NCBI GenBank assembly: GCA_026770705.1
Contig: JANJGN010000034.1
Coordinates: 4,588,001 to 4,652,000 of the forward strand
DNA: 64,000 nucleotides
From: Isurus oxyrinchus
Taxonomy: Eukaryota
Reading direction: 5' to 3'
Positions 1 through 64,000 of the stretch are shown here, one piece after another. How positions within the stretch are numbered: position 1 is the stretch's first letter; every line of letters starts with the position of its first letter. The translations under genes were made by a program, and so were the position numbers. The notes under the pieces were generated by a model. It did no database searches. It saw nothing but the letters and a program-made list of their open reading frames with translations, and was not told the DNA's origin.

Positions 1-131
1 TTTTGTTGTGCACAGGTTTCTCTGTTAGAAGATACATAGCCCTCGAATGTATTTAACAAGCCTTTTTTGTTGAAGCTGCCAATATGGTGGCACGTTAAGC
101 TTATCACAAATTAAAATGTTCCTCATTCCAG

Positions 132-167
132 AGCTCACTGAATGCAAAGAGTCTTCGAAAGATTTAA
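132..167 (+). CDS. Microexon type A, 36 nt
   Basis: ttccag|AGCTCACTGAATGC...GATTTAA|gtaaga; (E)LTECKESSKDL. Confidence 0.85.
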   Translation, partial: SSLNAKSLRKI

Positions 168-3100
168 GTAAGAAAACATACTTCTCACGTAAAATAACTC
201 CATAGTAAAGGCAGGGCAGCAACGTCATATAGGACACTAAAGCAGGACAGGTGACAACGATTTATACGGAGCTTTTACCCTTTGGCCATTTTATAACAGA
301 TAGGTCCTCCTCATCAGTATCGTATTTGAACAGTTGCTTGTCTGAATCTAATGGTGGCATATTGATGCGACCAATCTTCTTTGTGTTGGCCAATATTCCA
401 ATTGCTGCAGGGATGGGCACAATTAGCCTGCTTTCTGGAAGTGCACTGTTCACACTGGAATTTGCCGTTGTCTCATGAAGACATTAATTTCTGATTTATA
501 GAGGAAAAGTTGAAGGACGTTCAAAAAGGTATTTCATTTATCAATCCAACCGGCTAAGGAGGCATTACGAAGAGTGGTGTGAAGAACATACTGCAAGATG
601 ATGAGAGTTGTGATGAAGTGAAGGTGGATTATTAATTACATTGAATTTTTTTTTCAATGCATAATTGAACGAACTTGAAAAGTTTTTTTTTATTTTCAAA
701 TTTCTGCTTTAAATAACCTTTACATATTGATAGCTAGGTCATGCGAACAGATCCAATACATTTTTCTGAAAGTCCAGATGTGATCTCCGTCTTCTAAACC
801 AAGGAATAATACACAAAATCATTTTTCTGGCGCGCCTGCTTCTAGTCGCCCCAAGTTTCGTGTTGTTTGTCATCAGGGGAAAAAGGAAATCATGCAACCT
901 ATGCATCCAATGAATCTCAACTCAAAATTTGTTAATCACTGAATGGATATAGCATCAACCGTTCAATATAGCACGCAAGGGAAATGTGGTTGTTTAGTGC
1001 TATTCAGACAACAGCTTAAAATTAGGTTGTGTGCATCGTTGGAGCATAATTTTACATTGAACCACCTATGGATTTGGTCCGTTGTGGAGGAAGACGCATA
1101 TATGGAATTTGTAATATCTTGATTGTATATATCTGAAATGATCTATTCTTCCTTCTTCTAGGACTGGACGGTTTCAAAAAAGTTATTGGTGACTCAGGTT
1201 AGCACACAAACAAGGCTGGGTTGGGGCTGCCTCTTGGTAATGGAACGAGATTGAGGATTGCAGTTTTGAGCGCAGGTTATTACCGATGCTGAATTAATGA
1301 CGCAGAATGCCTGAAATTATGTTTATACATTTCTTGTTATTTAAAATTCTGGAGACAATAAACTATGCAGCTCATCTGAAATATCGATGGAATTGAAGAT
1401 TCCATTCAGATTCCAATTGGCTCAAAGTGTTGAAAATAATGGAGAGATCTTGGGAATGTTAAATACGCAGTTTCACATTTGCAAACTATTATATTTCCAG
1501 CCCTCGATTGACGGTAGCAGACCTGAACAATGAAGCAGTTCTGCTACTAGGACATTGATGAAGGAACTCACGGTTTTGTTCTCGCCAAGTGCACGTTTCA
1601 ACCCTTTGTATCTGCTGTGAAGTAGAATTAACTTGTTTCAGCAGCAACAGTCCAGCATGAAGTTGTCGAATTTAGATGTGCATTCTACAGCAGAAATATG
1701 TTTATGGTAATTCAGCACGCAATTGAATGAACAGATCTCTTGGCAAAAATTTGGAGAAGAACTATCACGGCATGGGGTTGATATGCATTCAAACTTAGCC
1801 ATCCTCGGTGGAAAGTCTACATGCAGTGGTCAAACAATCAACACATTTTCTACTCGTTTGTGTGTGCAAATTCAGAGCTTTGTTTCAAACATTGAATCAG
1901 TGATATGTTTTGAATTGCCATTATTAGGCTGTAAATCGTTGCTCGATGTCCCAGTGTACAGAAAAAAAGACGAATTAGAATTGCAATTGTATTATTTCCT
2001 ATTACTGGCTCTACCAAATGTCTGCGCTACATTATTAACAAACTTGTAGAGTGAAGTTCTAATATGACTTTTAATACGAAACTACAGTTGAACTGTAGCC
2101 TTTTCCGCTACACAGAATATGGACATACAAACAACATTTAATGCATAAAGTTCGAAGAAGAAAGTGTGGGGGACGGTGGGTGGGTGGGGGGGTGGGGGGA
2201 AGAGTAGGTCGTATCCCTTTAAAACTCTAAAGCAGTTATTCACTATATGATTACAGATTAAATCTGCTTTACAATGTTTTGTGTATCTTCGAAACAAGCA
2301 TTAGAATGAGTGGCTGCCACACTTTTCAAAAGTTTTAGTGTCATCAACCATTTATATATTTGCCATTCAGTTTCCTGTAGTATATTTTATGTGCTGTTTC
2401 GTAAGGTGGGGCAACATTCGTAGTTTTTCCCATTACCCCAAATAATAGAGCAGGAAATCTTTCGCAATGTATTACAAAATACCTGTTTTGTGACAGCGAA
2501 TTATCATATCGTTGATAACAACTTCACTGAAGCTGAGTTTATAATTTGGGAAGATGAAGCAAATTCTGTTGCACATGCAGCGCCAATTATAACCACTTTG
2601 CACCATTAGTATTCAATATCACCTAAGTGAAATTGACGGTCTCAGTTTTGAAATGTTTCTTTAGCCAGGAGCGTCACTATGCCTGTCAGAATGTGTTCAA
2701 TTGTTGTCAAGATGGATGCTGCCGCGACTTTTGGTTGACATCACCACTGGAGGTTGTGCGTATGATGTTACTTTCAGCACCCCTGTTTAATCATTTGCTT
2801 ACCTTTTATGCACCTATGTATTTATTTGCTTATCGGTTTATGTATTTAATTATTTTTCTTCGATTTATTTACATATTCATTGATTCAATCATTCATTAAT
2901 CTGGTTTTCTGTTTGTATTCCTGTGTGTGTGTTTCTTTCTTTGTTCTTTTATGTATATATTTGGGTATTAGTTTATTCGTTTGTTAATTTATGGAACTAT
3001 TGATGCATTTATTTCTATATCTATTTATGTATTTAATTACTTACTCACTTAATTAATCGCTTGCTTATTTATTTATGTGTGTATGAAACTGCGCATTTAT

Positions 3101-6100
3101 TCATTTTTGTCTTTGGATTTTTCTCCCATCAGTGGAATTGGTTGACATCTTGAAGTTATGAATGTGCCCTTCCTCAACAAGAGTATTTTCGATGACATTT
3201 TAAAGTTGCAAACGCAAGTGATTTCAAGACTCATCGTGAAAACATGTTTTTGTAATATAATTCCGAAAGCCTCTCTAAAGCTCGGATGAAGCTGCAGTGC
3301 GTCAATGCCAAGACTAGTCCATCGTTAATCTGTTTTGGTTGCAGATCTGGATGCAGGTACCTAATTGAAGGCAAAGCTGATCTTTGTCCAAACTGCATAA
3401 TTGGTGTGCGATAATAAACCACATAATCACAATACGCTACTGATGTTGTAAAATGTTTGCTGTAAATTCTAATTGCTTTGATGCACTTTAACAGATGAAA
3501 AACTGAAATTAAAAGCAAAAGGTAACTGACTGCGAAATCATTACTTCATAGCAGCGGAGCAAGTTCTTTTTTGCGAGTTGATGGTGTGGCCATGAATTTT
3601 GGAGATATAAGCAGGCTGGAGGTCGACAACTACATGATGATTTTGCTGGCCCTGGCATAGGTGGTGTTGGGCCTTTATCCGAATGATTGTTGCTGACTAA
3701 AAGCTGAACTGAACTGATCAGAACTTAAAAGTTAGGGGAACATTCGCGTGCACTCCTGAACATGTGTTTTGTCCCTCCGGGTGCACTCCGAACCAATTGA
3801 TGCTGGCTCGCTCCCATGACAATTTTTGTTCTGAATTGCAAACGTCATATGCAAAGGCCTCCACGGTTAATGGGAGTGGGCCTACAGCGTGTTATTATTT
3901 TGAAATTATAAACTGAATCGACATGTTTTATTATCCACTGTACGTCCATATTGCATTGAATTACATGAGTCTGGATTAATCGATCAATTCGGTCTATGCC
4001 TGTAGTTTGTTTTTGCCTACTTGCCTGCCTCCCCTTTGCAATATAATAATGTTAAGCATTAATAGCAGCAAAGCTAAGAATGTCTGAAGGTTATTACAAG
4101 AATGACTACCCTACTCTCCCCCACCCAACTGTTCAGGATTTAATTCCCACCATGCAATCATTATCCAATTCTCTTGAACTCAAACAAACAGCATATCTTT
4201 TGAGATTCTGTGCACCTGCAATTTTGACCAATTGTGCATCAACGATGCCGTCATTTAATAATTATTGGTGTTACGAATTTCTATTTAGCATCTGATTGGC
4301 ATAATTCCTCTCATAAACATTCAACTATGTGTCTTATCGTTTAGAATACATTGCGCACCATACATTGAGGAGACAGGTTTTGGACACTTATCTCGTTGCC
4401 AATGAAACATATTGGTCATATTTCTTGCACACAAGCAGTTGTTTAAAATTACCCAATGCTTTGCAAAATAAAATGAACATTTCATTGAGGACACTGCCAA
4501 TTGCTCGCATGTGAATCTTTTCAAAAATGAATACGTTCACATGTTTTTCCTCATTGCAGAGCTCACTGCATGCAAAGAAACTGTGAAAGCTTTAGGTGAG
4601 CAAACAAATATGCATTCTGGAAGACAACATTGCGACCATTTCATCTGGAAAGTAATTGCAGGATAGGTGATATCATCTTTATCATCCAAACTACCCAAAG
4701 CCTTTTAATTTCTACGGGTTGAAATACCAACTGTATTGCACAATAGGGGGTCCATAAAATAGCATCCGTTTACCACTTTTGTCCGAGTTGTTCTGTCGGG
4801 CCACATGACTGCATGCAGCATGCAGTGACGTTTTACTGACATTAAATGTAACAGCGACTATTACATTTTGCACAAAGATGATCAACAATCACAACTTTTT
4901 TCTACTGTAATATAATTTGAGTTGCACTTGTCTGTTGATTTCCAATGTCAATAATTTCTTCTTTACAGAAGCAAAACTGGACGCAAAGCAAAACGGTATT
5001 AATTGTTTCTATTCAACTGGTACATGGGCAATAATACCAATGTTGGCAAGAAAATAGAATGCAAGTCTGTCATTGCAACAGTCGTGTTAATTGACTCAAC
5101 GCGCAAATTTCATACTATTGTGGCAGAATAATCCTTGCGAGGGAATCATAAATCTGTCCGCAGCAGTAGTTTTCTGCTGATAGGAAATTTACTGGTGACA
5201 GTTTCGATTATATCAATGTTGTTTTCTGATTACCCAACGCACTTATAAGTTATTGAGCAGATGTTGCGAATGAGTGAGAGAAGTTGCCTTTCTTTGGAAA
5301 TAAGTAATTAACTCCTAAGTGTGCCCATCCATCTTGTGAAAGGCCAAGTATGACATTCTTATACAGAGGCAACAAAAATTGTGCATTGTGCATTATTTAT
5401 GGTTATATTAAACCAAATCCTTCCATGTGTTGTGGGTGGAAAAGTGAAATCGTATGCAATCTTTTTTTTACTTACTAATCAAAAGAATTTCAACTCAATG
5501 TATATTCATGATTAAACGTTTGCACCAAAAACATAATAGCATACGGAAAATGAGTTTAAATACTGCTTTAGGATAATTCGGCACGAAATTGCGGCTCTCC
5601 GCACCCTTGCAAAACAGGTTTTTCACATCGCATCACGAATATATTTGGCCAGATGTGCAAGAGACACAATCGTGCATTTATACCCCATATGGGCGCTGTC
5701 TATTGTTCTTCTTTCCAGAACTGGAAGACGTCAACAAAGTCGCCGTTGGCTCAGGTTGGCACACGCCCAAAACATGATTGTTAACGCTTCTTGGGCAACA
5801 TAACTAAAATTAGAAGTGCAGCTTTGACTGCAGGTTTTATTTCCATTATAACGCAATGAAACACAATGCCTGCCATTGTGTATAATGGACGCAAAGAGAT
5901 AAAAAAACAAAAAACTGCGGATGCTGGAAATGCAAAACAAAAACAGAATTACCTGGAAATACTCAGCAGATCTGGGAACATTGGCGGGGAAGAAAATAGT
6001 TGACATTTCTAGTCCTCATGACACTTCAACAGAACTGAGCGAATAAAAGGTAGCATGATCAGAACAGATGAGATGGAGGCGAAGAATGGGATGAGTCTTT

Positions 6101-9100
6101 ACATGATGCTGGGTGTGAGAAGCTGCAGTCGAGGTAGCTTTGGGAGTCGATAGGCTTGTAATGGATATTGGTGGACCGTCTATCCCCAAAGATTAAGACA
6201 GAGAGGTCAAGGAAGGGAAGGGAGTGTCAGAGATGCAACACTGAAAATGATAGAGGTGTGGAGATTGGAGGCAAAATTAATATTTTTTTTCAAAGTCCTG
6301 ACGAGAGCATGAAGAAGCACAGAAGTAATCATCGATGTACCAGAGAAAGAGATGTGGAAGGGGGCCGGAGTTGGACTGGTACAAGGAATGTTGCACATAC
6401 ACCATAAAGATACAGGCATAGCTGGGGCCCATGTGCATAAAAGGTGTGGCTATGGGTACCCGCATGAGCACAAGCTATGCCTGTCTCTTTGTGGGGTATG
6501 TGGAACATTTCTTGTTCCAGTACTACTCCGGCCCCCTTCAAATATTTCTCTACAAACCTACCGACTCCCACAGCTACCTCGACTACAGCTCCTCACACCC
6601 CGCTTCCTGTAAGGACTCTAACCCATTCTCTCAGTTCCTTCACCTCCGTCGCATCTGTTCTGATGACGCTACCTTCAATAACAATTCCGCTGACATGTCC
6701 TCCTTCTTCCTTAACCGAGGTTTTCCACCCATGGTCGTTGACAGGGCCCTCAACCGTGTCCAGCCCATCTCCTGTGCATCCACCCTCACGCCTTCTCCTC
6801 CCTCCCAGAAACATGATAGGGTGCCCCTTGTCCTCACTTATCACCCCACCAGCCTCTGCAGTCAAGGAATCATCCTCTGCCATTTCCACCAAGTGCAGCA
6901 TGATGCCATCATGAAACACATCTTCCTCCATCACCCCATGTGTTGAAATTGATGATATTATCACAACCAATGTGCTAATTATGAATGGATGGTAGGGCAC
7001 TCAAGGTACAGCTCTAGTGGCGGTGGGTTGGAAAGACGAGCAAGGCATAAAATATTCATAAATAATGGAAATAGGTGGGAAAAGAAAAATCCATATAAAT
7101 TATGGGAGAAAACAAAAGAAGGGGGAAGAAACAGAAATGGGGTGGGGATGGAAGAGGGTGTTCGAGATCTAAAGTTGTTGAATTCAATGTTCAGTGTGGA
7201 AGGCCGTAAAGTGCCTAGTCTGAAGATGAGTTACTGATCCTCCAGTTTATGTTGGGTTTCAGTGGAACAATGCAACAGGCCAAGGGCAGACATGTGGGCA
7301 AGAGCGCAGGGTAGAGTGCTAAAATGACAAGTGACAGGGAGGTTTGGGTCATTCTTGCTGACAGACCGCAGGTGTTCTGCAAAGCGGTCGCCCAGTTTAC
7401 GTTTGGTCCCGCCAATGTAAAATAGACCTCATTGGGAGCAACGAATGTAGTAGACTTAGTTGGTGGAAATGAAATGAACATACTGCTTCACTTGAAAGGA
7501 ATGTTTGGGCCCTTGGACGGTGAGGAGTGAGGAACTGAAGGGGCAGGCGATGCATCTATTGCAAAACAAAAGCATCATAAACTGTTGTTGTGTCGCTTGG
7601 TTGCACTTATGGTGACAATCATCCTTCAAATACTAGGCATTCCGGTCTGGGAGTGTAGTTTTGTGTCTGCTGCCACGGTCAACATTTTTGATTTACCATA
7701 TACAGCAAGCTTAAATTGTTTGTTTTTAAACTCTGCAGTCCTAGCAACATTTGTGGAGCGAGTTACATAATTAAACTTTAGAGGCCAATATCTGTCTTCA
7801 GTGAAAATCAAGAGAGTTATTAGTGTGATGTGTAAACGTTGTTAAAACAACGGGGGAGGGACAGGTGGAACACAATAAAAGGTCAGGTAAAGGTTAGACG
7901 GCAAGAGTTAGTAAAAGACAATGAAGCCATGGAACTGAAGGTAGAGCGAATTTGAACGAGAGCAATAAATGAACAATGATCCATCCAATCTGGATGTATA
8001 GAGCAGAATGAATTCAACACTCTCAAATTAATTACATGCAACAAAGATACAATCTGAAACATGGGAAAACAGAAAATCAAAATTAGGCAGCTTACATGCT
8101 CTGACATTATTGAACTCGAAGTTGATCCCAGAACTCTGTAAAGTATTGAACAGGAGCTATTTCTTTAGCTTGCGTTCGCCATCTCTGGAAAATTGTATTT
8201 GCCAGAGGGGACATGGAAGCAGCACAATTGGATGATGAATTAGAGTGACAAACGACAGGAAGGGTGATGTTATTGCTAAGACATGAGCGAACAAAACTGG
8301 GACAGAACTGGTAGTGTGCCATGGTGTAAGACAAACATGGTCAAAAGAGCTGAACTCCAGGTGTAAACTGAGGTTGGCTGCCCTTGTATCAAGAAAATAT
8401 TTGAACGAGAATGGCTTCGTTGCATCTTGCACAACTGGAGCCAATGGAAATCAGGAAGAAAAAAAAATTCTGCTGGTTGGATTCATTCTTAGCAGAAAGG
8501 ATGTTGGTGGTGTTTATACGAGGTCAATCATCTCGTTCGAAGGGCATCACTGAATAAATTCCAGGAAATAGAATCCAAGTGAAATTGATCATCAACTGCT
8601 TTATCAATTACCTTCCTTCCATCATGAGGTCAGAATCAGGAATATTGGCAGAAGATTGCACAATATTCAGCACCATTTGTGACTGCTCAGATGCGGAAAC
8701 AGCCCATTTCCAAATGCAGCCAGATGTGGATAGTATACAGACTTGAGGTGCCAAGTGGCATGTGACGTTCTTGCAACTCAATTGCCAGGCCATGAACTTC
8801 TCCAACAAGAGAGAATGTAACAATCACTACCTGACATTGAATGGAATTAGCGTTGCCAAATCCCCCTATGACAGAATCATGGGTTTGACTATTGTGCAGA
8901 ATATAAACTAGAACAGCTATACAAATACTGTGGCTTCAATGGCTGGTTAAAGGCTACGAATCCTGCAGTGAGTAACTCAGCACATTACTACCCATACACT
9001 ATCCAGCACCTACTTTTCACAAGTAAGGAGTGTGGTCGAAAAAGATGCAATTGCCTGAATGAGTGCATCTCTAGCAAGATTCGGGAATCTTAACACCATC

Positions 9101-12100
9101 CGGAAAAAAAAAACCCTTGGGTGGCATCGTTCCCAATAAAACATTCACTCAATGCACCACTGATGCATCGCATGTACCATCTCGAAGATGTACAGCTGCA
9201 ACTCACCAACACTCCCTAGACCGCAACGTCCAAATCCATGACTTCTAAAGTCCAGAAGTTCAAGAGCACAAGGCACATGGGAGCAACAGAATGGGGAATT
9301 CGCCCTCCAGGCTCCTCACCATCCTGACTTGGAAATGTATCGTCTCCCCTTCACTGCTGCTAGGCCGAGATCCCGGAACTTCCTCCTTAATAGGACTCTG
9401 AGTGTATATAGGTGACATGGACAGCAACAGTTCAAGAAGGTAGCTCAGCACCACGTTCTCAATTGTAATTAGGAATGGCCTTTAAATGTTGGCTAAGCCT
9501 AAGATTCCCACATACCATGAGTGAATGAATAAATGGAGGCCCATCCCGTAAAGCCAGATTAGGGTACAAAACACTTCCATCGACATTAATGAAGCACAGA
9601 TTATGGTCTTGGGACATTTTAATAGCTGATAATTTCACTTAGAACGTGGAAGACCTGTACGTAGTCCCCTTTATCCGTTATGTTGATGTGACTATTACAA
9701 AACCCTGAAATAAAAATGGCATTCTCATCTTTGAAGGGTTGCAATAACCACGAAAATCCACAGCGCATGTGGAAGAGTGTTCCTTTGTCCCCCTGAACCG
9801 ACTCTCAAAATGTTTTTTTTTAATGGTGAAATTCTTCCATTATTTTTGTAACTTTGTATGTTAGTGTCCTTTCTTCTGCTTAAACTAACAGTGGAAATGG
9901 AATATGCCTATCTGACCTTCCGAACAATTGAATTGCATCACTCTTTAATGCATTCTGCTCAAATTATTTCAGGCCCCGTTTTGCACACATTATTCATAAT
10001 GTAATTCTTAAACCCTCGTTATAAGCGTGTTGAATCCAAAACACGCTAATTCAAATCGCACAATATCCTTAATCAACGCCATGCCCGGAAGTGAAAATAG
10101 AACAGCATGTATAATCAAATTTGCAATTCATCTAATTCATCGAACCTCAAAATTCCCTCTACCGTCTACTATGTTTACTGCATAGTCTAAATGATTCCAA
10201 TGCATTTTAACAGAGGAGAAAATAAAAACAAAAGAGAATGGTAACTGGTTCTTAAATTAAGATTTCAGATCAGCATTAGAGTTCATATTGTTCATTTATT
10301 TTTTTGTTGTTTTTGCTGCTTTACTGGGGAAAAATCTATTGGGGATACCAGTGGGAGGGAATTGGAGAAGTGAATCAGAAATCTGATAGTCTTGCTTTGT
10401 ATGTTTGCTGGGCTAACATCTGATCGAGCTTCCCGGCTTTATGGCTCAACTTCTCGAATGTTTGCATTATAAAGATAATCATATTCCATTGCATTAGGGA
10501 ATGTGTGATTCCTTCCTACGTAAGCATTTTGAAACAGTTGATGCTGAATGTCTGCCACAGCAATCTGTTTTACGAATTCGAGAGGTGCAGGTGGTGTTAA
10601 TAAAAGAAGGCTGTTTGTCCCGATTTTCTATTGGGCTTTACTACCTCAATTATTCTAAATTATAACTGATCATCCGTTCAACTGGCACTGGATTGCACGA
10701 ATCAGCATCAGAAATAAGAAAATTCGATCTAACTAATCGATGTACACATTTTCTGTGGTTGCTCGAATTTCTTTGAAAACATTAAGTGACATATTCTGAA
10801 CAGCAATTTTAGGAATCCCTTAAAGGAAATTGGCAGCGTGTCAAGACCCTGAAAACTCTCCGGCTGTTACAGATTTATTTATGCAAAAATGACCACTCTC
10901 TGCTCCTCCAACTCGGCCCAACTGTGCATCACTGAAATGCACAGGTTAAGAGCTCCTGGCGTACCTTCAGAGCTCGAGCACATGTTTACTGAAATACCTT
11001 CTCTAAGCAACTGCGCTTGGCATTTTTCATCATTATTATTTTGTGTCACACCTTAACATTTATGCCTTTTGCGAATAATGTCTTTACAAGGCCCCAAATT
11101 ATGTGTTATAAGCACTTGACAACTTTGCTGCTTAGATGTGATTCTGTAAATTAGTTATCACTTTGGAATAAAATTGAATTACGTTTGTGAAAAACGCTAT
11201 TTGAATACAAGCTAGTCTTGTTTTTTTATGAATGTGCTCATAGGTTAGTTTCTCTGATTCCAGAGCTCTCCACGTGCAAAGAAGCTTTGAAGGATTGTGG
11301 TGAGAAATTATACGTATACAGAGGCATTGCCAAGGTCTGAATGATGGATTGCAATGAAGTTCCAGTGGGATAACTAATCATAATCTAATCACCCTGCGGT
11401 GTGAATTTCCTGAAACAAATTGAATCAACACTTTCACTTAATTATTAATTTACCATATTAACATCACTCGCTGGACCATTGTTCAAAACTTGGATGAATG
11501 TCTATTGGGAAGAGGCAGCAATTGGGAATCATACATTTTGTACTTGTGCATCGAGATTTGCAACATTATGTCGGTGAAAGCCTCTTTAAAGCTCAAAAAT
11601 TAAGTTTTGAATTTTACCAATCTTTCAATATTGGAAAGAAAGTCGTGAATTTCAGCTCGCAATTCTGGCATGTTCCCAAGTAGCCTAAGAGATTTGAAGT
11701 AAAAAAAAAAAGTAGGGCTGTGTTTGCCTGTAGGCTCCGTCCTGCAAGCTGCTCTAGTATGCAACACATTACTATCCACCTCACTGTATCAGAAATTAAT
11801 TATAGCCAAAGAATGAGCAATTTTCCAGCGGCACGGAAACCTAAGTTCAAATTTTCACTTAGATCGTGGATGAAATGAAATCAGTTCCACCAATCAAAAA
11901 TGTTGATTTCACGTGCTGAGATTACCCTTACAAAAAAAATGCACTTTGGAAATGTTGCATTGAATCTGATTCTAAGCGGTGCATGTGGGTTAGAGTTTCA
12001 TTTTCACGTGACTCTTGTGAACATGTTTTGCTCGAACGATTCTCGACACTTCGCCTATCATTTTATCTCTGAATGTGTTTTTCTTCGATTCCCACTTCCA

Positions 12101-15100
12101 TTAACATGCTTTATACCTATCAAACCGAGTGATTGTTTCATTCCACTTGAACTCTTAAAATGCATTCCCAATTAGTATGGTACACTCAAGTTAAGTCAAG
12201 CCCTTTCATCATTTCATGATGCAATTAATAAAATTTCACTTTATTTGTGGTGAATTTGTGTTGCGCCCTTAGAAGCTGCAATCAGTGTCATGCCTAACAC
12301 TGAAACCAGGATTCCAAATGTACACCAACCTGAGATTTATCTCAGTATAGAAACTGGTCCAAACCAAATTTTAACTATACCCCTTGTGAGCTTCATATGC
12401 TGTATGTGTTATGTAATTTAACTGTTTCTTTTTTACCCATGCAATTTAACAGAAGAAAAACTGAAATCAAAAGAAAACGGTAATTGATTGTGACAATGAT
12501 ATTTGATAACGGAATGATGACAAGTTGTTCTTCTCTTTCTGTTGCACCAAGCAGATGGCGTGGAAATGATTGTTTCTGATATGCGTGGAGAAGAGTTGAT
12601 GCAGTGATTGACGATCTGGCCAAACCTAATTAAGATGGTGGAATATGACATTTGCATGGGCATTATTGGCTTTAGGCTGCATCTCATTGGCGTTGGCTTG
12701 CCTGTTAGAATGGTGTTCCAGTATAGTATTGACTACTGAGGGCACACTTTGCCGTAGTTGTTGCATTATAGCTGTCACGCCAATTTGTGTTCCGATTTGG
12801 AAGGGAATTATCCAACGACCTCCAATCTTTAAGAGCAGGGAACATACCCTGATCTTCATTACAATATTAATACCTGAATTGCCCTAACCTATGACAAGAT
12901 ACCTGCTTACTTTGTATTCAATTGCAAAAATACACATCACGGAAAGGGAGCGTGTGACCTATCCAGCCTACGTCAAGTTTTGATTAGCCCCACTAGTACA
13001 TATCAAAGTATCATAACACATTATGATCAAAAATACCATTTATCCTTGAAAGAAATAGCTAACCCGAATGGTTCGAAAATTGTTCATGATTTGAAAATTC
13101 ATGCATCCTCTTGGTTTCCATTTGTTTTGGAATCTAGAAAAGGGCACGACGTTTTATTCACACTGGCGCTCATCCAATTCTGCCCAATTTCACCTTTTTT
13201 TCGCTTTTTGCCAAATTCAGCTGCTTGATTCAGGGTTGCAGAAGTAACTTTCTGGAACAACTTAGCTTCATTTCTTTTCTTTAATAACATCCATTTCTTA
13301 GGTTTTGTCACAGCTTTACATCTCCGTCTTTCATGAAGCTTTTGGCCACAAATAACTTAATCTGTTGTGTCCTTCCTTGTCATGTTTTTCATGCAAACTT
13401 GCAGCATATGATTGACTGCACTTTTCGAAATCGTATGTTTGACATTTTTTACTCACAGAGCTCCACATAAACGAGTGCTGATCCAGTTTCAGATGAACGT
13501 TCTGATAGGATAATTTTCCTGATTCCAGAGGCGACCAAATGCAAAGAGGATTTCAAAGCTTTAGGTGAGAAAAGCCACTTTCCTTCTGGAAACTCTCACA
13601 TGATAACCTGACCTGTACATCACCTGAGACAGAATCGCAGATCTAGTGATATCATGGTGACATCCCATTATAAACACAACCATCAAATAGCCTCATTGAG
13701 ATCAATTGGATCTCAAAGGAGTGTAGGAAATGAGGCAAATAACATAGCATCCAATTATCAATTTTGCCAAGGAGCTAGCTCTGCGCCCTATGGTTGAATG
13801 CAGTGATATTTTATTGAGGTTAGCAATCACTAAATTTGGGCTATTATCCACGCGCTACAGAGATTGTCAGCATTTACATCAGCATTACATAATGACATTT
13901 CTGGCGATAAACTTCGCTGCTGAATCTCAAGGGCTTCTTTTGTTTAACAGAAAAAGAGCTTAAAGAAAATAAAGTATTACCACGTTTCGAAAATTCACCT
14001 TTACGAAACTCATTAGGAGAGTTTTGGCAAGAAGATTGAAGAAACGGTTTCAATTCAAACATGACAGTCTTTCAAATTGCTGGTGTGTCTTTACTTTACT
14101 GCATTAAACAAAAAAAAAATAAAACATGCCACAAGATAAACGTAAACTGAAAAGTTGTGGCATTGATCTGATGATTATTATTTTGATGGTGATTAGATTG
14201 ATGATATAACTAACGATTCTGAATTGAAGTGATATATGAAGAAGAAACGAATGCCACTTTAAATACATACTTTAAATTAGAGAATATAAATGCCTTTAAT
14301 TGTTCATATCCATCTTATGTCTGTATATCATTCTTCTGCTAAAAGGCAAAGCTGACATGAGGATTCGCAGGCACACAAAGTGGGCTCTAATGCATCTAGC
14401 CAAATATCTTTTCATTTGCCATGAGTGATTAGGGAACAAAGGAAAATACTTGATTACTTACACATAATCTGAGTTCATAATCAATCATTGTTCAACGTTC
14501 AATTTGAATAGCTAATTGCTAAGACCGCAATGGCATATTAAACAGTTGTCTTTTGACTTCAAAACAGACCCCAATGCAGCATTACCAGTCCAATATGCCT
14601 GATGTGTAGACAGAAGCATATTGGTTAATTTGTAATCTCCTCACTGTCGATACCAAATGCGTTACTTCCCATTTTAATCCATATCTAGACAATGTTATAA
14701 AAACCGCAGGTACCGTTGAGTAGCACCACCGAACGATGTTGGGCTGGGATTTTTTTCTTTTTCATGCAACTACACTCAGGAAGTCAAGACTAACACCAGC
14801 TTGTAAGTTAATCATAACTTAGTGTGAACAAAATTCCTGATGCCAATTATAGGTAGTGTTTTTCTAGAAACTCTGGAAGACGAATTCGTGTTGTTTTTCT
14901 AAGGGCAAGTTCACTTTTAACTCGGCCTCGAATGAATTATCGCCATGAGCGGAATGAAAAGGACATGAGTGGGCATGAGAATTTTGGAGGATCATTCGGA
15001 ACCATGTGAAAGTAAAATATTGTCATTATCAAACTGAGAATTGGAAAAGCACTCTAACAACTCATCCGTGAAGGAGCTCCACATGTTCGTCACCAACATT

Positions 15101-18100
15101 GGCAACTTTGTGGGTATATTTCTGATTGCAAATAGACAGATGGTGCTTCAGAGAAAAGTATTTGGCATGAACATATCCGGGTTTGTTATGCATTCCCCAT
15201 GTTAATTTGACATGGTATGCATATCAATTTAGAAATCGGTTCATGGAAATCTTAATCACAAAGACAATGGATTAAATTCCATGGCACAATTGCGAATAGA
15301 AAAGGAACATTTCTAGCGTTATGGAAAAATATGCTTTTCACTCAACCAACCTTAGCTTGCAAATACAATGGACGTCTGTTTTATTTTCTGTTATTGTTCC
15401 GTGGTCATTTTAAGCTTCGCCAATGAATGATTATGACATAATGTCTAATCAACCTGTCATGAATTTCATTTGTCTGCAACTCCTGAACAGAGGGCAAAAT
15501 GACTTTGTTAACTTACCTTAATTCAAGCTTTTATTGTACTAATTATTCACAGTGAAATCAATGAAGCCTCTTTTTAATTGCATTGAAGATTCATTGCGTT
15601 ACTTCCAAAGCCACTCGATCGTTTGTCAGTTGCGGTGCCTAGAACTGAAGGCAGCAATTAACGTGTAATCAACTGTAAGCTTTATCTTAGATATTGATTT
15701 GATTCGCAAAAACTTATTGAACCTCAAATCACTGTTAAAGTTGTGTACTATTTACGTTTTATTCTAATTCATAATGTTCCTGAACAGAAAAAGACATCAA
15801 ATCGAAAGAAAATGGTAATTATCGTTAAATAATCGTCTTACAATTTAATTCTGGACATATTGTTCAAGCTTTATTTTCCAATATGATGGTCGGCCAATGA
15901 CTGTTTGGGAGTTTTGGTGAACTGGAGCTGCAGAAGTGATTGGCGTTTTTGTCATTCTGGAACCAGACAGGACTGGGCTTGCAACTAAATGAGATTTTTG
16001 TCGTTTATCGCTGACCTGTACTGGCCTAGGCTTGTTTGTTTGAAGGATATGACGGGTCAGTGCTGCATAAGTGATTCGTTTATTTTGACGCAGTTGATGC
16101 GGAATGGCTGATACGATGCTTTGTAATCTGATTTGGAGGGTCATTCCCAAACACCTCGGCGAGTAAGTGCATGGGGGCGCCTCCAAGTACACTTCTCAGC
16201 AATATTTGCTCCATTTTCAGAATCTATAAACTTAGGTCTGCCTAGCTTTCTTTCAATTAGAAGAATCATGAGAGAAATAGACCATTCGATCCAACATGTA
16301 AATTTGCATGTTTGCTTTGTCCATTAGCCATTGGGAATTATATGAGGCACATTATAAAAAAAAAACATTGTTAATCTTTGAAATGCAGGACAAAGGTCAA
16401 TTGGTTGTAAGTGTTCACGGTTTGAAACCCACTAATTCTCTCGATCTCCTCATACCTTGGAACATAAACAAACAGACTATTTCCCTGAGATCTTTGCGTT
16501 CCTCCAATTGCGACCACTTGTTTCTCTGTGATTGCCACCAATTAGCAGCAGGCTGCGTTCCTGCAGGTGCTCTGAAAATGTTCAATGAAATTCCTCTCCT
16601 AAACAGCTCTGCTTCACTGTTTATCATTTTTACATTACAACACTCTATTTCAGCCATGGCATTGCCGAATATTTTGGCTACATACCACATTACCTAATTT
16701 GTGCTTCATTGAGCACTCATAGCGCACAATTTGCTGTGCAAGATTACCTGTGCTTTCCCAAATCTTTTGAATGGCCTCATTGTGAAAGCGACCTTAAGAA
16801 CGAGAGTTAACGTTGTTGCAACTTAATGTTCTCATAAGTTTCCTTTCAACCTTCCAGAGCTCAGTGATTGTAAAGAATCTTTGAAAGTGTTAGGTGAGAA
16901 AACGGACACATTTCATGAAAGCCTCTCAGGAAGAGAAGCAACAATTTCATCTGAGACAGAAATGTACCGCTGCTGATATTATTTGTTGCGGCCTGTTTTT
17001 ACCCAAGACGATTCAATACTGTTGATTGTAACATTAAGCGTGGTGTACAACAGGGGGCCCATACAATGCCGCATATTTTGCACTTTTTGCAGATTGGTAT
17101 CTAGAGGGAACATGACGGGATGTATTGACTATTTTTGGTGTTATCGATCAGCACAACTTTGGCCTATACTCCATGTGGTACACAAATAATCATCAATTAA
17201 AACCTTTTTTTTTTACAATTAAAACCTTGGCGCTGAAACTTTGCTGATGCCCCTCAAAGTCAATGATTTATGCTCTACAGAAAAGAAGCTGAAAGCAAAG
17301 CAAAACGGTTAAGTTTTGAAAATTACTAATTATAAAGATATTGATGCCAGTGTTTACAACAAATTAAGAGTAGAGCGTGCAATTCAATCTGTTGCATCAT
17401 TCGATTCAATACGCATTTTAAGTATAACATTTTAATATTGAGACACAGTAACTGATTACAAATAGGTAAATTCGATGGTAGTGACATTTAACTGACAAGG
17501 AGGATCATCAATGTGATATTTGCCATGAAGTGAAAGACGAATATTTTAAAAGAGTATTGTTTGTCTTACCTAAACTTACAATGTTGAAAAGATATTGCAA
17601 ATAGCAAAGATAAACAGTGATCTTGGATAATTACTTTATGTCCAACAAGTTCCTGAAAGACGAAGTGTGATATTCGCCTTCAGAGGAAAGAAGATAGATT
17701 ATCTGCCATGTTATGCTTTTATATAGTAGCATGCATACAGTATACTGTGTGCTGACATACAATGGAAAACGATTTGACTTCTGACGAGTAGAAGGAATTT
17801 TAGCACATCTCCAATTCAGCATGAGTGTACAAACAAAAATAATGATCTCAGTAATGCAAGGGGAAAAGCAAATTATTCGTATTCTTTGGAAAACTTAACG
17901 TTAAAATATGCATGTATGTAGGCATTTTAATCGATATTCCACGTCGGATGGCTGATGCATCAGGCCTGGTGTGTAGAAAGAGGCATATTGGTGAGTTAAG
18001 AATGTTTTGATTCTGTATGTCTGAAGTAAGCTGCCCTTCTTCCTCCCAGAGCTGGACGATGTCAAAAAAGCCAACGATGGCTCAGGTGAGCACAAAGAAA

Positions 18101-21100
18101 GACTGGGTTGGGAATTGTTCTGGGCAAACAAATCAAAATTGACGACTGCACTTTTTAACTGCAGCTGATAATTTGTTAAAACAAATGAGTTGGAAGACTG
18201 ACATAAAAACAAAAAAAATTGATAAAGCTCAGCATGTTTGGAAACATTGTGGAGAGAGAAACGGAAATCCTGGCGAGTTAGAAGTCATTCGTTTTATTGA
18301 AATATCTGAGGAAAACAATTGTTGTAGTTCTTCTGAAATTCGGTGAGAAGTTAACATATCATATAGATCCCTACTGACTCAACAGAGAACATAACTGAGC
18401 GGACTTGATTGGGCATGTTAAAAATGCTAATTCAGTATTGGGGACAATTATCTGTTCAAAAACATATTGAGGTTAACGGAACTGAGCAATGTAAAATGTT
18501 TGTAAGCACTGACTGATGAACAACTCTTGCTTTTCAACGATCCGCGGTATATATCTGTGGATAGAATCAGTGAACGTGCTGCAGAAGCAACTATCTGTTT
18601 TCAAAAAATAATTTTCAGATGCCGAGTTCACAGGAAAACTTGACACGTTACGAAAATCAATAAGAAATCTGCCCAAACCTCTCTAATGAATGAACGAATC
18701 TTTTGGCACCATTTTGCCGTCGAGCAAGGGTGGTATCTGTTGTGAGGGTATTTAATGTATTTCTCTTATTCAAACTCCGTAGAAAGAATAAATGTTTTCG
18801 CCTTCTGTGCTCAAATCATGAACTTTCTTCCCAGCATTGAATCGTTTGCAAATTGGCCAAATTATTGGCCTGTAAAAACCTTTTTGGACCTCATTGTGTC
18901 CAGGCAGAGTGAATAGAAATGCGGTTTGCTTGGTTCCATCATACTGCCTCTTCCTGACTTAAATCGATACATTTAGAAAGAAAATCAAAACAACTTGTTG
19001 CGAATGAATCCCAGGTTGTGATTGTTTTTCGAAGGGAAGCGACAAAGTGTTTTATTTTTCGTAATGCACACGTCAGATAATGCAAAAAATCTCTAAATAT
19101 ACCGAGCTATGAGTGGTTTGACATCAACTCAATTTTCAACATCATACTCACTAAAGAAACATAGATTGAATCCACCATTCAGTCTTTGTAAGTAGCAAAG
19201 GAAAGGCGTCATCGCATATTGTTCCTGTGCTTGTCAGCAGGTAGAATGTACACTGCCATGTATGTGCTTATGTTTCAGCATGTTGGAGATTATTTCTGTG
19301 CCCGCTTGCTTTGCCATGATTTGTTTCAAATCTAAATCATGGCTAGAGATTGCAGATATAAATATGCTGCAAAGCATAATAAAACACCCCATTCTTTGAC
19401 TCAAACATTACGTTTGTGCTATTACTAATAAAGCACGACTTAGGAACTTACGAATATCAGGCGATTTAGCTCCCCAAAATTTGAATAAGTCCGTGGGAAA
19501 CATATACTCAGCCCCAGAAACACTCGTTGCTTACTTCGCTAATAAATAACAGAGAATGCCTACATCAGTTTGCCATTGTTACATTGTCCCTGAACATCAG
19601 CAGTTTTTTTTCTCAATTATTGGAGTGCGTCACTTTGCTGACATCACTCCTCGATGCACTTTGCATATCTGACTTGATTGCAAATGCACGTTTTCATTTC
19701 GTCCAATGTTGGAAACTGTTTATGTCTATCTAAACTAGCAAATATTTAAATCCACTTGGACACTTGAATTTGATCACCAGTTAACCTTAGTCGAGTCAAT
19801 CAGGGCCTCTTCTTGGAAGCATCAAAAAAGTAATTATCAAAGCATTGCGATAATTTTGGAGAATCTGCAATCTGTCCTTCTCAAGGCCATATATTGATAT
19901 TAAGTTTGGTTCCCGAAAGAGAAACCAGGAATCCGAATGTAATTAAATGAAAAATTTATCTAATTGAGGTGAACAAATACTCATCGAATTTCAATTCACT
20001 GGGCAAGTTTCACAATGTTTCACGTAAACCCTACATGTTCCTAATGCACGTTTACAGATGAAAAATATAAAACAAAAGATGAGGGTAATTTAATATTAGG
20101 TTATGATGTTATAGTTTTGCAAAGCTGTAGAAATCACTTTGCCCTTTTACTTTACTCTAAGAGTTTATTTCATATTAGTCTGTTGAAGATAAAAGTGATA
20201 ATGAAGGGGAAATGTGTTCAGGATTTTGCAAGTCTTAATTTAGATGTAGATGGATTGACATTTATGCGAGGTTCTTGTCTTAAGGCTCAACAGCACTAAC
20301 GTTTGTTTGACAGTTACGACAATATTCCAGTATGTTCCTGAATGTGTGACTCATTCTTGCGGCATGTGCTGACACAGATGATGCTGAATTGTGACCTCAT
20401 CCAGTTGTGTTTATAACTTGGAGATAATTACCACTAACCCTGGTGAATGGCATTGTTGGGATTGTTGGTACGGTGAGGTGTGTGACAGGCCTGTCGGCAT
20501 TCGCTTTTCAGCTTCATTAAGACAATTATCATGATCGATAACCAGGCTGTCTGTTTGGCGGACGATATAATGCAGCAATTTGCATTGGCTAAATTTAGCA
20601 TTCAATCATAAATCTTCTATATCGAATACAAAAGCAGAAAATGCTTAACAAAAGCTCAGCAGATCAGGCAGCACTTGTGGCTAGAGACCCAGCGCAAACA
20701 TTTCGACTCCGTATGACTCTTCTCCACATACGCTGTCATACATGCATAGTTGTTCCAACATTTTTTGTTTTTGCTTCAGACTTAGAGCATCCGCAGTATT
20801 TAGCTTTGGTTCAATTACAATAATGCTTATCATGCTCTCTTCCATTGAACAATTGTGACTGATTTGGATGATCAGCAACAATCATAATGAATGGCGCATC
20901 AGGCTCGAAGTGTCGAATGGCCTACTCCTGCTTTTAGTTTCTATGCTGCTATGTAATATAATTTGACACATTTGTTACGGTAATGCCAGCTCGATGACAA
21001 ATGTGCATGGTCTACGATCTGGCAAATAATTTAGCACGAATTTATGCCACTTAATAAGACCCCTGGTTATCTTCAGATATTAAGGATGTGGTAGCTGGAA

Positions 21101-24100
21101 TTACAGCCCTAAAAATCACTGCTTCGCTACTTTTTATGTTTGTGTCATGGCACTCCTTAACAGCTGATCTTGAATGAAAACTTTGGTCTATATCCTTTTT
21201 ATCAGCTCTGTGTCTCTTGAGCTGCTGTAACAGATTGGCTGTCTTTTCGAATGCTGTTGAATAATTTTTTACGTGAAAGGCAAAGGTATATTCAGCATCA
21301 CATCAATGTTCCCATCGGGTTTTGATTCTCATTCAAGAGCTCCCGCATGCAAAAACAACTTTAAAGATTTTAGGTGAGAGAATAGATCTATTTTGAAGGA
21401 TTCCAAGTGATTACAGGAAACGGTCACTTGGGACAGAAAGGATGTGATATGGTTTCAGCTGTGCATTTTACCAAACAACGTATGTTTAGCTGACAAACTT
21501 TCAGAAATTTAATTAGCAAGCGGAGCATATAAAGGTCATCCCTTGCATTGCTACCCGTTTCGTGCTTCCACCGGTGAAGCATTCTCAGGTCCTCATGATT
21601 GATTGTAGTAGCGTTTTTATTGATTTTAACAATAAACAGCATTTTGGCCTGTACTCAGTGAGGTACAGAAAAGTACAGTCATTAGAACTATTTTATAGAG
21701 TGATACTCCTTGTTGTTGATCTTTGTTGTTGAAAATTAAATTAATATCTCTGCATAACAGAAGAGAAGCTGAAAGTAAAGCAATCAGCTGTTAATTTCGA
21801 AATTCAACTACTAGAAAGAGATGAAGCCCAGTGCCATTAACAATCACTAAGTAGCACTGAGACACGGAGACAAACACGCTCAACACACATACACACAAAA
21901 TTGGACAAGCACAACGTAAACACGATCGTAGTGAAGTTTAGCTAACAATGGATAAAATAATGGTGATCTATCGCGAAGATGTGGATGATGATTGATGATA
22001 AAATTGAAGTACTTCTGATACAAGGTAATATGATTTTGAACAGATGTTCCAAAAGAGAAAGACAGAAATCCCTTACATCTAGCTTTCTAATTCATATCTA
22101 GGAGACGTACATTGTATTTTTTTTGTGGAAAGCAAAAATGACGTTCATCTTACGAGGCAACGAAGATGATTTGCTTCACGTCAGATAACTGTTTCTGGTC
22201 GGCACAATTACCTTTCCATTTGTAAAAACGGAAAATGCTATAATCGGTATGTATTTTGATATTGGAATAGATTCAGTGGGCGTTGGGTGGGGGGTGGGGT
22301 TCGAAGCAAGCCCCAAGAACATTACTCTGAGTCTCCAGAAAACAACTCAATTGATTGGTGTCACTATGCCGCCCCCTTTGTCTGCCTAAAGTATTGCTGC
22401 TTCCTCATTCCATAACTTGTCAAGTGAAGAAAGCTGTTGATGATTCAGGTTAACACAAAACGAATATGCTGGGTTGGAAACTCTGCTTGGGTAATCGATC
22501 TCATTTGAGGAGTACAATACTGACCACTGATTGTAAATTGGTGCTTGAGCAACGCAATTGAATTATAGATTTATTTCATAAATGAGCAGTTTCATTCAAG
22601 TAGGTTTGAAGGGAATAAGGATTGTACCGTGGAGGTGCCTGAGAAGATGTGCTTCCCTACTGGGCTCCTGTTTGAATTCTACACTAAATGTCTTCTTGGC
22701 AGCTTCATATGAAGCTCTAACTTTTGATGGGTAATTACCCTACATGGCAACCAACGCTCAATGTTAAATGGAGACTTTGGATGATTCTTTCTCTCTGAGG
22801 AGATTATTCACCAAAAGACGATTAGATGAATTAAAACCAATTCCAACTCTTGAATAACTAACGTATTCACACAATGACACCCGCTACCCAAATACCACAT
22901 TCCCCCAAGACTACCTTGTACTAACTTCAGCCACACCTCCAAACAAAACTAACAACACCAACCATCTCTACCAAAGCCAGCAATTTGTCCTGCTTCCAAA
23001 TACGTCAAACGATAAGAGCAGGAAAAATGTGTGGCAGTGCGTGACAAATCATCGTACCCTATGATGCCTGATTAGCATTCATACAATTCTAGCAACGTTA
23101 CTGAAGAGGAATTTAAGAACATACGAAGAACAAGCAATTTAAATCCACCAATTTTCAAATGTATCTAGTGTAGACTGTGCATAGTTTCTGCTACCCAAAT
23201 TGGTGACGTCATGTCTTGCCATGCAAAAAAAGAAAATTCTCACCTACGACGTATTGCGCTGACTGGGAGACTCAAGGGTGCAACTGTGTGACTTTTTTTT
23301 TCATTTTTACCCAACTTATATTTCACTCATTAGGAAAAATGGTCCTTTACTCTGTATCAGGCCGATTATTTCCTTCACTCTGAACAATGTAATGCCCCCA
23401 CAAATTAACTTTCTGGACTGAAATAAATTTAAGCACCCTGTTGAATATTATAATCAACACGTAATTCTTAATGCCTCGCTATGGTTGTGGTGAATCTGCA
23501 CTGCATCGCATTAAAAATCATTGTCTACTTACTGAAGTGACATGCCATGACATGATTACTAGGCTGAGATTTCTCTCACTGTGGACCTGTTATAAGCAAT
23601 CACCGAAACTCAGTTCACTGTTTATAATTTAAATTATTTGCTGCATATTCTAAATGTTTTCCTTGCACTTTTACAGAAGAAAAATTGAAAATGAATGAGG
23701 ATGGTAACTAAATGAGAAAATTTTAGCTAACAGCGGCAATATGAATGAAGATGTCCTTTTTTGAAGGAATTGCGTGGAAGTGAGTGTTGTTGCAATCGAT
23801 GAGGGAAAGTATAGGAGTGATACACAATGTTTCCAGCCTTGATCCATATTATGGCGGGCAGCTATCTGACTGGGCTTCATTAGATTAATTGCACTGACCT
23901 CGGCTTTTGTTCTTTGTTCATTAGAACACTGAATGACTCGTTGATGTGGGCACATTCTGTCATTTTACTTTCTGGATGCCTGTCACGAAAATTTGTGCAG
24001 AGGATTGGAAGGGAAATTTCCAAAGACCTCGATTAGTAAGAGCACGGTGTTATGCGTCTTAGTTTTATTACATTAATTGGCATAGTATATAATGAACAAT

Positions 24101-27100
24101 CTGTATATTCCCTTTTGAATTTCATCGAAATGTGTCAGAGAACAAATCATTCAATCGATTTGCTCTACACAAAAGTTTTAGTTTATCCCACTGGACCCCT
24201 TTACAATTGCTAACTAAATACCACCAACGATCTGAGTCTCAACAAAGGACATGGATTGCTACTGTTTCTCAAACTCATCATGCTTTTAAATTCTAACATT
24301 CATTTCGGTCTCTTTTGCCTCCCCCTGCTTTACTGTACTCCAATATTTATTTTTCTGACACCTTTAAATACCTCTTTACTTGATGTAAGTAATGGTGCAA
24401 ATCCACTTCAGTTTTTCGTGCCTCATTGCTATATCTGATGATTAAATCTTTCTACCTGAGTCAAGTGAGCACCTTTCTAAACAATCTTAAAATTATTTCT
24501 GTTTCCTGCAAGTCACCATTTCAATCCAAATGTAACTTGTTTCAAAAGAAGGGTCTGATCATTTGCTTTTTCTCGTTCCAGAGCTCATTGGCTGCCAAGA
24601 CAATTTAAATTATTTAAGTGAGAATAGAAACTTGTATTCCTAAAGCAATTGCACGATTACATAGAAAAAGTAAAACCTATGAAGAAACATAGCGCGGTTG
24701 TTATAGTGCTTAACTACCAAGCAGTTTTAGATGTACTCACTTCTAAGGATGTTAATGCAAAGGGGAGTGTAGGAAAGGCGGCCCATCTGCACAAAACATG
24801 TGGCGCTTTCGACGCAGATTTATGCCACCCTTACGTCTCTGGATATGATAAGGTTCCTTTGAGGCAGCCGGTCATGATTCTCTGGAACACTCTTTGTAAA
24901 AAAGATGGTGGAAGGTGAGTCTTTGCATATTTCAAAGATAAAGGTGGATGGATTCTTGTTAAAGTAGGGGGTGGTAGATTATCTGGAGCACATGGGATGC
25001 AGGTTTCAGCTTGCTATCAGGTCATCATGATCTTATTTAATGGCGGACCTGGTTCATTGAGCTGAATGGCGTATTGTTGCGCCTTGGTCGTATGTTTATC
25101 TTTTTGGGCCTATAATATCTGTGGTGTAGAAATGGTCAGCAATGACAACAGCTTTCCAGCACGAAATTCTAGGCGGTAAGCATTGCTATTGAATCTCAAA
25201 GACAATAAACTTTACTTTACAGAAGGAGAACTGAAAGAAAAGCAGGAAGGTACTTTTGTTTTCAAATTCAACAATTAAACGCCACATGACGATGTCCAGC
25301 AAGAAAACAGAACACTCGTTGAACAAAACAAGCTCTCAATTTGTTCGCATGTCTTTTATGTTGTTGCTTTAAAACTGACATAAAAATAATGTCACAAGTC
25401 AAAGGTGAACCTGGCTGCTGTAGTATTCAGCCATGGGGATATTGGTGCTGCAAATATTGAAGATCTCGGTAACAATTATTGACACAACTGAAATTCTTCC
25501 GATACATAAATGTATGATTTTTGAACAGATAGTGCAAAGCATGGCGACATATGCCCCTAAATGTTGGGAAAAGTATAGAGGAACAATCATCTTCCCGGTC
25601 AAACAAAACTGAATGTTTTAGTATGCCATATGTCATCCTAGTCCATTCAAAATTCCTTTTGTTTGCCATGAAGGGAATTATGGAAATATTTGATTACTTA
25701 GGAATCAAATGAAAATTATTTCAAATCGCATGCACTACTAAATTGTCATGATAAAAGGTAAGGGTAGAAATAAAATATGAAAGGGTTATATCTAGGGAGT
25801 GTTATGAGTTTCATTTAGTGTTAAAATATAATTCTTGGGTTCTTTATTAAATGGCATTTTACATCGCGCCAAAAATACTTCGCCCCAATAACATTATGTT
25901 GAAGAATATGGAACATTTTGCTTGTAGATGTATGACGTGTTCTTTCTGCGTGCCTTGCAGAACTGGAGACAGCAAAAAAAGCTACTGATGACGCAAGTTA
26001 GTACACAAATAATTGTTTTCGCTTGGAAATGTTTCATGGCAAAAATGTCCAAAATTTTGAGTGCATTTCTGACCGCAGAATATAAACTGATGATAGGGAA
26101 ACAGAAAGCTTGACGGTAATAATTTAGGCCAGCTTTGCTCAATGTTCCGAGGCAATAAATCATGCAGTTCATCTAAAATTTATTGGCAACTTAGACTTTA
26201 ATCGTATTCCATATGACTCATCATTTAAAAAGTACACAAAGGGTTTATTTGGCAGGAATATACGGCAAAGTCTATTTTCCAACCATTATATGCACCATCC
26301 CAATTTTGATATTACGCAACATAAAGGTGAGAGAGGTCTCTGAACATGCAAGGATGTTGAAGCTTCCTGATTCATCTCAATTCACATAAAAAACACAATT
26401 TTATATAGCTGATGCGATATAGAATGAGGGTGCTAACGCTGCAGATAGCTCTGTTGTGGACGGAATCAGTTAACGGAGCTCAATATAATTTTTAGTTCAC
26501 AACGTAAGCACCCATTTTGCTATGTGTAGGGGATCACAGTTAAAAGTAGTTCTGCCTGTGGAGACTTTTATGACCAGTAATAAAGTCCCGTCTGAAGGAG
26601 TTATTATTGGTGTCCATTTTCATTTCCAAAGAATTATTGGAAGTTAACAATCTAGCACAAAGAAATGTGTAGGTGATATACACGTTCTATCTGGATTAGT
26701 AGCAGGATGCGAATGATGATATTAAAATCTGCTTATGAAAATCTAATGGCTCAGATGAGAGAACATGTCCCATGTTTCAGGGATAAGCAATGCAGCGAAT
26801 CTGGTGTGAAAGGATAATGTTATTTTTTTCTCTCAAACAACCTCATCAGAAAAAAGAAATCACTGCTCAGTTATTTCATTAAATTTCTGTTCGAAAATTC
26901 AGAGTTTCCTTTCCAATAACAAAGCAGTGGCAAAGTAACAATCATAATTATTTGACATTTAGTTGCTATGGGACAGCAGTGGGAGAAAAGCGATGTAGAA
27001 ATGCAAGATGCATTATCATCAAATTGTTTACATTGGGCTAAGCAAAATTCTCCCTTTTTACCAGATGTGGAACAATTGATTTTGAATTGTGAATGTCCAT

Positions 27101-30100
27101 GCACAGGAAATAGTTGAGGTGTTTTGTTTCAGCAAATGCAGAATACAAAGCGTGCAAAGAATCTTGAAATGATATCAGAAAGAGAAGGACTACAGTCTAT
27201 TCAAACCTTTGAAGAATTTACTTTCTAAATTCATTTGAACTGTAACAGCGTTTCAATTTTCATAAGCAACAAAACAAAGGTGAAATTCCATTCAGTTGGA
27301 ATAGTTGGCTGCAGATATGGAGATGGCGAAGATATATTTTCTGGACATTGAGTGGCATTGAGTGGAATTGTTTTAATTGTATGGCTTTTCATTCGTTGTG
27401 TGTGAAGATCGCTGGCTAGGCCAAAAATGGTGGCTCATCCCAAAAATGCCAAGAGAGTAGAAATGCTGCAATGTAGGCAAGAAGCGCATCCTGTTACTCC
27501 TGTTTAGAATACAACACATATCGAGTCAAACTAATGGAAAACAACTTAGGAACACTTGGAGGACAGTCACTTGGACCCATTCCAAATTCTACTTATTTAT
27601 TAAATGAGCAGACTCCGTTTCAACAAACTACATTGCTTAATTCAATATTTAGTGCAGGTCTTGACAAGTAGCATTCTGTCCGACCCCCAATTCTGATGTC
27701 GGCGTCTTTTCCAATATCCCAAATCGTGGTTTTGCTGGCTTCACTCCTTGAACCTTGATGTAAAATTTTATGATGGCTTATTTTGTTTGATGGTTTCGTT
27801 TTGCACTTCCAAAATTCATGCATGCCTTGGCCCTACTACCAACTATGTGCAGTTGCTTTCTTAGTGACCTTCCCTCCTGAAGTTTGGAAGTTCCCTCATC
27901 GTTGCGCAAGGATCAGCACCATTCCCGACTCCTCAGTTACAGAAGCGAAACATTTCCAATTGCAAGAAAATCTGACAAAACCCAAGCTTATGCTGACAAG
28001 TGGATTATGCATTTGCAGGAAGCAATGCAAGGCAATGATGAATTCCAAGATGAGATAACTGAAATATAGCCACTTGGAATTAAAATGCATTCCCGTCACG
28101 GGATCCCAACTATCAACATCCTGGTGACTGACTTTCACAGAAACTAAACTGGACTAGCTATTTGTATACTGTGGCTACACGAGCAGTGCAGAGGCTAGTA
28201 ACCCACTTCCTTACCCCCAAGAGCCTGCTTAACATCTAAAGGATGCAAACAGGAAATGTGAAACTTTCCACTTGCCTTGGTCAGTGTAACTCAACAGCAC
28301 CGAAAAAAGCTTGAAGCCTTCTAGGGCAAAGCAGCTCGCTTGATTAGAAGCGTATCCAAAAAAACATCCAATCCCTTCACATTCGAACCAAAGTGACAGC
28401 CTTAGGTGCTATCTACAAGATGCAACACAGAGACTCACCAATTCCTATGCATAACCTACCAAATCCACGATCACTAATGCCTGGAAGGCAATGAGAACAC
28501 TATGCAAGTCCCCCGCCCCCCACCCCCAAACCACACACTAAGCTGACTTAGAAATATAGCGCTATTCGTTCACATTCGTTGGGTCATAATTCTGGAACTC
28601 CCCTCCTAATAGCGCTTGTTGGTATACTGGGAGTTTGCCGTGCAACAAAAGGTCTTTTTTCCACCATCTTCTCAAATGCAATTTATATGAAGGCCATTCC
28701 AGCGACGCCCACGCCCCATCTTAGAATAGGAAAAACCAAAAAGTCGAATATTTTAATTGGCTTTATAATTCAGCGCACTTCAACTCTTTGTACTCAAGAG
28801 AATTGAAGAAAATTATTGAAATCATTATCCGTAATCCAAATCTCAACTCTCGCTATAATTCTGGTGAAACAGTTCTGCATCACTTCAACTCCTACTTTAT
28901 GGAGGTCCAAGAGCGGAATCCTGCAATCTGAACATGATCAAACCTGAGATAAAAGCAACATATTTCGGATGCTGGAAATCCGAAGCAAATGCAAAAACAA
29001 AAACATATATTCAAGCCTGAGATTTGTTTAACTCCATAACTGGCTTGCGCAAAAGCTGAGAAAATCTTCATACGTTTTCCCAGTTGTACAATGTTTCCGG
29101 TCTATTCCAAAAGATTTTCATGCACTTCAACAGAAGGACAAATGGAATCAAAAGATGCTGGTAAGTGACTGTTAAGTTATTATTTCGCAAAGTCAAATAA
29201 AGTTAGAGTGGCATTTATTTTCAAGAGGATTTTGCAGAAACATTGTTCAGAAGATTGGTGAAAGGTAGTTGAATAAGTCATTGGCAATTTTTTCAGTATT
29301 GCTCAGATATTTTGTGGTTACATCTGAGCAACGTTTACTGTTTAGACACTTAACGGCACTGACGTAGGGTTTTAATTTCCGGTAATAGCCCAGTTCAACA
29401 GTGGATGCGAAATGCCTTCCCACATGCGTAGTTGATAGTAACTGAGAGCAACGATAAATTTGAACATGAATTGGGAGAATAATTTTGAAGGGCCTCGACG
29501 AATTTGAGCAGGTAACGTCTTCCCACCCTGTTCTTGATGTTAATGCCATTATATGCGTTCCGCATAACCCACGCTTTGGCTATTTTAAATTGGAGGACAT
29601 GAACGTGCATTGGATCAAAATCGTTTTTGTTTCAGTTTTCTTTTGTCTTCTGGACAATTTGTTGAGGCACATAATTAGCAGCAATTTCAGGAATCACTGA
29701 AATCTGAAACAAAATCGGCATTTACAAAATGTTTCAGGTATAAATCCCCATTCATGCTCTCAGTCTCGTCGTTTTTGTAACTTGCGAAAATGCGATAATT
29801 CTTCGAGATATTTGCAGTTCCCCAAGTTTTGTATCTCCGATTGCCATCATCTAAAAGCTGCAAGGCGTTACCTTGAGCTGTTGGTCCTACAAACTGCTCT
29901 GCATCGCTATTCATCCTTCATATGATAAGGCACTCTTCAACAGCTCCGCCTATGAAAATATTCGCCATATGTACCTTTGTTTGTTATGTCCATGCATTTC
30001 ATTAATACTCCCGCCCAATTTTCAATGTACATTTCAAAACCCGTTGCATGACCGAATTTCATTAACACCTCAATATAAATGCAAAATAATCTTTCTGGAG

Positions 30101-33100
30101 AAGAATGAGCTCCTGTTGTTTTGGGTCTTTTTGCCTCGTTCCAGAGCTGAAATCATGCAAAGAATCTTTGAAAGATTTAGGTGAGAAAACAAAATTGTGA
30201 AACTCTCGCCTGTTGATGGGGCAATGAATTGATCTGGGGGACAAATGTTTTTGCCGGACCGTTTTCTCCAAGACGCATTCCCTGCACCATTTACTTCTGC
30301 AGTTTAGACGTCAAGTGTGGTGTTTAACAACAGGGAGTATAAAATGCCAGCCGTTCTGTACTTTCATCAGAGAGATGTTTGTGGGGCCATTTGACGGAAT
30401 GTCGCAAAGTATTATTGAAATTACTAATCAACACTTATATTCTAGCTAGTACAGGCAGCAATTGCAATTATTATCTATAATGGCATTGCTGCTGATAAAC
30501 TGAGCTGTTGACACTCAAATGCAATAATTTCAATTTTCAGAAGAAAAGCTGAAATCAACGCAAACGGGTATTAAACGTTCTGACACAACTACGATTTTGC
30601 AAAACAAAATGTTTTAATTAGGATGGAACAAGAGACCTTCAGCCAAATTCATATATTTAATTGCATTATGTTTACACAATATTGCAAGGGTAACGTAAAT
30701 CTGAGTGTCGTGGAATGTTACTGGTGCTGTGTATGATAATAGCAATAGATGTGACGATGTTAATGCTGATTATTCATTTTTAAAAACATCTGTCTTTTTG
30801 CCAGGTTCGATTGCATGATACTGACCAGATTTCTATAATTAGAGAGTCAATTACCTTTAGGTGTTCTTAACTATTTAATACCCGAGGGATTCACATAGTT
30901 CTTGAAAAAGTTGGTGCGACATTGGTCCTCGGAGGCAACAACAGTGGATTGCATTGTCTGTTATGGTTGCATACCGTTGACCCAATTGGCCTTTCCCTTG
31001 CCATAAGTGCAAAACAAGAATCATGCAAAATGTTAGAGCACTTCCCAGGTGAGGGAACTTGAGGTCAATAAATATTTATGATATATATGAAGTGATCTGT
31101 TCTTCTTCCTTTACAGACCTGGATGGTGTCAGAAAAGTCGCTCATGACTCAGGTTAGCACACGCGTGGTGGGTTCGGAAGGCAGCTTCATCAATTGGATT
31201 AAGTGAGAAGAATAGTTTTGCACACAGATTTAAACTAATGTTAACCCGCTGAAACAGAATGTCGAGTTTCGTTTTCCTCAAGATTCTGCCACAATAATAC
31301 GATGCCATTATCCAGAAGAATAAATAGAAGGTTAGCATTAAATTCATATTTGTATTTATTGAAAGTGAGGACTGAATTGAAAGGGGCAATGGCGGGTTTG
31401 TAAATATTCAGATTGCCGTTTTTCAACTGTTAATTTGCAATCCAAATGTTAACATTAGTGAACTGAGAAATGTCAGACGTCAGAAACTGTTAGTTTTTCA
31501 AGGTTAAACTGGTTTTCGTCCCGATCGGTGGCACAATTCAGCCTTAGATATGTAATAGAACATAGAATTAATGTGCTGGAGCAGCTCCGATCTTGCAGAA
31601 GTAAGTCACGATCAGAGGTACTGTTCACAAGTTAAATTGTGCATTAGAAATATAAATACCAAATCTAAATATAGGAGTCCAAACTTTCAGATGATACAAC
31701 TAATCTACTGGCATGATTTTTTGAAAGCATGTGAACTGTTTCTGGCTTCGGGAAGGGACATTTTTTTTTTTTACTAAACCTACCTCAGCATAAACGTGGT
31801 AGGCAATTATATAACGAAGTGCAATTTTCAGCTCCCAGTGAGCAAATTTAGATGTTTTTTCTCTAAAATTGAATAAGTTCCAGTTATAACTGGTAGGCTG
31901 AAAAACATTTTTGGAAAGCACTTGTCCAGAAGGACTAAATGTTTTGGAAGTTTGCATTAGATTCTAATACCAGCTGTCCCCGATAAAAGAAAGGCGAAAC
32001 GTTTCTGACAAATGTGGAAACACTGAAACTGAGAGTGTGATTTTCTCTTCGATGGAAACAGATTTTGTTTTACATTATTTCCATTAATGCAGAACTCAAT
32101 TCATAAAACAATCTTAAAAAGATATGATGAACCGAGTGATCCGAGTGATTCATAACTCAAAGCAAAGTTATTCACTAAATAAGTGTAGAATGAAGTTCCG
32201 TTTAGACATACGTGCGCATCCAAGAACAGGGAATGGCATGTTTGCGTGTGTGGTGTGTGTGCGGATAAATAATCGGCTGTCATTTAAAAGTTTAGCATTC
32301 ACTGCTTTGAAGTGGATTTTTGCATACCCATCGGGGACAAAGATTCGAAAGTCGTTTATCCTTAATTGCCCAAGATAACAGTACTGGGAATGTCCTGAAT
32401 TGAAGCGCAAGAAGGCCCACATTGTGACGTCCCATTAGAATACAGCAAATTCCTCCCAAATCGCTGGAGCAGAAATGAGGAACTTGCGAAAACAAGGGAA
32501 ATTGTCCTCTTCAAATTTAGTGAAAATCGTTGCAGGCTTTTAATCTATGCACCTTGGTATGGTAATCGATGAATAACGACCTCAATTTTGGAAAGTTGCA
32601 GTGAGCAGGAGCATCCACATTCCATGTCGTTCTTTGTTCCATTTCCTCCATGCAACTCGGGCTTGGACTTTTTAATGACATCTCACTTCTAATCTTTACG
32701 TCTAATTTCACGATGTTGCCTTTTATTACTCTCTTCAGTATTGACCAATAGTCGGAAAGGTTAACCAATATCTCTTAAGTTGAATACTTAACTCCACTTA
32801 GGCGCTTGAATTGGGTTACCATTAAGGTATAAAACATTGAATTCAAGTGTCTTCTTCGGAAGAAGAAAGCTTCATAATGCAAATCGCAGATCCTGGCTAT
32901 AATCATCATCAATCCGCAGGAACTACTTCCAAGCACATTAATTATTGCGATGCCCAGAGGTGAAACTAGGAATCTAGATTAATCAGGCCTGTGCTTTATC
33001 TAACTTTCGTGCTTATAAAGGCGAAGATTCTGAATAACCTCGTGAAGTTAGTCAATGATTATTGTAATCTAATTTTGTCCAATTTATTTTAACAGATCAA

Positions 33101-36100
33101 AAAATAAAATCAGAGGAGAATGGTAATTCATTTTGAAATCATATTTAAAATGTGCTTAGGCATTCGTAATTTTCCTCTTCCTGCCCTCGGCCCACAAGAG
33201 GCAGATGCAGAAGGCGATGTTGGGAATATACCTCGACGGGAATTAGATAACCGGTTCAGGATTGAACAGCCTTCATTTCGATGCTTCAGCGTTGCCAGCT
33301 GTACTCTGTACAGCTGAACTACACTAACTTCTCCGTGACAGTTACATTATGATGGCCGATATTGTAGCCCGTGAGTTATTCTATGCGTGGTTCGCTCCTT
33401 CTGTCACATTTTGCCGTAGTTGTTGCTGAATTTCTGCAACTTCAAATTGTGATACAAACAGGGAGGGGTGGTCAATGACCGGGGCATAAATGAAAATGGC
33501 ATGACTGAATTTATTTTTCGGCATTATCACCTGATAACCCTTAACCATCTATCTGGTCAGTGTAAATTAAATTGCAAGCGTTTTCTTCAAGTAGGCGGAG
33601 GATTCGATCCATTGTGTCAATGCCAAAGATTTGTTAGGCCTCCCTTGCTCTCTTGACAATACAGTGTGTTATATTATGCAAAACCTTTTTTAGTACTTTC
33701 TGAAAGAGGAGAAAAGGGGGCACACACTAAAACTAAGCTGAATTTACAACACAGTCCATCCCATCATCCTTTCCTTTAATCGGAGCTCGCTCCAACATTA
33801 TAATTGCGCAAGACATTTTCGCTCCTCCAGTTTTAGTCAAATTGTGCACCATCGATTGCCTCCACTTAAAATCTTTCGGGATGACCGTCTAGTGCTTCTG
33901 AGCTCGTCACTGGGATTTCCTCCTATGAAAACAAATCTCTTCTGCTCTACTGTCCATTCTTGTGTCAAGACATTCCTTAACACATACGCCTTTGATAGAC
34001 CTCGGCTACAAGTCCAGTTACGGGCTTTGAGCCTCATCTTCAAATTTCTTCTGCACACATTTCATTGCAAAATCAACAATTTAAAGCATTTCATATTGTT
34101 TTAGTACGTGGAAGGCGTGATATCAAAGCAAGGAAAACTCGTTCTAAATTAATCTGCTGATACTTAGCGATTTTCCCCACTGCAGAGTTCATCCAATGCA
34201 AAGAATCTTTGAAAGTTTTAGGTGAGGTTATCGATTTGTATTCTGGAAACGATTGCACAATTGCATGGCAAGGATATCATATTTGAGAGAAACGTAGGGG
34301 AAGTGAAGTTGTGTTTACATCCCGTTTTAACAAATAACCATTTTTGGCTCAATTGACTCGTCGGTCGTTAAAAATAAACCGGAGCGCAGAACAGATGGTC
34401 AATACAATACCACAAGATCAGCAAATACCCCCGGCAAGTATTGCCAGCGCCACATGTCAGGTTGTAATGAACTTTCATTCCAGTTTACAATGCACAGCAC
34501 CGTTATCCTATCATCCATATGGCACAGAATTAGTCAGCTATTACGACTGCTTTGAAAAGAAAAAACAATATTGGCAATGAATTAAGCTGTTGAATCTCAA
34601 AGTCAACAACTTCTGCATTGCAGATCAAGAGCTGAAAGCGAAGCACAAAGGTACTTTTTTTTTCAGATCGACTAAACAAATGCATTATGACAGGCATTAG
34701 CAAAAAAAAAAAAAGATTATGTAAGCCAGCAGTCTTGCCGTTCAATTTGCTTACATACTTTGTACAGCATTGCATTTAAACCGAGACACAAATCAAGCCA
34801 CCACAGGAATGTAGACAAAGCAGTTTCGACATTGGCAAATGCAGGAATAAACGGTGATGGCACTACAAATATATAGATGTGGAATGTTATTAAGGTTGAC
34901 CTTTTTTATTATATATAATTATGCATTCTCAGAACAAAAAATTCAAAGTAGAGTGAAATGCATTTCCCTTTTTTATTTAGCAGCTTCCTGTCTGAGAAAT
35001 GACCGCTGTTCTATCAGTTAAAGGCATATGTTGACAATCCTCTTCGGAGTCAACCAACATGTGATGCCGTGGGATGCCTTTTTTTTTATTACAGTCGACT
35101 CAACATTTCTTTCTTTTGCCATTAGAGGGAAACATGCAACATGTGGGAGTATTGTATTATTCATTAGGCAAATAATCACCATCTGAATTAATATGCAACA
35201 TTGGATTTGCAGAAGGGAAGCGTCACAAGACAATACGAAGCGCTTGCTCTTGTGAATTTTTTTCAGTTTAAATGAAGTTTGAGATATTGTTGCAGGTGTT
35301 GAATTAAATGGCATCCATCGTCACGTAACCAATGATTTGGGCAGAAGTGCAGGAATTTCGTGACTTGAAATCTTTTGATTGTGGGTGTCTGAAGGGGACT
35401 GTTCTTCTTTCAAGAACTGGATAAGGTCAATAAAGGCACCGAAGACTCAGGACAGCACGCAAATAATGCTGCTGCCTTGGCATCATTTATTGAGGGAATG
35501 ATATAAATTGTGTACTGCACTTCTGATCCCAGAAAATAAAGTAAGGTGGGATTAACTCAGCGAAATAGAGAGCCTGGCCGGGTTCATAAATGAGCAATTT
35601 CCATCAAACCCTTCAGAATAAATCAAACATTTATTCTTATGTTTTGTTGCAAGCGGACATTTAGTCATATTTCATGTGAATTTAAATTGAGGACATCATT
35701 TGAAAGGGCTTGCTTGGCCTTGGCATCAGGTAAGGATGGCTTTGTGAGCTTATTATGTAAGGATCGATTTCCGATATTGTTATGTGCGAGGCACATATTG
35801 ACGTTATTGCTCTGAGAGTTTGGAGTGTTCTACAAACGTCCATCGATGAAGAACTCCCAGTTCTCATCTCTTCTAATGGAAAACATACACGTTTGTGTTT
35901 TCACCTGATAGAAAATAACATGAAGGAGGTACAGCAGCATCCATATGGGAAACAAGCCTGGGCTGTGGACAGATTCCACCCAGAGAATTAGCACGTGGCG
36001 AATAGGGATACTAATTTCTGTTCATGTAAAACTAATCTCTCAAATGAAGTAACACAAGTCAGAACTATATTTCAACTAGCATCACGGGAGCCACTCTGGA

Positions 36101-39100
36101 ATTTGGAGATAATGAATTAAATTTTACTTAAGCAAACTCAGTAGAGGTAATAACTGCGCTGGGCAAGTTGGAAATTAAAGTGCTATGTCTGCTGATGTTT
36201 AATCCTAAATTTGTTAAATTAACTGAGCGCCCATTTTGATCAGAGGATAAAATAATAGCTTATTTTGCGCCTTATATTAGTCAATGAACTTGGCCATTAA
36301 TTTATAGTTGAGCAACTTAAACTAAATTTGAAATGAAAATATATTAGCAAAGCACTTACTCTGATTTATTCAATTGTATCATCACTTGTTGATATATTTC
36401 ACTCTCTTCAGCTATATTACATTCTACTTTTTCATTGCTGTGTTGCTGTGTCAGATTCTTCTGACGCACTATTTAGGATCTTCCACTGCCGGAATTTCCC
36501 GTTTTTTAAAAAATTGTATTTAATTCTCTTCTCTGCTGCTGCTTTTTCTTTGTTGCAATTATTGCGTTTGGCATTGTCAATTGTTCAATCGCTATTATGA
36601 AATTCTCTGTTATTTCCAATACAGCTGCTGCGGGTAGTTACTGCACAGTTTTTAACATCTCTTCTCCAATGTTCTTTGGTGCACTTCCACATCAATGAAT
36701 AATATGATTGAATATTACTACCTTCTGGACAGGAGCAAATCATAATTGAGGAGTCAGCGTAAAGCTATGGAAAATGTAATGCATGCCTGTTGATTATGAT
36801 AACCTGAAATTGCGTCCTTGCATTCCAGAGTTAGGTGACTGCCTGGAAGCTTTAAAAAAAATAGGTGCGTCGTCTTTTTCATACCTATGCAGTTCCCATT
36901 AAGAGAAATTCGACTCAAAGTAAAAAGAGGCATTTGAAACTCCCGGATAGAAACTTCAATGCTGATTGCTATGAAGCGCTAAATTCTTAACTGGGTTGAT
37001 TTGCAATATTCATGTTGATATGTGTGTCGGCGTGGAGGATTTGATTTAAATAATATATATTTGTTCAATCGAAGTGGCGGCCACTGACGATCGTTGCCAA
37101 TCCGTAACTGCTCGTGAGAATGTCTTATGGAGCTGCTTTCTTGAACCGCTGGAGCACATGTGATGAAGGTGCACCTTAGGGATGGATTCGAGGATTTCAA
37201 TCAAGCAACAATTTCCACGTGCAAACGTCTATCAAGCATTAACCACTATTTTCTTTCGTACACACTATTATCCTTTTCCAATGCCGTGAGTATAAGAACA
37301 GTGGGGTAAACAAGTAGTTTTCAACAGAAGCCAGAAAATGGGTGAATCCGGATAAGAAGTCCGTAATAGGCTCAGCCATATATTACGCTCCTTAATTTCA
37401 ATATAACTGAATGGAAATCTACGTGCATTCAGGCTACTTCCGATTTATTGTAAAGATGTGTTTCAGGGACCTCACCAGTTCATAGAATCATATCATAGAT
37501 ACAACCGAATTTCCCTGCACCTCCTGAATTAAAGCTAAAATCTATGTCCAATCGTACTTACACCACCAGCTAATTTGAACAGTTTTTGCTACTCTTCCTT
37601 ACGGAAACATACCATACACATTCACGTTCACATTTAATCTCCTCTCAGTCACATTTGCTTCAAGGAGAACAACCAAAATTTGTCCAAAGTAACTTTATAG
37701 ATCAAACATTCCGTGCCATTTCCGACCGTTTCCGTCGTGAAACATCTGTGCTACATCCACTCAAGCACTCTCATACCCTTCTTCAATGTTGGTAAGCGGA
37801 ACTGGAGGCAACATTATATTTGGCACCTAACTAGAACTGTCCTAAATTTCAACATAGAATTCATGCTTTTGTTTTCAATGCCTCCATTAGCAATTCCAAT
37901 TACGTTTGTGAACCACTCGTTTACCATATCCTATCACCTACAAAACTCAATCCACATGCACCCGTGTACTTCTATGTCTACACACGCTTTAGAATTGTTC
38001 TATGATACAGATGCATTTTTCTCCACCCATTGCACCCAAGTGCTTCAACTCACAGTACATTATATTGAATTTTGTCTGCTGCGTGCTTGCCCAATCCGCC
38101 CATCCATTCCATGCTATTGCGACATCCAAACCCTGTATAATGGAGTAAAGAAAAATCAGTGGTATTGGAAGTAACCCTTGGGGAATTCAATATCTAACAT
38201 CCAGCAGCCTGGGGGTATTGGGGGGATGGGGGTGGGGTGTGGTGCTGCAGGGGGTAATGCATATTTGCTCCTTTCTGCACAGGAGAAAATTTGCATCCAA
38301 CAATTCTTATATCGCTCTCCCATGATCCTAAATGCTGTTTGTCAACCTGGTTAGGATTACCTTTTGACAGTATAAGTTATTTTAATACATACGGGGAGTT
38401 TCATCTCATCGCTTTTATCAACATCTCTGCTGCTTCTTCACAACTGTGATTAAATTATTCAAACATGATCACAATATATAAGCTCGCCAAGGAGATCAAC
38501 GTTTGATATACCGAGTGGTTCGCACGTCTGGGATTAATGCCCTCTGTTATTTTGCATTTTCTCTCAGGTCTAATATAAGCAAAAAAACTAGTTTATAAAT
38601 AATATGTAAAACAACACAGCACAGTAATGGCGCCACTTGCAGTTCTGTCAGGAGGCAGCCTAGCAGCCAATTCTGGCATCTTAAATTCTAGACAATCTAA
38701 AATGTATTGTTTTATTTTTTTTCCCTAACAGAAGAAAAGCTAAAATTAAAAAGTACAGGTAGATGCAATAATGTTCATTTTGTAGAAGGAACAGCCGTTC
38801 ATTATGTGACCATTGTCCCTGTGTAACATGTGTTTGACAGGGTCATAACGTCATAGAGATATGTTTCACGGAAAGAGGCCCATCAGCCCATCCTGCCCGC
38901 GCCGGAGATCAAGTCACAGTCTACATTCATCCCATTTTCCAGCACTTGGCTCATACCCGTGAATGCTATGGAATGTCAAGTGTTCCTCTAAGATTTTAAT
39001 TCATGTGGTGGGTGTCCGCCTCTACCACCTTTTCAGGCAGTGATTTCCAGGTGTGCCCTTTCCTCTGCGTGGAAAAAATAATAATTTTCACCCCTCTAAG

Positions 39101-42100
39101 TCCCTTACCTTAAATCTATGCTCCCTTTCATCCTCTAACGGGAAATGGTTCTTCCTATCCTTCAAATCTACACCTCTCATAATTTTGTGCATCTCAATCA
39201 CATCCCCCCGAGCCTCCAATTCTCTAAGAAAAACAATCCCATCTGTCAAACTCTCTCCATAGCTGAAAAGCTCCAGCCTAGGTAGCATCCACGTGAATCT
39301 ACTCTGCACCTTCCCAAATGAAATTACGTCTTTCCTACAGTATGGCGACCAGAACTGCAGACAGTACTCCACATGAGGCCTAATCAAAATTTTATACAGC
39401 CCGATCATAACTATATTGCTCTTGCATTCAGTGTCTCGAAAACTATTTTCAGGATAGTATAGACATTAGTAACAAAATTATCTACGGGTCATGTGTCAGT
39501 CTAAGATCTATACACATACACACCAACGCCCCTCTGATCCCTTCTACTGCCTATGGTCCTGTAATAGACCCTGTACTCCCTTGACTTGTCAATCCTCCCA
39601 AAATACCTCATCTCAACTTTTCAGGATTTCATTTTATTTGACAATCTTCTGTCCATCTGACCAACATGTCTATGTCGTCCTTTCATATAAGGATTTCCAC
39701 CACGCTATTTACCACACCAGCAAATTCAGTGTCATCAGCAAACAGTCTAAACCTAAGTCCTACATTCATGTCTAGACCATTACGTACACGGCAAACAACA
39801 AGATATACAGCAGCGAGCCATGTGGTACGCCGGAGGACACAAGCTTCTGGTTTCAAAAGCAACGTTGTACCATGACACTCTGCCTCCTGTCCTTAATCCA
39901 ATTTTTGACCCAGTTTGCCAAAATGCCCTGGATCCCTTGGGCTCTTACCTTCTTGAACAGTCACCACTGCGAGGACATTTCAAAGCCTTACTTACGTCCA
40001 TTTAGTCTAACTCAACCACACTATCCGCATGTACCACATAGTCACCTCCTCAAAAAATTCGATAAAATTTGTTAAACCTGATGGCTACCAGTCAAAACTA
40101 TGCTGAGTAAAATTATTAATCATTGCATCTCCCAGTGGAGATTAATTAGGTCCTTCAGTTTTTATTTCCAAAAGATTCCCTACCACTGATGTTATATTGA
40201 CTGTACTTTAGTTTCTTGCTTTATCCATATGCTCATTTTGAATAATGGTGCCATGTTCGCTTTCCTCCAGTCGTCTGTCATCTCCCGTGTGGCCAGACGG
40301 TATTTGCAATTTGACATCAGGTTCCCTGTAACCTTCCGTTTGCTTACCACAGAAGCTGGGAATTATCACAGTGGGCAAAGGAATTATTGAATGTTAAGTC
40401 CCCTTAAAACTGCAACACTTGCTTCCTCTCTGTGCTAATTTGCTCATGTATATCATAGTCTCCCTTCCTGATTTCTCTACATCTTTCATCCTTCCCTACA
40501 GTGAATACCGAAGAAAATTGATTACTTAAAACAAAATCCACGTCTTGCAACTCTTCACACAGATTGTCAATGTGGCCCCGAATGGACTCTACTCTTTCTA
40601 ATGTTATACTCTTGCCCCTAACACACTTATAAAACCCTCTTTGAACTCGTTTATTTTACCCACCATTGTTTTACATGCCCACTCTTCGATCTAATTATTT
40701 AAAGTAACCTCCTACACTTTTTTTCACTCCTCTGGGGTTTCCACATTTTTCAGCCCTCAGTATGTAAAATAAGCGTTACTTTTTTTTCCCTAATTCAATC
40801 CTACACATTAATGGACTTACGGGGTTCTCTGGATATCCTGGCTCCATCTTGTGTCTTTACAGGAACATGTTGATCATGCACACTCACTATTTTATTTTTG
40901 AATGACTCCCAATTCTCTGAATAGATTTTCTACAAGTAGCTGGTCCCGGACCACTTTGGGCAGAACTTGATTTGCCATATTAAAATCGCTTTCACACCAA
41001 TTTAGAAACTTTGAATCCAGTCCATATTTGTCCTTTTACGTTAATACCATAAATATTACTTAGTTATGGCCGCAATCACTGAAAAGCTCCCCACAGACAT
41101 ATATACCACTTGCCCAGCTTCGTTCAATAAAGTTCAGTCCAACACTACTCCAGTTCCCTCTCTTATAGGACTTTCTACATGCTGACGTAAAAAGTGCATG
41201 GAGATCATTTTTAAGAATGCCTTCATGTCAAAGCCTTCCATACTTAGTCTATCCCAATCAAAATTTGGGAATTTAAACTCTCCTACTGTTATTGCCATAT
41301 TATTTTTACGCTTCTCTGCGTAAACATCTGCCCCTCCATACGTCCCTACCTCTTTGCAGGCCTATAGTACATTATAAGCAGTCTGATTGTCCTCTTCTTG
41401 TTAATGAGATCAACGTATATGACCTTGATTGAGTAACAATCGTAGGCATCAGCCATCCGTGTTGCTGCCATTGGCTCGTAGAACAATATTGCGACAACAG
41501 CAAATCTTTCACGCAACTAACACCCCGTGCAATCGCCCTTCCCACCACCCCCCACCCCACCCCCTCCCAACACCATCCACACCACCACCGCCTGAAGATT
41601 GTATACCTGGAATATTGATCTGCCAATCCTGTCCCTTCCTCAACCACATAGGTGTGAGATCAACGGTATTGTATCCCAATGTTTTAATCAACACCTGCGG
41701 CTCATATGCTTTACTTGCAAGACCGCGTAAATTATGAGAAAGGTCTCCAGCTTTTCCTTGCTCCCCATATACCATTATTTGACCATCTCTGCTCTGCCTT
41801 CTCGACCGACTTGATTTTTCCCCTCTATTTGCTGTGCATCACCCTCCACTATACATCCGCTCCTTACCCATTCCTCTGTCAAATTAGTTTAAAGCCATAC
41901 CAGCATTAAGACCAACACTCCTCCCTCCGCTCAACACCCAAGGCTGCTGGTGTCACTCCGGTTCAGGTTCAACCCGTCGGATTTGCACTTCTCCAGAGAA
42001 ATCACCTAAAGAACCAAAAAATTAAAGACCACTCTCCGGCATGAACGCTTCCTTCACGCATTCAGCAGTTCTAACCAACTATTGGGATACTCACTAGCAA

Positions 42101-45100
42101 GTGGCACAAAATCAATCAGAAGAGTATAACACTTGAGGACCTGCTTTCTAATCTGTAGCAAACTTCATCGGTTCTTGATGCAGGGTCTCATCCCTCTCCG
42201 TACCTATATCGTTAGTACCAATGTGAATGATGAACTCTGGCAGTTTGTCCTCCACCTACAGAATGCCCTGCATTCGGCCAGTGAAAACCTTCTCCCTAGA
42301 GCCTGGAGGGCAGCACAGATCCCTGGAGCCACGTATGCAGCCGCAGAAACACCTGTCTGTACCCCCTCACTAATGTGTCTCCTCCTACCATTGCTTTTCT
42401 CCCTTTCTCCTCGCCCTCGTGAAACTGGGCTTTGGCTGCTCTCCTCAGACGAACTGTCATTCACACCGTTTTCCAACACCCAAAAAAAAAAATGTTCTTG
42501 AGTGGGCAGCAGTTTGAGACTTCCCTGACTACCGACCTGTGTCCTTGCCGGGGTCACCAATTCCTTCCCTTACTGCATTCCCTTAAACTGCGGTGTGACC
42601 ATTTCTAAAAAATGCTCTATCCACATAGCTGTCTGGGCCGCAATTGCACTGCTGTGCCTCCAGCCAACACTCAAGCTCGGAAACCCGGCGCTCATGACTG
42701 TCCAAACTATCAGGAGTGTCCAAGATTCATATCTTTAGAACGGATTATGTTCATTACATTTTTACTCATATTTTACAATGCAATGAACTTAAAGTGCCGT
42801 TAGTGTTCATCTGGACTAATTCAATGAAGGGGCTCCATAAGATTGTTCTGAGGAAAATAGTTCTGCTTAAGAGCGCATCTAAAACAGAAAGCCACAGAAG
42901 TTTTACATTATAGTCACCAGTAGATCCAAAAGCAGTTATTCTTCGAACCTTTCCCAGGTTCTGGTAACAAGATGACATTCACCATCATGATGTTTTGTCA
43001 AGATTAATGGCCATGCTGTATTTAGGGTAAAGTTGCATTAAGAAATGCGAGCTGAGCAATATACAATGCTGGAAAATTGATGTGTGGTTAAACACGATAG
43101 ACAGTAAGACTCCAGTCATTAACTTATGCAAATGCCTCGGCGATTTCCATGGAAAAAGCCATTTATAATGCGTGAGGAGCCAAAGTCACGCATCACAAGT
43201 TCAAAAACATTTTCAAACCCTTATCTGTACCATGCTGAACTCGTTGTCAATAGCCATACCATTAACCAGGCAGCTGGAAAAAAAGTGCAATATCTGAAAA
43301 AGCAGTATTTGGTGATTCTGCGCTAGTAAATAATGTACTAACTGTGCATACTCGCCCATAATTTAAATGGATAAGTATGACATGTGACGAAATGCTCCCT
43401 ACTTGCACGGAAGGATGCAGCTCCAACAACCCTCAAGGAACTCGAAATTATATCAAGGCAAAAATTCCCGCTTTATTTGTACCCATTCCAGAACTGAAAA
43501 ATCCTCAAATCCACCCCCTGACCACGGATGTCAACAGTCTGCAGCAAAAAAAGAGCCCTGCTGCAGCACAGCAATTCTGCTGCGACAAGACCTTTAAGCT
43601 CGCAGTGTTTATCATCCAGAAGAGTGAGGCCATGAAGCACAATGGATCATCACCAACTTGCAAGTTCCCTTTCAAGAAAATCAATATCCTCGCAACTAAA
43701 TTTACCCCATTTTATCATCATCGTCACGCCCAACTCCGACATCATCACAGGTGACAGTGTTGGGACAGCATGAACATTGCATGAATTGCAGCAATTCAAC
43801 AACAAGGTTTTCTTCACCCTTTCAGTTGCAATCATTGTGAGGAATAAATGTTGATCTTATTACCAAGGACCAGACTCCATGATCAAACAGAAATGGAATT
43901 GGAGGAGAATGTTGCAGAACACCAGATAGCATGGAACAGTTGCTTCCACCTGGCCCACTCTATGAAGTAAAACCGAAGTCTTCTTTTAAATTGACATTGT
44001 GAAATTCAATGGCAAAGAACATTTAGCCTCAGTCGATTTCCCTGTGTTTTATCTTAACCTGCTGTGGTGCATAATGGACGATTATCTGTATATTCGCCAT
44101 ATTACGCTTTTTCTCTAAAACTGTCATGCTACAAATATTAGCATTTTTTAAGGATGAGGCGTTTCTTTAACATTAAGGGCAAAGCATTTATGCACATAAG
44201 TTTGTAGCAGAAATAAAATCATTGGCACTGAAGCCTATCCATAACTGCTCATCCAGGTGTGGAATTAATGCAAATATTGATTTTTTTATGTATTTCGGCT
44301 ACATTACATAAAATTAATTTGTGGTATGACATAACGTCAGAAGGTCAGAAGAGCTTCAGGGGAGACATCTTGAAACACATTGTGGAGAAAGTGGATATCA
44401 GTCTCCTAAGGGGTAGTTCAAACGACTAGTGTAGGAAAATGTAAAGATGATTAAATATATGTTCATTAAACATCATTAGTAGTTACTATGCATGTAGTTA
44501 CTTTGGAGTAGAAGTCTTTTGCAGAGATCAATTGCATAAGCACATATTTTGTTTTCACTAAATCCTATGCATTAGCACTGGGTAGAGGAGGATTTTTTTT
44601 TCTGAAAAATGACTGTTTCAAAATTAATTTAATGAAATTGCAGATCTTCTTAAATGCGAAGAATCTTCAAAAGAAACAGGTGAGCACTTTAATTCTTGTA
44701 CAGTTCTGATGCTGTTTGTTGAGAGAAAAAGGCAATTTCGATAAAGGCCGTTATACACATAAAACAATCAAAATTCCCATGAACTTCCATGCGTTTTTTC
44801 TTCGGCCCCTGTCCCAGTTGGCTGCACAGGATCAATTCCTGTCTAAATTGCTCAAGTTTGCCGAAGCTTTTATTCAATAGCCTCCTGGAACACATTTGCA
44901 TATGGTTGAAGGCAAACATCCAGTTCATAGAATCATATTATAGATACAACCGAATTTCCCTGCACCTCCTGAATTAAAGCTAAATTCTATGTCCAATCGT
45001 ACTTACTCCACCAGCTAATTTGAACAGTTTTTGCTACTCTTCCTTACGGAAACATACCATACACATTCACGTTCACATTTAATCTCCTCTCAGTCACATT

Positions 45101-48100
45101 TGCTTCAAGGAGAACAACCAAAATTTGTCCAAAGTAACTGTATAGATCTAACATTCCATGCCATTTCCGACCGTTTCCGTCGTGATACATCTGTGCTACA
45201 TCCGCTCAAGCACTCTCATACCCTTCTTCAATGTTGGTAAGCGGAACTGGAGGCAAAATTATATTTGGCACCTAACTAGAACTGTCCTAAATTTCAACAT
45301 AGAATTCATGCTTTTGTTTTCAATGCCTCCATTAGCAATTCCAATTACGTTTGTGAACCACTCGTTTACCATATCCTATCACCTACAAAACTCAATCCAC
45401 ATGCACCCGTGTACTTCTATGTCTACACACGCTTTAGAATTGTTCTATGATACAGATGCATTTTTCTCCACCCATTGCACCCAAGTGCTTCAACTCATAG
45501 TACATTATATTGAATTTTGTCTGCTGCGTGCTTGCCCAATCCGCCCATCCATTCCATGCTATTGCGACATCCAAACCCTGTATAATGGAGTAAAGAAAAA
45601 TCAGTGGTATTGGAAGTAACCCTTGGGGAATTCAATATCTAACATCCAGCAGCCTGGGGGTATTGGGGGGATGGGGGTGGGGTGTGGTGCTGCAGGGGGT
45701 AATGCATATTTGCTCCTTTCTGCACAGGAGAAAATTTGCATCCAACAATTCTTATATCGCTCTCCCATGATCCTAAATGCTGTTTGTCAACCTGGTTAGG
45801 GTTACCTTTTGACAGTATAATTTATTTTAATACATACGGGGAGTTTCATCTCATCGCTTTTATCAACATCTCTGCTGCTTCTTCACAACTGTGATTAAAT
45901 TATTCAAACATGATCACAATATATAAGCTCGCCAAGGAGATCAACGTTTGATATACCGAGTGATTCGCACGTCTGGGATTAATGCCCTCTGTTATTTTGC
46001 ATTTTCTCTCAGGTCTAATATAAGCAAAAAAACTAGTTTATAAATAATATGTAAAACAACACAGCACAGTAATGGCGCCATTTGCAGTTCTGTCAGGAGG
46101 CAGCCTAGCAGCCAATTCTGGCATCTTAAATTCTAGACAATCTAAAATGTATTGTTTTATTTTTTCCCTAACAGAAGAAAAGCTAAAATTAAAAAGTACA
46201 GGTAGATGCAATAATGTTCATTTTGTAGAAGGAACAGCCGTTCATTATGTGACCATTGTCCCTTTGTAACATGTGGTTGACAGGGTCATAACGTCATAGA
46301 GATATGTTTCACGGAAAGAGGCCCATCAGCCCATCCTGCCCGCGCCGGAGATCAAGTCACAGTCTACATTCATCCCATTTTCCAGCACTTGGCTCATACC
46401 CGTGAATGCTATGGAATGTCAAGTGTTCCTCTAAGAACTTAATTCATGTGGTGGGTGTCCGCCTCTACCACCTTTTCAGGCAGTGATTTCCAGGTGTGCC
46501 CTTTCCTCTGCGTGGAAAAAATAATAATTTTCACCCCTCTAAGTCCCTTACCCTAAATCTATGCCCCCTTTCATCCTCTAACGGGAAATGGTTCTTCCTA
46601 TCCTTCAAATCTACACCTCTCATAATTTTGTGCATCTCAATCACGTCCCCCCGAGCCTCCAATTCTCTAAGAAAAACAATCCCATCTGTCAAACTCTCTC
46701 CATAGCTGAAAAGCTCCAGCCTAGGTAGCATCCACGTGAATCTACTCTGCACCTTCCCAAATGAAATTACGTCTTTCCTACAGTATGGCGACCAGAACTG
46801 CAGACAGTACTCCACATGAGGCCTAATCAAAATTTTATACAGCCCGATCATAACCATATTGCTCTTGCATTCAGTGTCTCGAAAACTATTTTCAGGATAG
46901 TATAGACATTAGTAACAAAATTATCTACGGGTCATGTGTCAGTCTAAGATCTATACACATACACACCAACGCCCCTCTGATCCCTTCTACTGCCTATGGT
47001 GCTGTAATAGACCCTGTACTCCCTTGACTTGTCAATCCTCCCAAAATACCTCATCTCAACTTTTCAGGATTTCATTTTATTTGACACTCTTCTGTCCATC
47101 TGACCAACATGTCTATGTCGTCCTTTCATATAAGGATTTCCACCACGCTATTTACCACACCAGCAAATTCAGTGTCATCAGCAAACAGTCTAAACCTAAG
47201 TCCTACATTCATGTCTAGACCATTACGTACACGACAAACAACAAGATATACAGCAGCGAGCCATGTGGTACGCCGGAGGACACAAGCTTCTAGTTTCAAA
47301 AGCAACGTTGTACCATGACACTCTGCCTCCTGTCCTTAATCCAATTTTTGACCCAGTTTGCCAAAATGCCCTGGATCCCTTGGGCTCTTACCTTCTTGAA
47401 CAGTCACCACTGCGACGACATTTCAAAGCCTTACTTACGTCCATTTCGTCTAACTCAACCACACTATCCGCATGTACCACATAGTCACCTCCTCAAAAAA
47501 TTCGATAAAATTTGTTAAACCTGATGGCTACCAGTCAAAGCTATGCTGAGTAAAATTATTAATCATTGCATCTCCCAGTGGAGATTAATTAGGTCCTTCA
47601 GTTTTTATTTCCAAAAGATTCTCTACCACTGATGTTATATTGACTGTCCTTTAGTTTCTTGCTTTATCCATATGCTCATTTTGAATAATGGTGCCATGTT
47701 CGCTTTCCTCCAGTCGTCTGTCATCTCCCGTGTGGCCAGACGGTATTTGCAATTTGACATCAAGTTCCCTGTAACCTTCCGTTTGCTTACCACAGAAGCT
47801 GGGAATTATCACAGTGGGCAAAGGAATTATTGAATGTTAAGTCCCCTTAAAACTGCAACACTTGCTTCCTCTCTGTGCTAACTTGCTCATGTATATCATA
47901 GCCTCCCTTCCTGATTTCTCTACATCTTTCATCCTTCCCTACAGTGAATACCGAAGAAAATTGATTACTTAAAACAAAATCCACGTCTTGCAACTCTTCA
48001 CACAGATTGTCAATGTGGCCCCGAATGGACTCTACGCTTTCTAATGTTATACTCTTGCCCCTAACACACTTATAAAACCCTCTTTGAATTCGTTTATTTT

Positions 48101-51100
48101 ACCCACCATTGTTTTACATGCCCACTCTTCGATCTAATTATTTAAAGTAACCTCCTACACTTTTTTTTCACTCCTCTGGGGTTTCCAAATTTTTCAGCCC
48201 TCAGTATCCAAAATAAGCGTTACTTTCTTTCCCTAATTCAATCCTACACATTAATGGACTTACGGGGTTCTCTGGATATCCTGGCTCCATCTTGTGTCTT
48301 TACAGGAACATGTTGATCATGCACACTCACTATTTTATTTTTGAATGACTCCCAATTCTCTGAATAGATTTTCTACAAGTAGCTGGTCCCGGACCACTTT
48401 GGGCAGAACTTGATTTACCATATTAAAATCGCTTTCACACCAATTTAGAAACTTTGAATCCAGTCCATATTTGTCCTTTTACGTTAATACCGTAAATATT
48501 ACTTAGTTATGGCCGCAATCACTGAAAAGCTCCCCACAGACATTTATACCACTTGCCCAGCTTCGTTCAATAAAGTTCAGTCCAACACTACTCCAGTTCC
48601 CTCTCTTATAGGACTTTCTACATGCTGACTTAAAAAGTGCATGGAGATCATTTTTAAGAATGCCTTCATGTCAAAGCCTTCCATACTTAGTCTATCCCAA
48701 TCAAAATTTGGGAATTTAAACTCTCCTACTGTTATTGCCATATTATTTTTACGCTTCTCTGCGTAAACATCTGCCCCTCCATACGTCCCTACCTCTTTGC
48801 AGCCCTATAGTACATTATAAGCAGTCTGATTGTCCTCTTCTTGTTAATGAGATCAATGTATATGACCTTGATTGAGTAACAATCGTAGGCATCAGCCATC
48901 CGTATTGCTGCCATTGGCTCGTAGAACAATATTGCGACAACAGCAAATCTTTCACGCAACTAACACCCCGTGCAATCGCCCTTCCCCCCCCCCCCCCCCC
49001 CCCCCCGCCCCCCAACACCATCCACACCACCACCGCCTGAAGATTGTATACCTGGAATATTGATCTGCCAATCCTGTCCCTTCCTCAACCACATAGGTGT
49101 GAGATCAACGGTATTGTATCCCAATGTTTTAATCAACACCTGCGGCTCATATGCTTTACTTGCAAGACCGCGTAAATTATGAGAAAGGTCTCCAGCTTTT
49201 CCTTGCTCCCCATATACCATTATTTGACCATCTCTGCTCTGCCTTCTCGACCGACTTGATTTTTCCCCTCTATTTGCCGTGCATCACCCTCCACTATACA
49301 TCCGCTCCTTACCCATTCCTCTGTCAAATTAGTTTAAAGCCATACCAGCATTAAGACCAACACTCCTCCCTCCGCTTAACACCCAAGGCTGCTGGTGTCG
49401 CTCCGGTTCAGGTTCAACCCGTCGGATTTGCACTTCTCCAGAGAAATCACCTAAAGAACCAAAAAATTAAAGACCACTCTCCGGCATGAACGCTTCCTTC
49501 ACGCATTCAGCAGTTCTAACCAACTATTGGGATACTCACTAGCAAGTGGCACAAAATCAATCAGAAGAGTATAACACTTGAGGACCTGCTTTCTAATCTG
49601 TAGCAAACTTCATCGGTTCTTGATGCAGGGTCTCATCCCTCTCCGTACCTATATCGTTAGTACCAATGTGAATGATGAACTCTGGCAGTTTGTCCTCCAC
49701 CTACAGAATGCCCTGCATTCGGCCAGTGAAAACCTTCTCCCTAGAGCCTGGAGGGCAGCACAGATCCCTGGAGCCACGTATGCAGCCGCAGAAACACCTG
49801 TCTGTACCCCCTCACTAATGTGTCTCCTCCTACCATTGCTTTTCTCCCTTTCTCCTCGCCCTCGTGAAACTGGGCTTTGGCTGCTCTCCTCAGACGAACT
49901 GTCATTCACACCGTTTTCCAACACCCAAAAAAAAAAATGTTCTTGAGTGGGCAGCAGTTTGAGACTTCCCTGACTACCGACCTGTGTCCTTGCCGGGGTC
50001 ACCAATTCCTTCCCTTACTGCATTCCCTTAAACTGCGGTGTGACCATTTCTAAAAAATGCTCTATCCACATAGCTGTCTGGGCCGCAATTGCACTGCTGT
50101 GCCTCCAGCCAACACTCAAGCTCGGAAACCCTGCGCTCATGACTGTCCAAACTATCAGGAGTGTCCAAGATTCATATCTTTAGAACGGATTATGTTCATT
50201 ACATTTTTACTCATATTTTACAATGCAATGAACTTAAAGTGCCGTTAGTGTTCATCTGGACTAATTCAATGAAGGGGCTCCATAAGATTGTTCTGAGGAA
50301 AATAGTTCTGCTTAAGAGCGCATCTAAAACAGAAAGCCACAGAAGTTTTACATTATAGTCACCAGTAGATCCAAAAGCAGTTATTCTTCGAACCTTTCCC
50401 AGGTTCTGGTAACAAGATGACATTCACCATCATGATGTTTTGTCAAGATTAATGGCCATGCTGTATTTAGGGTAAAGTTGCATTAAGAAATGCGAGCTGA
50501 GCAATATACAATGCTGGAAAATTGATGTGTGGTTAAACACGATAGACAGTAAGACTCCAGTCATTAACTTATGCAAATGCCTCGGCGATTTCCATGGAAA
50601 AAGCCATTTATAATGCGTGAGGAGCCAAAGTCACGCATCACAAGTTCAAAAACATTTTCAAACCCTTATCTGTACCATGCTGAACTCGTTGTCAATAGCC
50701 ATACCATTAACCAGGCAGCTGGAAAAAAAGTGCAATATCTGAAAAAGCAGTATTTGGTGATTCTGCGCTAGTAAATAATGTACTAACTGTGCATACTCGC
50801 CCATAATTTAAATGGATAAGTATGACATGTGACGAAATGCTCCCTACTTGCACGGAAGGATGCAGCTCCAACAACCCTCAAGGAACTCGAAATTATATCA
50901 AGGCAAAAATTCCCGCTTTATTTGTACCCATTCCAGAACTGAAAAATCCTCAAATCCACCCCCTGACCACGGATGTCAACAGTCTGCAGCAAAAAAAGAG
51001 CCCTGCTGCAGCACAGCAATTCTGCTGCGACAAGACCTTTAAGCTCGCAGTGTTTATCATCCAGAAGAGTGAGGCCATGAAGCACAATGGATCATCACCA

Positions 51101-54100
51101 ACTTGCAAGTTCCCTTTCAAGAAAATCAATATCCTCGCAACTAAATTTACCCCATTTTATCATCATCGTCACGCCCAACTCCGACATCATCACAGGTGAC
51201 AGTGTTGGGACAGCATGAACATTGCATGAATTGCAGCAATTCAACAACAAGGTTTTCTTCACCCTTTCAGTTGCAATCATTGTGAGGAATAAATGTTGAT
51301 CTTATTACCAAGGACCAGACTCCATGATCAAACAGAAATGGAATTGGAGGAGAATGTTGCAGAACACCAGATAGCATGGAACAGTTGCTTCCACCTGGCC
51401 CACTCTATGAAGTAAAACCGAAGTCTTCTTTTAAATTGACATTGTGAAATTCAATGGCAAAGAACATTTAGCCTCAGTCGATTTCCCTGTGTTTTATCTT
51501 AACCTGCTGTGGTGCATAATGGACGATTATCTGTATATTCGCCATATTACGCTTTTTCTCTAAAACTGTCATGCTACAAATATTAGCATTTTTTAAGGAT
51601 GAGGCGTTTCTTTAACATTAAGGGCAAAGCATTTATGCACATAAGTTTGTAGCAGAAATAAAATCATTGGCACTGAAGCCTATCCATAACTGCTCATCCA
51701 GGTGTGGAATTAATGCAAATATTGATTTTTTTATGTATTTCGGCTACATTACATAAAATTAATTTGTGGTATGACATAACGTCAGAAGGTCAGAAGAGCT
51801 TCAGGGGAGACATCTTGAAACACATTGTGGAGAAAGTGGATATCAGTCTCCTAAGGGGTAGTTCAAACGACTAGTGTAGGAAAATGTAAAGATGATTAAA
51901 TATATGTTCATTAAACATCATTAGTAGTTACTATGCATGTAGTTACTTTGGAGTAGAAGTCTTTTGCAGAGATCAATTGCATAAGCACATATTTTGTTTT
52001 CACTAAATCCTATGCATTAGCACTGGGTAGAGGAGGATTTTTTTTTCTGAAAAATGACTGTTTCAAAATTAATTTAATGAAATTGCAGATCTTCTTAAAT
52101 GCGAAGAATCTTCAAAAGAAACAGGTGAGCACTTTAATTCTTGTACAGTTCTGATGCTGTTTGTTGAGAGAAAAAGGCAATTTCGATAAAGGCCGTTATA
52201 CACATAAAACAATCAAAATTCCCATGAACTTCCATGCGTTTTTTCTTCGGCCCCTGTCCCAGTTGGCTGCACAGGATCAATTCCTGTCTAAATTGCTCAA
52301 GTTTGCCGAAGCTTTTATTCAATAGCCTCCTGGAACACATTTGCATATGGTTGAAGGCAAACATCCAGTTCTGCAGAAAACTGGCAGCAGCACGGCAAAT
52401 AATATTTGGAATGCCTGTTTTGCTTTTGATCTCTTCCATTATATATTTAAGCTCGGTAGTTTGTGAAAGCCGCATGAATGTCACGTTTCTCTTATGGCTA
52501 TTATCAACAAACGTAAGATATGTTAGCGACCGTAACTGGCCCACTTCCGAATAAAGAGATGTTAAATTGCGAATGGGTGCCTGCATTTAGGTTGCTGAAA
52601 TATTGGCTCGCCGCTTTCGACGGCAGCAGCTTCTTTCCGACGAAATTACTGGTGAATCATGTTCAACAGCTTTTAAAATGATCAAATGATATAATTATGC
52701 CATGAAGCTCCAGTTTTATTTCACGCACCTCCAAAAGTAGCAAAAACAAAAAAAAGAAAATAAATAATGATAAATAATTCATTCTGTTGGCCTTGCTTTT
52801 TTGTTGCATCTAAAAGGAATTGGAATGTTTGCCTTTGAACAAATGCGAAATATGTTGAAACATAATTCGGCTCTGGACCTTATTTTTTTGTCTTGACTCC
52901 TTTGAATCAATATCAATGTAATTGTTTCGCGGCAACTTTGTGTGATAAAAAAACATCAGTGCAATTCTCTGGACATATTAAATGGGAATGATGGCGTCAC
53001 ATTGTCTTGTTTTTTTATTGCGTAGATCAAACCTCCGGCTGAAAAAGCGTATCATTCACTGCGGAAGTGCTGATGAGCTGTCCACAAGGGAATTGTTCGG
53101 GACATTTAAACTTTTGATGAGCAAACCCGCTGCCCCCCATGATCCTCCCCGAAAGCCCCTGACTCTGACTTTCAATTGGATATGTCGAACAGTTCTGTGG
53201 TACTTGCCTGAAAGTTTGCCCAGTGAATGGTAGGCAAGTTAAAACATAGATTAACACCTGTGTGACTAAACTACTCACTGCAGCACGTTCTCCGTATATC
53301 ACGCAGAACACACGACTACACCCACAATCACGTGACCAGCTTCCCAACCTGACGCGATCGGACAATCCCAATAACATAACCCGACTAGACCTCGGACAAT
53401 ACCTGAGAACCTCATGAAAACATGAGGAAACACCCTACCGGGCCGCACCCAAATACCGCCCGACCATCCAACTAGGCCCCAAACACTCGAGTACTTCCCC
53501 GACAGAATTGACTGGCACAGCCAGCTAAATACTACAAGACGGGCGCTGAACACCCACTGAATACCAGACTCCACATCAGATCCTAATCACCACACTCTGA
53601 AAACCCCGCCTGCACTCCGAACTGCGCCAACTTAAACCCGACTAACGGAATAACTGACACATGTCTCGACTACCTTCTGATCACTCATTGCACCCTAAGC
53701 GTCATATTACATCCCCAACCAGAAACGACTAAAGGCCGACCTCCCGTCACGCCGGCTAACCTCTAATCGATTGAACTAAGAAATGACTCACCTACCCCAA
53801 GTGGAATCGTCAACCCCGCCGAACCGATTAGCTGCAGACGCGAAGAGACAACACTTCGATGGCCAGGCTGCCCCAAACACACGGCTGGCTCCCCAATATG
53901 AGTCGATAATCCGAACGCCCAACAGACACAGCAACTTTTCCACCACCCCGGATGTGACCAGAATGCCCCCTTGAACAGGATACTACACTTCAGAGGTGAT
54001 CTGACTACCGCCGTTCGAAAACTGAAGTGTGCTGGCACGACTATCTACTGAACCACTTATGTATTTCACCCACCTATCACTTACCCATTTACCCACACAA

Positions 54101-57100
54101 AAATTCGAACCACCTCACCTTTACAACACCCTACCCACAAGCTCACTATGTCCATATTATGCAGCTCACCCACCTGATCATCCTTTCAGTCATACCCACG
54201 CTTTTACGGAGCCACCTACCTCACCCGTCCACACTAAAACCCTGCCCACGATCCCACCCTTCCAATTATACCCTCCACGTACCACCTCACCGACACTAAC
54301 CACCGCCCATGCAAACAAAACTTTCAATTACCCAACTACCCACATACTCACTCGGCTCCACGGAATATCAGCAATGATGAGCGAATGGCTCCTGAAAGCT
54401 ACGGTTTCTCGAATGGATGCTGCCATGCATATCTGCGGTGTTTTCGACTACCACACAAATGCATAGTGCAGCGTCCCTTGAGTAATTCCATCAAAGAGGG
54501 GTAAAGATAAGGGAAGGAAAAGCACTCCTCATTACTTCTGGTACGATGTGGCATATGCAAATAATTTGGCTGAACCAATGAACCGGTGACTATGCAAATG
54601 AGCGATTGAGCTAATATGGAGCTGGGTTATGGTACAGTGTGGAGTTGGACAGCTGCATAAGCTGGTTAGGGTGGGCAGGGTGGATAAGTTGTTTGGTGGA
54701 TGGGGCAGTTCGGTCGATGACTGAGTACTTGAGCATGGTCTTACATATGCAGCTGGGCAGCACAGGCACCTGGGAAGGTCGCTAAGTTGTTTAGGTTGCT
54801 CGGTGAGTAGGATTGGTAGTTGGATGAATTGTGCAGGTGGGTGAATTAGGCGGTAGATAGTGTGGGAAGGTGGATAGATCATGAGTGGATAATTGGTTAG
54901 GTGGGCAAGTAGGTAAATGTGTGACGTGGTGCTTAGTTGGCTTTGAAGGCGGGATGATGGTGTGTCCTGTGAGAGGTTAGTGCGGTATTTGTGGGTGGAC
55001 GTTATTGGTCGATGGTGGATAGGCTAGTCAGGTGGTACTCAGAGCGGCTCTGTGATGGTCGGGTGTTTGAGCTGTTCGCTGTGGTTTGGCCGAGAATCTT
55101 TCCAAACATGAAGCGTTCATCAGCTCATCACAACTGTCTTGATGTGTTGCAAAGCTACCCAATGTTTCACAACAATACCCATTAGCAGCAGTAATCAGCT
55201 TCCCCTTCCAGTGCCCTCTCTAATGTGGTTTCTGAAACACCTTCCGACAAAAATTATTTTGCCACATTCCGGATAATAAAAAATATGAGCCTACCGAAAA
55301 ACAGTGCAATCAATTTCTCACTATTTATGGTGTCAGAAATATGTCAATGCTTTCACTGCTTCAATCATGCCAACACCAAAAACCTCCCCAGCTCCCCTTC
55401 CGCCCCCACCGCATCCAACCACCCCCCTCCACCCTCACCCCCGCCGTTCCACGAGCGCCCAGTAAGGCATTCTTCCACCCCCACCACATCTCTTCTGCTC
55501 ATCCCAGCACCCCCCAAATCACTGAACCACTAAGTTGGGCATTCACTTTAAATATCGCCATGAGCCAGACTAAATGTGAAATTTGGAATTATGCTCTTGT
55601 TTGACAGACACAGGCACGATAGGTCCAGCTACCTCATCCCAATACGGGGCCTTGTTTTTTTTTTTAATGTCTCTGTTATCTATGCTTTAACATTCTGCAC
55701 ATTGTCCGACTTTTATTTTACTCCTTAACAGAAGCGAAGTTAAAAGCGAAAGAAAAAGGTAACCTTTTGACAAAGTAGGCGACAAAACCCCAACTAATTC
55801 TTGTATTTGCCTCTCTTATTTTTCAATTATCTTTAATCCGTTCTACTTTTTGCTGCAATTTTCGCTACCATCAACGAAGCGTAGACGTTTTAACTTGTCA
55901 GGGCAAAGGAGATAGAGCATTTTAAGGAGGCCATCGTGGAGTGGTATTGTAGCTGTGCTGGTAATCCAGAGACCCAGGTTAATGCCCCGCGGACCAGGGT
56001 CCAGCAAATGTTGAAATTTAAGTTCAATAAACATCTGGAGTTAAAAGCCAAATGGTGATTCCAAAACCATTGCTCATTGTTATAAAAACGCATCTGCTTC
56101 ACTGATGTCGTTTGGGGAAGTTAAGCTGCTGTCCTGACTTGATCTGACCTATATGTCACTTCAGTGCGATTGAATCATAAATGCCCTCGGAACAAGGGCT
56201 TTTGGGAATGGGCAATAACTGCTGATTTAGCCAGCGACGCTCACATCCCATGGATAATTTTTAAAAAAATATTAATAATTTCAATGAGACAATCAAGAGA
56301 GTAGTTGCAATCTGCTAGTTCTGGAACTGCTTTGGTAACAGACGACGTTTGGAAAGTAGCCCACAAACACGTGTCCATAGCAGATCGCGGTAATCGGGGC
56401 TCTTAAATTAAATGCAGATTTAAAAATTCAATGAAATTTTTAAAAGAAAGCTGTTGCACGAATATACCTTTGGAAATATATCGCCCTCCCTTCTGCAGCC
56501 TGTGCAACAGGTTACTCCAGGCCAGAAAAGCAATACATTCAACGATTCAATGGACTTCCAAACGTCACACCGCCTCATTACCAATGAAAATGGTCTAGTG
56601 GCAATGAACACTTATATTGCCAGAGATACCAACATCCCATACATGAATGTTTTTTTATTTTCTTCCTGTCTCGGAAATGATGAAAACTTTTTCTTTAACG
56701 CAGATAATCAGGGCACATTTGGTAAAATAAGATGAAGTACAAGGGATCAAAACGTCGTGCCGATTCGTTTCTGACAACTGGAGAAGGAAAAGTTTCACTT
56801 TGTGCACAGAAAGTTGCATGTTACTGTCGGGAGGAATACTTTTCATCCTGTCTGCTTTCTGGCAATTCTGCAGGAAACCGGTAGAACTGAATATTAATTG
56901 AAGGCCTGCATTTACATTCTGCATGATTATACACCGCTGTTCTCTCGATGTAGAGACCAACTAATTAACGGGCAGGTCATACAGCTGGAAGACAATCGGT
57001 AACACTCGTTGGCTAAATGTCTACCTCTGCAGAATTGATTTGTTTTTTTTCTGCGCTTGTCTTTCGTATGACCTAGTCCAACGGGCACAACAATAAATAA

Positions 57101-60100
57101 ATTACTTTCAGAGTGGTTTTCAGGATCGCATATCACAATTTGCTCAAATATGACTTTACACACAGAAAATCGCCTGTTATCATTCAGAATTCTCCAATAA
57201 ATTAATAAAATCTCTTCTGGATTGAGGTGTTAATTTGCATTATTGTGGTAGACAACAACGTGCCCTGCGTTAGGCGTTTTGCTGTCAAATGTAAAACAAT
57301 GATTTTAAACCAGCGCTGGAATTACAACACGTACAGAAAACTAAACATACGTGTAGACTTTCACCATCCAATATTGAAAGCAAACAATCATGCTGAATTA
57401 TGCCGAATCTGTTAAATTAGAACTAATAATAATATCTCAGGAAGCTACTCTGCGTCAGCAGACAATTATAACAAACTTTTTTTCTGATGAATCAATTAAG
57501 ATACTTCCTCAACAAGAACCCATTTAGCTATGCTCAGCGTTGACTTCGCCAGTGCAGAACCAGAACTTATTTCAAAATCTTGAACAAAGGATTAGGCAAG
57601 TAGCTGAATTCGAGTGGTGAGATAAGAGCGGCAGCCCTGAAATCAAACAGAATTTGACCAAGTGTCGCATTTCTAACCCAGCAAAGTGAAGTCAAACTGA
57701 AACAGCGGTAGCACTTCTCCACATGTTGCAGTCATAACCATCAGAAAAAAAAAACATGACTGCTGTTATTAGGCGCCAATTATCTGAGAACTGAGAGATG
57801 AGTTCCACGGAGAAGTGTATTTGGCCAAGTTTATTCAACTGTTTCATAGGTGAACTGCCTTCATAAAGTGTATATATTTGCTGATAATTGCACTTCGTTC
57901 ATGGCCAATCACGATCCCATTCTTTGCGATTATCTTCATGTTGAATGCAACAGAACTCGGACAGAGATCAACAATGGCAAGTTTCATTTGCTTTGCACAA
58001 GTATCGGGACATGACCATACCCAACAAAAGAGAATGAACCAACTATTCATGGCATTAAATTATATTGGCATCATTGACGTCCCAACCGTCAACATCTCCC
58101 GTTCATCATTGACCACAAAATTTACCAGACAAACTGATTTGTTTTGCTTCCCCAGGAGGAGGTCAAATTCTACAGTGAACAAGCTACATGCAATACGGTC
58201 AAACACCCCCCCCCCCCACCCCAACCTTGACTATCGAAAAATGTCAATTATCCACAAGAGACAAGCCTAGGATGTGATGACATACTCTGAATCTGCCATG
58301 CGGAAAGCATTACGATGCGGAAAAATCTACATATCATCCAGTACAAAATATATTCATGCGAACTCTAATCAACTCATTATATACCTACTTACTTCATCAT
58401 AGCGCAATTTATATTATATACAAGATTCAGTTTAAATAACTCACCAACCTCCGCTGGCAGCACATTTCAATCTTGCGAATTTTATAATCACGAAGAGATA
58501 GGCCAGCAATTAAATGGAGAAAGCATCACCCAAACTTCACCCCAAATCCCTGAATACACATGTAACAGCAACAGCACACAGTTGCTGGCAGTGTAGCAAT
58601 ATTCTAGAAATCACGGCCACGAAATTTGGTTTTGTAACAAAATTGTATGAACACCAGGGGGTAAAGAATGCTGTTCACCAACAATTTCTCTGGGGTAGTT
58701 AGAAACAGTTGATTCAAAGAAGGTATATAAAGTCGGCCGTATCCCCTGCTCTACGGATCGCAGGAGCCTTCAAAACGACTCAGTTTGCCTGTCCGGAAGC
58801 ACCATCGTGCTGATCAACGTGGCAATTGCCCAGGAATATTAAAGATCCTATAGGCAAATCTCTTGTACCAAAGGACATTTTGCGAGTGCCTGTGACTCTG
58901 AAACATCGGATCATTAACTCATTTGTAAACTAAGGTTTTGTACCCAAAGTAACCAAACAGATTAAACGCTGATCGAGCAATTCGGTAGCACTGTTACATA
59001 CCCAGACCACCCCTTCTTACCCCGCCTCCCCAAAGGCACGAGGTGATTAGCCCCCTGAGACTGACATTGCCTTTCTACCCGCCTACCACTCGACGACCTC
59101 CCGGGCCAATCCAGCAACCAACAGGCCATTCCAGTACACAAGACAATCCAACAGACAACCAACTGGATCGAATGACCGCGAGGCCAGACCAGACTACAAT
59201 AAAAATGTGACGAGCCCCAAAGCTAACACAATATCCACCTACACATCCGAACCTCTTCCTCACTCCATCCAGCTCAGGTACCTACACACTTACCCGTCCT
59301 CGAACTGAGACACTTCAGCATACCTACGCATTCACTTATTCCCCACGAAGCCACACAGCCATTCTTTCTATCAACCGTTCATTGGTCCGTTCACTAACAT
59401 TTAAAAACCAACTCCAGCTTTTGCCATTAAAAAGTGTTTATCCTGTTCTCTCCCAGTTCAATTACGTTCGGAAGGACTTCACCAAGGGAAAATGGATGCG
59501 CAATTATCTGAGCATTACACAGAAGTGGAATACTCTTCGAACAGGGTGTCAATCCGCTCATTATCTGCGCTGCTGGGAACATTGGGATAATGTGACTCTG
59601 CTCTACATGTAACTGAACGTTTAATTCATTTTTTCTCAGTCTTCTCATAAAAACGGAATTGTTCCTTCAGAAAAAGTGCTATAGCTTGATGACTTTTAGG
59701 TGCAGCACAATTCTCTGATGAACTCATTCTCTCAAAATTGGGCCAAGGGAGGTTTTCGTGTTCACTCTATACTTATGCGATCATTTAAATTACTTTATGC
59801 TTCCGCTCTGTAATATCGGCAAGGAAAAAAAAGAAGTAAATTCTGCTCATGAATTTCTAAGCAAATTATTTTTCTATGCTTAGAATGCGACGATCTTCAG
59901 GAAATGTGCAGTGAGTATCAAATTAGTCTTCACTTTCGGGCATGTTGCTCGCGATTTGCATGTTCCTGGATTCTTCCTTTATTTTTTCCCAGACTTTTTA
60001 ATTATTCAAAAACAATTTAGTGAGTCGCAACAGTGAAATAAGTCACTCAGCCGAAAGCTGAAAGCTCCATATGCAAATGTTAATATTGTCCACTCGAGGA

Positions 60101-62195
60101 AACCTATCAGTATTTATGTTCCTCATATCAAACTAAGCCCTTGGGCAGATCTGGTCTCTAGAAGCATTCGTTAACCAAACTTGCAATGCTGCCAAAATAC
60201 CCAATTTGCACATAAAATAAAATCAAATTTTGGATATACTCAGCCGTTCTGAAAGCACATGTGACGATTGAAACACACCTAGTGTTTCAGACCAATGGTC
60301 TTTCAGCAGATCGATCAGAGGCCATCGGCCTGAAATATTAACTCTCTTTAATTCTCCACAGATGCTTTCTGCCGTGTTGAGGATGTTCAGCATTTGCTGA
60401 TTGATTTTCAGGTTTCACCTGCCCGCAGTATTTTGCTTTTGTTCTGGGTTCTATGTATCTTGTCTGTCGACCATTAGCAAACTGTGCATTACAGCGTTTC
60501 AATTGTGCATTGTTAAATTCCAATGAGTGCACTTGGTACAGATATCATTCCCAGGTGCCTTGGATTGATTTAAGAATAGAATGAACTAATCTCTTCTACA
60601 TATTTAAAATAAAAACATATAAAACACCATTGCAATTGTACAGTGATAATTAAGTAACCATAACTGCGCTGAGCATTTCTACCTAATAGGAAATACTGTC
60701 AAGATATGTCTCGTCACTCTGGAAGAGATAATATTTATGGTCTGGCGATTGAGGACTTGAATTAACATATTATTTTTATGAGGTCGTTATAGCGAAGGAG
60801 TTTCAATTTTTGAGCAAGTAGAACATTTTCACTCACTATTTCGTGAATAGTGTAATCAGGCTCATCATTATATTACTCACATAGTGCTACCAATGAACAA
60901 CTACCCAGCAGAACAAACTTTTGTAAAACAGCGTTGGTGTGTTATCTGAAAAATTGATAAGTTGGAGGAAGAAATGAATGGTACATTATTCTTATGGCAT
61001 TGGTTAACTTGGAGCGGGAGGACGGCCATGTGTAGCATAAACGCCACAGAGTAGATGAAACAAGGTGCCTAGTTTTCTTAATTCAAAGAGTTGTGACGTT
61101 TTCGGGTGTTTGTTTTTCCACAATTTTATTATTTATATTCAATTGGCTTCATGGCATGAAAGCACTTGGCAGAAGAGCATGTACATATCAGTTGCTCTGG
61201 TAACTTATTAAAGATCAATGCATTAAAAGCTTGACCTCACCTGGCCAGAGTAACAGAACTGAATAACAAAAGCCACTCTGGGGAACGATTTATGCCTTCT
61301 GCGTTACTGTAAAGCTTCCATCAACATACTTGCAGCATACGTTTTCATTGCCATCATACCTAACAGAAAAGGTTTCTACATTCTCTTACAGAAGCCGAAC
61401 AGGGGAAAAAAGATGCAGGTGGAATACATGAATAACTCTGCACTGCTTTGTTTGTTTACATCGGGGCAGGGATGGGGGGGGGGGGGGGGGCGAGGTGATG
61501 TGTGGGAGGGGAAGCAACTTGTGCATTTGTTCTTGTGGATACCATAAAACCAGACATGCAGGGACAGTAATATTTCAAAGGGCATCACATCCCACCGAGC
61601 GTCAAGTTCCTGTGTGCTCCCCGGGAAAACGTAGAATTCTGAATACAAAGCATGAGTTGATAATGCTAGAATGCAGCACTGTTGAATTGTATCACTGTCG
61701 GAGGTACTTTCTAATGGAAGGGTCTAAAGAATCCTGTTAGGTGGATGTGACAAATCCCCGTGAACTATTTCAAGCAATATGTTTGTTTGTTTTTTTCGCT
61801 TGTCTTTGTCCATGCCTGTTTTTGAGCAATCTTCACGAACTATGGTATATATATAGTTTCAAAAACATAACAGTTATTTATTGGAGATACCTGAATGAGA
61901 ATGCGATGCCCTGTTCTCCAAATTGCAATGACAAGTACATTTCAAAGAGTACTTCATTGGATGTTGAATCTTTATAAAATCCTGACTCCATGAGCTGTGC
62001 GATAGAACTGCAAAATCCACTGCTACTAAGCTTGAAGTGCTATGACAAAGACATGGTAGGTAGAGTTGTGTGGCAACTGGAAAACTGGTTTATTTGATAA
62101 GATGTTTGGTAGAAAAAACGGTAATGTGATGTGTAAAATGCGTTCGTTGTAATTTTCAGAGATACAAAAGCTCAACAAAAATGTTGAAGCAATAG
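132..62195 (+). CDS. Partial multi-exon gene (interior only): 37 microexons encoding a ~387-aa coiled coil with a 21-aa repeat
   Basis: 18 exons of 36 nt and 19 of 27 nt, all AG|exon|GT and phase 1-1, with no stop when joined. Translation by exon: ELTECKESSKDL KEKLKDVQK GLDGFKKVIGDS DEKLKLKAK ELTACKETVKAL EAKLDAKQN ELEDVNKVAVGS EEKIKTKEN ELSTCKEALKDC EEKLKSKEN EATKCKEDFKAL EKDIKSKEN ELSDCKESLKVL EKKLKAKQN ELDDVKKANDGS DEKYKTKDE ELPHAKTTLKIL EEKLKMNED ELIGCQDNLNYL KGELKEKQE ELETAKKATDDA KGQMESKDA ELKSCKESLKDL EEKLKSTQT DLDGVRKVAHDS DQKIKSEEN EFIQCKESLKVL DQELKAKHK ELGDCLEALKKI EEKLKLKST DLLKCEESSKET EEKLKLKST DLLKCEESSKET EAKLKAKEK ECDDLQEMC KAEQGKKDA EIQKLNKNVEAI (first residue depends on the upstream exon). 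Confidence 0.88.
502..528 (+). CDS. Microexon type B, 27 nt
   Basis: ttatag|AGGAAAAGTTG...CAAAAAG|gtattt; (K)EKLKDVQK. Confidence 0.8.
1162..1197 (+). CDS. Microexon type C, 36 nt
   Basis: ttctag|GACTGGACGG...GACTCAG|gttagc; (G)LDGFKKVIGDS. Confidence 0.82.
2815..3110. repeat. T-rich low-complexity tract, degenerate (TTTA/TATT)n
   Basis: Repeated atttattt/tatttatg-like units. Confidence 0.6.
3495..3521 (+). CDS. Microexon type D, 27 nt
   Basis: taacag|ATGAAAAACTG...GCAAAAG|gtaact; (D)EKLKLKAK. Confidence 0.85.
4560..4595 (+). CDS. Microexon type A, 36 nt
   Basis: ttgcag|AGCTCACTGCATGC...GCTTTAG|gtgagc; (E)LTACKETVKAL. Confidence 0.88.
4969..4995 (+). CDS. Microexon type B, 27 nt
   Basis: ttacag|AAGCAAAACTG...CAAAACG|gtatta; (E)AKLDAKQN. 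Confidence 0.82.
5719..5754 (+). CDS. Microexon type C, 36 nt
   Basis: ttccag|AACTGGAAGAC...GGCTCAG|gttggc; (E)LEDVNKVAVGS. Confidence 0.82.
5900..7560. mobile_element. Degenerate, internally inverted Penelope-like retroelement (RT and GIY-YIG endonuclease fragments)
   Basis: Plus ORF 6431-6946 has GVAMGTRMSTSYACLFVG and YKPTDSHSYLDYSSSHP...PFSQFLHLRRICS (Penelope-type RT/thumb). Minus strand ~7360-7470 reads VYYIRCSQ*GLFYIGGTKRKLGDRFAEH (GIY-YIG, with a stop). Terminal-repeat-like segment at 5905-6040. Confidence 0.8.
8540..9530 (+). mobile_element. 5'-truncated CR1-superfamily LINE remnant (RT C-terminal half to 3' end)
   Basis: ~8595-8680 reads CFINYLPSIMRSESGILAEDCTIFSTI (decayed FADD motif); related copies at ~27890 and ~58040. 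Confidence 0.7.
10214..10240 (+). CDS. Microexon type D, 27 nt
   Basis: taacag|AGGAGAAAATA...GAGAATG|gtaact; (E)EKIKTKEN. Confidence 0.85.
11264..11299 (+). CDS. Microexon type A, 36 nt
   Basis: ttccag|AGCTCTCCACGTGC...GATTGTG|gtgaga; (E)LSTCKEALKDC. Confidence 0.86.
12453..12479 (+). CDS. Microexon type D, 27 nt
   Basis: taacag|AAGAAAAACTG...GAAAACG|gtaatt; (E)EKLKSKEN. Confidence 0.86.
13529..13564 (+). CDS. Microexon type A, 36 nt
   Basis: ttccag|AGGCGACCAAATGC...GCTTTAG|gtgaga; (E)ATKCKEDFKAL. Confidence 0.86.
   Translation, partial: RRPNAKRISKL
13951..13973 (+). pseudogene. Decayed type B exon (23 nt, frame-breaking)
   Basis: taacag|AAAAAGAGCTTAAAGAAAATAAA|gtatta, 386 nt after exon A (the usual A-B spacing) but 4 nt short. 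Confidence 0.65.
14683..14718 (+). pseudogene. Decayed type C exon (both splice sites lost)
   Basis: atccat|ATCTAGACAATGTTATAAAAACCGCAGGTACCGTTG|agtagcac; acceptor CAT, donor AG; expected spacing and downstream tagcac...gggctggg motif retained. Confidence 0.55.
15788..15814 (+). CDS. Microexon type D, 27 nt
   Basis: gaacag|AAAAAGACATC...GAAAATG|gtaatt; (E)KDIKSKEN. Confidence 0.82.
16858..16893 (+). CDS. Microexon type A, 36 nt
   Basis: ttccag|AGCTCAGTGATTGT...GTGTTAG|gtgaga; (E)LSDCKESLKVL. Confidence 0.88.
17281..17307 (+). CDS. Microexon type B, 27 nt
   Basis: ctacag|AAAAGAAGCTG...CAAAACG|gttaag; (E)KKLKAKQN. Confidence 0.8.
18050..18085 (+). CDS. Microexon type C, 36 nt
   Basis: tcccag|AGCTGGACGAT...GGCTCAG|gtgagc; (E)LDDVKKANDGS. 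Confidence 0.86.
20058..20084 (+). CDS. Microexon type D, 27 nt
   Basis: ttacag|ATGAAAAATAT...GATGAGG|gtaatt; (D)EKYKTKDE. Confidence 0.83.
20625..20810. mobile_element. Short non-autonomous element related to the Penelope terminal repeat at 5905-6040 (two opposed partial copies)
   Basis: aaaagcagaaaatgc...ctcagcagatcaggcagcac... followed by ...gcatccgcagtattt, the reverse complement of the ctgcggatgc motif at ~5915. Confidence 0.55.
20880..20955 (+). mobile_element. CR1-type 3' end fragment
   Basis: gaatggcg...ggctcgaag...gaatggcctactcctgct...ttctatg...ctatgt tail. Confidence 0.6.
21338..21373 (+). CDS. Microexon type A, 36 nt, with internal compensated frameshift
   Basis: ttcaag|AGCTCCCGCATGCAAAAACAACTTTAAAGATTTTAG|gtgaga; (E)LPHAKTTLKIL; weaker AAG acceptor. 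Confidence 0.65.
21761..21787 (+). pseudogene. Decayed type B exon (donor GT to CT)
   Basis: taacag|AAGAGAAGCTGAAAGTAAAGCAATCAG|ctgtta; EEKLKVKQS intact but no GT at +1. Confidence 0.65.
22414..22448 (+). pseudogene. Decayed type C exon (acceptor CAT, 35 nt)
   Basis: ttccat|AACTTGTCAAGTGAAGAAAGCTGTTGATGATTCAG|gttaac; 1 nt short with in-frame TGA; followed by the C-intron motif gctgggttgg. Confidence 0.7.
23677..23703 (+). CDS. Microexon type D, 27 nt
   Basis: ttacag|AAGAAAAATTG...GAGGATG|gtaact; (E)EKLKMNED. Confidence 0.83.
24582..24617 (+). CDS. Microexon type A, 36 nt
   Basis: ttccag|AGCTCATTGGCTGC...TATTTAA|gtgaga; (E)LIGCQDNLNYL. Confidence 0.82.
24865..25100 (+). mobile_element. CR1-type 3' fragment inserted in an A-B intron
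   Basis: ctctggaacactcttt...catgatcttatttaatggcggac...gctgaatggc...gtcgtatgtt; explains this intron being 605 nt versus 334-402 nt in other units. Confidence 0.6.
25223..25249 (+). CDS. Microexon type B, 27 nt
   Basis: ttacag|AAGGAGAACTG...CAGGAAG|gtactt; (K)GELKEKQE. Confidence 0.82.
25961..25996 (+). CDS. Microexon type C, 36 nt
   Basis: ttgcag|AACTGGAGACA...GACGCAA|gttagt; (E)LETAKKATDDA. Confidence 0.82.
27880..28730 (+). mobile_element. CR1-superfamily LINE 3' remnant, same family as 8540-9530
   Basis: Shared blocks: cagcaccatt..gact.ctcag, aaactaaactggactagctat..atactgtggct, atctacaagatgca, ccagcgacgcccac tail. Confidence 0.65.
29134..29160 (+). CDS. Microexon type D, 27 nt
   Basis: caacag|AAGGACAAATG...GATGCTG|gtaagt; (K)GQMESKDA. 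Confidence 0.84.
30145..30180 (+). CDS. Microexon type A, 36 nt
   Basis: ttccag|AGCTGAAATCATGC...GATTTAG|gtgaga; (E)LKSCKESLKDL. Confidence 0.88.
30541..30567 (+). CDS. Microexon type B, 27 nt
   Basis: tttcag|AAGAAAAGCTG...CAAACGG|gtatta; (E)EKLKSTQT. Confidence 0.82.
31117..31152 (+). CDS. Microexon type C, 36 nt
   Basis: ttacag|ACCTGGATGGT...GACTCAG|gttagc; (D)LDGVRKVAHDS. Confidence 0.85.
33096..33122 (+). CDS. Microexon type D, 27 nt
   Basis: taacag|ATCAAAAAATA...GAGAATG|gtaatt; (D)QKIKSEEN. Confidence 0.83.
34186..34221 (+). CDS. Microexon type A, 36 nt
   Basis: ctgcag|AGTTCATCCAATGC...GTTTTAG|gtgagg; (E)FIQCKESLKVL. Confidence 0.86.
34624..34650 (+). CDS. Microexon type B, 27 nt
   Basis: ttgcag|ATCAAGAGCTG...CACAAAG|gtactt; (D)QELKAKHK. 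Confidence 0.82.
35415..35450 (+). pseudogene. Type C exon with lost donor (GT to GA)
   Basis: ttcaag|AACTGGATAAGGTCAATAAAGGCACCGAAGACTCAG|gacagcac versus consensus gttagcac; ELDKVNKGTEDS still open. Confidence 0.65.
36829..36864 (+). CDS. Microexon type A-like, 36 nt
   Basis: ttccag|AGTTAGGTGACTGC...AAAATAG|gtgcgt; (E)LGDCLEALKKI. Confidence 0.8.
37481..38500 (-). mobile_element. Old CR1 LINE 3' fragment (copy 1)
   Basis: catagaatcatatcataga reverse-strand microsatellite tail followed by a decayed RT C-terminus; right boundary approximate. Confidence 0.6.
38732..38758 (+). CDS. Microexon, 27 nt (duplication copy 1)
   Basis: taacag|AAGAAAAGCTA...AGTACAG|gtagat; (E)EKLKLKST. Confidence 0.83.
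38843..42720 (-). mobile_element. Long degenerate CR1 LINE (copy 1)
   Basis: Minus ORF 39088-39408 [25 protein letters not shown] (CR1 ORF2 C-terminus); minus 41509-41775 WLRKGQDWQINIPG (APE endonuclease N-terminus); many stops and frameshifts. Confidence 0.85.
43330..43870 (+). mobile_element. CR1-superfamily LINE internal fragment (copy 1)
   Basis: Decayed endonuclease-RT linker-like coding (caaccctcaaggaact...ctcgcagtgtttatcatccagaagagtgag); family assignment by resemblance. Confidence 0.45.
44644..44679 (+). CDS. Microexon type A-like, 36 nt (duplication copy 1)
   Basis: ttgcag|ATCTTCTTAAATGC...GAAACAG|gtgagc; (D)LLKCEESSKET. Confidence 0.8.
44926..45945 (-). mobile_element. Old CR1 LINE 3' fragment (copy 2)
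   Basis: Duplicate of 37481-38500. Confidence 0.6.
46175..46201 (+). CDS. Microexon, 27 nt (duplication copy 2)
   Basis: Identical to 38732-38758; (E)EKLKLKST. Confidence 0.8.
46286..50165 (-). mobile_element. Long degenerate CR1 LINE (copy 2)
   Basis: Duplicate of 38843-42720; ORFs 46531-46857 and 48960-49220. Confidence 0.85.
50775..51315 (+). mobile_element. CR1-superfamily LINE internal fragment (copy 2)
   Basis: Duplicate of 43330-43870. Confidence 0.45.
52089..52124 (+). CDS. Microexon type A-like, 36 nt (duplication copy 2)
   Basis: Identical to 44644-44679; (D)LLKCEESSKET. Confidence 0.8.
53290..55080. repeat. Strand-skewed degenerate repeat: C/A-rich arm (~53290-54360) and G/T-rich arm (~54600-55080)
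   Basis: Left arm rich in cccac/accc/ccgac, right arm rich in gtggg/ggtt/ggtag. Confidence 0.6.
55732..55758 (+). CDS. Microexon, 27 nt
   Basis: taacag|AAGCGAAGTTA...GAAAAAG|gtaacc; (E)AKLKAKEK. Confidence 0.83.
55925..56268 (+). mobile_element. tRNA-derived SINE resembling elasmobranch Deu-core SINEs
   Basis: A-box-like gtggagtggtattg head, central catctgcttcactgatgtcgtttggggaag block, 3' tail gggcaataactgctg...gccagcgacgctcacatccc, A-rich end. Confidence 0.7.
58040..58700 (+). mobile_element. Highly decayed LINE 3' remnant, family of 8540-9530
   Basis: atccacaagagacaagcctaggatgtgatg..atactct and aactcaccaacctcc...cagcac blocks collinear with the other two copies. Confidence 0.5.
59884..59910 (+). 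CDS. Divergent microexon, 27 nt
   Basis: ttttctatgcttag|AATGCGACGATCTTCAGGAAATGTGCA|gtgagt; (E)CDDLQEMC; phase 1-1. Confidence 0.65.
60275..60445. mobile_element. Short Penelope-related element with opposed hammerhead-like cores
   Basis: gtttcagaccaatggtctttcagcaga / tcgatcagaggccatcggcctgaaatattaactc...ctccacagatgct...ccgcagtattttgctttt. Confidence 0.55.
61392..61418 (+). CDS. Divergent microexon, 27 nt
   Basis: ttctcttacag|AAGCCGAACAGGGGAAAAAAGATGCAG|gtggaa; (K)AEQGKKDA. Confidence 0.62.
62160..62195 (+). CDS. Microexon, 36 nt
   Basis: tttcag|AGATACAAAAG...GCAATAG|gtgagc; (E)IQKLNKNVEAI. Confidence 0.75.
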   Translation, partial: RYKSSTKMLKQ

Positions 62196-63009
62196 GTGAG
62201 CAAAATATTAAATATTAAGTATGCAGCGAAAATATATCGTAAAATAGATTTAATCATTAATTTAACCATGTGGCATGTAATCACTCCAGTGTTGACGGCA
62301 CATTTTGCCCAGTTTGGCATTCCTATACATTACAAAGCCTTGGATGGCGAGTGGTAAATAAGCGACAGGGAGTTTCTTTAAGTATGCAGTCAGTTGCAAT
62401 GAAGTTCAAGAAAGGAGGGTGTCAATGCTTTGTGGTTGCTAGTGAGTCCAGCAGAGCCTGAAAATTTCTGTCCTTGAGTTATTTGGTTGAAGAGATCAGA
62501 TATGATTGAGTTCAGCTATTGCGGATATGGAACATGGGTGCTTTAAATTAAAATGTAAAATCGACAATCCGGGACAATGGCATCACCATTGGAGACGAGA
62601 TAGAGTGGCAATAAATTTGCATCGGAATTTATAGTAGCGATTCAGTTTGCTTTAGATCAGGCATCATAACTGTTCGGCCTGGGTGGTTTGTAGAATTTGT
62701 GAGTCTTGGTGCAGACCTCATAACGCAAAAAAAACTATAAAACATTTGAGCCAACGTCCTAGATTATAGTCAGATAGGGGTGAGTGATATTATTGGTGAG
62801 AATAAGTGCATGAACATTTGGAGGAAGAGATCATGCTGTTGTTAGTTCTAGTGGATCTGTGAAAATTTGGATTGTCCTGCCTTTCTGTTATGCACATAGG
62901 TTGGAATGAAATACGTTATTGAGAGAGATTCGATAGGAGTCCGTTCAAGAAGGGTCGAACACTGAGACGATTCAGCAAATCAAAGATAAGGCGCAACATG
63001 CCAAGATTA

Positions 63010-64000
63010 ATCAGAAATAAACAGTGGACAACAAAGTAAGTTAAAAATTGCTTTAGACCAAATAAAGTGGCTTAATAGGCTGACAGAACAAGCAATACAA
63101 TCGAATGATTGGGAGATTAGAATCAACAAAAGTGTGATCAAGAAAATGATCAGAATTGGGAAAGGAAGGGGCAGGAAATCCAACGAGAATCAGCAAGGCG
63201 AATTTTTGAGAAGTTTCTTTATGAATGTGAAAAAAAGGGAAAATATTAGGAAAGGAAACTATCAGCACATTTCAGGCGGGGAGAAGATAACCTGTAAAGG
63301 GGAACCGGACAATTGCGGAGAAGCTAACATTTTCTTAGTGTCTCTCTTCAAGGAGGATTACCCAGAAAATTTCCCAGTAATACTAGGGGACCAATAGACT
63401 TATGAAAAAGACAACAGGAAGGAATCAGTATCTTTCAAGAGGCGATACTCGCAAAAAAAATAAATAAAACAATTGGATTGCTGTTTGATAAAAATAAATA
63501 TTGTACCAAATGAGTAGCAATTCCGATTATTGAAAATGGAAGTTATTGAAATAGAGAATACATTCGTGGCTACCTTTCAAATTTCTATATATTTTGGAAA
63601 GATTGCTGCAGACTCTAAATCACCTAATGTAGCCCAACTACTCATGAAGGGAGGGAAAGAGTACCACTGAGTATCGACCAGTTATTTTGACATCAATAGT
63701 AGGGAAATTGCTCGAACAAGTCTACTTATGAAAGGGGAATCATGCCTGATAATGCTGTAGGAGTGATTTGAATATGTTGCTTGCAGCATAGAGATAGGAG
63801 AAATAATTGTCATGGTGTATTTGAATGTTCAGGATAAGTACCTTAAGATAGAAAAAAAATGATTGGTTTTGTTGTTAATATGAATTGCAAATTGGTTAAA
63901 GAATAGAAAAGAAAGCTAGCATTAAGCAGTTAATTGTCAAGTTGGCTGGTTGTTACTAGAGCGGCATCACAATGAACAATGCACGGGACACAGCTGTTCA
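63010..64000 (+). mobile_element. Decayed CR1 LINE ORF2 fragment running off the window
   Basis: ~63625-63720 reads NVAQLLMKGGK...YRPVILTSIVGKLLE, matching the CR1 pre-RT motif NVTPLFKKG...NYRPVSLTSVVGKLLE. Confidence 0.7.

Follow-up and report, generated by a model that had tools for sequence, protein, structure and literature searches.

Enterophilins of the guinea pig are cytosolic mammalian proteins in which an extended heptad zipper, tens of heptads long, is joined to a C-terminal B30.2 domain. In chicken, the coiled coil of BG molecules is encoded by a variable number (13-36) of heptad exons of 21 nt, sometimes 24 nt, in a protein that also contains IgV and transmembrane (TM) segments and is described without B30.2 (PMC4046983, PMC8813856); the 'zipper protein' is considered here together with BG. 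Butyrophilins, as outlined in the same literature, combine Ig domains, a TM segment, and a few heptads with a terminal B30.2 domain (PMC4046983, PMC8813856, PMC12841164), and the definition of TRIM proteins given in one of these sources requires RING plus B-box (PMC8813856).

Here we describe a gene of the shark Isurus oxyrinchus (genome size 4.98 Gb) that belongs to neither the butyrophilin, the BG, nor the TRIM family. The window studied is a stretch of 64,000 nt, positions 4,588,001-4,652,000 of contig JANJGN010000034.1 (C34); together with its flanks it formed the 941 kb of contiguous sequence that was analysed (C34:3,928,001-4,869,000), and off-window positions are also given as +/- values (C34 position minus 4,588,000). 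The gene spans about 818 kb, from its probably non-coding exon 1 to a SPRY exon, so the exon array in the window is a slice of about 8% and extends beyond it in both directions. As in chicken BG, a long coiled coil is built from tiny heptad exons, including 35 intact ones of 21 nt; unlike BG, the shark gene has B30.2, no IgV or TM was found in it, and it consists mostly of 36/27-nt pairs with 6-15 times the exon number of BG. Heptad repeats followed by a terminal B30.2, with BTN3A1 B30.2 as the best structure match, are shared with butyrophilins, in contrast to which no IgV-IgC-TM was found, the heptads number hundreds instead of a few, and the SPRY domain falls outside the TRIM/BTN group. PRY-SPRY TRIMs (TRIM21/39/58-like) have the same succession of coiled coil and PRY-SPRY, whereas no RING or B-box was found in the locus or in six relatives and the coiled coil is more than 10 times longer and built of microexons. 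Enterophilins are probably the closest in architecture. On this analogy, the gene is best read as resembling a butyrophilin/BG tail minus its membrane part, or a TRIM coiled coil plus PRY-SPRY minus RING-B-box, scaled up. The first-pass annotation, made on the window, had drawn the analogy to BG and butyrophilin tails and had suggested inspecting the flanks for Ig/TM/B30.2 or TM/C-type lectin exons: a B30.2 exon does close the array, but Ig, TM, and lectin exons were not found there, and the membrane-bound layout is not supported. Its alternative, a stalk of the CD23 type, is not supported either, as no N-terminal TM of the kind seen in CD23/CD209-type II lectin receptors was found and the array closes with SPRY rather than a C-type lectin. 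The design of heptad exons plus B30.2 is already known; the chondrichthyan family itself is uncharacterised, and a literature search, with subscription journals and supplements outside its coverage, gave no description of this gene family.

The exon anatomy of the window is read directly. With generic splice scores, its plus strand holds 18 AG..GT candidates at 27 nt and 15 at 36 nt, with 0-3 at each of the other lengths from 15 to 60 nt, and its minus strand holds none at 27 nt and one at 36 nt (range 0-5); this length histogram is an unbiased test of the window microexons. The trained scan lists 41 copies, namely 36 clean exons, three decayed copies, and two doubtful, low-scoring candidates at 29,238 and 34,933, the latter of which makes a junction stop. 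The clean exons lie between 132 and 62,195 on the plus strand. Eighteen are 36 nt long, starting at window positions 132, 1162, 4560, 5719, 11264, 13529, 16858, 18050, 21338, 24582, 25961, 30145, 31117, 34186, 36829, 44644, 52089, and 62160; the other 18 are 27 nt long, starting at 502, 3495, 4969, 10214, 12453, 15788, 17281, 20058, 23677, 25223, 29134, 30541, 33096, 34624, 38732, 46175, 55732, and 61392. The decayed copies, also on the plus strand, are one of 27 nt at 21761-21787 (donor CT) and two of 36 nt at 27142-27177 (in-frame stop, donor GA) and 35415-35450 (donor GA). Introns enter from upstream (1-131, +) and leave downstream (62196-64000, +). From window -100 kb to +36 kb the exons form a higher-order repeat of four types, two of 27 nt and two of 36 nt, which add up to six heptads; intron sizes within it recur at about 0.4, 0.7, 2, and 1.05 kb; an additional 36-nt class beside the four is often decayed. 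Window positions 6,422-7,000 contain intronic frames on both strands that look like a decayed retroelement, a label that is a reading of their translation, and frames of much the same appearance, located about +96 to +100 kb, have matching stretches at -274, -508, and -570 kb.

The first-pass annotation had described at least 37 microexons alternating between 36 and 27 nt. The exons are real and they alternate, but 36 are clean in the window and the alternation breaks once, at 55,732 and 61,392, which are both 27 nt long; a convincing 36-nt exon between these two was sought and none was found. As an inventory of the gene, about 37 microexons of two sizes falls far short of the actual number, which exceeds 200, and leaves out a third size of 21 nt. 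Its account of the coding layout, with less than 2% coding, AG/GT ends, phase 1 throughout, and stop-free joining, was accurate: the clean exons total 1,134 nt (1.83% of the span), all 36 have AG/GT ends and are in phase 1, and there are 0 stops once they are joined. The repeat that it had outlined, with hydrophobic residues at positions 2, 5, 9, 12, and 16 and usually Lys at 19, is likewise present, the LIVMFC fractions at these positions in the 17 36+27 pairs of the window being 0.94, 0.88, 0.59, 0.59, and 0.94, with Lys at position 19 in 13 of 17 pairs. Position 5, a core heptad position, is Cys in 11 of 17. The proposed heptad coiled coil agrees with the top hydrophobicity period, which is 3.50 with a power of 7.0 (mean 0.3 and maximum 3.0 in 500 exon-order shuffles). 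Only 36+27 pairs, of 21 aa, and single 21-nt exons, of 7 aa, preserve the heptad register, and a lone unit of 9 or 12 residues shifts it; since all exons are in phase 1 and a multiple of 3 long, any one of them can be gained or lost in frame.

Over the whole gene, the trained scan at a score of at least 15 yields 275 copies, of which 230 are splice-intact without an internal stop and 45 (about 16%) are decayed. Dropping seven T-ending copies, six of which cause junction stops, leaves 223 intact exons (100 of 27 nt, 88 of 36 nt, and 35 of 21 nt) that encode 2,201 aa; a stricter cut, at a score of at least 20, keeps 202 intact microexons and 2,003 aa. The true exon set is uncertain because 45 of 275 copies are decayed and six naive junctions create stops, and diverged exons were likely missed. 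The best minus-strand scores inside the gene are 15.1, 12.9, and 11.7, an estimate that false positives may somewhat exceed because the profiles were trained on the plus-strand set. All parts of the array are on the plus strand. The first eight 36/27-nt copies occupy C34:4,010,266-4,045,206 (the first at -577,734), and a block of 21-nt exons follows at C34:4,070,498-4,194,787 (56 copies, 36 splice-intact), an unbiased histogram from -517.5 kb to -393 kb giving 20 candidates at 21 nt versus 0-4 at other lengths. The 36/27-nt array continues upstream of the window at C34:4,197,997-4,587,133 (130 copies, 110 intact) and downstream of it up to C34:4,814,277 (40 copies, 38 intact).

The array ends in a B30.2/PRY-SPRY exon. 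The last 27-nt exon is at +226,251; the next exon, entered through a phase-1 acceptor, begins at +228,507, and its 521 nt of coding sequence (C34:4,816,507-4,817,027, +) consist of SPRY plus stop. This exon is in frame with the array, lies 166 kb beyond the last window exon, and is the one SPRY exon within the 941 kb. It is open for 172 codons and 58-61% identical to its nearest paralogs and ortholog. The exon matches PF00622 (E 3.4e-14), and a profile built from nine family members matches B30.2 structures, best of all BTN3A1 (E 5e-30), and TRIM21 (E 4e-26). The AlphaFold model of the domain is poor (pLDDT 50.6), its fold matches echoing the sequence result, and an Atlas search returned generic SPRY clusters. 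A search of sequencing runs gave five by species label (share 0.00) and no RNA run containing the sequence; in the 10-kb surroundings of the SPRY exon, contigs of four of the five cover repeats only and leave the exon itself uncovered. Neither result has a bearing on expression either way.

At the opposite end, a 111-nt exon with a strong phase-1 donor and the first in-frame ATG lies upstream of the first microexon (C34:4,005,537-4,005,647, -582,463, +). Its sole other match in the genome is at C34:4,859,425, 42 kb past the stop of the gene; the 111-nt exon there likewise has an in-frame ATG, and it is accompanied by a conserved first microexon (87%). C34:4,859,425 is thus the start of the next paralog, which would span about 1.55 Mb (4.85-6.40 Mb). 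Further upstream, by 6.9 and 10.9 kb, both genes have in common a block of about 250 nt with a splice donor, whose score of 101.5 compares with a mean of 24 and a maximum of 45 for 200 random pairs; in the gene, this donor is at C34:3,998,628 (+). Since no ATG occurs in the 230 nt preceding the donor, exon 1 is read as non-coding. The intron between exon 1 and the 111-nt exon has patchy collinearity with the paralog; candidates for a phase-1 leader exon in it were listed and compared across both paralogs, and none is conserved. A candidate ATG exon at C34:~4,004,150 was rejected, as it ends in phase 0 and is out of frame. In the first nine or so codons of the 111-nt exon, upstream of the ATG of the gene, differences from the paralog are mostly at third positions; to judge from this codon-like conservation, either the ancestral start may be an ATG at the third codon of the paralog, or a short leader exon may have been missed.

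Front domains of the known systems were sought as well. With tblastn, seven fish butyrophilin N-termini gave no match at E <= 1 against C34:3,928,001-4,869,000, and 17 N-termini (seven butyrophilin, eight TRIM, and two type II) gave nothing at E < 0.01 over the 941 kb; a genome search with PF22705 listed no match near the locus. No C-type lectin exon was found at the locus, and no candidate TM exon common to the paralogs was found, a very short missed exon being possible. Over segments of 19 residues, hydropathy in the joined model peaks at 1.13, versus 2.48 for a type II protein, and its N-glycosylation sequons are neutral (six observed versus 7.9 expected). A RING-like match at C34:4,699,313-4,699,417 (window +111,313; E 0.011) was discarded as a RING of this gene: it was obtained with one of the eight TRIM queries, is intronic, and contains a stop. 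It is probably either a chance match or a decayed TRIM fragment.

It seems that selection acts on the register of the coiled coil. In the phase-1 frame, 3 of 233 splice-intact copies contain stops, versus 162 and 97 in the other two frames, a test that is partly circular because the training set left out stop-bearing copies. The alternation of intact exons from -162 kb to +64 kb is 0.918, versus 0.792 under a null that presumes independent loss (0 of 5,000 random removals were as high); loss of whole neighbouring units would also keep alternation. Deleting the decayed copies lifts the value from 0.858 to 0.918, and over -392 kb to +228 kb it is 0.84 versus 0.766 (p = 0.0002). Decay falls mainly in splice sites and, given that a lone unit shifts the register and a pair does not, it appears to be filtered for register. 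Within a 26.7-kb duplicate, 17 of 210 sites at codon positions 1+2 have diverged (8.1%) versus 15.3% in introns (p = 0.0013), position 3 differs at 15 of 105 (14.3%; p = 0.89), and splice dinucleotides differ at 1 of 40. The dN/dS values are weak, 0.104/0.139 (~0.75) in 10 duplicate exon pairs, two of them with decayed copies, and 0.377/0.321 (~1.2) in three older pairs, the three of 35 that passed the flank filter, and thus the amino-acid constraint is loose. Moreover, the window contains a tandem duplication of 7.45 kb (37,475-44,926 and 44,920-52,371, +; 99.2% identical), each copy of which has one 27-nt and one 36-nt exon, exactly three heptads, with the exons identical between copies; it is either a recent event or an assembly artefact. 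Exon duplication and loss are therefore both observed, as expected for the length-tunable rod that had been proposed from the window.

The gene is one of a cluster. C34 carries four further SPRY exons of this type, at 6.40 and 7.50 Mb (+, 58-59%) and at 3.47 and 2.71 Mb (-, 40-44%); the next matches in the genome, most of them on C21, are much weaker (E >= 4e-35 versus <= 7e-45). Upstream of each of the four there is a 27-nt exon candidate, and 27/36-nt exons occur on the expected strand in samples of 10 kb, one taken at 5.6 Mb (+) and the other at 3.1 Mb (-). Past -613 kb the microexons are on the minus strand, which marks a head-to-head paralog; its first exons were sought and not found, and a sample of 20 kb likewise gave no 5' end for the 7.50-Mb paralog. 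The SPRY exons at C34:6,395,830 and 7,496,453 (L092, L093), 1.1 Mb apart, are near-identical and have an identical last 27-nt exon; judged by this similarity, we regard the two as a recent large duplication. Between about 83 and 118 Mb, C21 has a very large cluster in which B30.2 matches exceed 100 and butyrophilin-type C2 matches number about 20; it is probably the TRIM/BTN region of this genome.

Named members of the family come exclusively from cartilaginous fishes (shark, ray, skate, and chimaera), so that the earlier description 'lineage-specific' applies at that level and at nothing narrower. In databases the family consists of automatic, mostly fragmentary models. Two shark entries, from Scyliorhinus torazame (61%) and Chiloscyllium punctatum (51%), are SPRY-only and measure 190 and 178 aa, in keeping with the supposition that the gene was hidden and poorly annotated; most database relatives are short (218-460 aa) and auto-named after TRIMs. 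A single-sequence search for longer relatives returned 14 TRIM-like proteins with at most 35% identity, and profile searches brought up the family, including automatic models of greater length from Leucoraja, Narcine, Scyliorhinus canicula, and Callorhinchus. In a SPRY tree of 48 rows, rooted at the midpoint only and with family rows chosen by the same profile, a 100/100 branch separates the 16 family rows from the remainder, made up of 15 TRIM, 12 BTN, and five other rows. Within this clade, on a long branch, is the 1,697-aa protein XP_042192744.1 (P0180) of the elephant shark Callorhinchus milii, a family member that RefSeq automatically names 'nuclear-pore anchor-like'. It parses into the same 12- and 9-aa units, with z of 7.9 and 4.0 versus heptad-block shuffles, compared with 2.1-3.8 for three other relatives and -2.5 to 1.3 for five unrelated control coiled coils. 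The layout is thus probably older than the divergence between chimaeras and the sharks and rays, and the 12+9-aa split repeat, which the first-pass annotation did not recognise from any gene, does have a precedent in RefSeq, if under an automatic name only. P0180 has a hydrophobic N-terminus, and its residues 1-385, with a basic cluster, have no clear counterpart in the gene; this part may come from a fused gene model. P0180 and P0269 begin hydrophobic (11-residue means 2.85 and 2.93), and four other relatives do not; scanned for RING, B-box, and Ig, six relatives gave none, and PRY/SPRY only. RefSeq isoforms are told apart by internal segments, which measure 9 and 6 aa in Narcine and 9 aa in S. 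canicula and Callorhinchus. Because RefSeq isoform sets are usually built on transcript alignments, these differences suggest that the microexons are spliced and skipped in relatives. In bowfin (P0009, P0110) and gar (P0113), auto-named B30.2 proteins have a repeat coiled-coil stalk with N-x-S/T and a C-terminal B30.2, with a TM-like N-terminal stretch in P0009 and P0110; all three are apparently type II membrane proteins with extracellular B30.2, and by tree and unit parse they are unrelated to the rod family described here.

We lean, by a modest degree, towards a functional giant gene whose product is a cytosolic coiled-coil rod with a C-terminal SPRY head. If, as we infer, all intact exons enter one mRNA that is translated from the ATG of the 111-nt exon, the product would have a short polar head of about 27 aa, a rod of about 2,000-2,200 residues (roughly 300-330 nm at the textbook coiled-coil rise of 0.15 nm per residue), and a C-terminal B30.2/SPRY. 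The predicted protein is without signal peptide, TM, or Ig and hence would be cytosolic. The rod may oligomerise chains and set two or more SPRY heads at a fixed distance from the N-terminal end, and it might be a long spacer or tether that lets the heads bind ligand with avidity, like the TRIM coiled coil or the butyrophilin/BG tail. Its length would shift when units are duplicated in tandem, when splice sites decay, and probably when exons are skipped, with selection on register. By analogy, the putative role is most likely innate-immune or cytoskeletal scaffolding.

It is conceivable, and in our judgment unlikely, that a short unrecognised coding exon adds a signal peptide or N-terminal anchor, so that the product would be a secreted, Cys-crosslinked extracellular fibre or a golgin-like membrane tether. 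The codon-like conservation at the start of the 111-nt exon, the hydrophobic starts of P0180 and P0269, and the core Cys in 11 of 17 window repeats would fit such a protein; however, no conserved phase-1 leader exon was found between exon 1 and the 111-nt exon in either paralog, the four other relatives start without a hydrophobic stretch, and the codon conservation is explicable if the third-codon ATG of the paralog is the ancestral start. That the locus is a functional cassette pool, never spliced whole, from which skipping or internal promoters produce many shorter rod isoforms is quite unlikely in our view, although each exon is frame-neutral, relatives are mostly 218-460 aa with isoforms that differ by single units, and an 818-kb pre-mRNA of 200 exons would be costly. 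The array-wide, register-preserving alternation suggests that neighbours are joined in order, the 1,697-aa elephant-shark model holds long unit runs, and the short models may reflect 3'-biased evidence only. As for the decay of some 16% of copies and a dN/dS near 1 in some pairs, these would also be expected if the gene were a recently dead or dying copy with signals inherited from its ancestor, which we consider very unlikely: the SPRY exon has stayed open over its 172 codons at 58-61% identity to the closest paralogs and ortholog, the 99.2%-identical duplication adds exactly one register-neutral pair, and decay is centred on splice sites and improves the alternation.

With the functional rod gene as the preferred reading, the locus exposes a multi-megabase gene cluster that annotation shrinks to lone SPRY exons or mis-named TRIM fragments. 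More than 200 coding exons would rank the gene near the top of vertebrate exon counts, for which titin and nebulin serve as comparison, and the locus is a natural test case for how cells splice 200 microexons over 0.8 Mb. Selection on coiled-coil register via splice-site decay offers a testable rule for change in rod length, and the locus bears on the origin of the heptad-exon tails of BG and butyrophilins. More tentatively, and at somewhat less than even chances, there may be an undescribed family across the cartilaginous fishes, of megabase-scale genes with hundreds of 21/27/36-nt exons, encoding SPRY-tipped rods that are several hundred nm long and owe their length to exon pairs being gained, lost, and skipped with the register preserved. 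If this is true, such family-wide rods would add a third B30.2 architecture to those of TRIM and butyrophilin, with combinatorial diversity of rod length, encoded by some of the most exon-rich genes of vertebrates.

Follow-up and report, generated by a model that had tools for sequence, protein, structure and literature searches.

A block-duplicated array of 36- and 27-nucleotide exons in the shark Isurus oxyrinchus, edited in pairs and likely under selection for coiled-coil register

Introduction

When every exon of a gene can be skipped singly without loss of the reading frame, what determines which exons are lost and which are retained? This question is raised by a 64,000-nucleotide stretch of the Isurus oxyrinchus genome (assembly GCA_026770705.1, contig JANJGN010000034.1, positions 4,588,001 to 4,652,000 of the forward strand), here referred to as the window, which appears to be the middle of a likely gene, both ends of which lie outside it. 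A preliminary description, made from the sequence alone, attributed the locus to serial duplication of a four-exon unit, A-B-C-D, introns included. The reading that we favor, and consider likely, is that of a block-duplicated rod of 36- and 27-nt exons in which later edits have been made only as 36+27 pairs, with selection on register the likely reason.

Organization of the exon array

Nine A-B-C-D units were confirmed (Table 1), with exons of 36, 27, 36 and 27 nt, all of phase 1, and all nine unit starts in the preliminary description are the exact first base of a 36-nt exon bounded by AG and GT. Five of the nine units are complete (units 1, 2, 5, 7 and 8). A blind splice-site scan covering exon lengths of 12-60 nt yielded spikes at 27 nt (12 plus strand, 0 minus) and 36 nt (18 plus, 4 minus), and symmetric phase-1 exons of both lengths that encode heptads are present. 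The class-specific flanks turned out to be tendencies, with ttccag, the AGCTC start, the TTAG end and the gtgaga donor each found in six of the nine A exons. The proposed limits of the array, 132 and 36828, had to be abandoned, as the exon chain continues beyond both; the intron end at the left edge of the window suggests that there is probably at least one further unit upstream.

Several units carry irregularities of their own. The C-D intron of unit 2 has been enlarged to 4459 nt by insertions. A region near 11637, considered as a decayed B3, was ruled out, being part of an inverted intron piece. B4 retains its AG and GT, and its inclusion would shift the frame. A6 is possibly dead. Were that so and D6 retained in the product, unit 6 would be short of 33 residues and would break the register.

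Table 1. Exons, remnants and duplicated segments in the window (positions counted from its first base)
Feature	Position	Strand	Remarks
End of D-A-class intron	1..131	+	D-A profile matches 3-124, E=0.0032
Unit 1, complete	132..3521	+	A 132-167, B 502-528, C 1162-1197, D 3495-3521
Fossil exon X, unit 1	2116..2151	+	stop, no donor; most decayed
Unit 2, complete	4560..10240	+	A 4560-4595, B 4969-4995, C 5719-5754, D 10214-10240
Unit 3, A and D only	11264..12479	+	A 11264-11299, D 12453-12479; B, C deleted
Inverted remnant of C-to-X intron inside unit 3	11394..11662	-	11662-11474 E=6.8e-9; 11435-11394 E=0.31
Unit 4, intact exons	13529..15814	+	A 13529-13564, D 15788-15814
Unit 4 B	13951-13973	+	4 nt lost; splice dinucleotides remain
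Unit 4 C	14683-14718	+	both splice sites lost
Unit 5, complete	16858..20084	+	A 16858-16893, B 17281-17307, C 18050-18085, D 20058-20084
Fossil exon X, unit 5	19070..19106	+	stop, no GT
Unit 6	21338..23703	+	D 23677-23703 intact
Unit 6 A, doubtful	21338-21373	+	AAG acceptor, compensated indels, Pro, Cys lost
Unit 6 B	21761-21787	+	donor CT
Unit 6 C	22414-22448	+	acceptor AT, 1 nt short
Unit 7, complete	24582..29160	+	A 24582-24617, B 25223-25249, C 25961-25996, D 29134-29160
Fossil exon X, unit 7	27142..27178	+	A-type, stop, no donor; best-preserved copy
Unit 8, complete	30145..33122	+	A 30145-30180, B 30541-30567, C 31117-31152, D 33096-33122
Fossil exon X, unit 8	32093..32129	+	stop, no GT
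Unit 9, intact exons	34186..36150	+	A 34186-34221, B 34624-34650
Unit 9 C	35415-35450	+	donor GA
Unit 9 D	absent	+	C-D intron match ends near 36150
Exon E1, 36 nt, Cys-bearing	36829..36864	+	first after array; no D-A-class intron before it
Tandem duplication, 7.45 kb, recent	37475..52371	+	7393/7455 identical (99.2%); 7-nt microhomology at junctions
27-nt exon, both 7.45-kb copies	38732, 46175	+	identical between copies
36-nt exon, both 7.45-kb copies	44644, 52089	+	identical between copies
27-nt exon	55732-55758	+	
Candidate 27-nt exon, uncertain	59884-59910	+	
27-nt exon	61392-61418	+	
36-nt exon	62160-62195	+	

Downstream of the array, the 7.45-kb tandem duplication adds exactly one 36+27 pair. 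Alternation is not evident between 55732 and 61418, where two or three 27-nt exons follow one another. Elsewhere in the window, none of 12 ORFs matched Pfam, and Rfam gave no matches.

Intron homology and duplication history

The introns are homologous by class. Their lengths agree with the preliminary description (B-C 549-764 nt and D-A 878-1253 nt, ranges that take in introns beside the dead exons B4, C4, B6, C6 and C9), with A-B introns of 334, 373, 386, 387, 387, 605, 360 and 402 nt. The 605-nt A7-B7 intron carries an insert of about 320 nt, seen as a gap in the profile match, which may be a LINE end, as previously suggested. With leave-one-out class profiles, all 32 held-out introns match their own class (E<=2.5e-7), and no cross-class match falls below E=0.6. 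Comparison of intron pairs, run on unmasked sequence, gave z>5 in 60 of 99 same-class pairs against one of 336 cross-class pairs, so that the intron similarity between units expected under duplication is there. These matches argue against shared repeats as its cause because they are class-specific and collinear, and the cross-class comparison is blank. Almost none of this homology is visible in a plain blastn self-comparison of the window. The motif gttg(a/t)tgc(t/g)gaat occurs exactly at 10537, 16093 and 33419, and not on the minus strand; among the 1033 stretches of 13 columns in the D-A alignment it ranks first in conservation, but with a column-permutation P of only 0.041, and therefore indicates homology rather than function.

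The array copies are old, about 50% identical, and form a near-star tree. Copying of a four-exon unit together with its introns is borne out, but not copying from neighbor to neighbor, as a topology in which adjacent units are paired can be rejected (AU p=0.0005). The sister units are u3+u6 and u7+u9, a pattern consistent with blocks of about three units having been duplicated; a strict period-3 history (1-4-7, 2-5-8, 3-6-9) is rejected (AU p=0.001). The proposed 42-residue higher-order repeat is not clean, since four of the nine units are without one 21-residue pair and A-type exons therefore lie 21 or 42 residues apart. Its suggested origin from a 21-residue pair draws support from the exons, in which A cross-scores with C and B with D; between half-units the introns show no similarity (A-B vs C-D 0/48, B-C vs D-A 0/64), and this origin would therefore be older. 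Dating with the epaulette-shark pedigree rate of 7e-10 per generation (PMC10587355) was set aside, as 0.4 substitutions per site would convert into an implausible 6e8 generations, and no date is claimed.

The predicted rod

Between 132 and 55758 there are 34 intact exons, which, presumably joined in order with broken exons skipped, alternate strictly between 36 and 27 nt and encode 357 stop-free residues, or 51 heptads; a full unit of 126 nt corresponds to six heptads. In the joined exons heptad position a is 82% hydrophobic, all 12 cysteines fall at position d, and the Fourier spectrum peaks at 3.50 with a power of 376, against 119.5 for the best of 200 shuffles. The product would accordingly be a coiled coil with cysteines in its core. 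At position a, amino-acid identity (0.48) does not exceed that at b or e. Exons are 66-68% identical and introns 49-52%, and the dN/dS of 0.63, reaching 1.0 in the C exons, points to weak constraint.

Protein-database searches with A-exon alignments gave no match; local controls against the window's predicted product returned E=0.11, 0.034 (over the 0.001 cut-off and thus uninformative) and 2.8e-7, and the searches with controls of 0.11 and 2.8e-7 (the latter by a similar alignment) covered proteins of 71-2000 residues only. An atlas search with one 49-residue frame gave no usable match. Comparison of 13400-33300 with contigs of five runs bearing the same species label (four of the runs at 90%, four at 96%) was uninformative, the matches listed being repeats or chance matches of 18-22 nt, none of them across a splice joint. 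Among the papers searched, few of them under subscription, none describes a shark gene of this kind.

Exons lost and gained in pairs

The eight exons lost from the array make up four adjacent pairs: units 3, 4 and 6 are without working B+C and unit 9 is without C+D, each loss amounting to 63 nt, or three heptads. When losses were placed at random, strict alternation survived in 486 of 400000 trials with eight losses and in 1118 of 400000 with six, in a test that ignores that a single deletion takes adjacent exons together, as in units 3 and 9. In units 4 and 6 both lost exons are still present, each with its own lesion. A tree uniting all loss-bearing units in one clade is rejected (AU p=0.033), which requires at least two loss events. 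Grouping of u3+u4+u6 is compatible with the data (AU p=0.20); the three B+C losses may thus go back to one event, leaving as few as two independent losses. C4 and B4 are 56% and 63% identical to consensus, as decayed as introns, and several lesions are therefore old, while neighboring exons stayed intact.

An unlikely, though not negligible, alternative is that the array history is right but splicing mechanics or deletions, and not selection on the protein, account for the pairing, B and C being recognized together across short introns so that one lesion silences both. The A-B and B-C introns are indeed the shortest, three of the four lost pairs are B+C with perhaps one origin, and units 3 and 9 did lose sequence by deletion; however, unit 9 lost a different pair, C+D, and the recent gain involves yet another, and there is no clear single-exon loss in any of the five complete or four reduced units, A6 being doubtful.

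A fossil exon in the ancestral unit

A dead A-type 36-nt exon, X, occupies the same place in the C-D introns of units 1, 5, 7 and 8. The copy in unit 7 scores 23.2 with the A-exon matrix, against a best of -0.9 on the minus strand (nhmmer E=0.015). The ancestral unit held a fifth 36-nt exon, X, which was probably dead before the array expanded. A profile search detected no 27-nt partner of X; a candidate near 1962 reached 11.7 with the consensus matrix but had no profile support. X without such a partner counts against the pairing rule. The idea that E1 is a living copy of X came from one alignment and was not reproduced in later comparisons.

X could instead belong to an alternatively spliced kit in which it was once mutually exclusive with C and exons are combined in many ways, 'dead' and 'live' not being fixed states. 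This is very improbable: although X, like C, is 36 nt long and sits between B and D, no 27-nt exon separating the two, and all exons are symmetric and of phase 1, the X copies have stops in 4/4 and lack GT in 4/4. Microexons regulated by SRRM3/4 are described as carrying UGC in the interval from the branch point to the acceptor AG (bioRxiv 10.1101/2024.09.17.613571). Here UGC precedes the acceptors of 8/17 27-nt exons, mostly of class D and so related by descent, and 5/16 36-nt exons, against 376/1655 background sites (23%); it is not clearly enriched, and SRRM4-type regulation is not favored.

Least probable of all is that the gene, or part of the array, is now a pseudogene in early decay, as the eight broken or missing exons, the doubtful A6 and the dN/dS might suggest, since 28 of 36 array slots are intact against 3-5 expected under neutral decay, and the lesions fall in pairs, several of them old, beside intact neighbors.

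Comparison with known systems

The nebulin triplicate region consists of 10 kb with eight exons in three copies that are 99% identical (PMC11722492). Like the shark array it is an intragenic block of exons and introns, head to tail in one orientation, each block adding whole in-frame repeats. As described there, however, nebulin encodes actin-binding super repeats, whereas the shark array has at least nine copies with about 50% intron identity and heptads in 27- and 36-nt exons, and paired exon deaths within copies set it apart; of the shark duplications, only that of 7.45 kb is comparable in age to nebulin's.

Chicken BG genes, of the butyrophilin family, are reported to encode a long coiled coil from many tiny split-codon exons that vary in number, with unequal crossing-over and deletion proposed (PMC5938342, PMC4046983). 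The shark array likewise draws its heptads from many tiny split-codon exons. According to these accounts, BG exons are mostly 21 nt long and hold one heptad each; they can therefore be gained or lost singly in register, whereas the shark unit is a 36+27 pair of three heptads; 21-nt candidates formed no spike in the blind scan (3 plus, 2 minus). BG genes have signal-peptide, Ig-V and transmembrane exons upstream of this tail; no Ig-V or transmembrane exon was found in the window. Butyrophilins have variable numbers of heptad repeats ahead of B30.2 and occur in cartilaginous fishes (PMC12841164, PMC4046983); as characterized there, they have few heptads and are defined by Ig, transmembrane and B30.2 domains, all absent from the window.

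Conclusions

Under the reading of a rod edited in register, alternating 36- and 27-nt exons of what is likely a cartilaginous-fish gene would spell a predicted long coiled coil. A four-exon block with its introns was tandemly duplicated long ago to nine or more copies, perhaps in a short burst that included duplication of about three units, and later losses and gains would have come solely as 36+27 pairs. Selection on the seven-residue register, not on the reading frame, may lie behind the pairing, likely because only 36+27 pairs keep the rod in register, and the rod would serve as a spacer whose length changes in 21-residue steps. More tentatively, and with some doubt as to the whole, this could be an undescribed giant shark gene with a two-exon, three-heptad length module, whose introns preserve traces of very old block duplications, a fossil exon and repeated paired deaths, in which register alone governs exon loss and gain, and whose rod, probably ending in B30.2, would still be changing in length.

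The duplication mechanism is of a known kind; the new part would be the record of register-preserving editing. The intron record of exon-block growth, elsewhere usually near-identical or erased, is readable here at about 50% identity, and the class-specific intron and splice profiles may be used to annotate a gene type absent from the database matches obtained here. Every exon here is neutral to the frame, but neutrality to the heptad is reached by pairs only. Selection on reading frame and selection on protein geometry can thus be told apart at this locus, and orthologues from other sharks would make the difference countable.

Exon classes and intron homology

The window is AT-rich eukaryotic DNA in which a long ORF is absent. 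Both strands were scanned blind for well-scoring splice segments (AG..GT, 12-60 nt long), and their lengths peak at two values alone, 27 nt (12 on the plus strand, 0 on the minus) and 36 nt (18 and 4, respectively). Position matrices built from seed exons define four exon classes, of which A and C measure 36 nt whereas B and D measure 27 nt; every exon lies on the plus strand in phase 1. The preliminary description had given nine unit starts, three intron length ranges and three motif positions, all of which proved exact, and its core claim of a duplicated exon block (A-B-C-D, introns included) holds; the feature is real.

The array is missed by ordinary blastn self-comparison of the window. 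When introns trimmed of their splice signals, and unmasked for repeats, were compared by local alignment against dinucleotide shuffles, z exceeded 5 in 60 of 99 same-class pairs versus 1 of 336 cross-class pairs (38 of 99 versus 0 of 336 in a looser first pass). Leave-one-out nhmmer class profiles recovered 32/32 introns (E 2.5e-7 to 2e-89), with a best cross-class match at E=0.6, and mean pairwise identity is 49-52% vs 38-41% for shuffled controls aligned likewise. The D-A intron profile also matches the first bases of the window, which suggests that the array probably starts upstream.

The TGC found ahead of most D exons marks the best-conserved window of the preceding intron (P=0.001), but it lies right beside the splice site, and the copies have it by common descent. 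Windows of 13 columns conserved above average in the B-C and C-D introns (P=0.004 and 0.009, column permutation) are possibly splicing elements or alignment effects. The GC-richer stretch in the C2-D2 intron (unit 2) looks like a Penelope-type reverse transcriptase fragment; Pfam gave no match.

Features of the array and downstream region
Feature	Position	Observation
D-A intron profile match	3-124	
TGC ~11-13 nt ahead of AG	acceptors 3495, 10214, 12453, 20058, 23677, 29134	6/8 D exons
C2-D2 intron	~5900-9500	nested insertions, including GC-richer stretch ~6420-6950
Unit 3		B and C gone; deletion, inverted intron remnant left
Inversion	11394-11662	small; of C-D intron sequence, where B3 and C3 were deleted
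Unit 4		B 4 nt short; C without either splice site
Unit 6		B donor CT; C acceptor AT, 1 nt short
Unit 9		C donor GA; D gone
High-copy repeats	20700-20955, 28140-28200, 28945-28985	many contigs of all four runs pile up
Tandem duplication	37475-52371	7.45 kb
Skewed stretches in long introns after array	53000-55100, 58950-59400	strongly C-rich or G-rich; no ORFs recognised
Candidate 27-nt exon	59884-59910	two Cys; would break alternation and heptad register

Duplication history

The branches of the intron trees are long at the tips (~0.3-0.5 substitutions per site) and short inside, which points to a burst of expansion long ago. Concatenated intron trees group units 3 and 6 (support 97/92 to 99/98) and units 7 and 9 (97/95 to 99/99), and one of them supports units 4, 7 and 9 together (98/98); a third concatenation, with its boundary within the C-D intron, gives weak or no support for these three groups. 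Copying of units as adjacent sisters is rejected (AU p=0.0005), as is a strict period-3 unit tree (p=0.001). The arrangement (2,5,8), (3,6), (4,7,9) is compatible with the data (p=0.36), and we infer that units 2-4 and 5-7 represent a block duplication and units 8-9 a third copy minus one unit.

Exons run on to 62195, past the limit set in the preliminary description. Here the two copies of the tandem duplication are identical at 7393/7455 positions (99.2%), with a 7-nt microhomology at the junction, and one 27-nt and one 36-nt exon, 21 residues again, are repeated. The duplication may be real or a haplotype assembly artefact; at its start stands what looks like the 3′ tail of a minus-strand retroposon.

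Paired exon losses

Units 1, 2, 5, 7 and 8 are complete. Elsewhere every loss comprises a 36-nt and a 27-nt exon, that is 21 residues or three heptads, and this pairing is not explicable by reading frame because all exons are multiples of three. When exons were lost at random, the alternation survived 8 losses in 0.12% and 6 losses in 0.28% of 400000 trials; these take losses as independent, whereas deletions are not. Against a clean pairing rule stand the doubtful status of A6, the splice dinucleotides still present at B4, and the region 55732-61418, where alternation is not evident. A single clade of all loss-bearing units is rejected (p=0.033); the tree needs at least two loss events, with three preferred, and a tree in which units 3, 4 and 6 share one loss of B and C is compatible (p=0.20).

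A fossil exon

A dead exon of 36-37 nt, here named X, occurs at one and the same aligned position in four C-D introns, those of units 1, 5, 7 and 8. A profile from the four X copies alone matches, at E 6e-5 to 0.07, six of the nine A exons and, at E 0.14, the two G exons. Each of the four copies has an in-frame stop and lacks a GT donor; three have the same extra base in their 3′ half. Since the copies lie in different tree branches, X was probably dead before the array expanded and was then copied along. Profile search confirmed no 27-nt partner, and X is thus what remains of a lost pair or else a onetime alternative to C.

Predicted product

Joined in their genomic order, the 34 exons that are intact between 132 and 55758 predict a product of 357 residues with no stop and 51 unbroken heptads. 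Position a is 82% hydrophobic, all 12 Cys lie at d, Lys occupies every third d (13/17), the single Pro is in A6, and the 3.50-residue period is far above 200 shuffles; the A-class motif is ELxxCKExLKxL. Intact exon slots number 28/36, with 3-5 expected under neutral decay at the intron rate, and the residues are under modest constraint (pooled dN/dS 0.63, from pairs that are not independent). The product, its fold predicted from the residue pattern, fits a spacer rod in which register is weightier than surface; disulfides between the predicted core Cys would depend on the compartment. RNA contigs left the exons uncovered, and protein searches with A-exon alignments and one 49-aa frame returned no usable match.

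Comparison with known genes

Multi-exon block duplication, by which this array also grew, is described for nebulin (PMC11722492). Chicken BG genes (PMC5938342, PMC4046983) encode heptad rods in tiny exons, as the array is predicted to do; however, their exons are of 21 nt, whereas those of the array are of 27 and 36 nt. Butyrophilins, which occur in cartilaginous fishes and have a few heptads ahead of B30.2 (PMC12841164), share heptads with the predicted product of the array. A literature search for the gene type turned up no paper. The mechanism, exon-block duplication, is of an already known kind; novelty in the array comes from losses that are paired and preserve register, together with a fossil exon and a fresh duplication, and these make it worth following.

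Follow-up and report, generated by a model that had tools for sequence, protein, structure and literature searches.

The window analysed here, 64,000 nt of Isurus oxyrinchus DNA (GCA_026770705.1, contig JANJGN010000034.1, positions 4,588,001 to 4,652,000, forward strand), holds an array of very small exons in the middle of a ~810-kb cartilaginous-fish gene composed of phase-1 microexons, ~200 of which (1,955 aa) were detected. Most of this gene is built from exons of 27 and 36 nt. Negative coordinates denote positions upstream of the window, exons are named by slot letter and position, and exon use is inferred from splice dinucleotides alone. Conceptual splicing of 48 intact exons (-17229 to 55732) yields 504 aa with zero stops, in which hydrophobicity peaks at a period of 3.50 (power 54) and 90% of heptad a positions are hydrophobic. 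One 36-nt and one 27-nt exon together encode 21 residues, i.e., three heptads. The gene product is predicted to be a long rod of coiled coil with a B30.2 domain at its end: the terminal exon matches Pfam SPRY (E 3.4e-14) and forms an intact phase-1 B30.2 open reading frame (ORF; L042:4507-5027, window +228.5k). A CD23/CD209-type lectin stalk was considered and dropped, since the gene ends in B30.2 and showed no lectin motif.

A head-to-head paralogue marks the limit of the gene's 5' region. A candidate leader exon at -627213 is one among 13 candidates, a regular-expression search for a transmembrane exon returned only hydrophobic runs of simple repeats, and the first coding exon was not confidently placed. 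Between window -650k and -550k, none of 145 plus-strand ORFs (68 aa or longer) matched any Pfam family, IgV/IgC included, and no convincing Ig motif turned up across 1.56 Mb, a search that a divergent Ig exon could escape. RING and B-box domains were absent from the 145 ORFs of the same interval, a RING pattern found no match in 1.16 Mb, and a Pfam scan of 125 ORFs, taken from window -200k to -150k and from +64k to +214k, gave no family. Reads of four same-species RNA runs on 16500-36000 covered mostly repeats, with no exon-exon joint among the matches listed, a result that weighs neither for nor against exon use.

The ancestral unit of the array comprises five slots, A36-B27-C36-E36-D27. An earlier note on this DNA had named exons B, C and D of the unit; the fifth, 36-nt slot E had been overlooked, decayed copies of which stand in the window at 19070, 27142 and 32093. 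The annotated features are as follows.

11264..11299, +, exon A, 36 nt, phase 1, intact
11395..11547, -, inverted piece left from the intron that precedes slot E, case 1 scar (nhmmer E 6e-9)
12453..12479, +, exon D, 27 nt, intact
13529..13564, +, exon A, 36 nt, intact
13951..13973, +, dead B, case 2: 23 nt, no G at donor -1, AG kept at the acceptor
14683..14718, +, dead C, case 2: CAT acceptor, donor lost (AG at donor position)
14689..14709, +, candidate cryptic in-frame 21-nt exon within dead C, weak sites
15788..15814, +, exon D, 27 nt, intact
16858..16893, +, exon A, 36 nt, intact
17281..17307, +, exon B, 27 nt, intact
18050..18085, +, exon C, 36 nt, intact
19070..19106, +, dead E: 37 nt, CAC acceptor, CT donor
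20058..20084, +, exon D, 27 nt, intact
21338..21373, +, exon A, 36 nt, AAG acceptor, -1/+1 frameshift compensated across three codons, of doubtful status
21761..21787, +, dead B, case 3: CT donor
22414..22448, +, dead C, case 3: CAT acceptor, 35 nt
23677..23703, +, exon D, 27 nt, intact
24582..24617, +, exon A, 36 nt, intact
25223..25249, +, exon B, 27 nt, intact
25961..25996, +, exon C, 36 nt, intact
27142..27177, +, dead E: GA donor, in-frame stop
29134..29160, +, exon D, 27 nt, intact
30145..30180, +, exon A, 36 nt, intact
30541..30567, +, exon B, 27 nt, intact
31117..31152, +, exon C, 36 nt, intact
32093..32127, +, dead E: 35 nt, donor lost
33096..33122, +, exon D, 27 nt, intact
34186..34221, +, exon A, 36 nt, intact
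34624..34650, +, exon B, 27 nt, intact
35415..35450, +, dead C, case 4: GA donor, AAG acceptor
35451..36160, +, C-E intron homology ending ~270 nt short of E; last unit truncated, no E or D
36829..36864, +, divergent 36-nt exon, first past the amplified array
37475..52371, +, tandem duplication, 99.2% (exons 38732 and 44644 copied to 46175 and 52089)

An old burst copied the five-slot unit, and the copies then lost exons independently; a tree of 23 units is near-star-like: its terminal branches are long and no two units pair closely. Exons A and B are the closest neighbours, with a median intron of 387 nt between them and 1032 and 723 nt outside. No unit retains both C and E (0/16, upstream clade counted once; Fisher P 0.036), although few independent events stand behind this test, since E loss is partly inherited, several dead E copies having lesions in common (a CT donor in 4/12 outside the upstream clade). 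The 7.45-kb tandem duplication copied one 27-nt and one 36-nt exon, a gain of 63 nt. Beyond the A-E array, an incomplete scan found many 27-27 and 36-36 neighbours within the gene.

Both AG and GT splice sites are retained in 67 of the 84 A-D slots, whereas 24-32% would be expected from flanking divergence (P < 1e-18). Together with the intact terminal B30.2 ORF, this bears out the view that the gene is under selection. From four paired exon losses the earlier note had argued that the gene is functional; two of these involve a single deletion, and the argument is better based on splice-site retention.

All four lesions are present where they had been placed. In the unit at 11264 (case 1), neither a remnant of B or C nor an AG..GT candidate in frame was found within 11300-12452. 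The reported absence of both exons is real, but E is gone too, in one rearrangement that left an inverted intron piece (11395-11547), with E-D intron homology resuming at 11844. Case 4 combines a dead C with a unit that breaks off within the C-E intron, at the array edge. No D remnant precedes 36829, in agreement with the earlier reading, but 35451-36828 contains two weak in-frame candidates, at 35730 (27 nt) and 36625 (54 nt), which resemble none of the exon classes and have donor scores at the bottom of the real-exon range. Since cases 1 and 4 involve single deletions, only cases 2 and 3 represent two separate point lesions. In case 2, the candidate cryptic exon 14689-14709 (AG..GT) would add exactly one heptad; among 95 intact exons its sites rank at the 4th and 13th percentile, and a rescue of this kind is met by chance at 3% of random positions. 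In case 3, the neighbouring A21338 has, beside its AAG acceptor, a compensated frameshift that removes the Cys. A common origin of cases 2 and 3, both with a CAT acceptor at C, was rejected, as the units U13529 and U21338 are not sisters in the tree and the B lesions differ. Assembly indel error is unlikely as a general cause, as the 7.45-kb copies differ by 56 substitutions and only 6 gap bases; single 1-nt events, such as those at A21338, C22414 or B-52571, may be assembly errors.

According to the earlier note, exons are lost only in 36+27 pairs and the survivors alternate perfectly. Alternation does hold among the window survivors, where none of 28 junctions breaks it and shuffles give 3.9-4.7 breaks (P 0.005-0.013; 0.013 with deletions held fixed). 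Counting A21338 as dead would turn case 3 into a triple loss and raise the window P to 0.03, a value from a baseline that counted B-48522 as intact. In the same array just upstream, however, the pattern fails: 6 of 38 junctions in 14 units are broken and six of eight loss runs are odd, which contradicts loss only in pairs. The lone losses there affect four 27-nt and two 36-nt exons, and the upstream breaks alone are not significantly rare (9.6-10 expected; P 0.09-0.11). Over all 23 units, 6/66 junctions are broken, whereas shuffles that preserve exon class give 14-15 (P 0.001, or 0.003 if deletions are held fixed). Dead slots are grouped as well, into 12 runs versus 18.1 expected (P 0.0006), and into 8 versus 12.0 in the 14 upstream units outside the stretch that the note covered (P 0.013). 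Paired loss is a tendency to which the nearby units offer at least six exceptions, and no strict rule. Units upstream of -90k were excluded from permutations because of a recent 26.7-kb duplication and an apparently inherited C lesion; B-48522 was counted dead, as its last base forms a stop with the next intact exon, and a C-like match at -77382 (score -6) was left out of the catalogue. The idea that lone losses are younger was abandoned when its P of 0.007 changed to 0.06 and 0.14 upon reclassification of B-88376 and B-48522.

As a control within the same gene, we used 21-nt exons, one heptad each, which form a block of 74 slots (33 intact) between -517k and -396k. Intron divergence is similar in the control block (0.51) and the array (0.52-0.54). 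Dead slots amount to 41/74 in the block versus 26/92 in the 36/27 array (P 5e-4) and fall into 20 runs where 18.7 are expected, i.e., they show no neighbour clustering. Same-type junctions, in a block whose slot order is itself not strictly alternating, number 16/32 versus 6/66 in the array (P 1e-5); omission of three recent duplicate units leaves 13/29 (P 1.5e-4).

On balance, the array in the middle of this ~810-kb coiled-coil/B30.2 gene loses its 36- and 27-nt exons in neighbour groups more often than by chance, probably through weak selection against heptad breaks. An account without such selection, which we consider rather unlikely, would combine deletions spanning two exons, a truncated array end and regional decay of unspliced blocks, with the window as a clean stretch by chance. 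Single structural events in cases 1, 4 and the upstream -33486 unit fit this account, as do upstream runs of 7 and 4 dead slots and the finding that unit-order shuffles contain a break-free 9-unit stretch somewhere in 9% of trials. Given clustering, even-length runs are also not in significant excess (6/12; P 0.21-0.32), so run lengths do not separate parity selection from neighbour-linked decay. It leaves unexplained, however, why the deficit of breaks persists with deletions fixed, both overall and in the window, and why an equally old 21-nt block is unclustered at about twice the death rate.

The earlier note had offered heptad register and coupled splicing side by side; the 21-nt contrast favours a register constraint, and coupled splicing is disfavoured as the main cause. 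Under the latter, which seems improbable to us, microexon neighbours would be defined as a block, so that one lesion drops both and the partner decays neutrally. Exon blocks are known in human cells from the available part of PMC12758388, the clustering of dead exons is real, and C-51806, adjoining dead B-52571, has a weak AAG acceptor. In the blocks described in that text, which depend on the EJC, flanking introns are longer and spliced after internal ones. This geometry predicts A+B blocks around the 387-nt intron, yet the five two-slot losses comprise four B+C, one C+D and no A+B. Case 3, moreover, has its inner sites (B donor, C acceptor) broken and the outer ones intact, similarly spaced 21-nt exons show no coupling, and in three other cartilaginous fishes the RefSeq isoform gene models of family members differ from one another by single segments of 9 residues. 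A strict rule at the mRNA level, with upstream lone losses paired by skipping or repaired via spare E exons, GC donors or cryptic sites, strikes us as very improbable. At -21816 and -80464, E is alive just where C has died; the peptide of E-72768 is well kept although its donor is GC, and counting it live brings the upstream P to 0.027 (B-48522 again taken as intact). A-112843 has strong 45/42-nt cryptic acceptors, and the donor of A-19497, adjoining dead B-17984, is weakened. Against such a rule, A-53009 and C-17229, which lie beside dead 27-nt exons, are among the best conserved (profile scores 87 and 93), and no in-frame rescue was found within 150 nt for B-17984, D-53927, B-88376 or C-73683.

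Under register selection, lone loss of a 27-nt exon would shift the repeat by +5 and that of a 36-nt exon by +2 (modulo 7), straining the coiled coil, so that lone losses would be tolerated occasionally yet under-represented. Pairing could arise by one deletion spanning two live exons, by a second splice-site loss in the neighbouring exon, or by the keeping of only C or only E, the two 36-nt slots that adjoin each other. Exons of 21 nt, one heptad each, would carry no register cost and would die freely and independently. As described in the accessible portion of PMC4786415, +1/+5 discontinuities need delocalisation over two heptads, and +2/+6 give the greatest strain. The lone losses are mostly of the 27-nt kind (4 vs 2), which is the milder +5 class.

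Selection that keeps exons in frame, as multiples of 3 nt, is well known. We tentatively suggest that, in this gene family, register may constrain exon death like a second reading frame, counted modulo 21 nt, with split-heptad exons lost only in register-neutral combinations. The same modulo-21 reading, equally speculative, would have spare E recruited when C dies and 21-nt exons turn over freely. Our literature search found no paper on an exon-loss bias toward a structural period (multiples of 21 nt) with a same-gene control. If true, one megabase-scale gene would represent a natural experiment on protein geometry steering splice-site evolution. The loss bias itself makes the cost of coiled-coil discontinuities testable from genomes alone, using five related B30.2 loci on the contig and orthologues. 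B30.2 exons of four related loci lie at 2.71, 3.47, 6.40 and 7.50 Mb of the contig. The bias is also indirect evidence that this very large and poorly annotated gene of cartilaginous fishes yields a protein in which the geometry of the rod is important.

Among known systems, the EJC-dependent exon blocks of PMC12758388, in which adjoining exons are skipped together, loosely resemble the paired losses; as far as the available text goes, they are a splicing-factor effect in human cells with longer flanking introns, and the shark pairs are not the predicted blocks. The stutter, stammer and beta-layer rules of PMC4786415 assign a cost to +5 (lone 27 nt) and +2 (lone 36 nt) and zero to 21 or 63 nt. 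They derive from engineered and bacterial trimers and, in the part available, are not applied to exon loss.

The closest B30.2 relatives include automatic models from cartilaginous fishes: TRIM69-like in skate (P0153), TRIM39-like in catshark (P0011/P0162), TRIM58 in chimaera (P0155) and A33-like in electric ray (P0159). Such TRIM- or A33-named models show up to 55% identity and a coiled-coil-like stretch before SPRY. In five that were tested, SPRY was the sole Pfam family and RING and B-box were undetected; the names derive from the B30.2 match. With 200-460 aa, the related models fall far below the implied rod and none spans the A-E array; searches, two of them limited to proteins up to 2000 aa, found no long annotated relative covering it.

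Butyrophilins (BTN/BTNL) resemble the shark gene in having heptad exons and, after them, a terminal B30.2/SPRY exon in phase 1. BTNs, in the accessible sections of PMC5938342, combine few heptads with Ig domains and a transmembrane segment, whereas the shark gene has ~200 microexons and no Ig or transmembrane segment detected. The chicken BG genes of the butyrophilin family, as presented in the available parts of PMC5938342 and PMC4046983, likewise encode a cytoplasmic coiled-coil tail in many tiny exons, including 21-nt heptad exons (32 candidates in the shark gene), and change exon number by duplication and loss. BG has Ig-V and transmembrane exons and, unlike BTN, no terminal B30.2; the shark gene differs from BG in its B30.2 end, its ~810-kb span and the absence of a detected Ig or transmembrane exon. 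BG exons are, in these same excerpts, 21 nt long, with a few of 18 or 24, so that register is kept exon by exon and pairing is unnecessary, whereas the shark gene uses split modules of 36 + 27 nt.

Position-weight scans trained on the window's own exons resolve four phase-1 microexon classes on the forward strand, A and C of 36 nt and B and D of 27 nt, one exon of each length together making three heptads. The lesions that the earlier note had described in the units at 11264, 13529, 21338 and 34186 are present as stated. Its intact exons also alternate perfectly: no junction of 28 is broken, a break being two same-length exons that adjoin once dead slots drop out, whereas class-preserving shuffles give 4.7 (P 0.005), or 3.9 when physical deletions are held in place (P 0.013). 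Both P values are post hoc, the pattern being the reason for choosing this window. P becomes 0.03 if A21338 is counted dead; the acceptor of this exon reads AAG, its reading frame shifts and is then restored by compensation, and it lacks a cysteine that is invariant in 17/17 other A exons aligned (A21338 and A36829 left out). Of the two intervals in which the earlier note had seen no further exon, 11300-12452 contains no in-frame AG..GT candidate, and 35451-36828 contains two weak ones, at 35730 and 36625, without similarity to the exon classes. The dead C at 14683 encloses a weak, in-frame cryptic exon of 21 nt, the length of one heptad.

Profile HMMs add a fifth, A-like slot of 36 nt, E, between C and D, which the earlier note did not include; many further decayed copies lie upstream of the window. 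C and E are never both intact (0/16, P 0.036, with an upstream clade counted once and E lesions partly inherited).

19070, 27142, 32093: decayed E copies (profile HMMs)
11395-11547: 150 nt of the intron preceding E, inverted, in the unit at 11264 (E 6e-9)

The loss at 11264 is a single rearrangement: A-B intron homology stops just past A, and E-D intron homology picks up again at 11844. At 34186, the dead C sits in a unit truncated ~270 nt short of E, at the array edge, and the next exon, 36829, is divergent. Only the losses at 13529 and 21338 thus consist of two separate point lesions each. Elsewhere, E-21816 (negative coordinates count upstream of the window) has a stronger upstream acceptor near -21825 that would yield a 45-nt exon. 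Within the same gene lies a 26.7-kb tandem duplication (-167.8k to -114k, 83-86% identity); in this clade the 36-nt slot that stays live is E, and C is dead.

The amplified array occupies roughly -160k to +35k. The tree of 23 units between -88786 and 34186 is near-star: its terminal branches measure ~0.4-0.6 substitutions/site and no two units pair closely, so that A-D lesions are largely independent. In the 14 upstream units, six of 38 junctions are broken (null 9.6-10, P 0.09-0.11). Four are 36-36 junctions created by lone 27-nt losses, B-17984, B-52571, D-53927 and B-88376 (in the last unit C is dead too and E intact); two are 27-27 junctions, at C-73683, whose unit has an E with a GC donor, and at a seven-slot dead run after D-50097. 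Within 150 nt, four of the six showed no in-frame rescue, and B-52571 has weak GC-donor options only; at the DNA level, the claim that exons are lost only in pairs thus does not hold. Across all 23 units, breaks number 6/66 vs 14-15 expected (P 0.001-0.003), and dead slots fall into 12 consecutive runs vs 18.1 expected (P 0.0006), or 8 vs 12.0 in the upstream units alone (P 0.013). Even-length runs (6/12) show no significant excess once clustering is allowed for (P 0.21-0.32), and 9% of shuffles of the unit order produce a nine-unit stretch free of breaks.

The same gene contains an internal control, a block between -517k and -396k in which two types of 21-nt exon alternate, though not strictly, and a lone loss carries no register cost. 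Intron divergence is alike (0.51 vs 0.52-0.54 in the 36/27 array); 41/74 slots are dead vs 26/92 (P 5e-4) and same-type junctions number 16/32 (null 12.3) vs 6/66 (P 1e-5). Dead runs number 20, 13 of them odd, vs 18.7 expected; without three recent duplicate units, same-type junctions are 13/29 (P 1.5e-4) and clustering is still absent. Neighbour-linked loss is thus specific to exons that are not heptad multiples in length. This contrast sets a single block against a single block, and no other argument for register selection is as strong.

We favour, with moderate confidence, soft selection acting on local heptad phase in the 36/27 array. Losing 9 residues would shift phase by +5 and losing 12 by +2, modulo 7; in the available text of PMC4786415, +1/+5 discontinuities must spread over at least two heptads and +2/+6 cause the greatest coiled-coil strain. 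The exceptions that were tolerated fall more often in the milder +5 class (4 vs 2, numbers too small for a test). B+C is the usual lost pair because A (3/23 dead; invariant Cys) and D (4/23) are seldom lost. Chance combined with deletions and regional decay, a possible though unlikely account, would cover the losses at 11264 and 34186 and the absent parity excess, but it leaves the 21-nt control unexplained. Coupled splicing of neighbouring microexons, which the earlier note had offered as an alternative, now appears improbable: exon blocks do exist, yet their geometry, in the part of PMC12758388 available, predicts loss of A+B (387-nt intron), seen in 0/5 two-slot losses; the broken splice sites at 21338 are the inner ones; and in each of chimaera, electric ray and catshark, isoforms differ by one 9-residue segment alone, in gene models and outside the 36/27 array. 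That a strict pairing rule is hidden at the mRNA level we consider very improbable. Overall, the lesions are real, the pairing rule is overstated, and a probable soft structural constraint comes with a useful built-in control.

The window (C34:4588001-4652000, genome size 4.98 Gb) lies inside the gene; within the 1.56 Mb around it, microexons extend in both directions. Between the bounds below lie 198 candidates of 21, 27 or 36 nt (1,955 aa), against one on the minus strand.

-582463: 111-nt phase-1 exon, 5' bound of the candidate count
+228.5k, forward strand: terminal B30.2 (PRY-SPRY) exon, intact phase-1 SPRY ORF (E 3.4e-14)
C34 2.71M(-), 3.47M(-), 4.82M(+), 6.40M(+), 7.50M(+): related B30.2 exons, five in all, 0.8-1.6 Mb apart

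The four additional B30.2 exons are 40-59% identical. A second gene, whose first exons are paralogous, begins at +271k; microexons on the minus strand between about -613k and -745k reveal a paralogue in head-to-head orientation, and contig C21 (82-118 Mb) carries a cluster of ~140 further B30.2 exons at 25-40% identity. Selection on the gene is indicated by AG and GT both retained in 67/84 A-D slots vs 24-32% expected (P < 1e-18), and by divergence of intact exons from consensus (0.20/0.15/0.26 by codon position) below that of aligned flank segments (0.33-0.35). Conceptual splicing of the 48 intact exons between -17229 and 55732 yields a stop-free product of 504 aa whose hydrophobic period is 3.50. 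Past the array, exons of 27, 27, 27 and 36 nt (55732, 59886, 61392, 62160) imply 18-residue (27+27) modules in other gene parts. A 7.45-kb tandem duplication (37475-52371; 99.2% identity, with 56 substitutions and 6 gap bases, and no difference over the last 2239 nt), which may be recent or an uncollapsed haplotype, duplicates one exon of 27 nt and one of 36 nt, a gain that is neutral for register. The C-D intron at ~6000-6950 holds a 174-aa ORF at 6422, with similar ORFs across the region, and an inverted repeat (6047-6160 / 6551-6675), a fragment we take to be retroelement-like.

In the databases, the nearest relatives are 200-460-aa models from skate, catshark, chimaera and electric ray, with TRIM-derived names and SPRY as sole Pfam family. 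One, the TRIM69-like skate model P0153, opens on a hydrophobic segment resembling a signal peptide, and near -627213, upstream of the 111-nt exon, there is a phase-1 candidate for a leader-like exon; taken together with the Cys that is invariant in A exons, these hint at a secreted, disulfide-linked rod. In literature listings that cover few subscription papers, we found neither an account of this gene family nor a description of register-biased exon loss. Across 145 ORFs in the gene's 5' region, neither Ig nor RING nor B-box turned up; the gene differs from butyrophilins in Ig and from TRIM genes in RING, and from chicken BG in its B30.2 exon. Its workings resemble those of the heptad tails in chicken BG and in butyrophilins, as PMC5938342 and PMC4046983 describe them.

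Follow-up and report, generated by a model that had tools for sequence, protein, structure and literature searches.

The window, a 64,000-nucleotide stretch of DNA from Isurus oxyrinchus, carries a tandem duplication of 7445 bp within a predicted array of micro-exons, and the two copies are a mosaic of a diverged and a nearly identical segment. Our preferred reading, to which we give somewhat less than an even chance, is that this is a real, young and non-recurrent tandem duplication, with another haplotype as the source of the left part of copy 1. Self-alignment placed the copies in direct, head-to-tail order at 37475..44919 (copy 1) and 44920..52364 (copy 2), each 7445 bp long with indels that cancel. 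The self-BLAST alignment of 37475-44926 with 44920-52371 had 99.17% identity over 7455 columns, with 56 mismatches and 4 gap openings, and the remaining six of the seven matches at E<=1e-8 in the whole window were all 125 bp or shorter. The tandem duplication of this length claimed in the original prediction was thereby borne out.

The junction at 44920 contains no inserted bases, and there are no N bases in the window. The motif CCAGTTC occurs on the forward strand at the left parental breakpoint (37475..37481), at the junction (44920..44926) and at the right parental breakpoint (52365..52371), the three places where it had been predicted. On both sides of the motif the two parental breakpoints have mismatching bases, which limits the microhomology to exactly 7 bp. 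At least 7 bp were common to random breakpoint pairs in 0.065% of 2,000,000 draws (about 6.5e-4). No longer homology was found in the 60 bases on either side of the breakpoints and no inverted repeat was found in 37200-37800, while 52100-52700 held two 10-nt inverted pairs, neither of them at the breakpoint. Tandem Repeats Finder reported three short rows, none at a breakpoint, and Rfam gave no matches. We consider that the junction is quite probably real. Its anatomy suggests that template switching or microhomology-mediated joining made the duplication, and the head-to-tail order and 7 bp of homology, with no extended homology, agree with the earlier assignment to replication-based or microhomology-mediated events. 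A replication or repair intermediate would have passed through the predicted 36-nt exon and reached CCAGTTC at the right breakpoint. It would then have re-primed 7445 bp upstream, where that 7-mer also occurs, and recopied the stretch. The two copies would then have been identical at birth.

They are now unevenly different. Among the 62 differing columns, 61 lie within the first 4481 bp of the unit and one at unit position 5213; the last 2239 bp show no differences between the copies. Counted as events, there are 52 differences from copy 2 in the 4481 bp of the diverged segment of copy 1 (37475..41955; 1.16%) versus one, at 42687, in the 2971 bp of its near-identical segment (41956..44926; 0.03%), with none from 42688 to the junction. 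The best change point was 41955, with a log-likelihood gain of 22.4. A difference-free run of 2239 bp appeared in none of 200,000 uniform permutations, and its length bounds the divergence there at 0.13%. The near-identical block stops exactly at the end of the unit, and within the first 4481 bp the differences are evenly spread (variance/mean 0.64 in 9 bins). The near-identical segment is almost all intron, and therefore constraint does not account for its identity. This step in divergence within the unit had not been noted earlier and is the most informative feature of the duplication. Sequencing error was rejected as the source of the differences: transitions are in excess (29 of 51 substitutions, p 5e-4 versus random, with five columns in a C-run excluded), and CpG-type decay is found on both copies (5 and 2). 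There are only 4 indel events. The copy differences are thus real variants, either allelic or paralogous. The original prediction called the duplication recent. A mean identity of 99.2% cannot date the event when the copies are a mosaic of segments at 1.16% and 0.03%, although a young age is kept in our preferred reading.

In that reading, copy 1 would owe its left 4.5 kb to a different haplotype, by way of either a single crossover with the homologous chromosome or an assembly phase switch. Either event, occurring once in copy 1, leaves the copies divergent up to the switch and identical from there to the junction, so that the observed pattern would follow directly. The value of 1.16% would then measure allelic divergence and not the age of the duplication, and the duplication may still be polymorphic; the copy-number polymorphism suggested in the original prediction is plausible. 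However, two points in the copies themselves stand against this. One difference remains at 42687, and 1.16% amounts to roughly six times the mean diversity reported for epaulette shark (0.002; PMC10587355), a value from another species and not one for this locus. Shark genomes differ widely between species and chromosomes (PMC9826928). A third point against it is that a heterozygous-to-homozygous boundary is also prone to false duplication (PMC9516828).

An alternative that we regard as unlikely is that the duplication is real but older. The copies would have diverged as paralogues to 1.16%, and a tract of gene conversion or repeated unequal exchange would then have homogenised the last 2-3 kb. 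The clean junction with its 7 bp is the same evidence for this reading as for ours, and the even spread of the differences over the first 4481 bp suits it. It also accounts for a divergence above the reported shark diversity, and at published shark rates, provided that they apply to this lineage, 1.16% corresponds to 0.27 to 8.3 million generations. However, it requires a tract of 2.2-3 kb that reaches the very end of the unit, which one crossover or phase switch gives free.

The same mosaic could also arise from a heterotype false duplication, in which each chromosome carries a single copy but both haplotypes, heterozygous in the left part and identical in the right, were put into one scaffold. 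The divergence may be of allelic scale and gives way abruptly to identity, a pattern that would fit. PMC9516828 describes heterozygous/homozygous boundaries as error-prone and faulty gap filling as able to close junctions. Like the false duplications described there, the present copies lie side by side, pass from differing to identical sequence and bring an exon gain, with a divergence that may be of allelic scale. An apparent assembly duplication of chicken BG0, for which the PCR amplicon had the size expected without duplication, is a precedent (PMC4046983). However, false duplications are mostly separated by gaps (PMC9516828), whereas here there is neither gap, N nor filler at the junction, even if a filled gap is possible, and 7 bp of microhomology are present. 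Such microhomology is not predicted by a blind join of contig ends, which would give an overlap of at least 7 bp at the random rate of 0.065%. We consider a false duplication rather unlikely.

Each copy of the unit contains one predicted 27-nt and one predicted 36-nt exon. In copy 1, the exon profiles placed a phase-1 27-nt exon, closest to the 27a class, at 38732..38758 and a phase-1 36-nt exon of the cysteine-bearing class, with a pyrimidine-poor acceptor, at 44644..44679, both on the forward strand. Their counterparts in copy 2, at 46175..46201 and 52089..52124 on the same strand, are identical to them, with AG/GT intact. This identity is also in keeping with a false duplication. No further exon candidate in the unit rose above the minus-strand null of the exon profiles, and none passed a generic scan. 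Both ends of the duplication lie in the same intron class, after a 36-nt exon, and hence one 27-nt and one 36-nt phase-1 exon were gained. The predicted gain is 9+12 = 21 residues, or three heptads, with frame and heptad register kept. The earlier claims of one such exon pair per copy and of three extra heptads therefore hold for the predicted exons. The 36-nt exon of the unit has the weakest acceptor among the listed 36-nt exons and was itself missed by a stricter scan, and it may be skipped.

The host of the duplication is a long forward-strand array of phase-1 micro-exons, recognised by exon profiles over the whole window. From 132 to 55758, 34 predicted exons with intact splice sites and no stop alternate strictly between 36 and 27 nt; the probability calculated for this alternation makes it look stronger than it is, because old duplications of several exons are not independent events. 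The 38 predicted exons read as 395 codons without a stop, with one doubtful exon (21338) retained and six exon homologues (13951, 14683, 21761, 22413, 27142 and 35415) excluded for their broken splice sites or stop codons. Four of these six dead homologues form two adjacent 27+36 pairs (13951+14683 and 21761+22413); no partner was found for the other two (27142, 35415). Hydrophobic residues and cysteines fall at heptad positions a and d, with an a/d contrast of 0.60 versus a mean of 0.13 and a maximum of 0.40 in 5000 shuffles of exon order. The old part of the gene (132..35450, forward strand) consists of alternating 27- and 36-nt exons in units of four or two exons, whose introns align only weakly; the dead homologues lie within it. 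Exons from 36829 onward resemble the old units in their cores only. The last array exon before the duplication is a 36-nt exon at 36829..36864, and the first one after it is a 27-nt exon at 55732..55758 (both forward strand, from exon profiles). The alternation ends after 55732 in four consecutive 27-nt exons, two of which come from the generic scan only.

The gene runs off the window, in which no Ig-V exon, membrane exon or neighbouring gene was seen. A Pfam scan of 11 of the 43 long open frames gave nothing above the cut-off. Searches for the host protein with peptide profiles of the 36-nt exons found none among 2317 and none among 406 candidates at E<=10. In local power tests, such profiles mostly lost relatives beyond 20-30% divergence, so this blank says little. 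A full-library profile search yielded six repeat proteins, all set aside as unrelated: one with NHL, one with leucine-rich and one with ankyrin repeats, and three with short repeats that fit no family convincingly. A limited literature search, which covered tandem duplication of exons and heptad exons of 27 and 36 bp in cartilaginous fish, gave no counterpart to the strict 27/36-nt alternation. The host gene is more surprising than the duplication, and the duplication adds little proof of the alternation rule.

This bears on the original prediction that the event obeys a pair rule. That it does is true, in that the 21 residues stay in register, but as evidence this is weak, worth about one bit. 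When a 7445-bp unit with both ends in introns was placed at random, it captured equal numbers of 27- and 36-nt exons in 4732 of 9384 cases across the whole window and in 1794 of 3698 local ones. Because half of the random placements comply, the single event is no test of selection. The view that the duplication is an array expansion caught in progress was overstated. Among 83 self-alignments of at least 90 columns, 82 were 56-75% identical and the duplication was 99.2% identical, with none between; the next most similar exons were 85% and 81% alike. No alignment was obtained between the unit's introns and the old units. Unequal crossover (NAHR) between array units was rejected as the origin, with breakpoints that do not sit at matching positions of homologous repeats and flanks that are unrelated. 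In this long-static array the duplication stands alone as a gain, and it arose by a non-homologous route that used no array homology.

The left breakpoint has a neighbour of its own. The 7-bp microhomology overlaps the first base of the short tail motif of a decayed CR1-like LINE 3' end (37481..37900, reverse strand, far end approximate), which recurs at 44926-45345. A second, better preserved CR1-like 3' fragment lies in the unit at 38843..39900 (reverse strand, far end approximate) and includes an open frame at 39088-39465. We take both elements to be CR1 and the repeats of the window to be of a cartilaginous-fish type; Pfam gave no match backing the CR1 label, and the one relative of the CR1-like frame found among four candidates points to no family or lineage. 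Used as an outgroup, this relative agreed with copy 1 at two of three differing residues and with neither copy at the third, too few to use. Segment 37530-37900 is colinear with 39100-39460 of the better preserved element (z 8.6, matched by none of 1000 shuffles and none of 292 other window segments), with bounds that were chosen after a wider comparison had given a z of only 3.5 and the best of 300 shuffles had exceeded its score. The decayed element and its neighbour share 368 identities in 703 columns. The earlier statement that the breakpoint adjoins a CR1 3' tail is thus supported for a CR1-like tail. Because the decayed element is inside both copies, it is older than the duplication. The 7.4-kb repeat was also considered as a target-site duplication of the LINE and rejected, the CR1-like fragment sitting inside each copy and not between them.

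Our preferred reading does not explain why the left breakpoint coincides with the CR1-like tail. The pair of 7-mers might be linked to the LINE, either as an old target-site duplication or because a nick at this tail set off the rearrangement. The overlap with the first base of the tail is an unlikely spot for a random break and speaks for such a link. However, the position of the element within both copies, its heavy decay, and the fact that the overlap was noticed afterwards all count against it, and we hold the link to be very improbable.

Returning to the preferred reading of a young duplication, we would tentatively extend it to a bolder proposal, which is possible but doubtful. An undescribed coiled-coil gene of cartilaginous fish would carry the duplication as a length allele that segregates. 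Its rod would change only in steps of three heptads because the 9- and 12-residue exons keep the register only as pairs. Gains and losses alike (the latter at 13951+14683 and 21761+22413) would follow this step, and duplicated and single-copy alleles would coexist and have already recombined. If this were true, the pair of alleles, about 3 nm of rod apart, would provide a test of selection on register and length. The duplication is of use as a marker. If it is real and polymorphic, it shows how a static micro-exon array can still acquire units in the absence of array homology, and it provides a coiled coil with two naturally occurring alleles of different length. If it is false, it is a false exon gain to be corrected in the assembly and annotation.

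Several known systems are comparable. LPA KIV-2, NBPF/Olduvai and ANKRD36 have two-exon intragenic repeat units in arrays of many nearly identical copies, and unequal crossover is how these arrays change. The present unit is likewise of multi-kb size with an exon pair encoding one protein repeat, but there are two copies here and one non-homologous junction. In the tails of chicken BG proteins (butyrophilin family), many 21-nt split-codon exons occur with a few of 18 or 24 nt, and the exon number varies by gene and haplotype from 27 to 37, with an apparent four-exon insertion in line 15I (PMC5938342, PMC4046983). The BG/butyrophilin type would also include Ig-V and transmembrane exons upstream of the tail, or B30.2 downstream. 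Both have a long coiled coil, predicted here, made from many tiny split-codon heptad exons, with cysteines in the coil. However, the BG exons are mostly of 21 nt and one heptad each, so that any number keeps the register, whereas exons of 27 and 36 nt give whole heptads only as a pair. The host gene may thus work like a BG tail, a likeness of architecture with a different exon size, and we do not file it there. The Tetherin/TMCC(aT)/PLVAP group, located between CILP2 and PLVAP, combines a membrane anchor with a coiled coil (PMC10617486). A tetherin-like or BG identity of the host gene was considered and is unproven. The duplication itself is closest to the microhomology-mediated intragenic tandem duplications of the FoSTeS/MMBIR/MMEJ class, described for human genes (PMC4303224, PMC3597517), among them dystrophin (PMC4303224). 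It shares with these cases a non-recurrent, head-to-tail arrangement, intronic breakpoints, microhomology of a few bp and a gain of whole exons, and it shows the testable features of this class. Tandem duplications that include exons and show microhomology are familiar, and as an event this one is ordinary; it differs from them in being predicted harmless to frame and register and in having copies that form a divergence mosaic.

The host array, a series of predicted phase-1 micro-exons on the plus strand (132-55758), comprises four exon classes, namely 27a, a cysteine-bearing 36, 27b and an acidic 36, and these predicted exons recur as four-exon units (42 residues) together with some two-exon units. 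Six further exon homologues on the same strand, at 13951, 14683, 21761, 22413, 27142 and 35415, have broken splice sites or a stop. Because four of the six make up two adjacent 27+36 pairs, exon losses seem to preserve the heptad register of the predicted coiled-coil product too. At 21338-21373 (+), a 36-nt homologue with an AAG acceptor has lost its cysteine through an apparent internal compensated frameshift, and in its partner exon at 20058 a core position is occupied by tyrosine. Splicing may bypass the two exons.

The 27/36 alternation stops within 55732-62195 (+), where 27-nt candidates lie at 55732, 59884, 59993 and 61392 and the next 36-nt exon is at 62160. The intron separating 59884 and 59993 measures 82 bp. 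This break after 55732 means either that an exon was overlooked or that the regular rod stops there.

The tandem 7445-bp copies differ in a C-rich run, which is nearly pure in copy 2 (48984-49013) and broken up by other bases in copy 1 (41536-41586), a difference attributable to slippage or a base-calling problem. Across the right breakpoint, at the CCAGTTC of 52365-52371, overlapping open frames of 150 codons (52134-52586, minus strand) and 108 codons (52228-52554, plus strand) gave no above-cut-off Pfam match; they are probably chance or a decayed repeat.

Elsewhere, the intronic stretches 8656-9470 and 27902-28683, in which no exon was detected, are 57% alike over 833 columns, suggesting an old duplicated segment or a shared repeat. 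A decayed retroelement-like frame, presumably Penelope-like, occupies 6422-6946 within 6020-6946, and an inverted repeat pairs 6020-6160 with 6551-6699 (75% identity). SINE-like fragments at about 55950-56270 and 60290-60420, on which the tentative placement of the sequence in cartilaginous fish rests, appear to resemble families described from sharks and rays.
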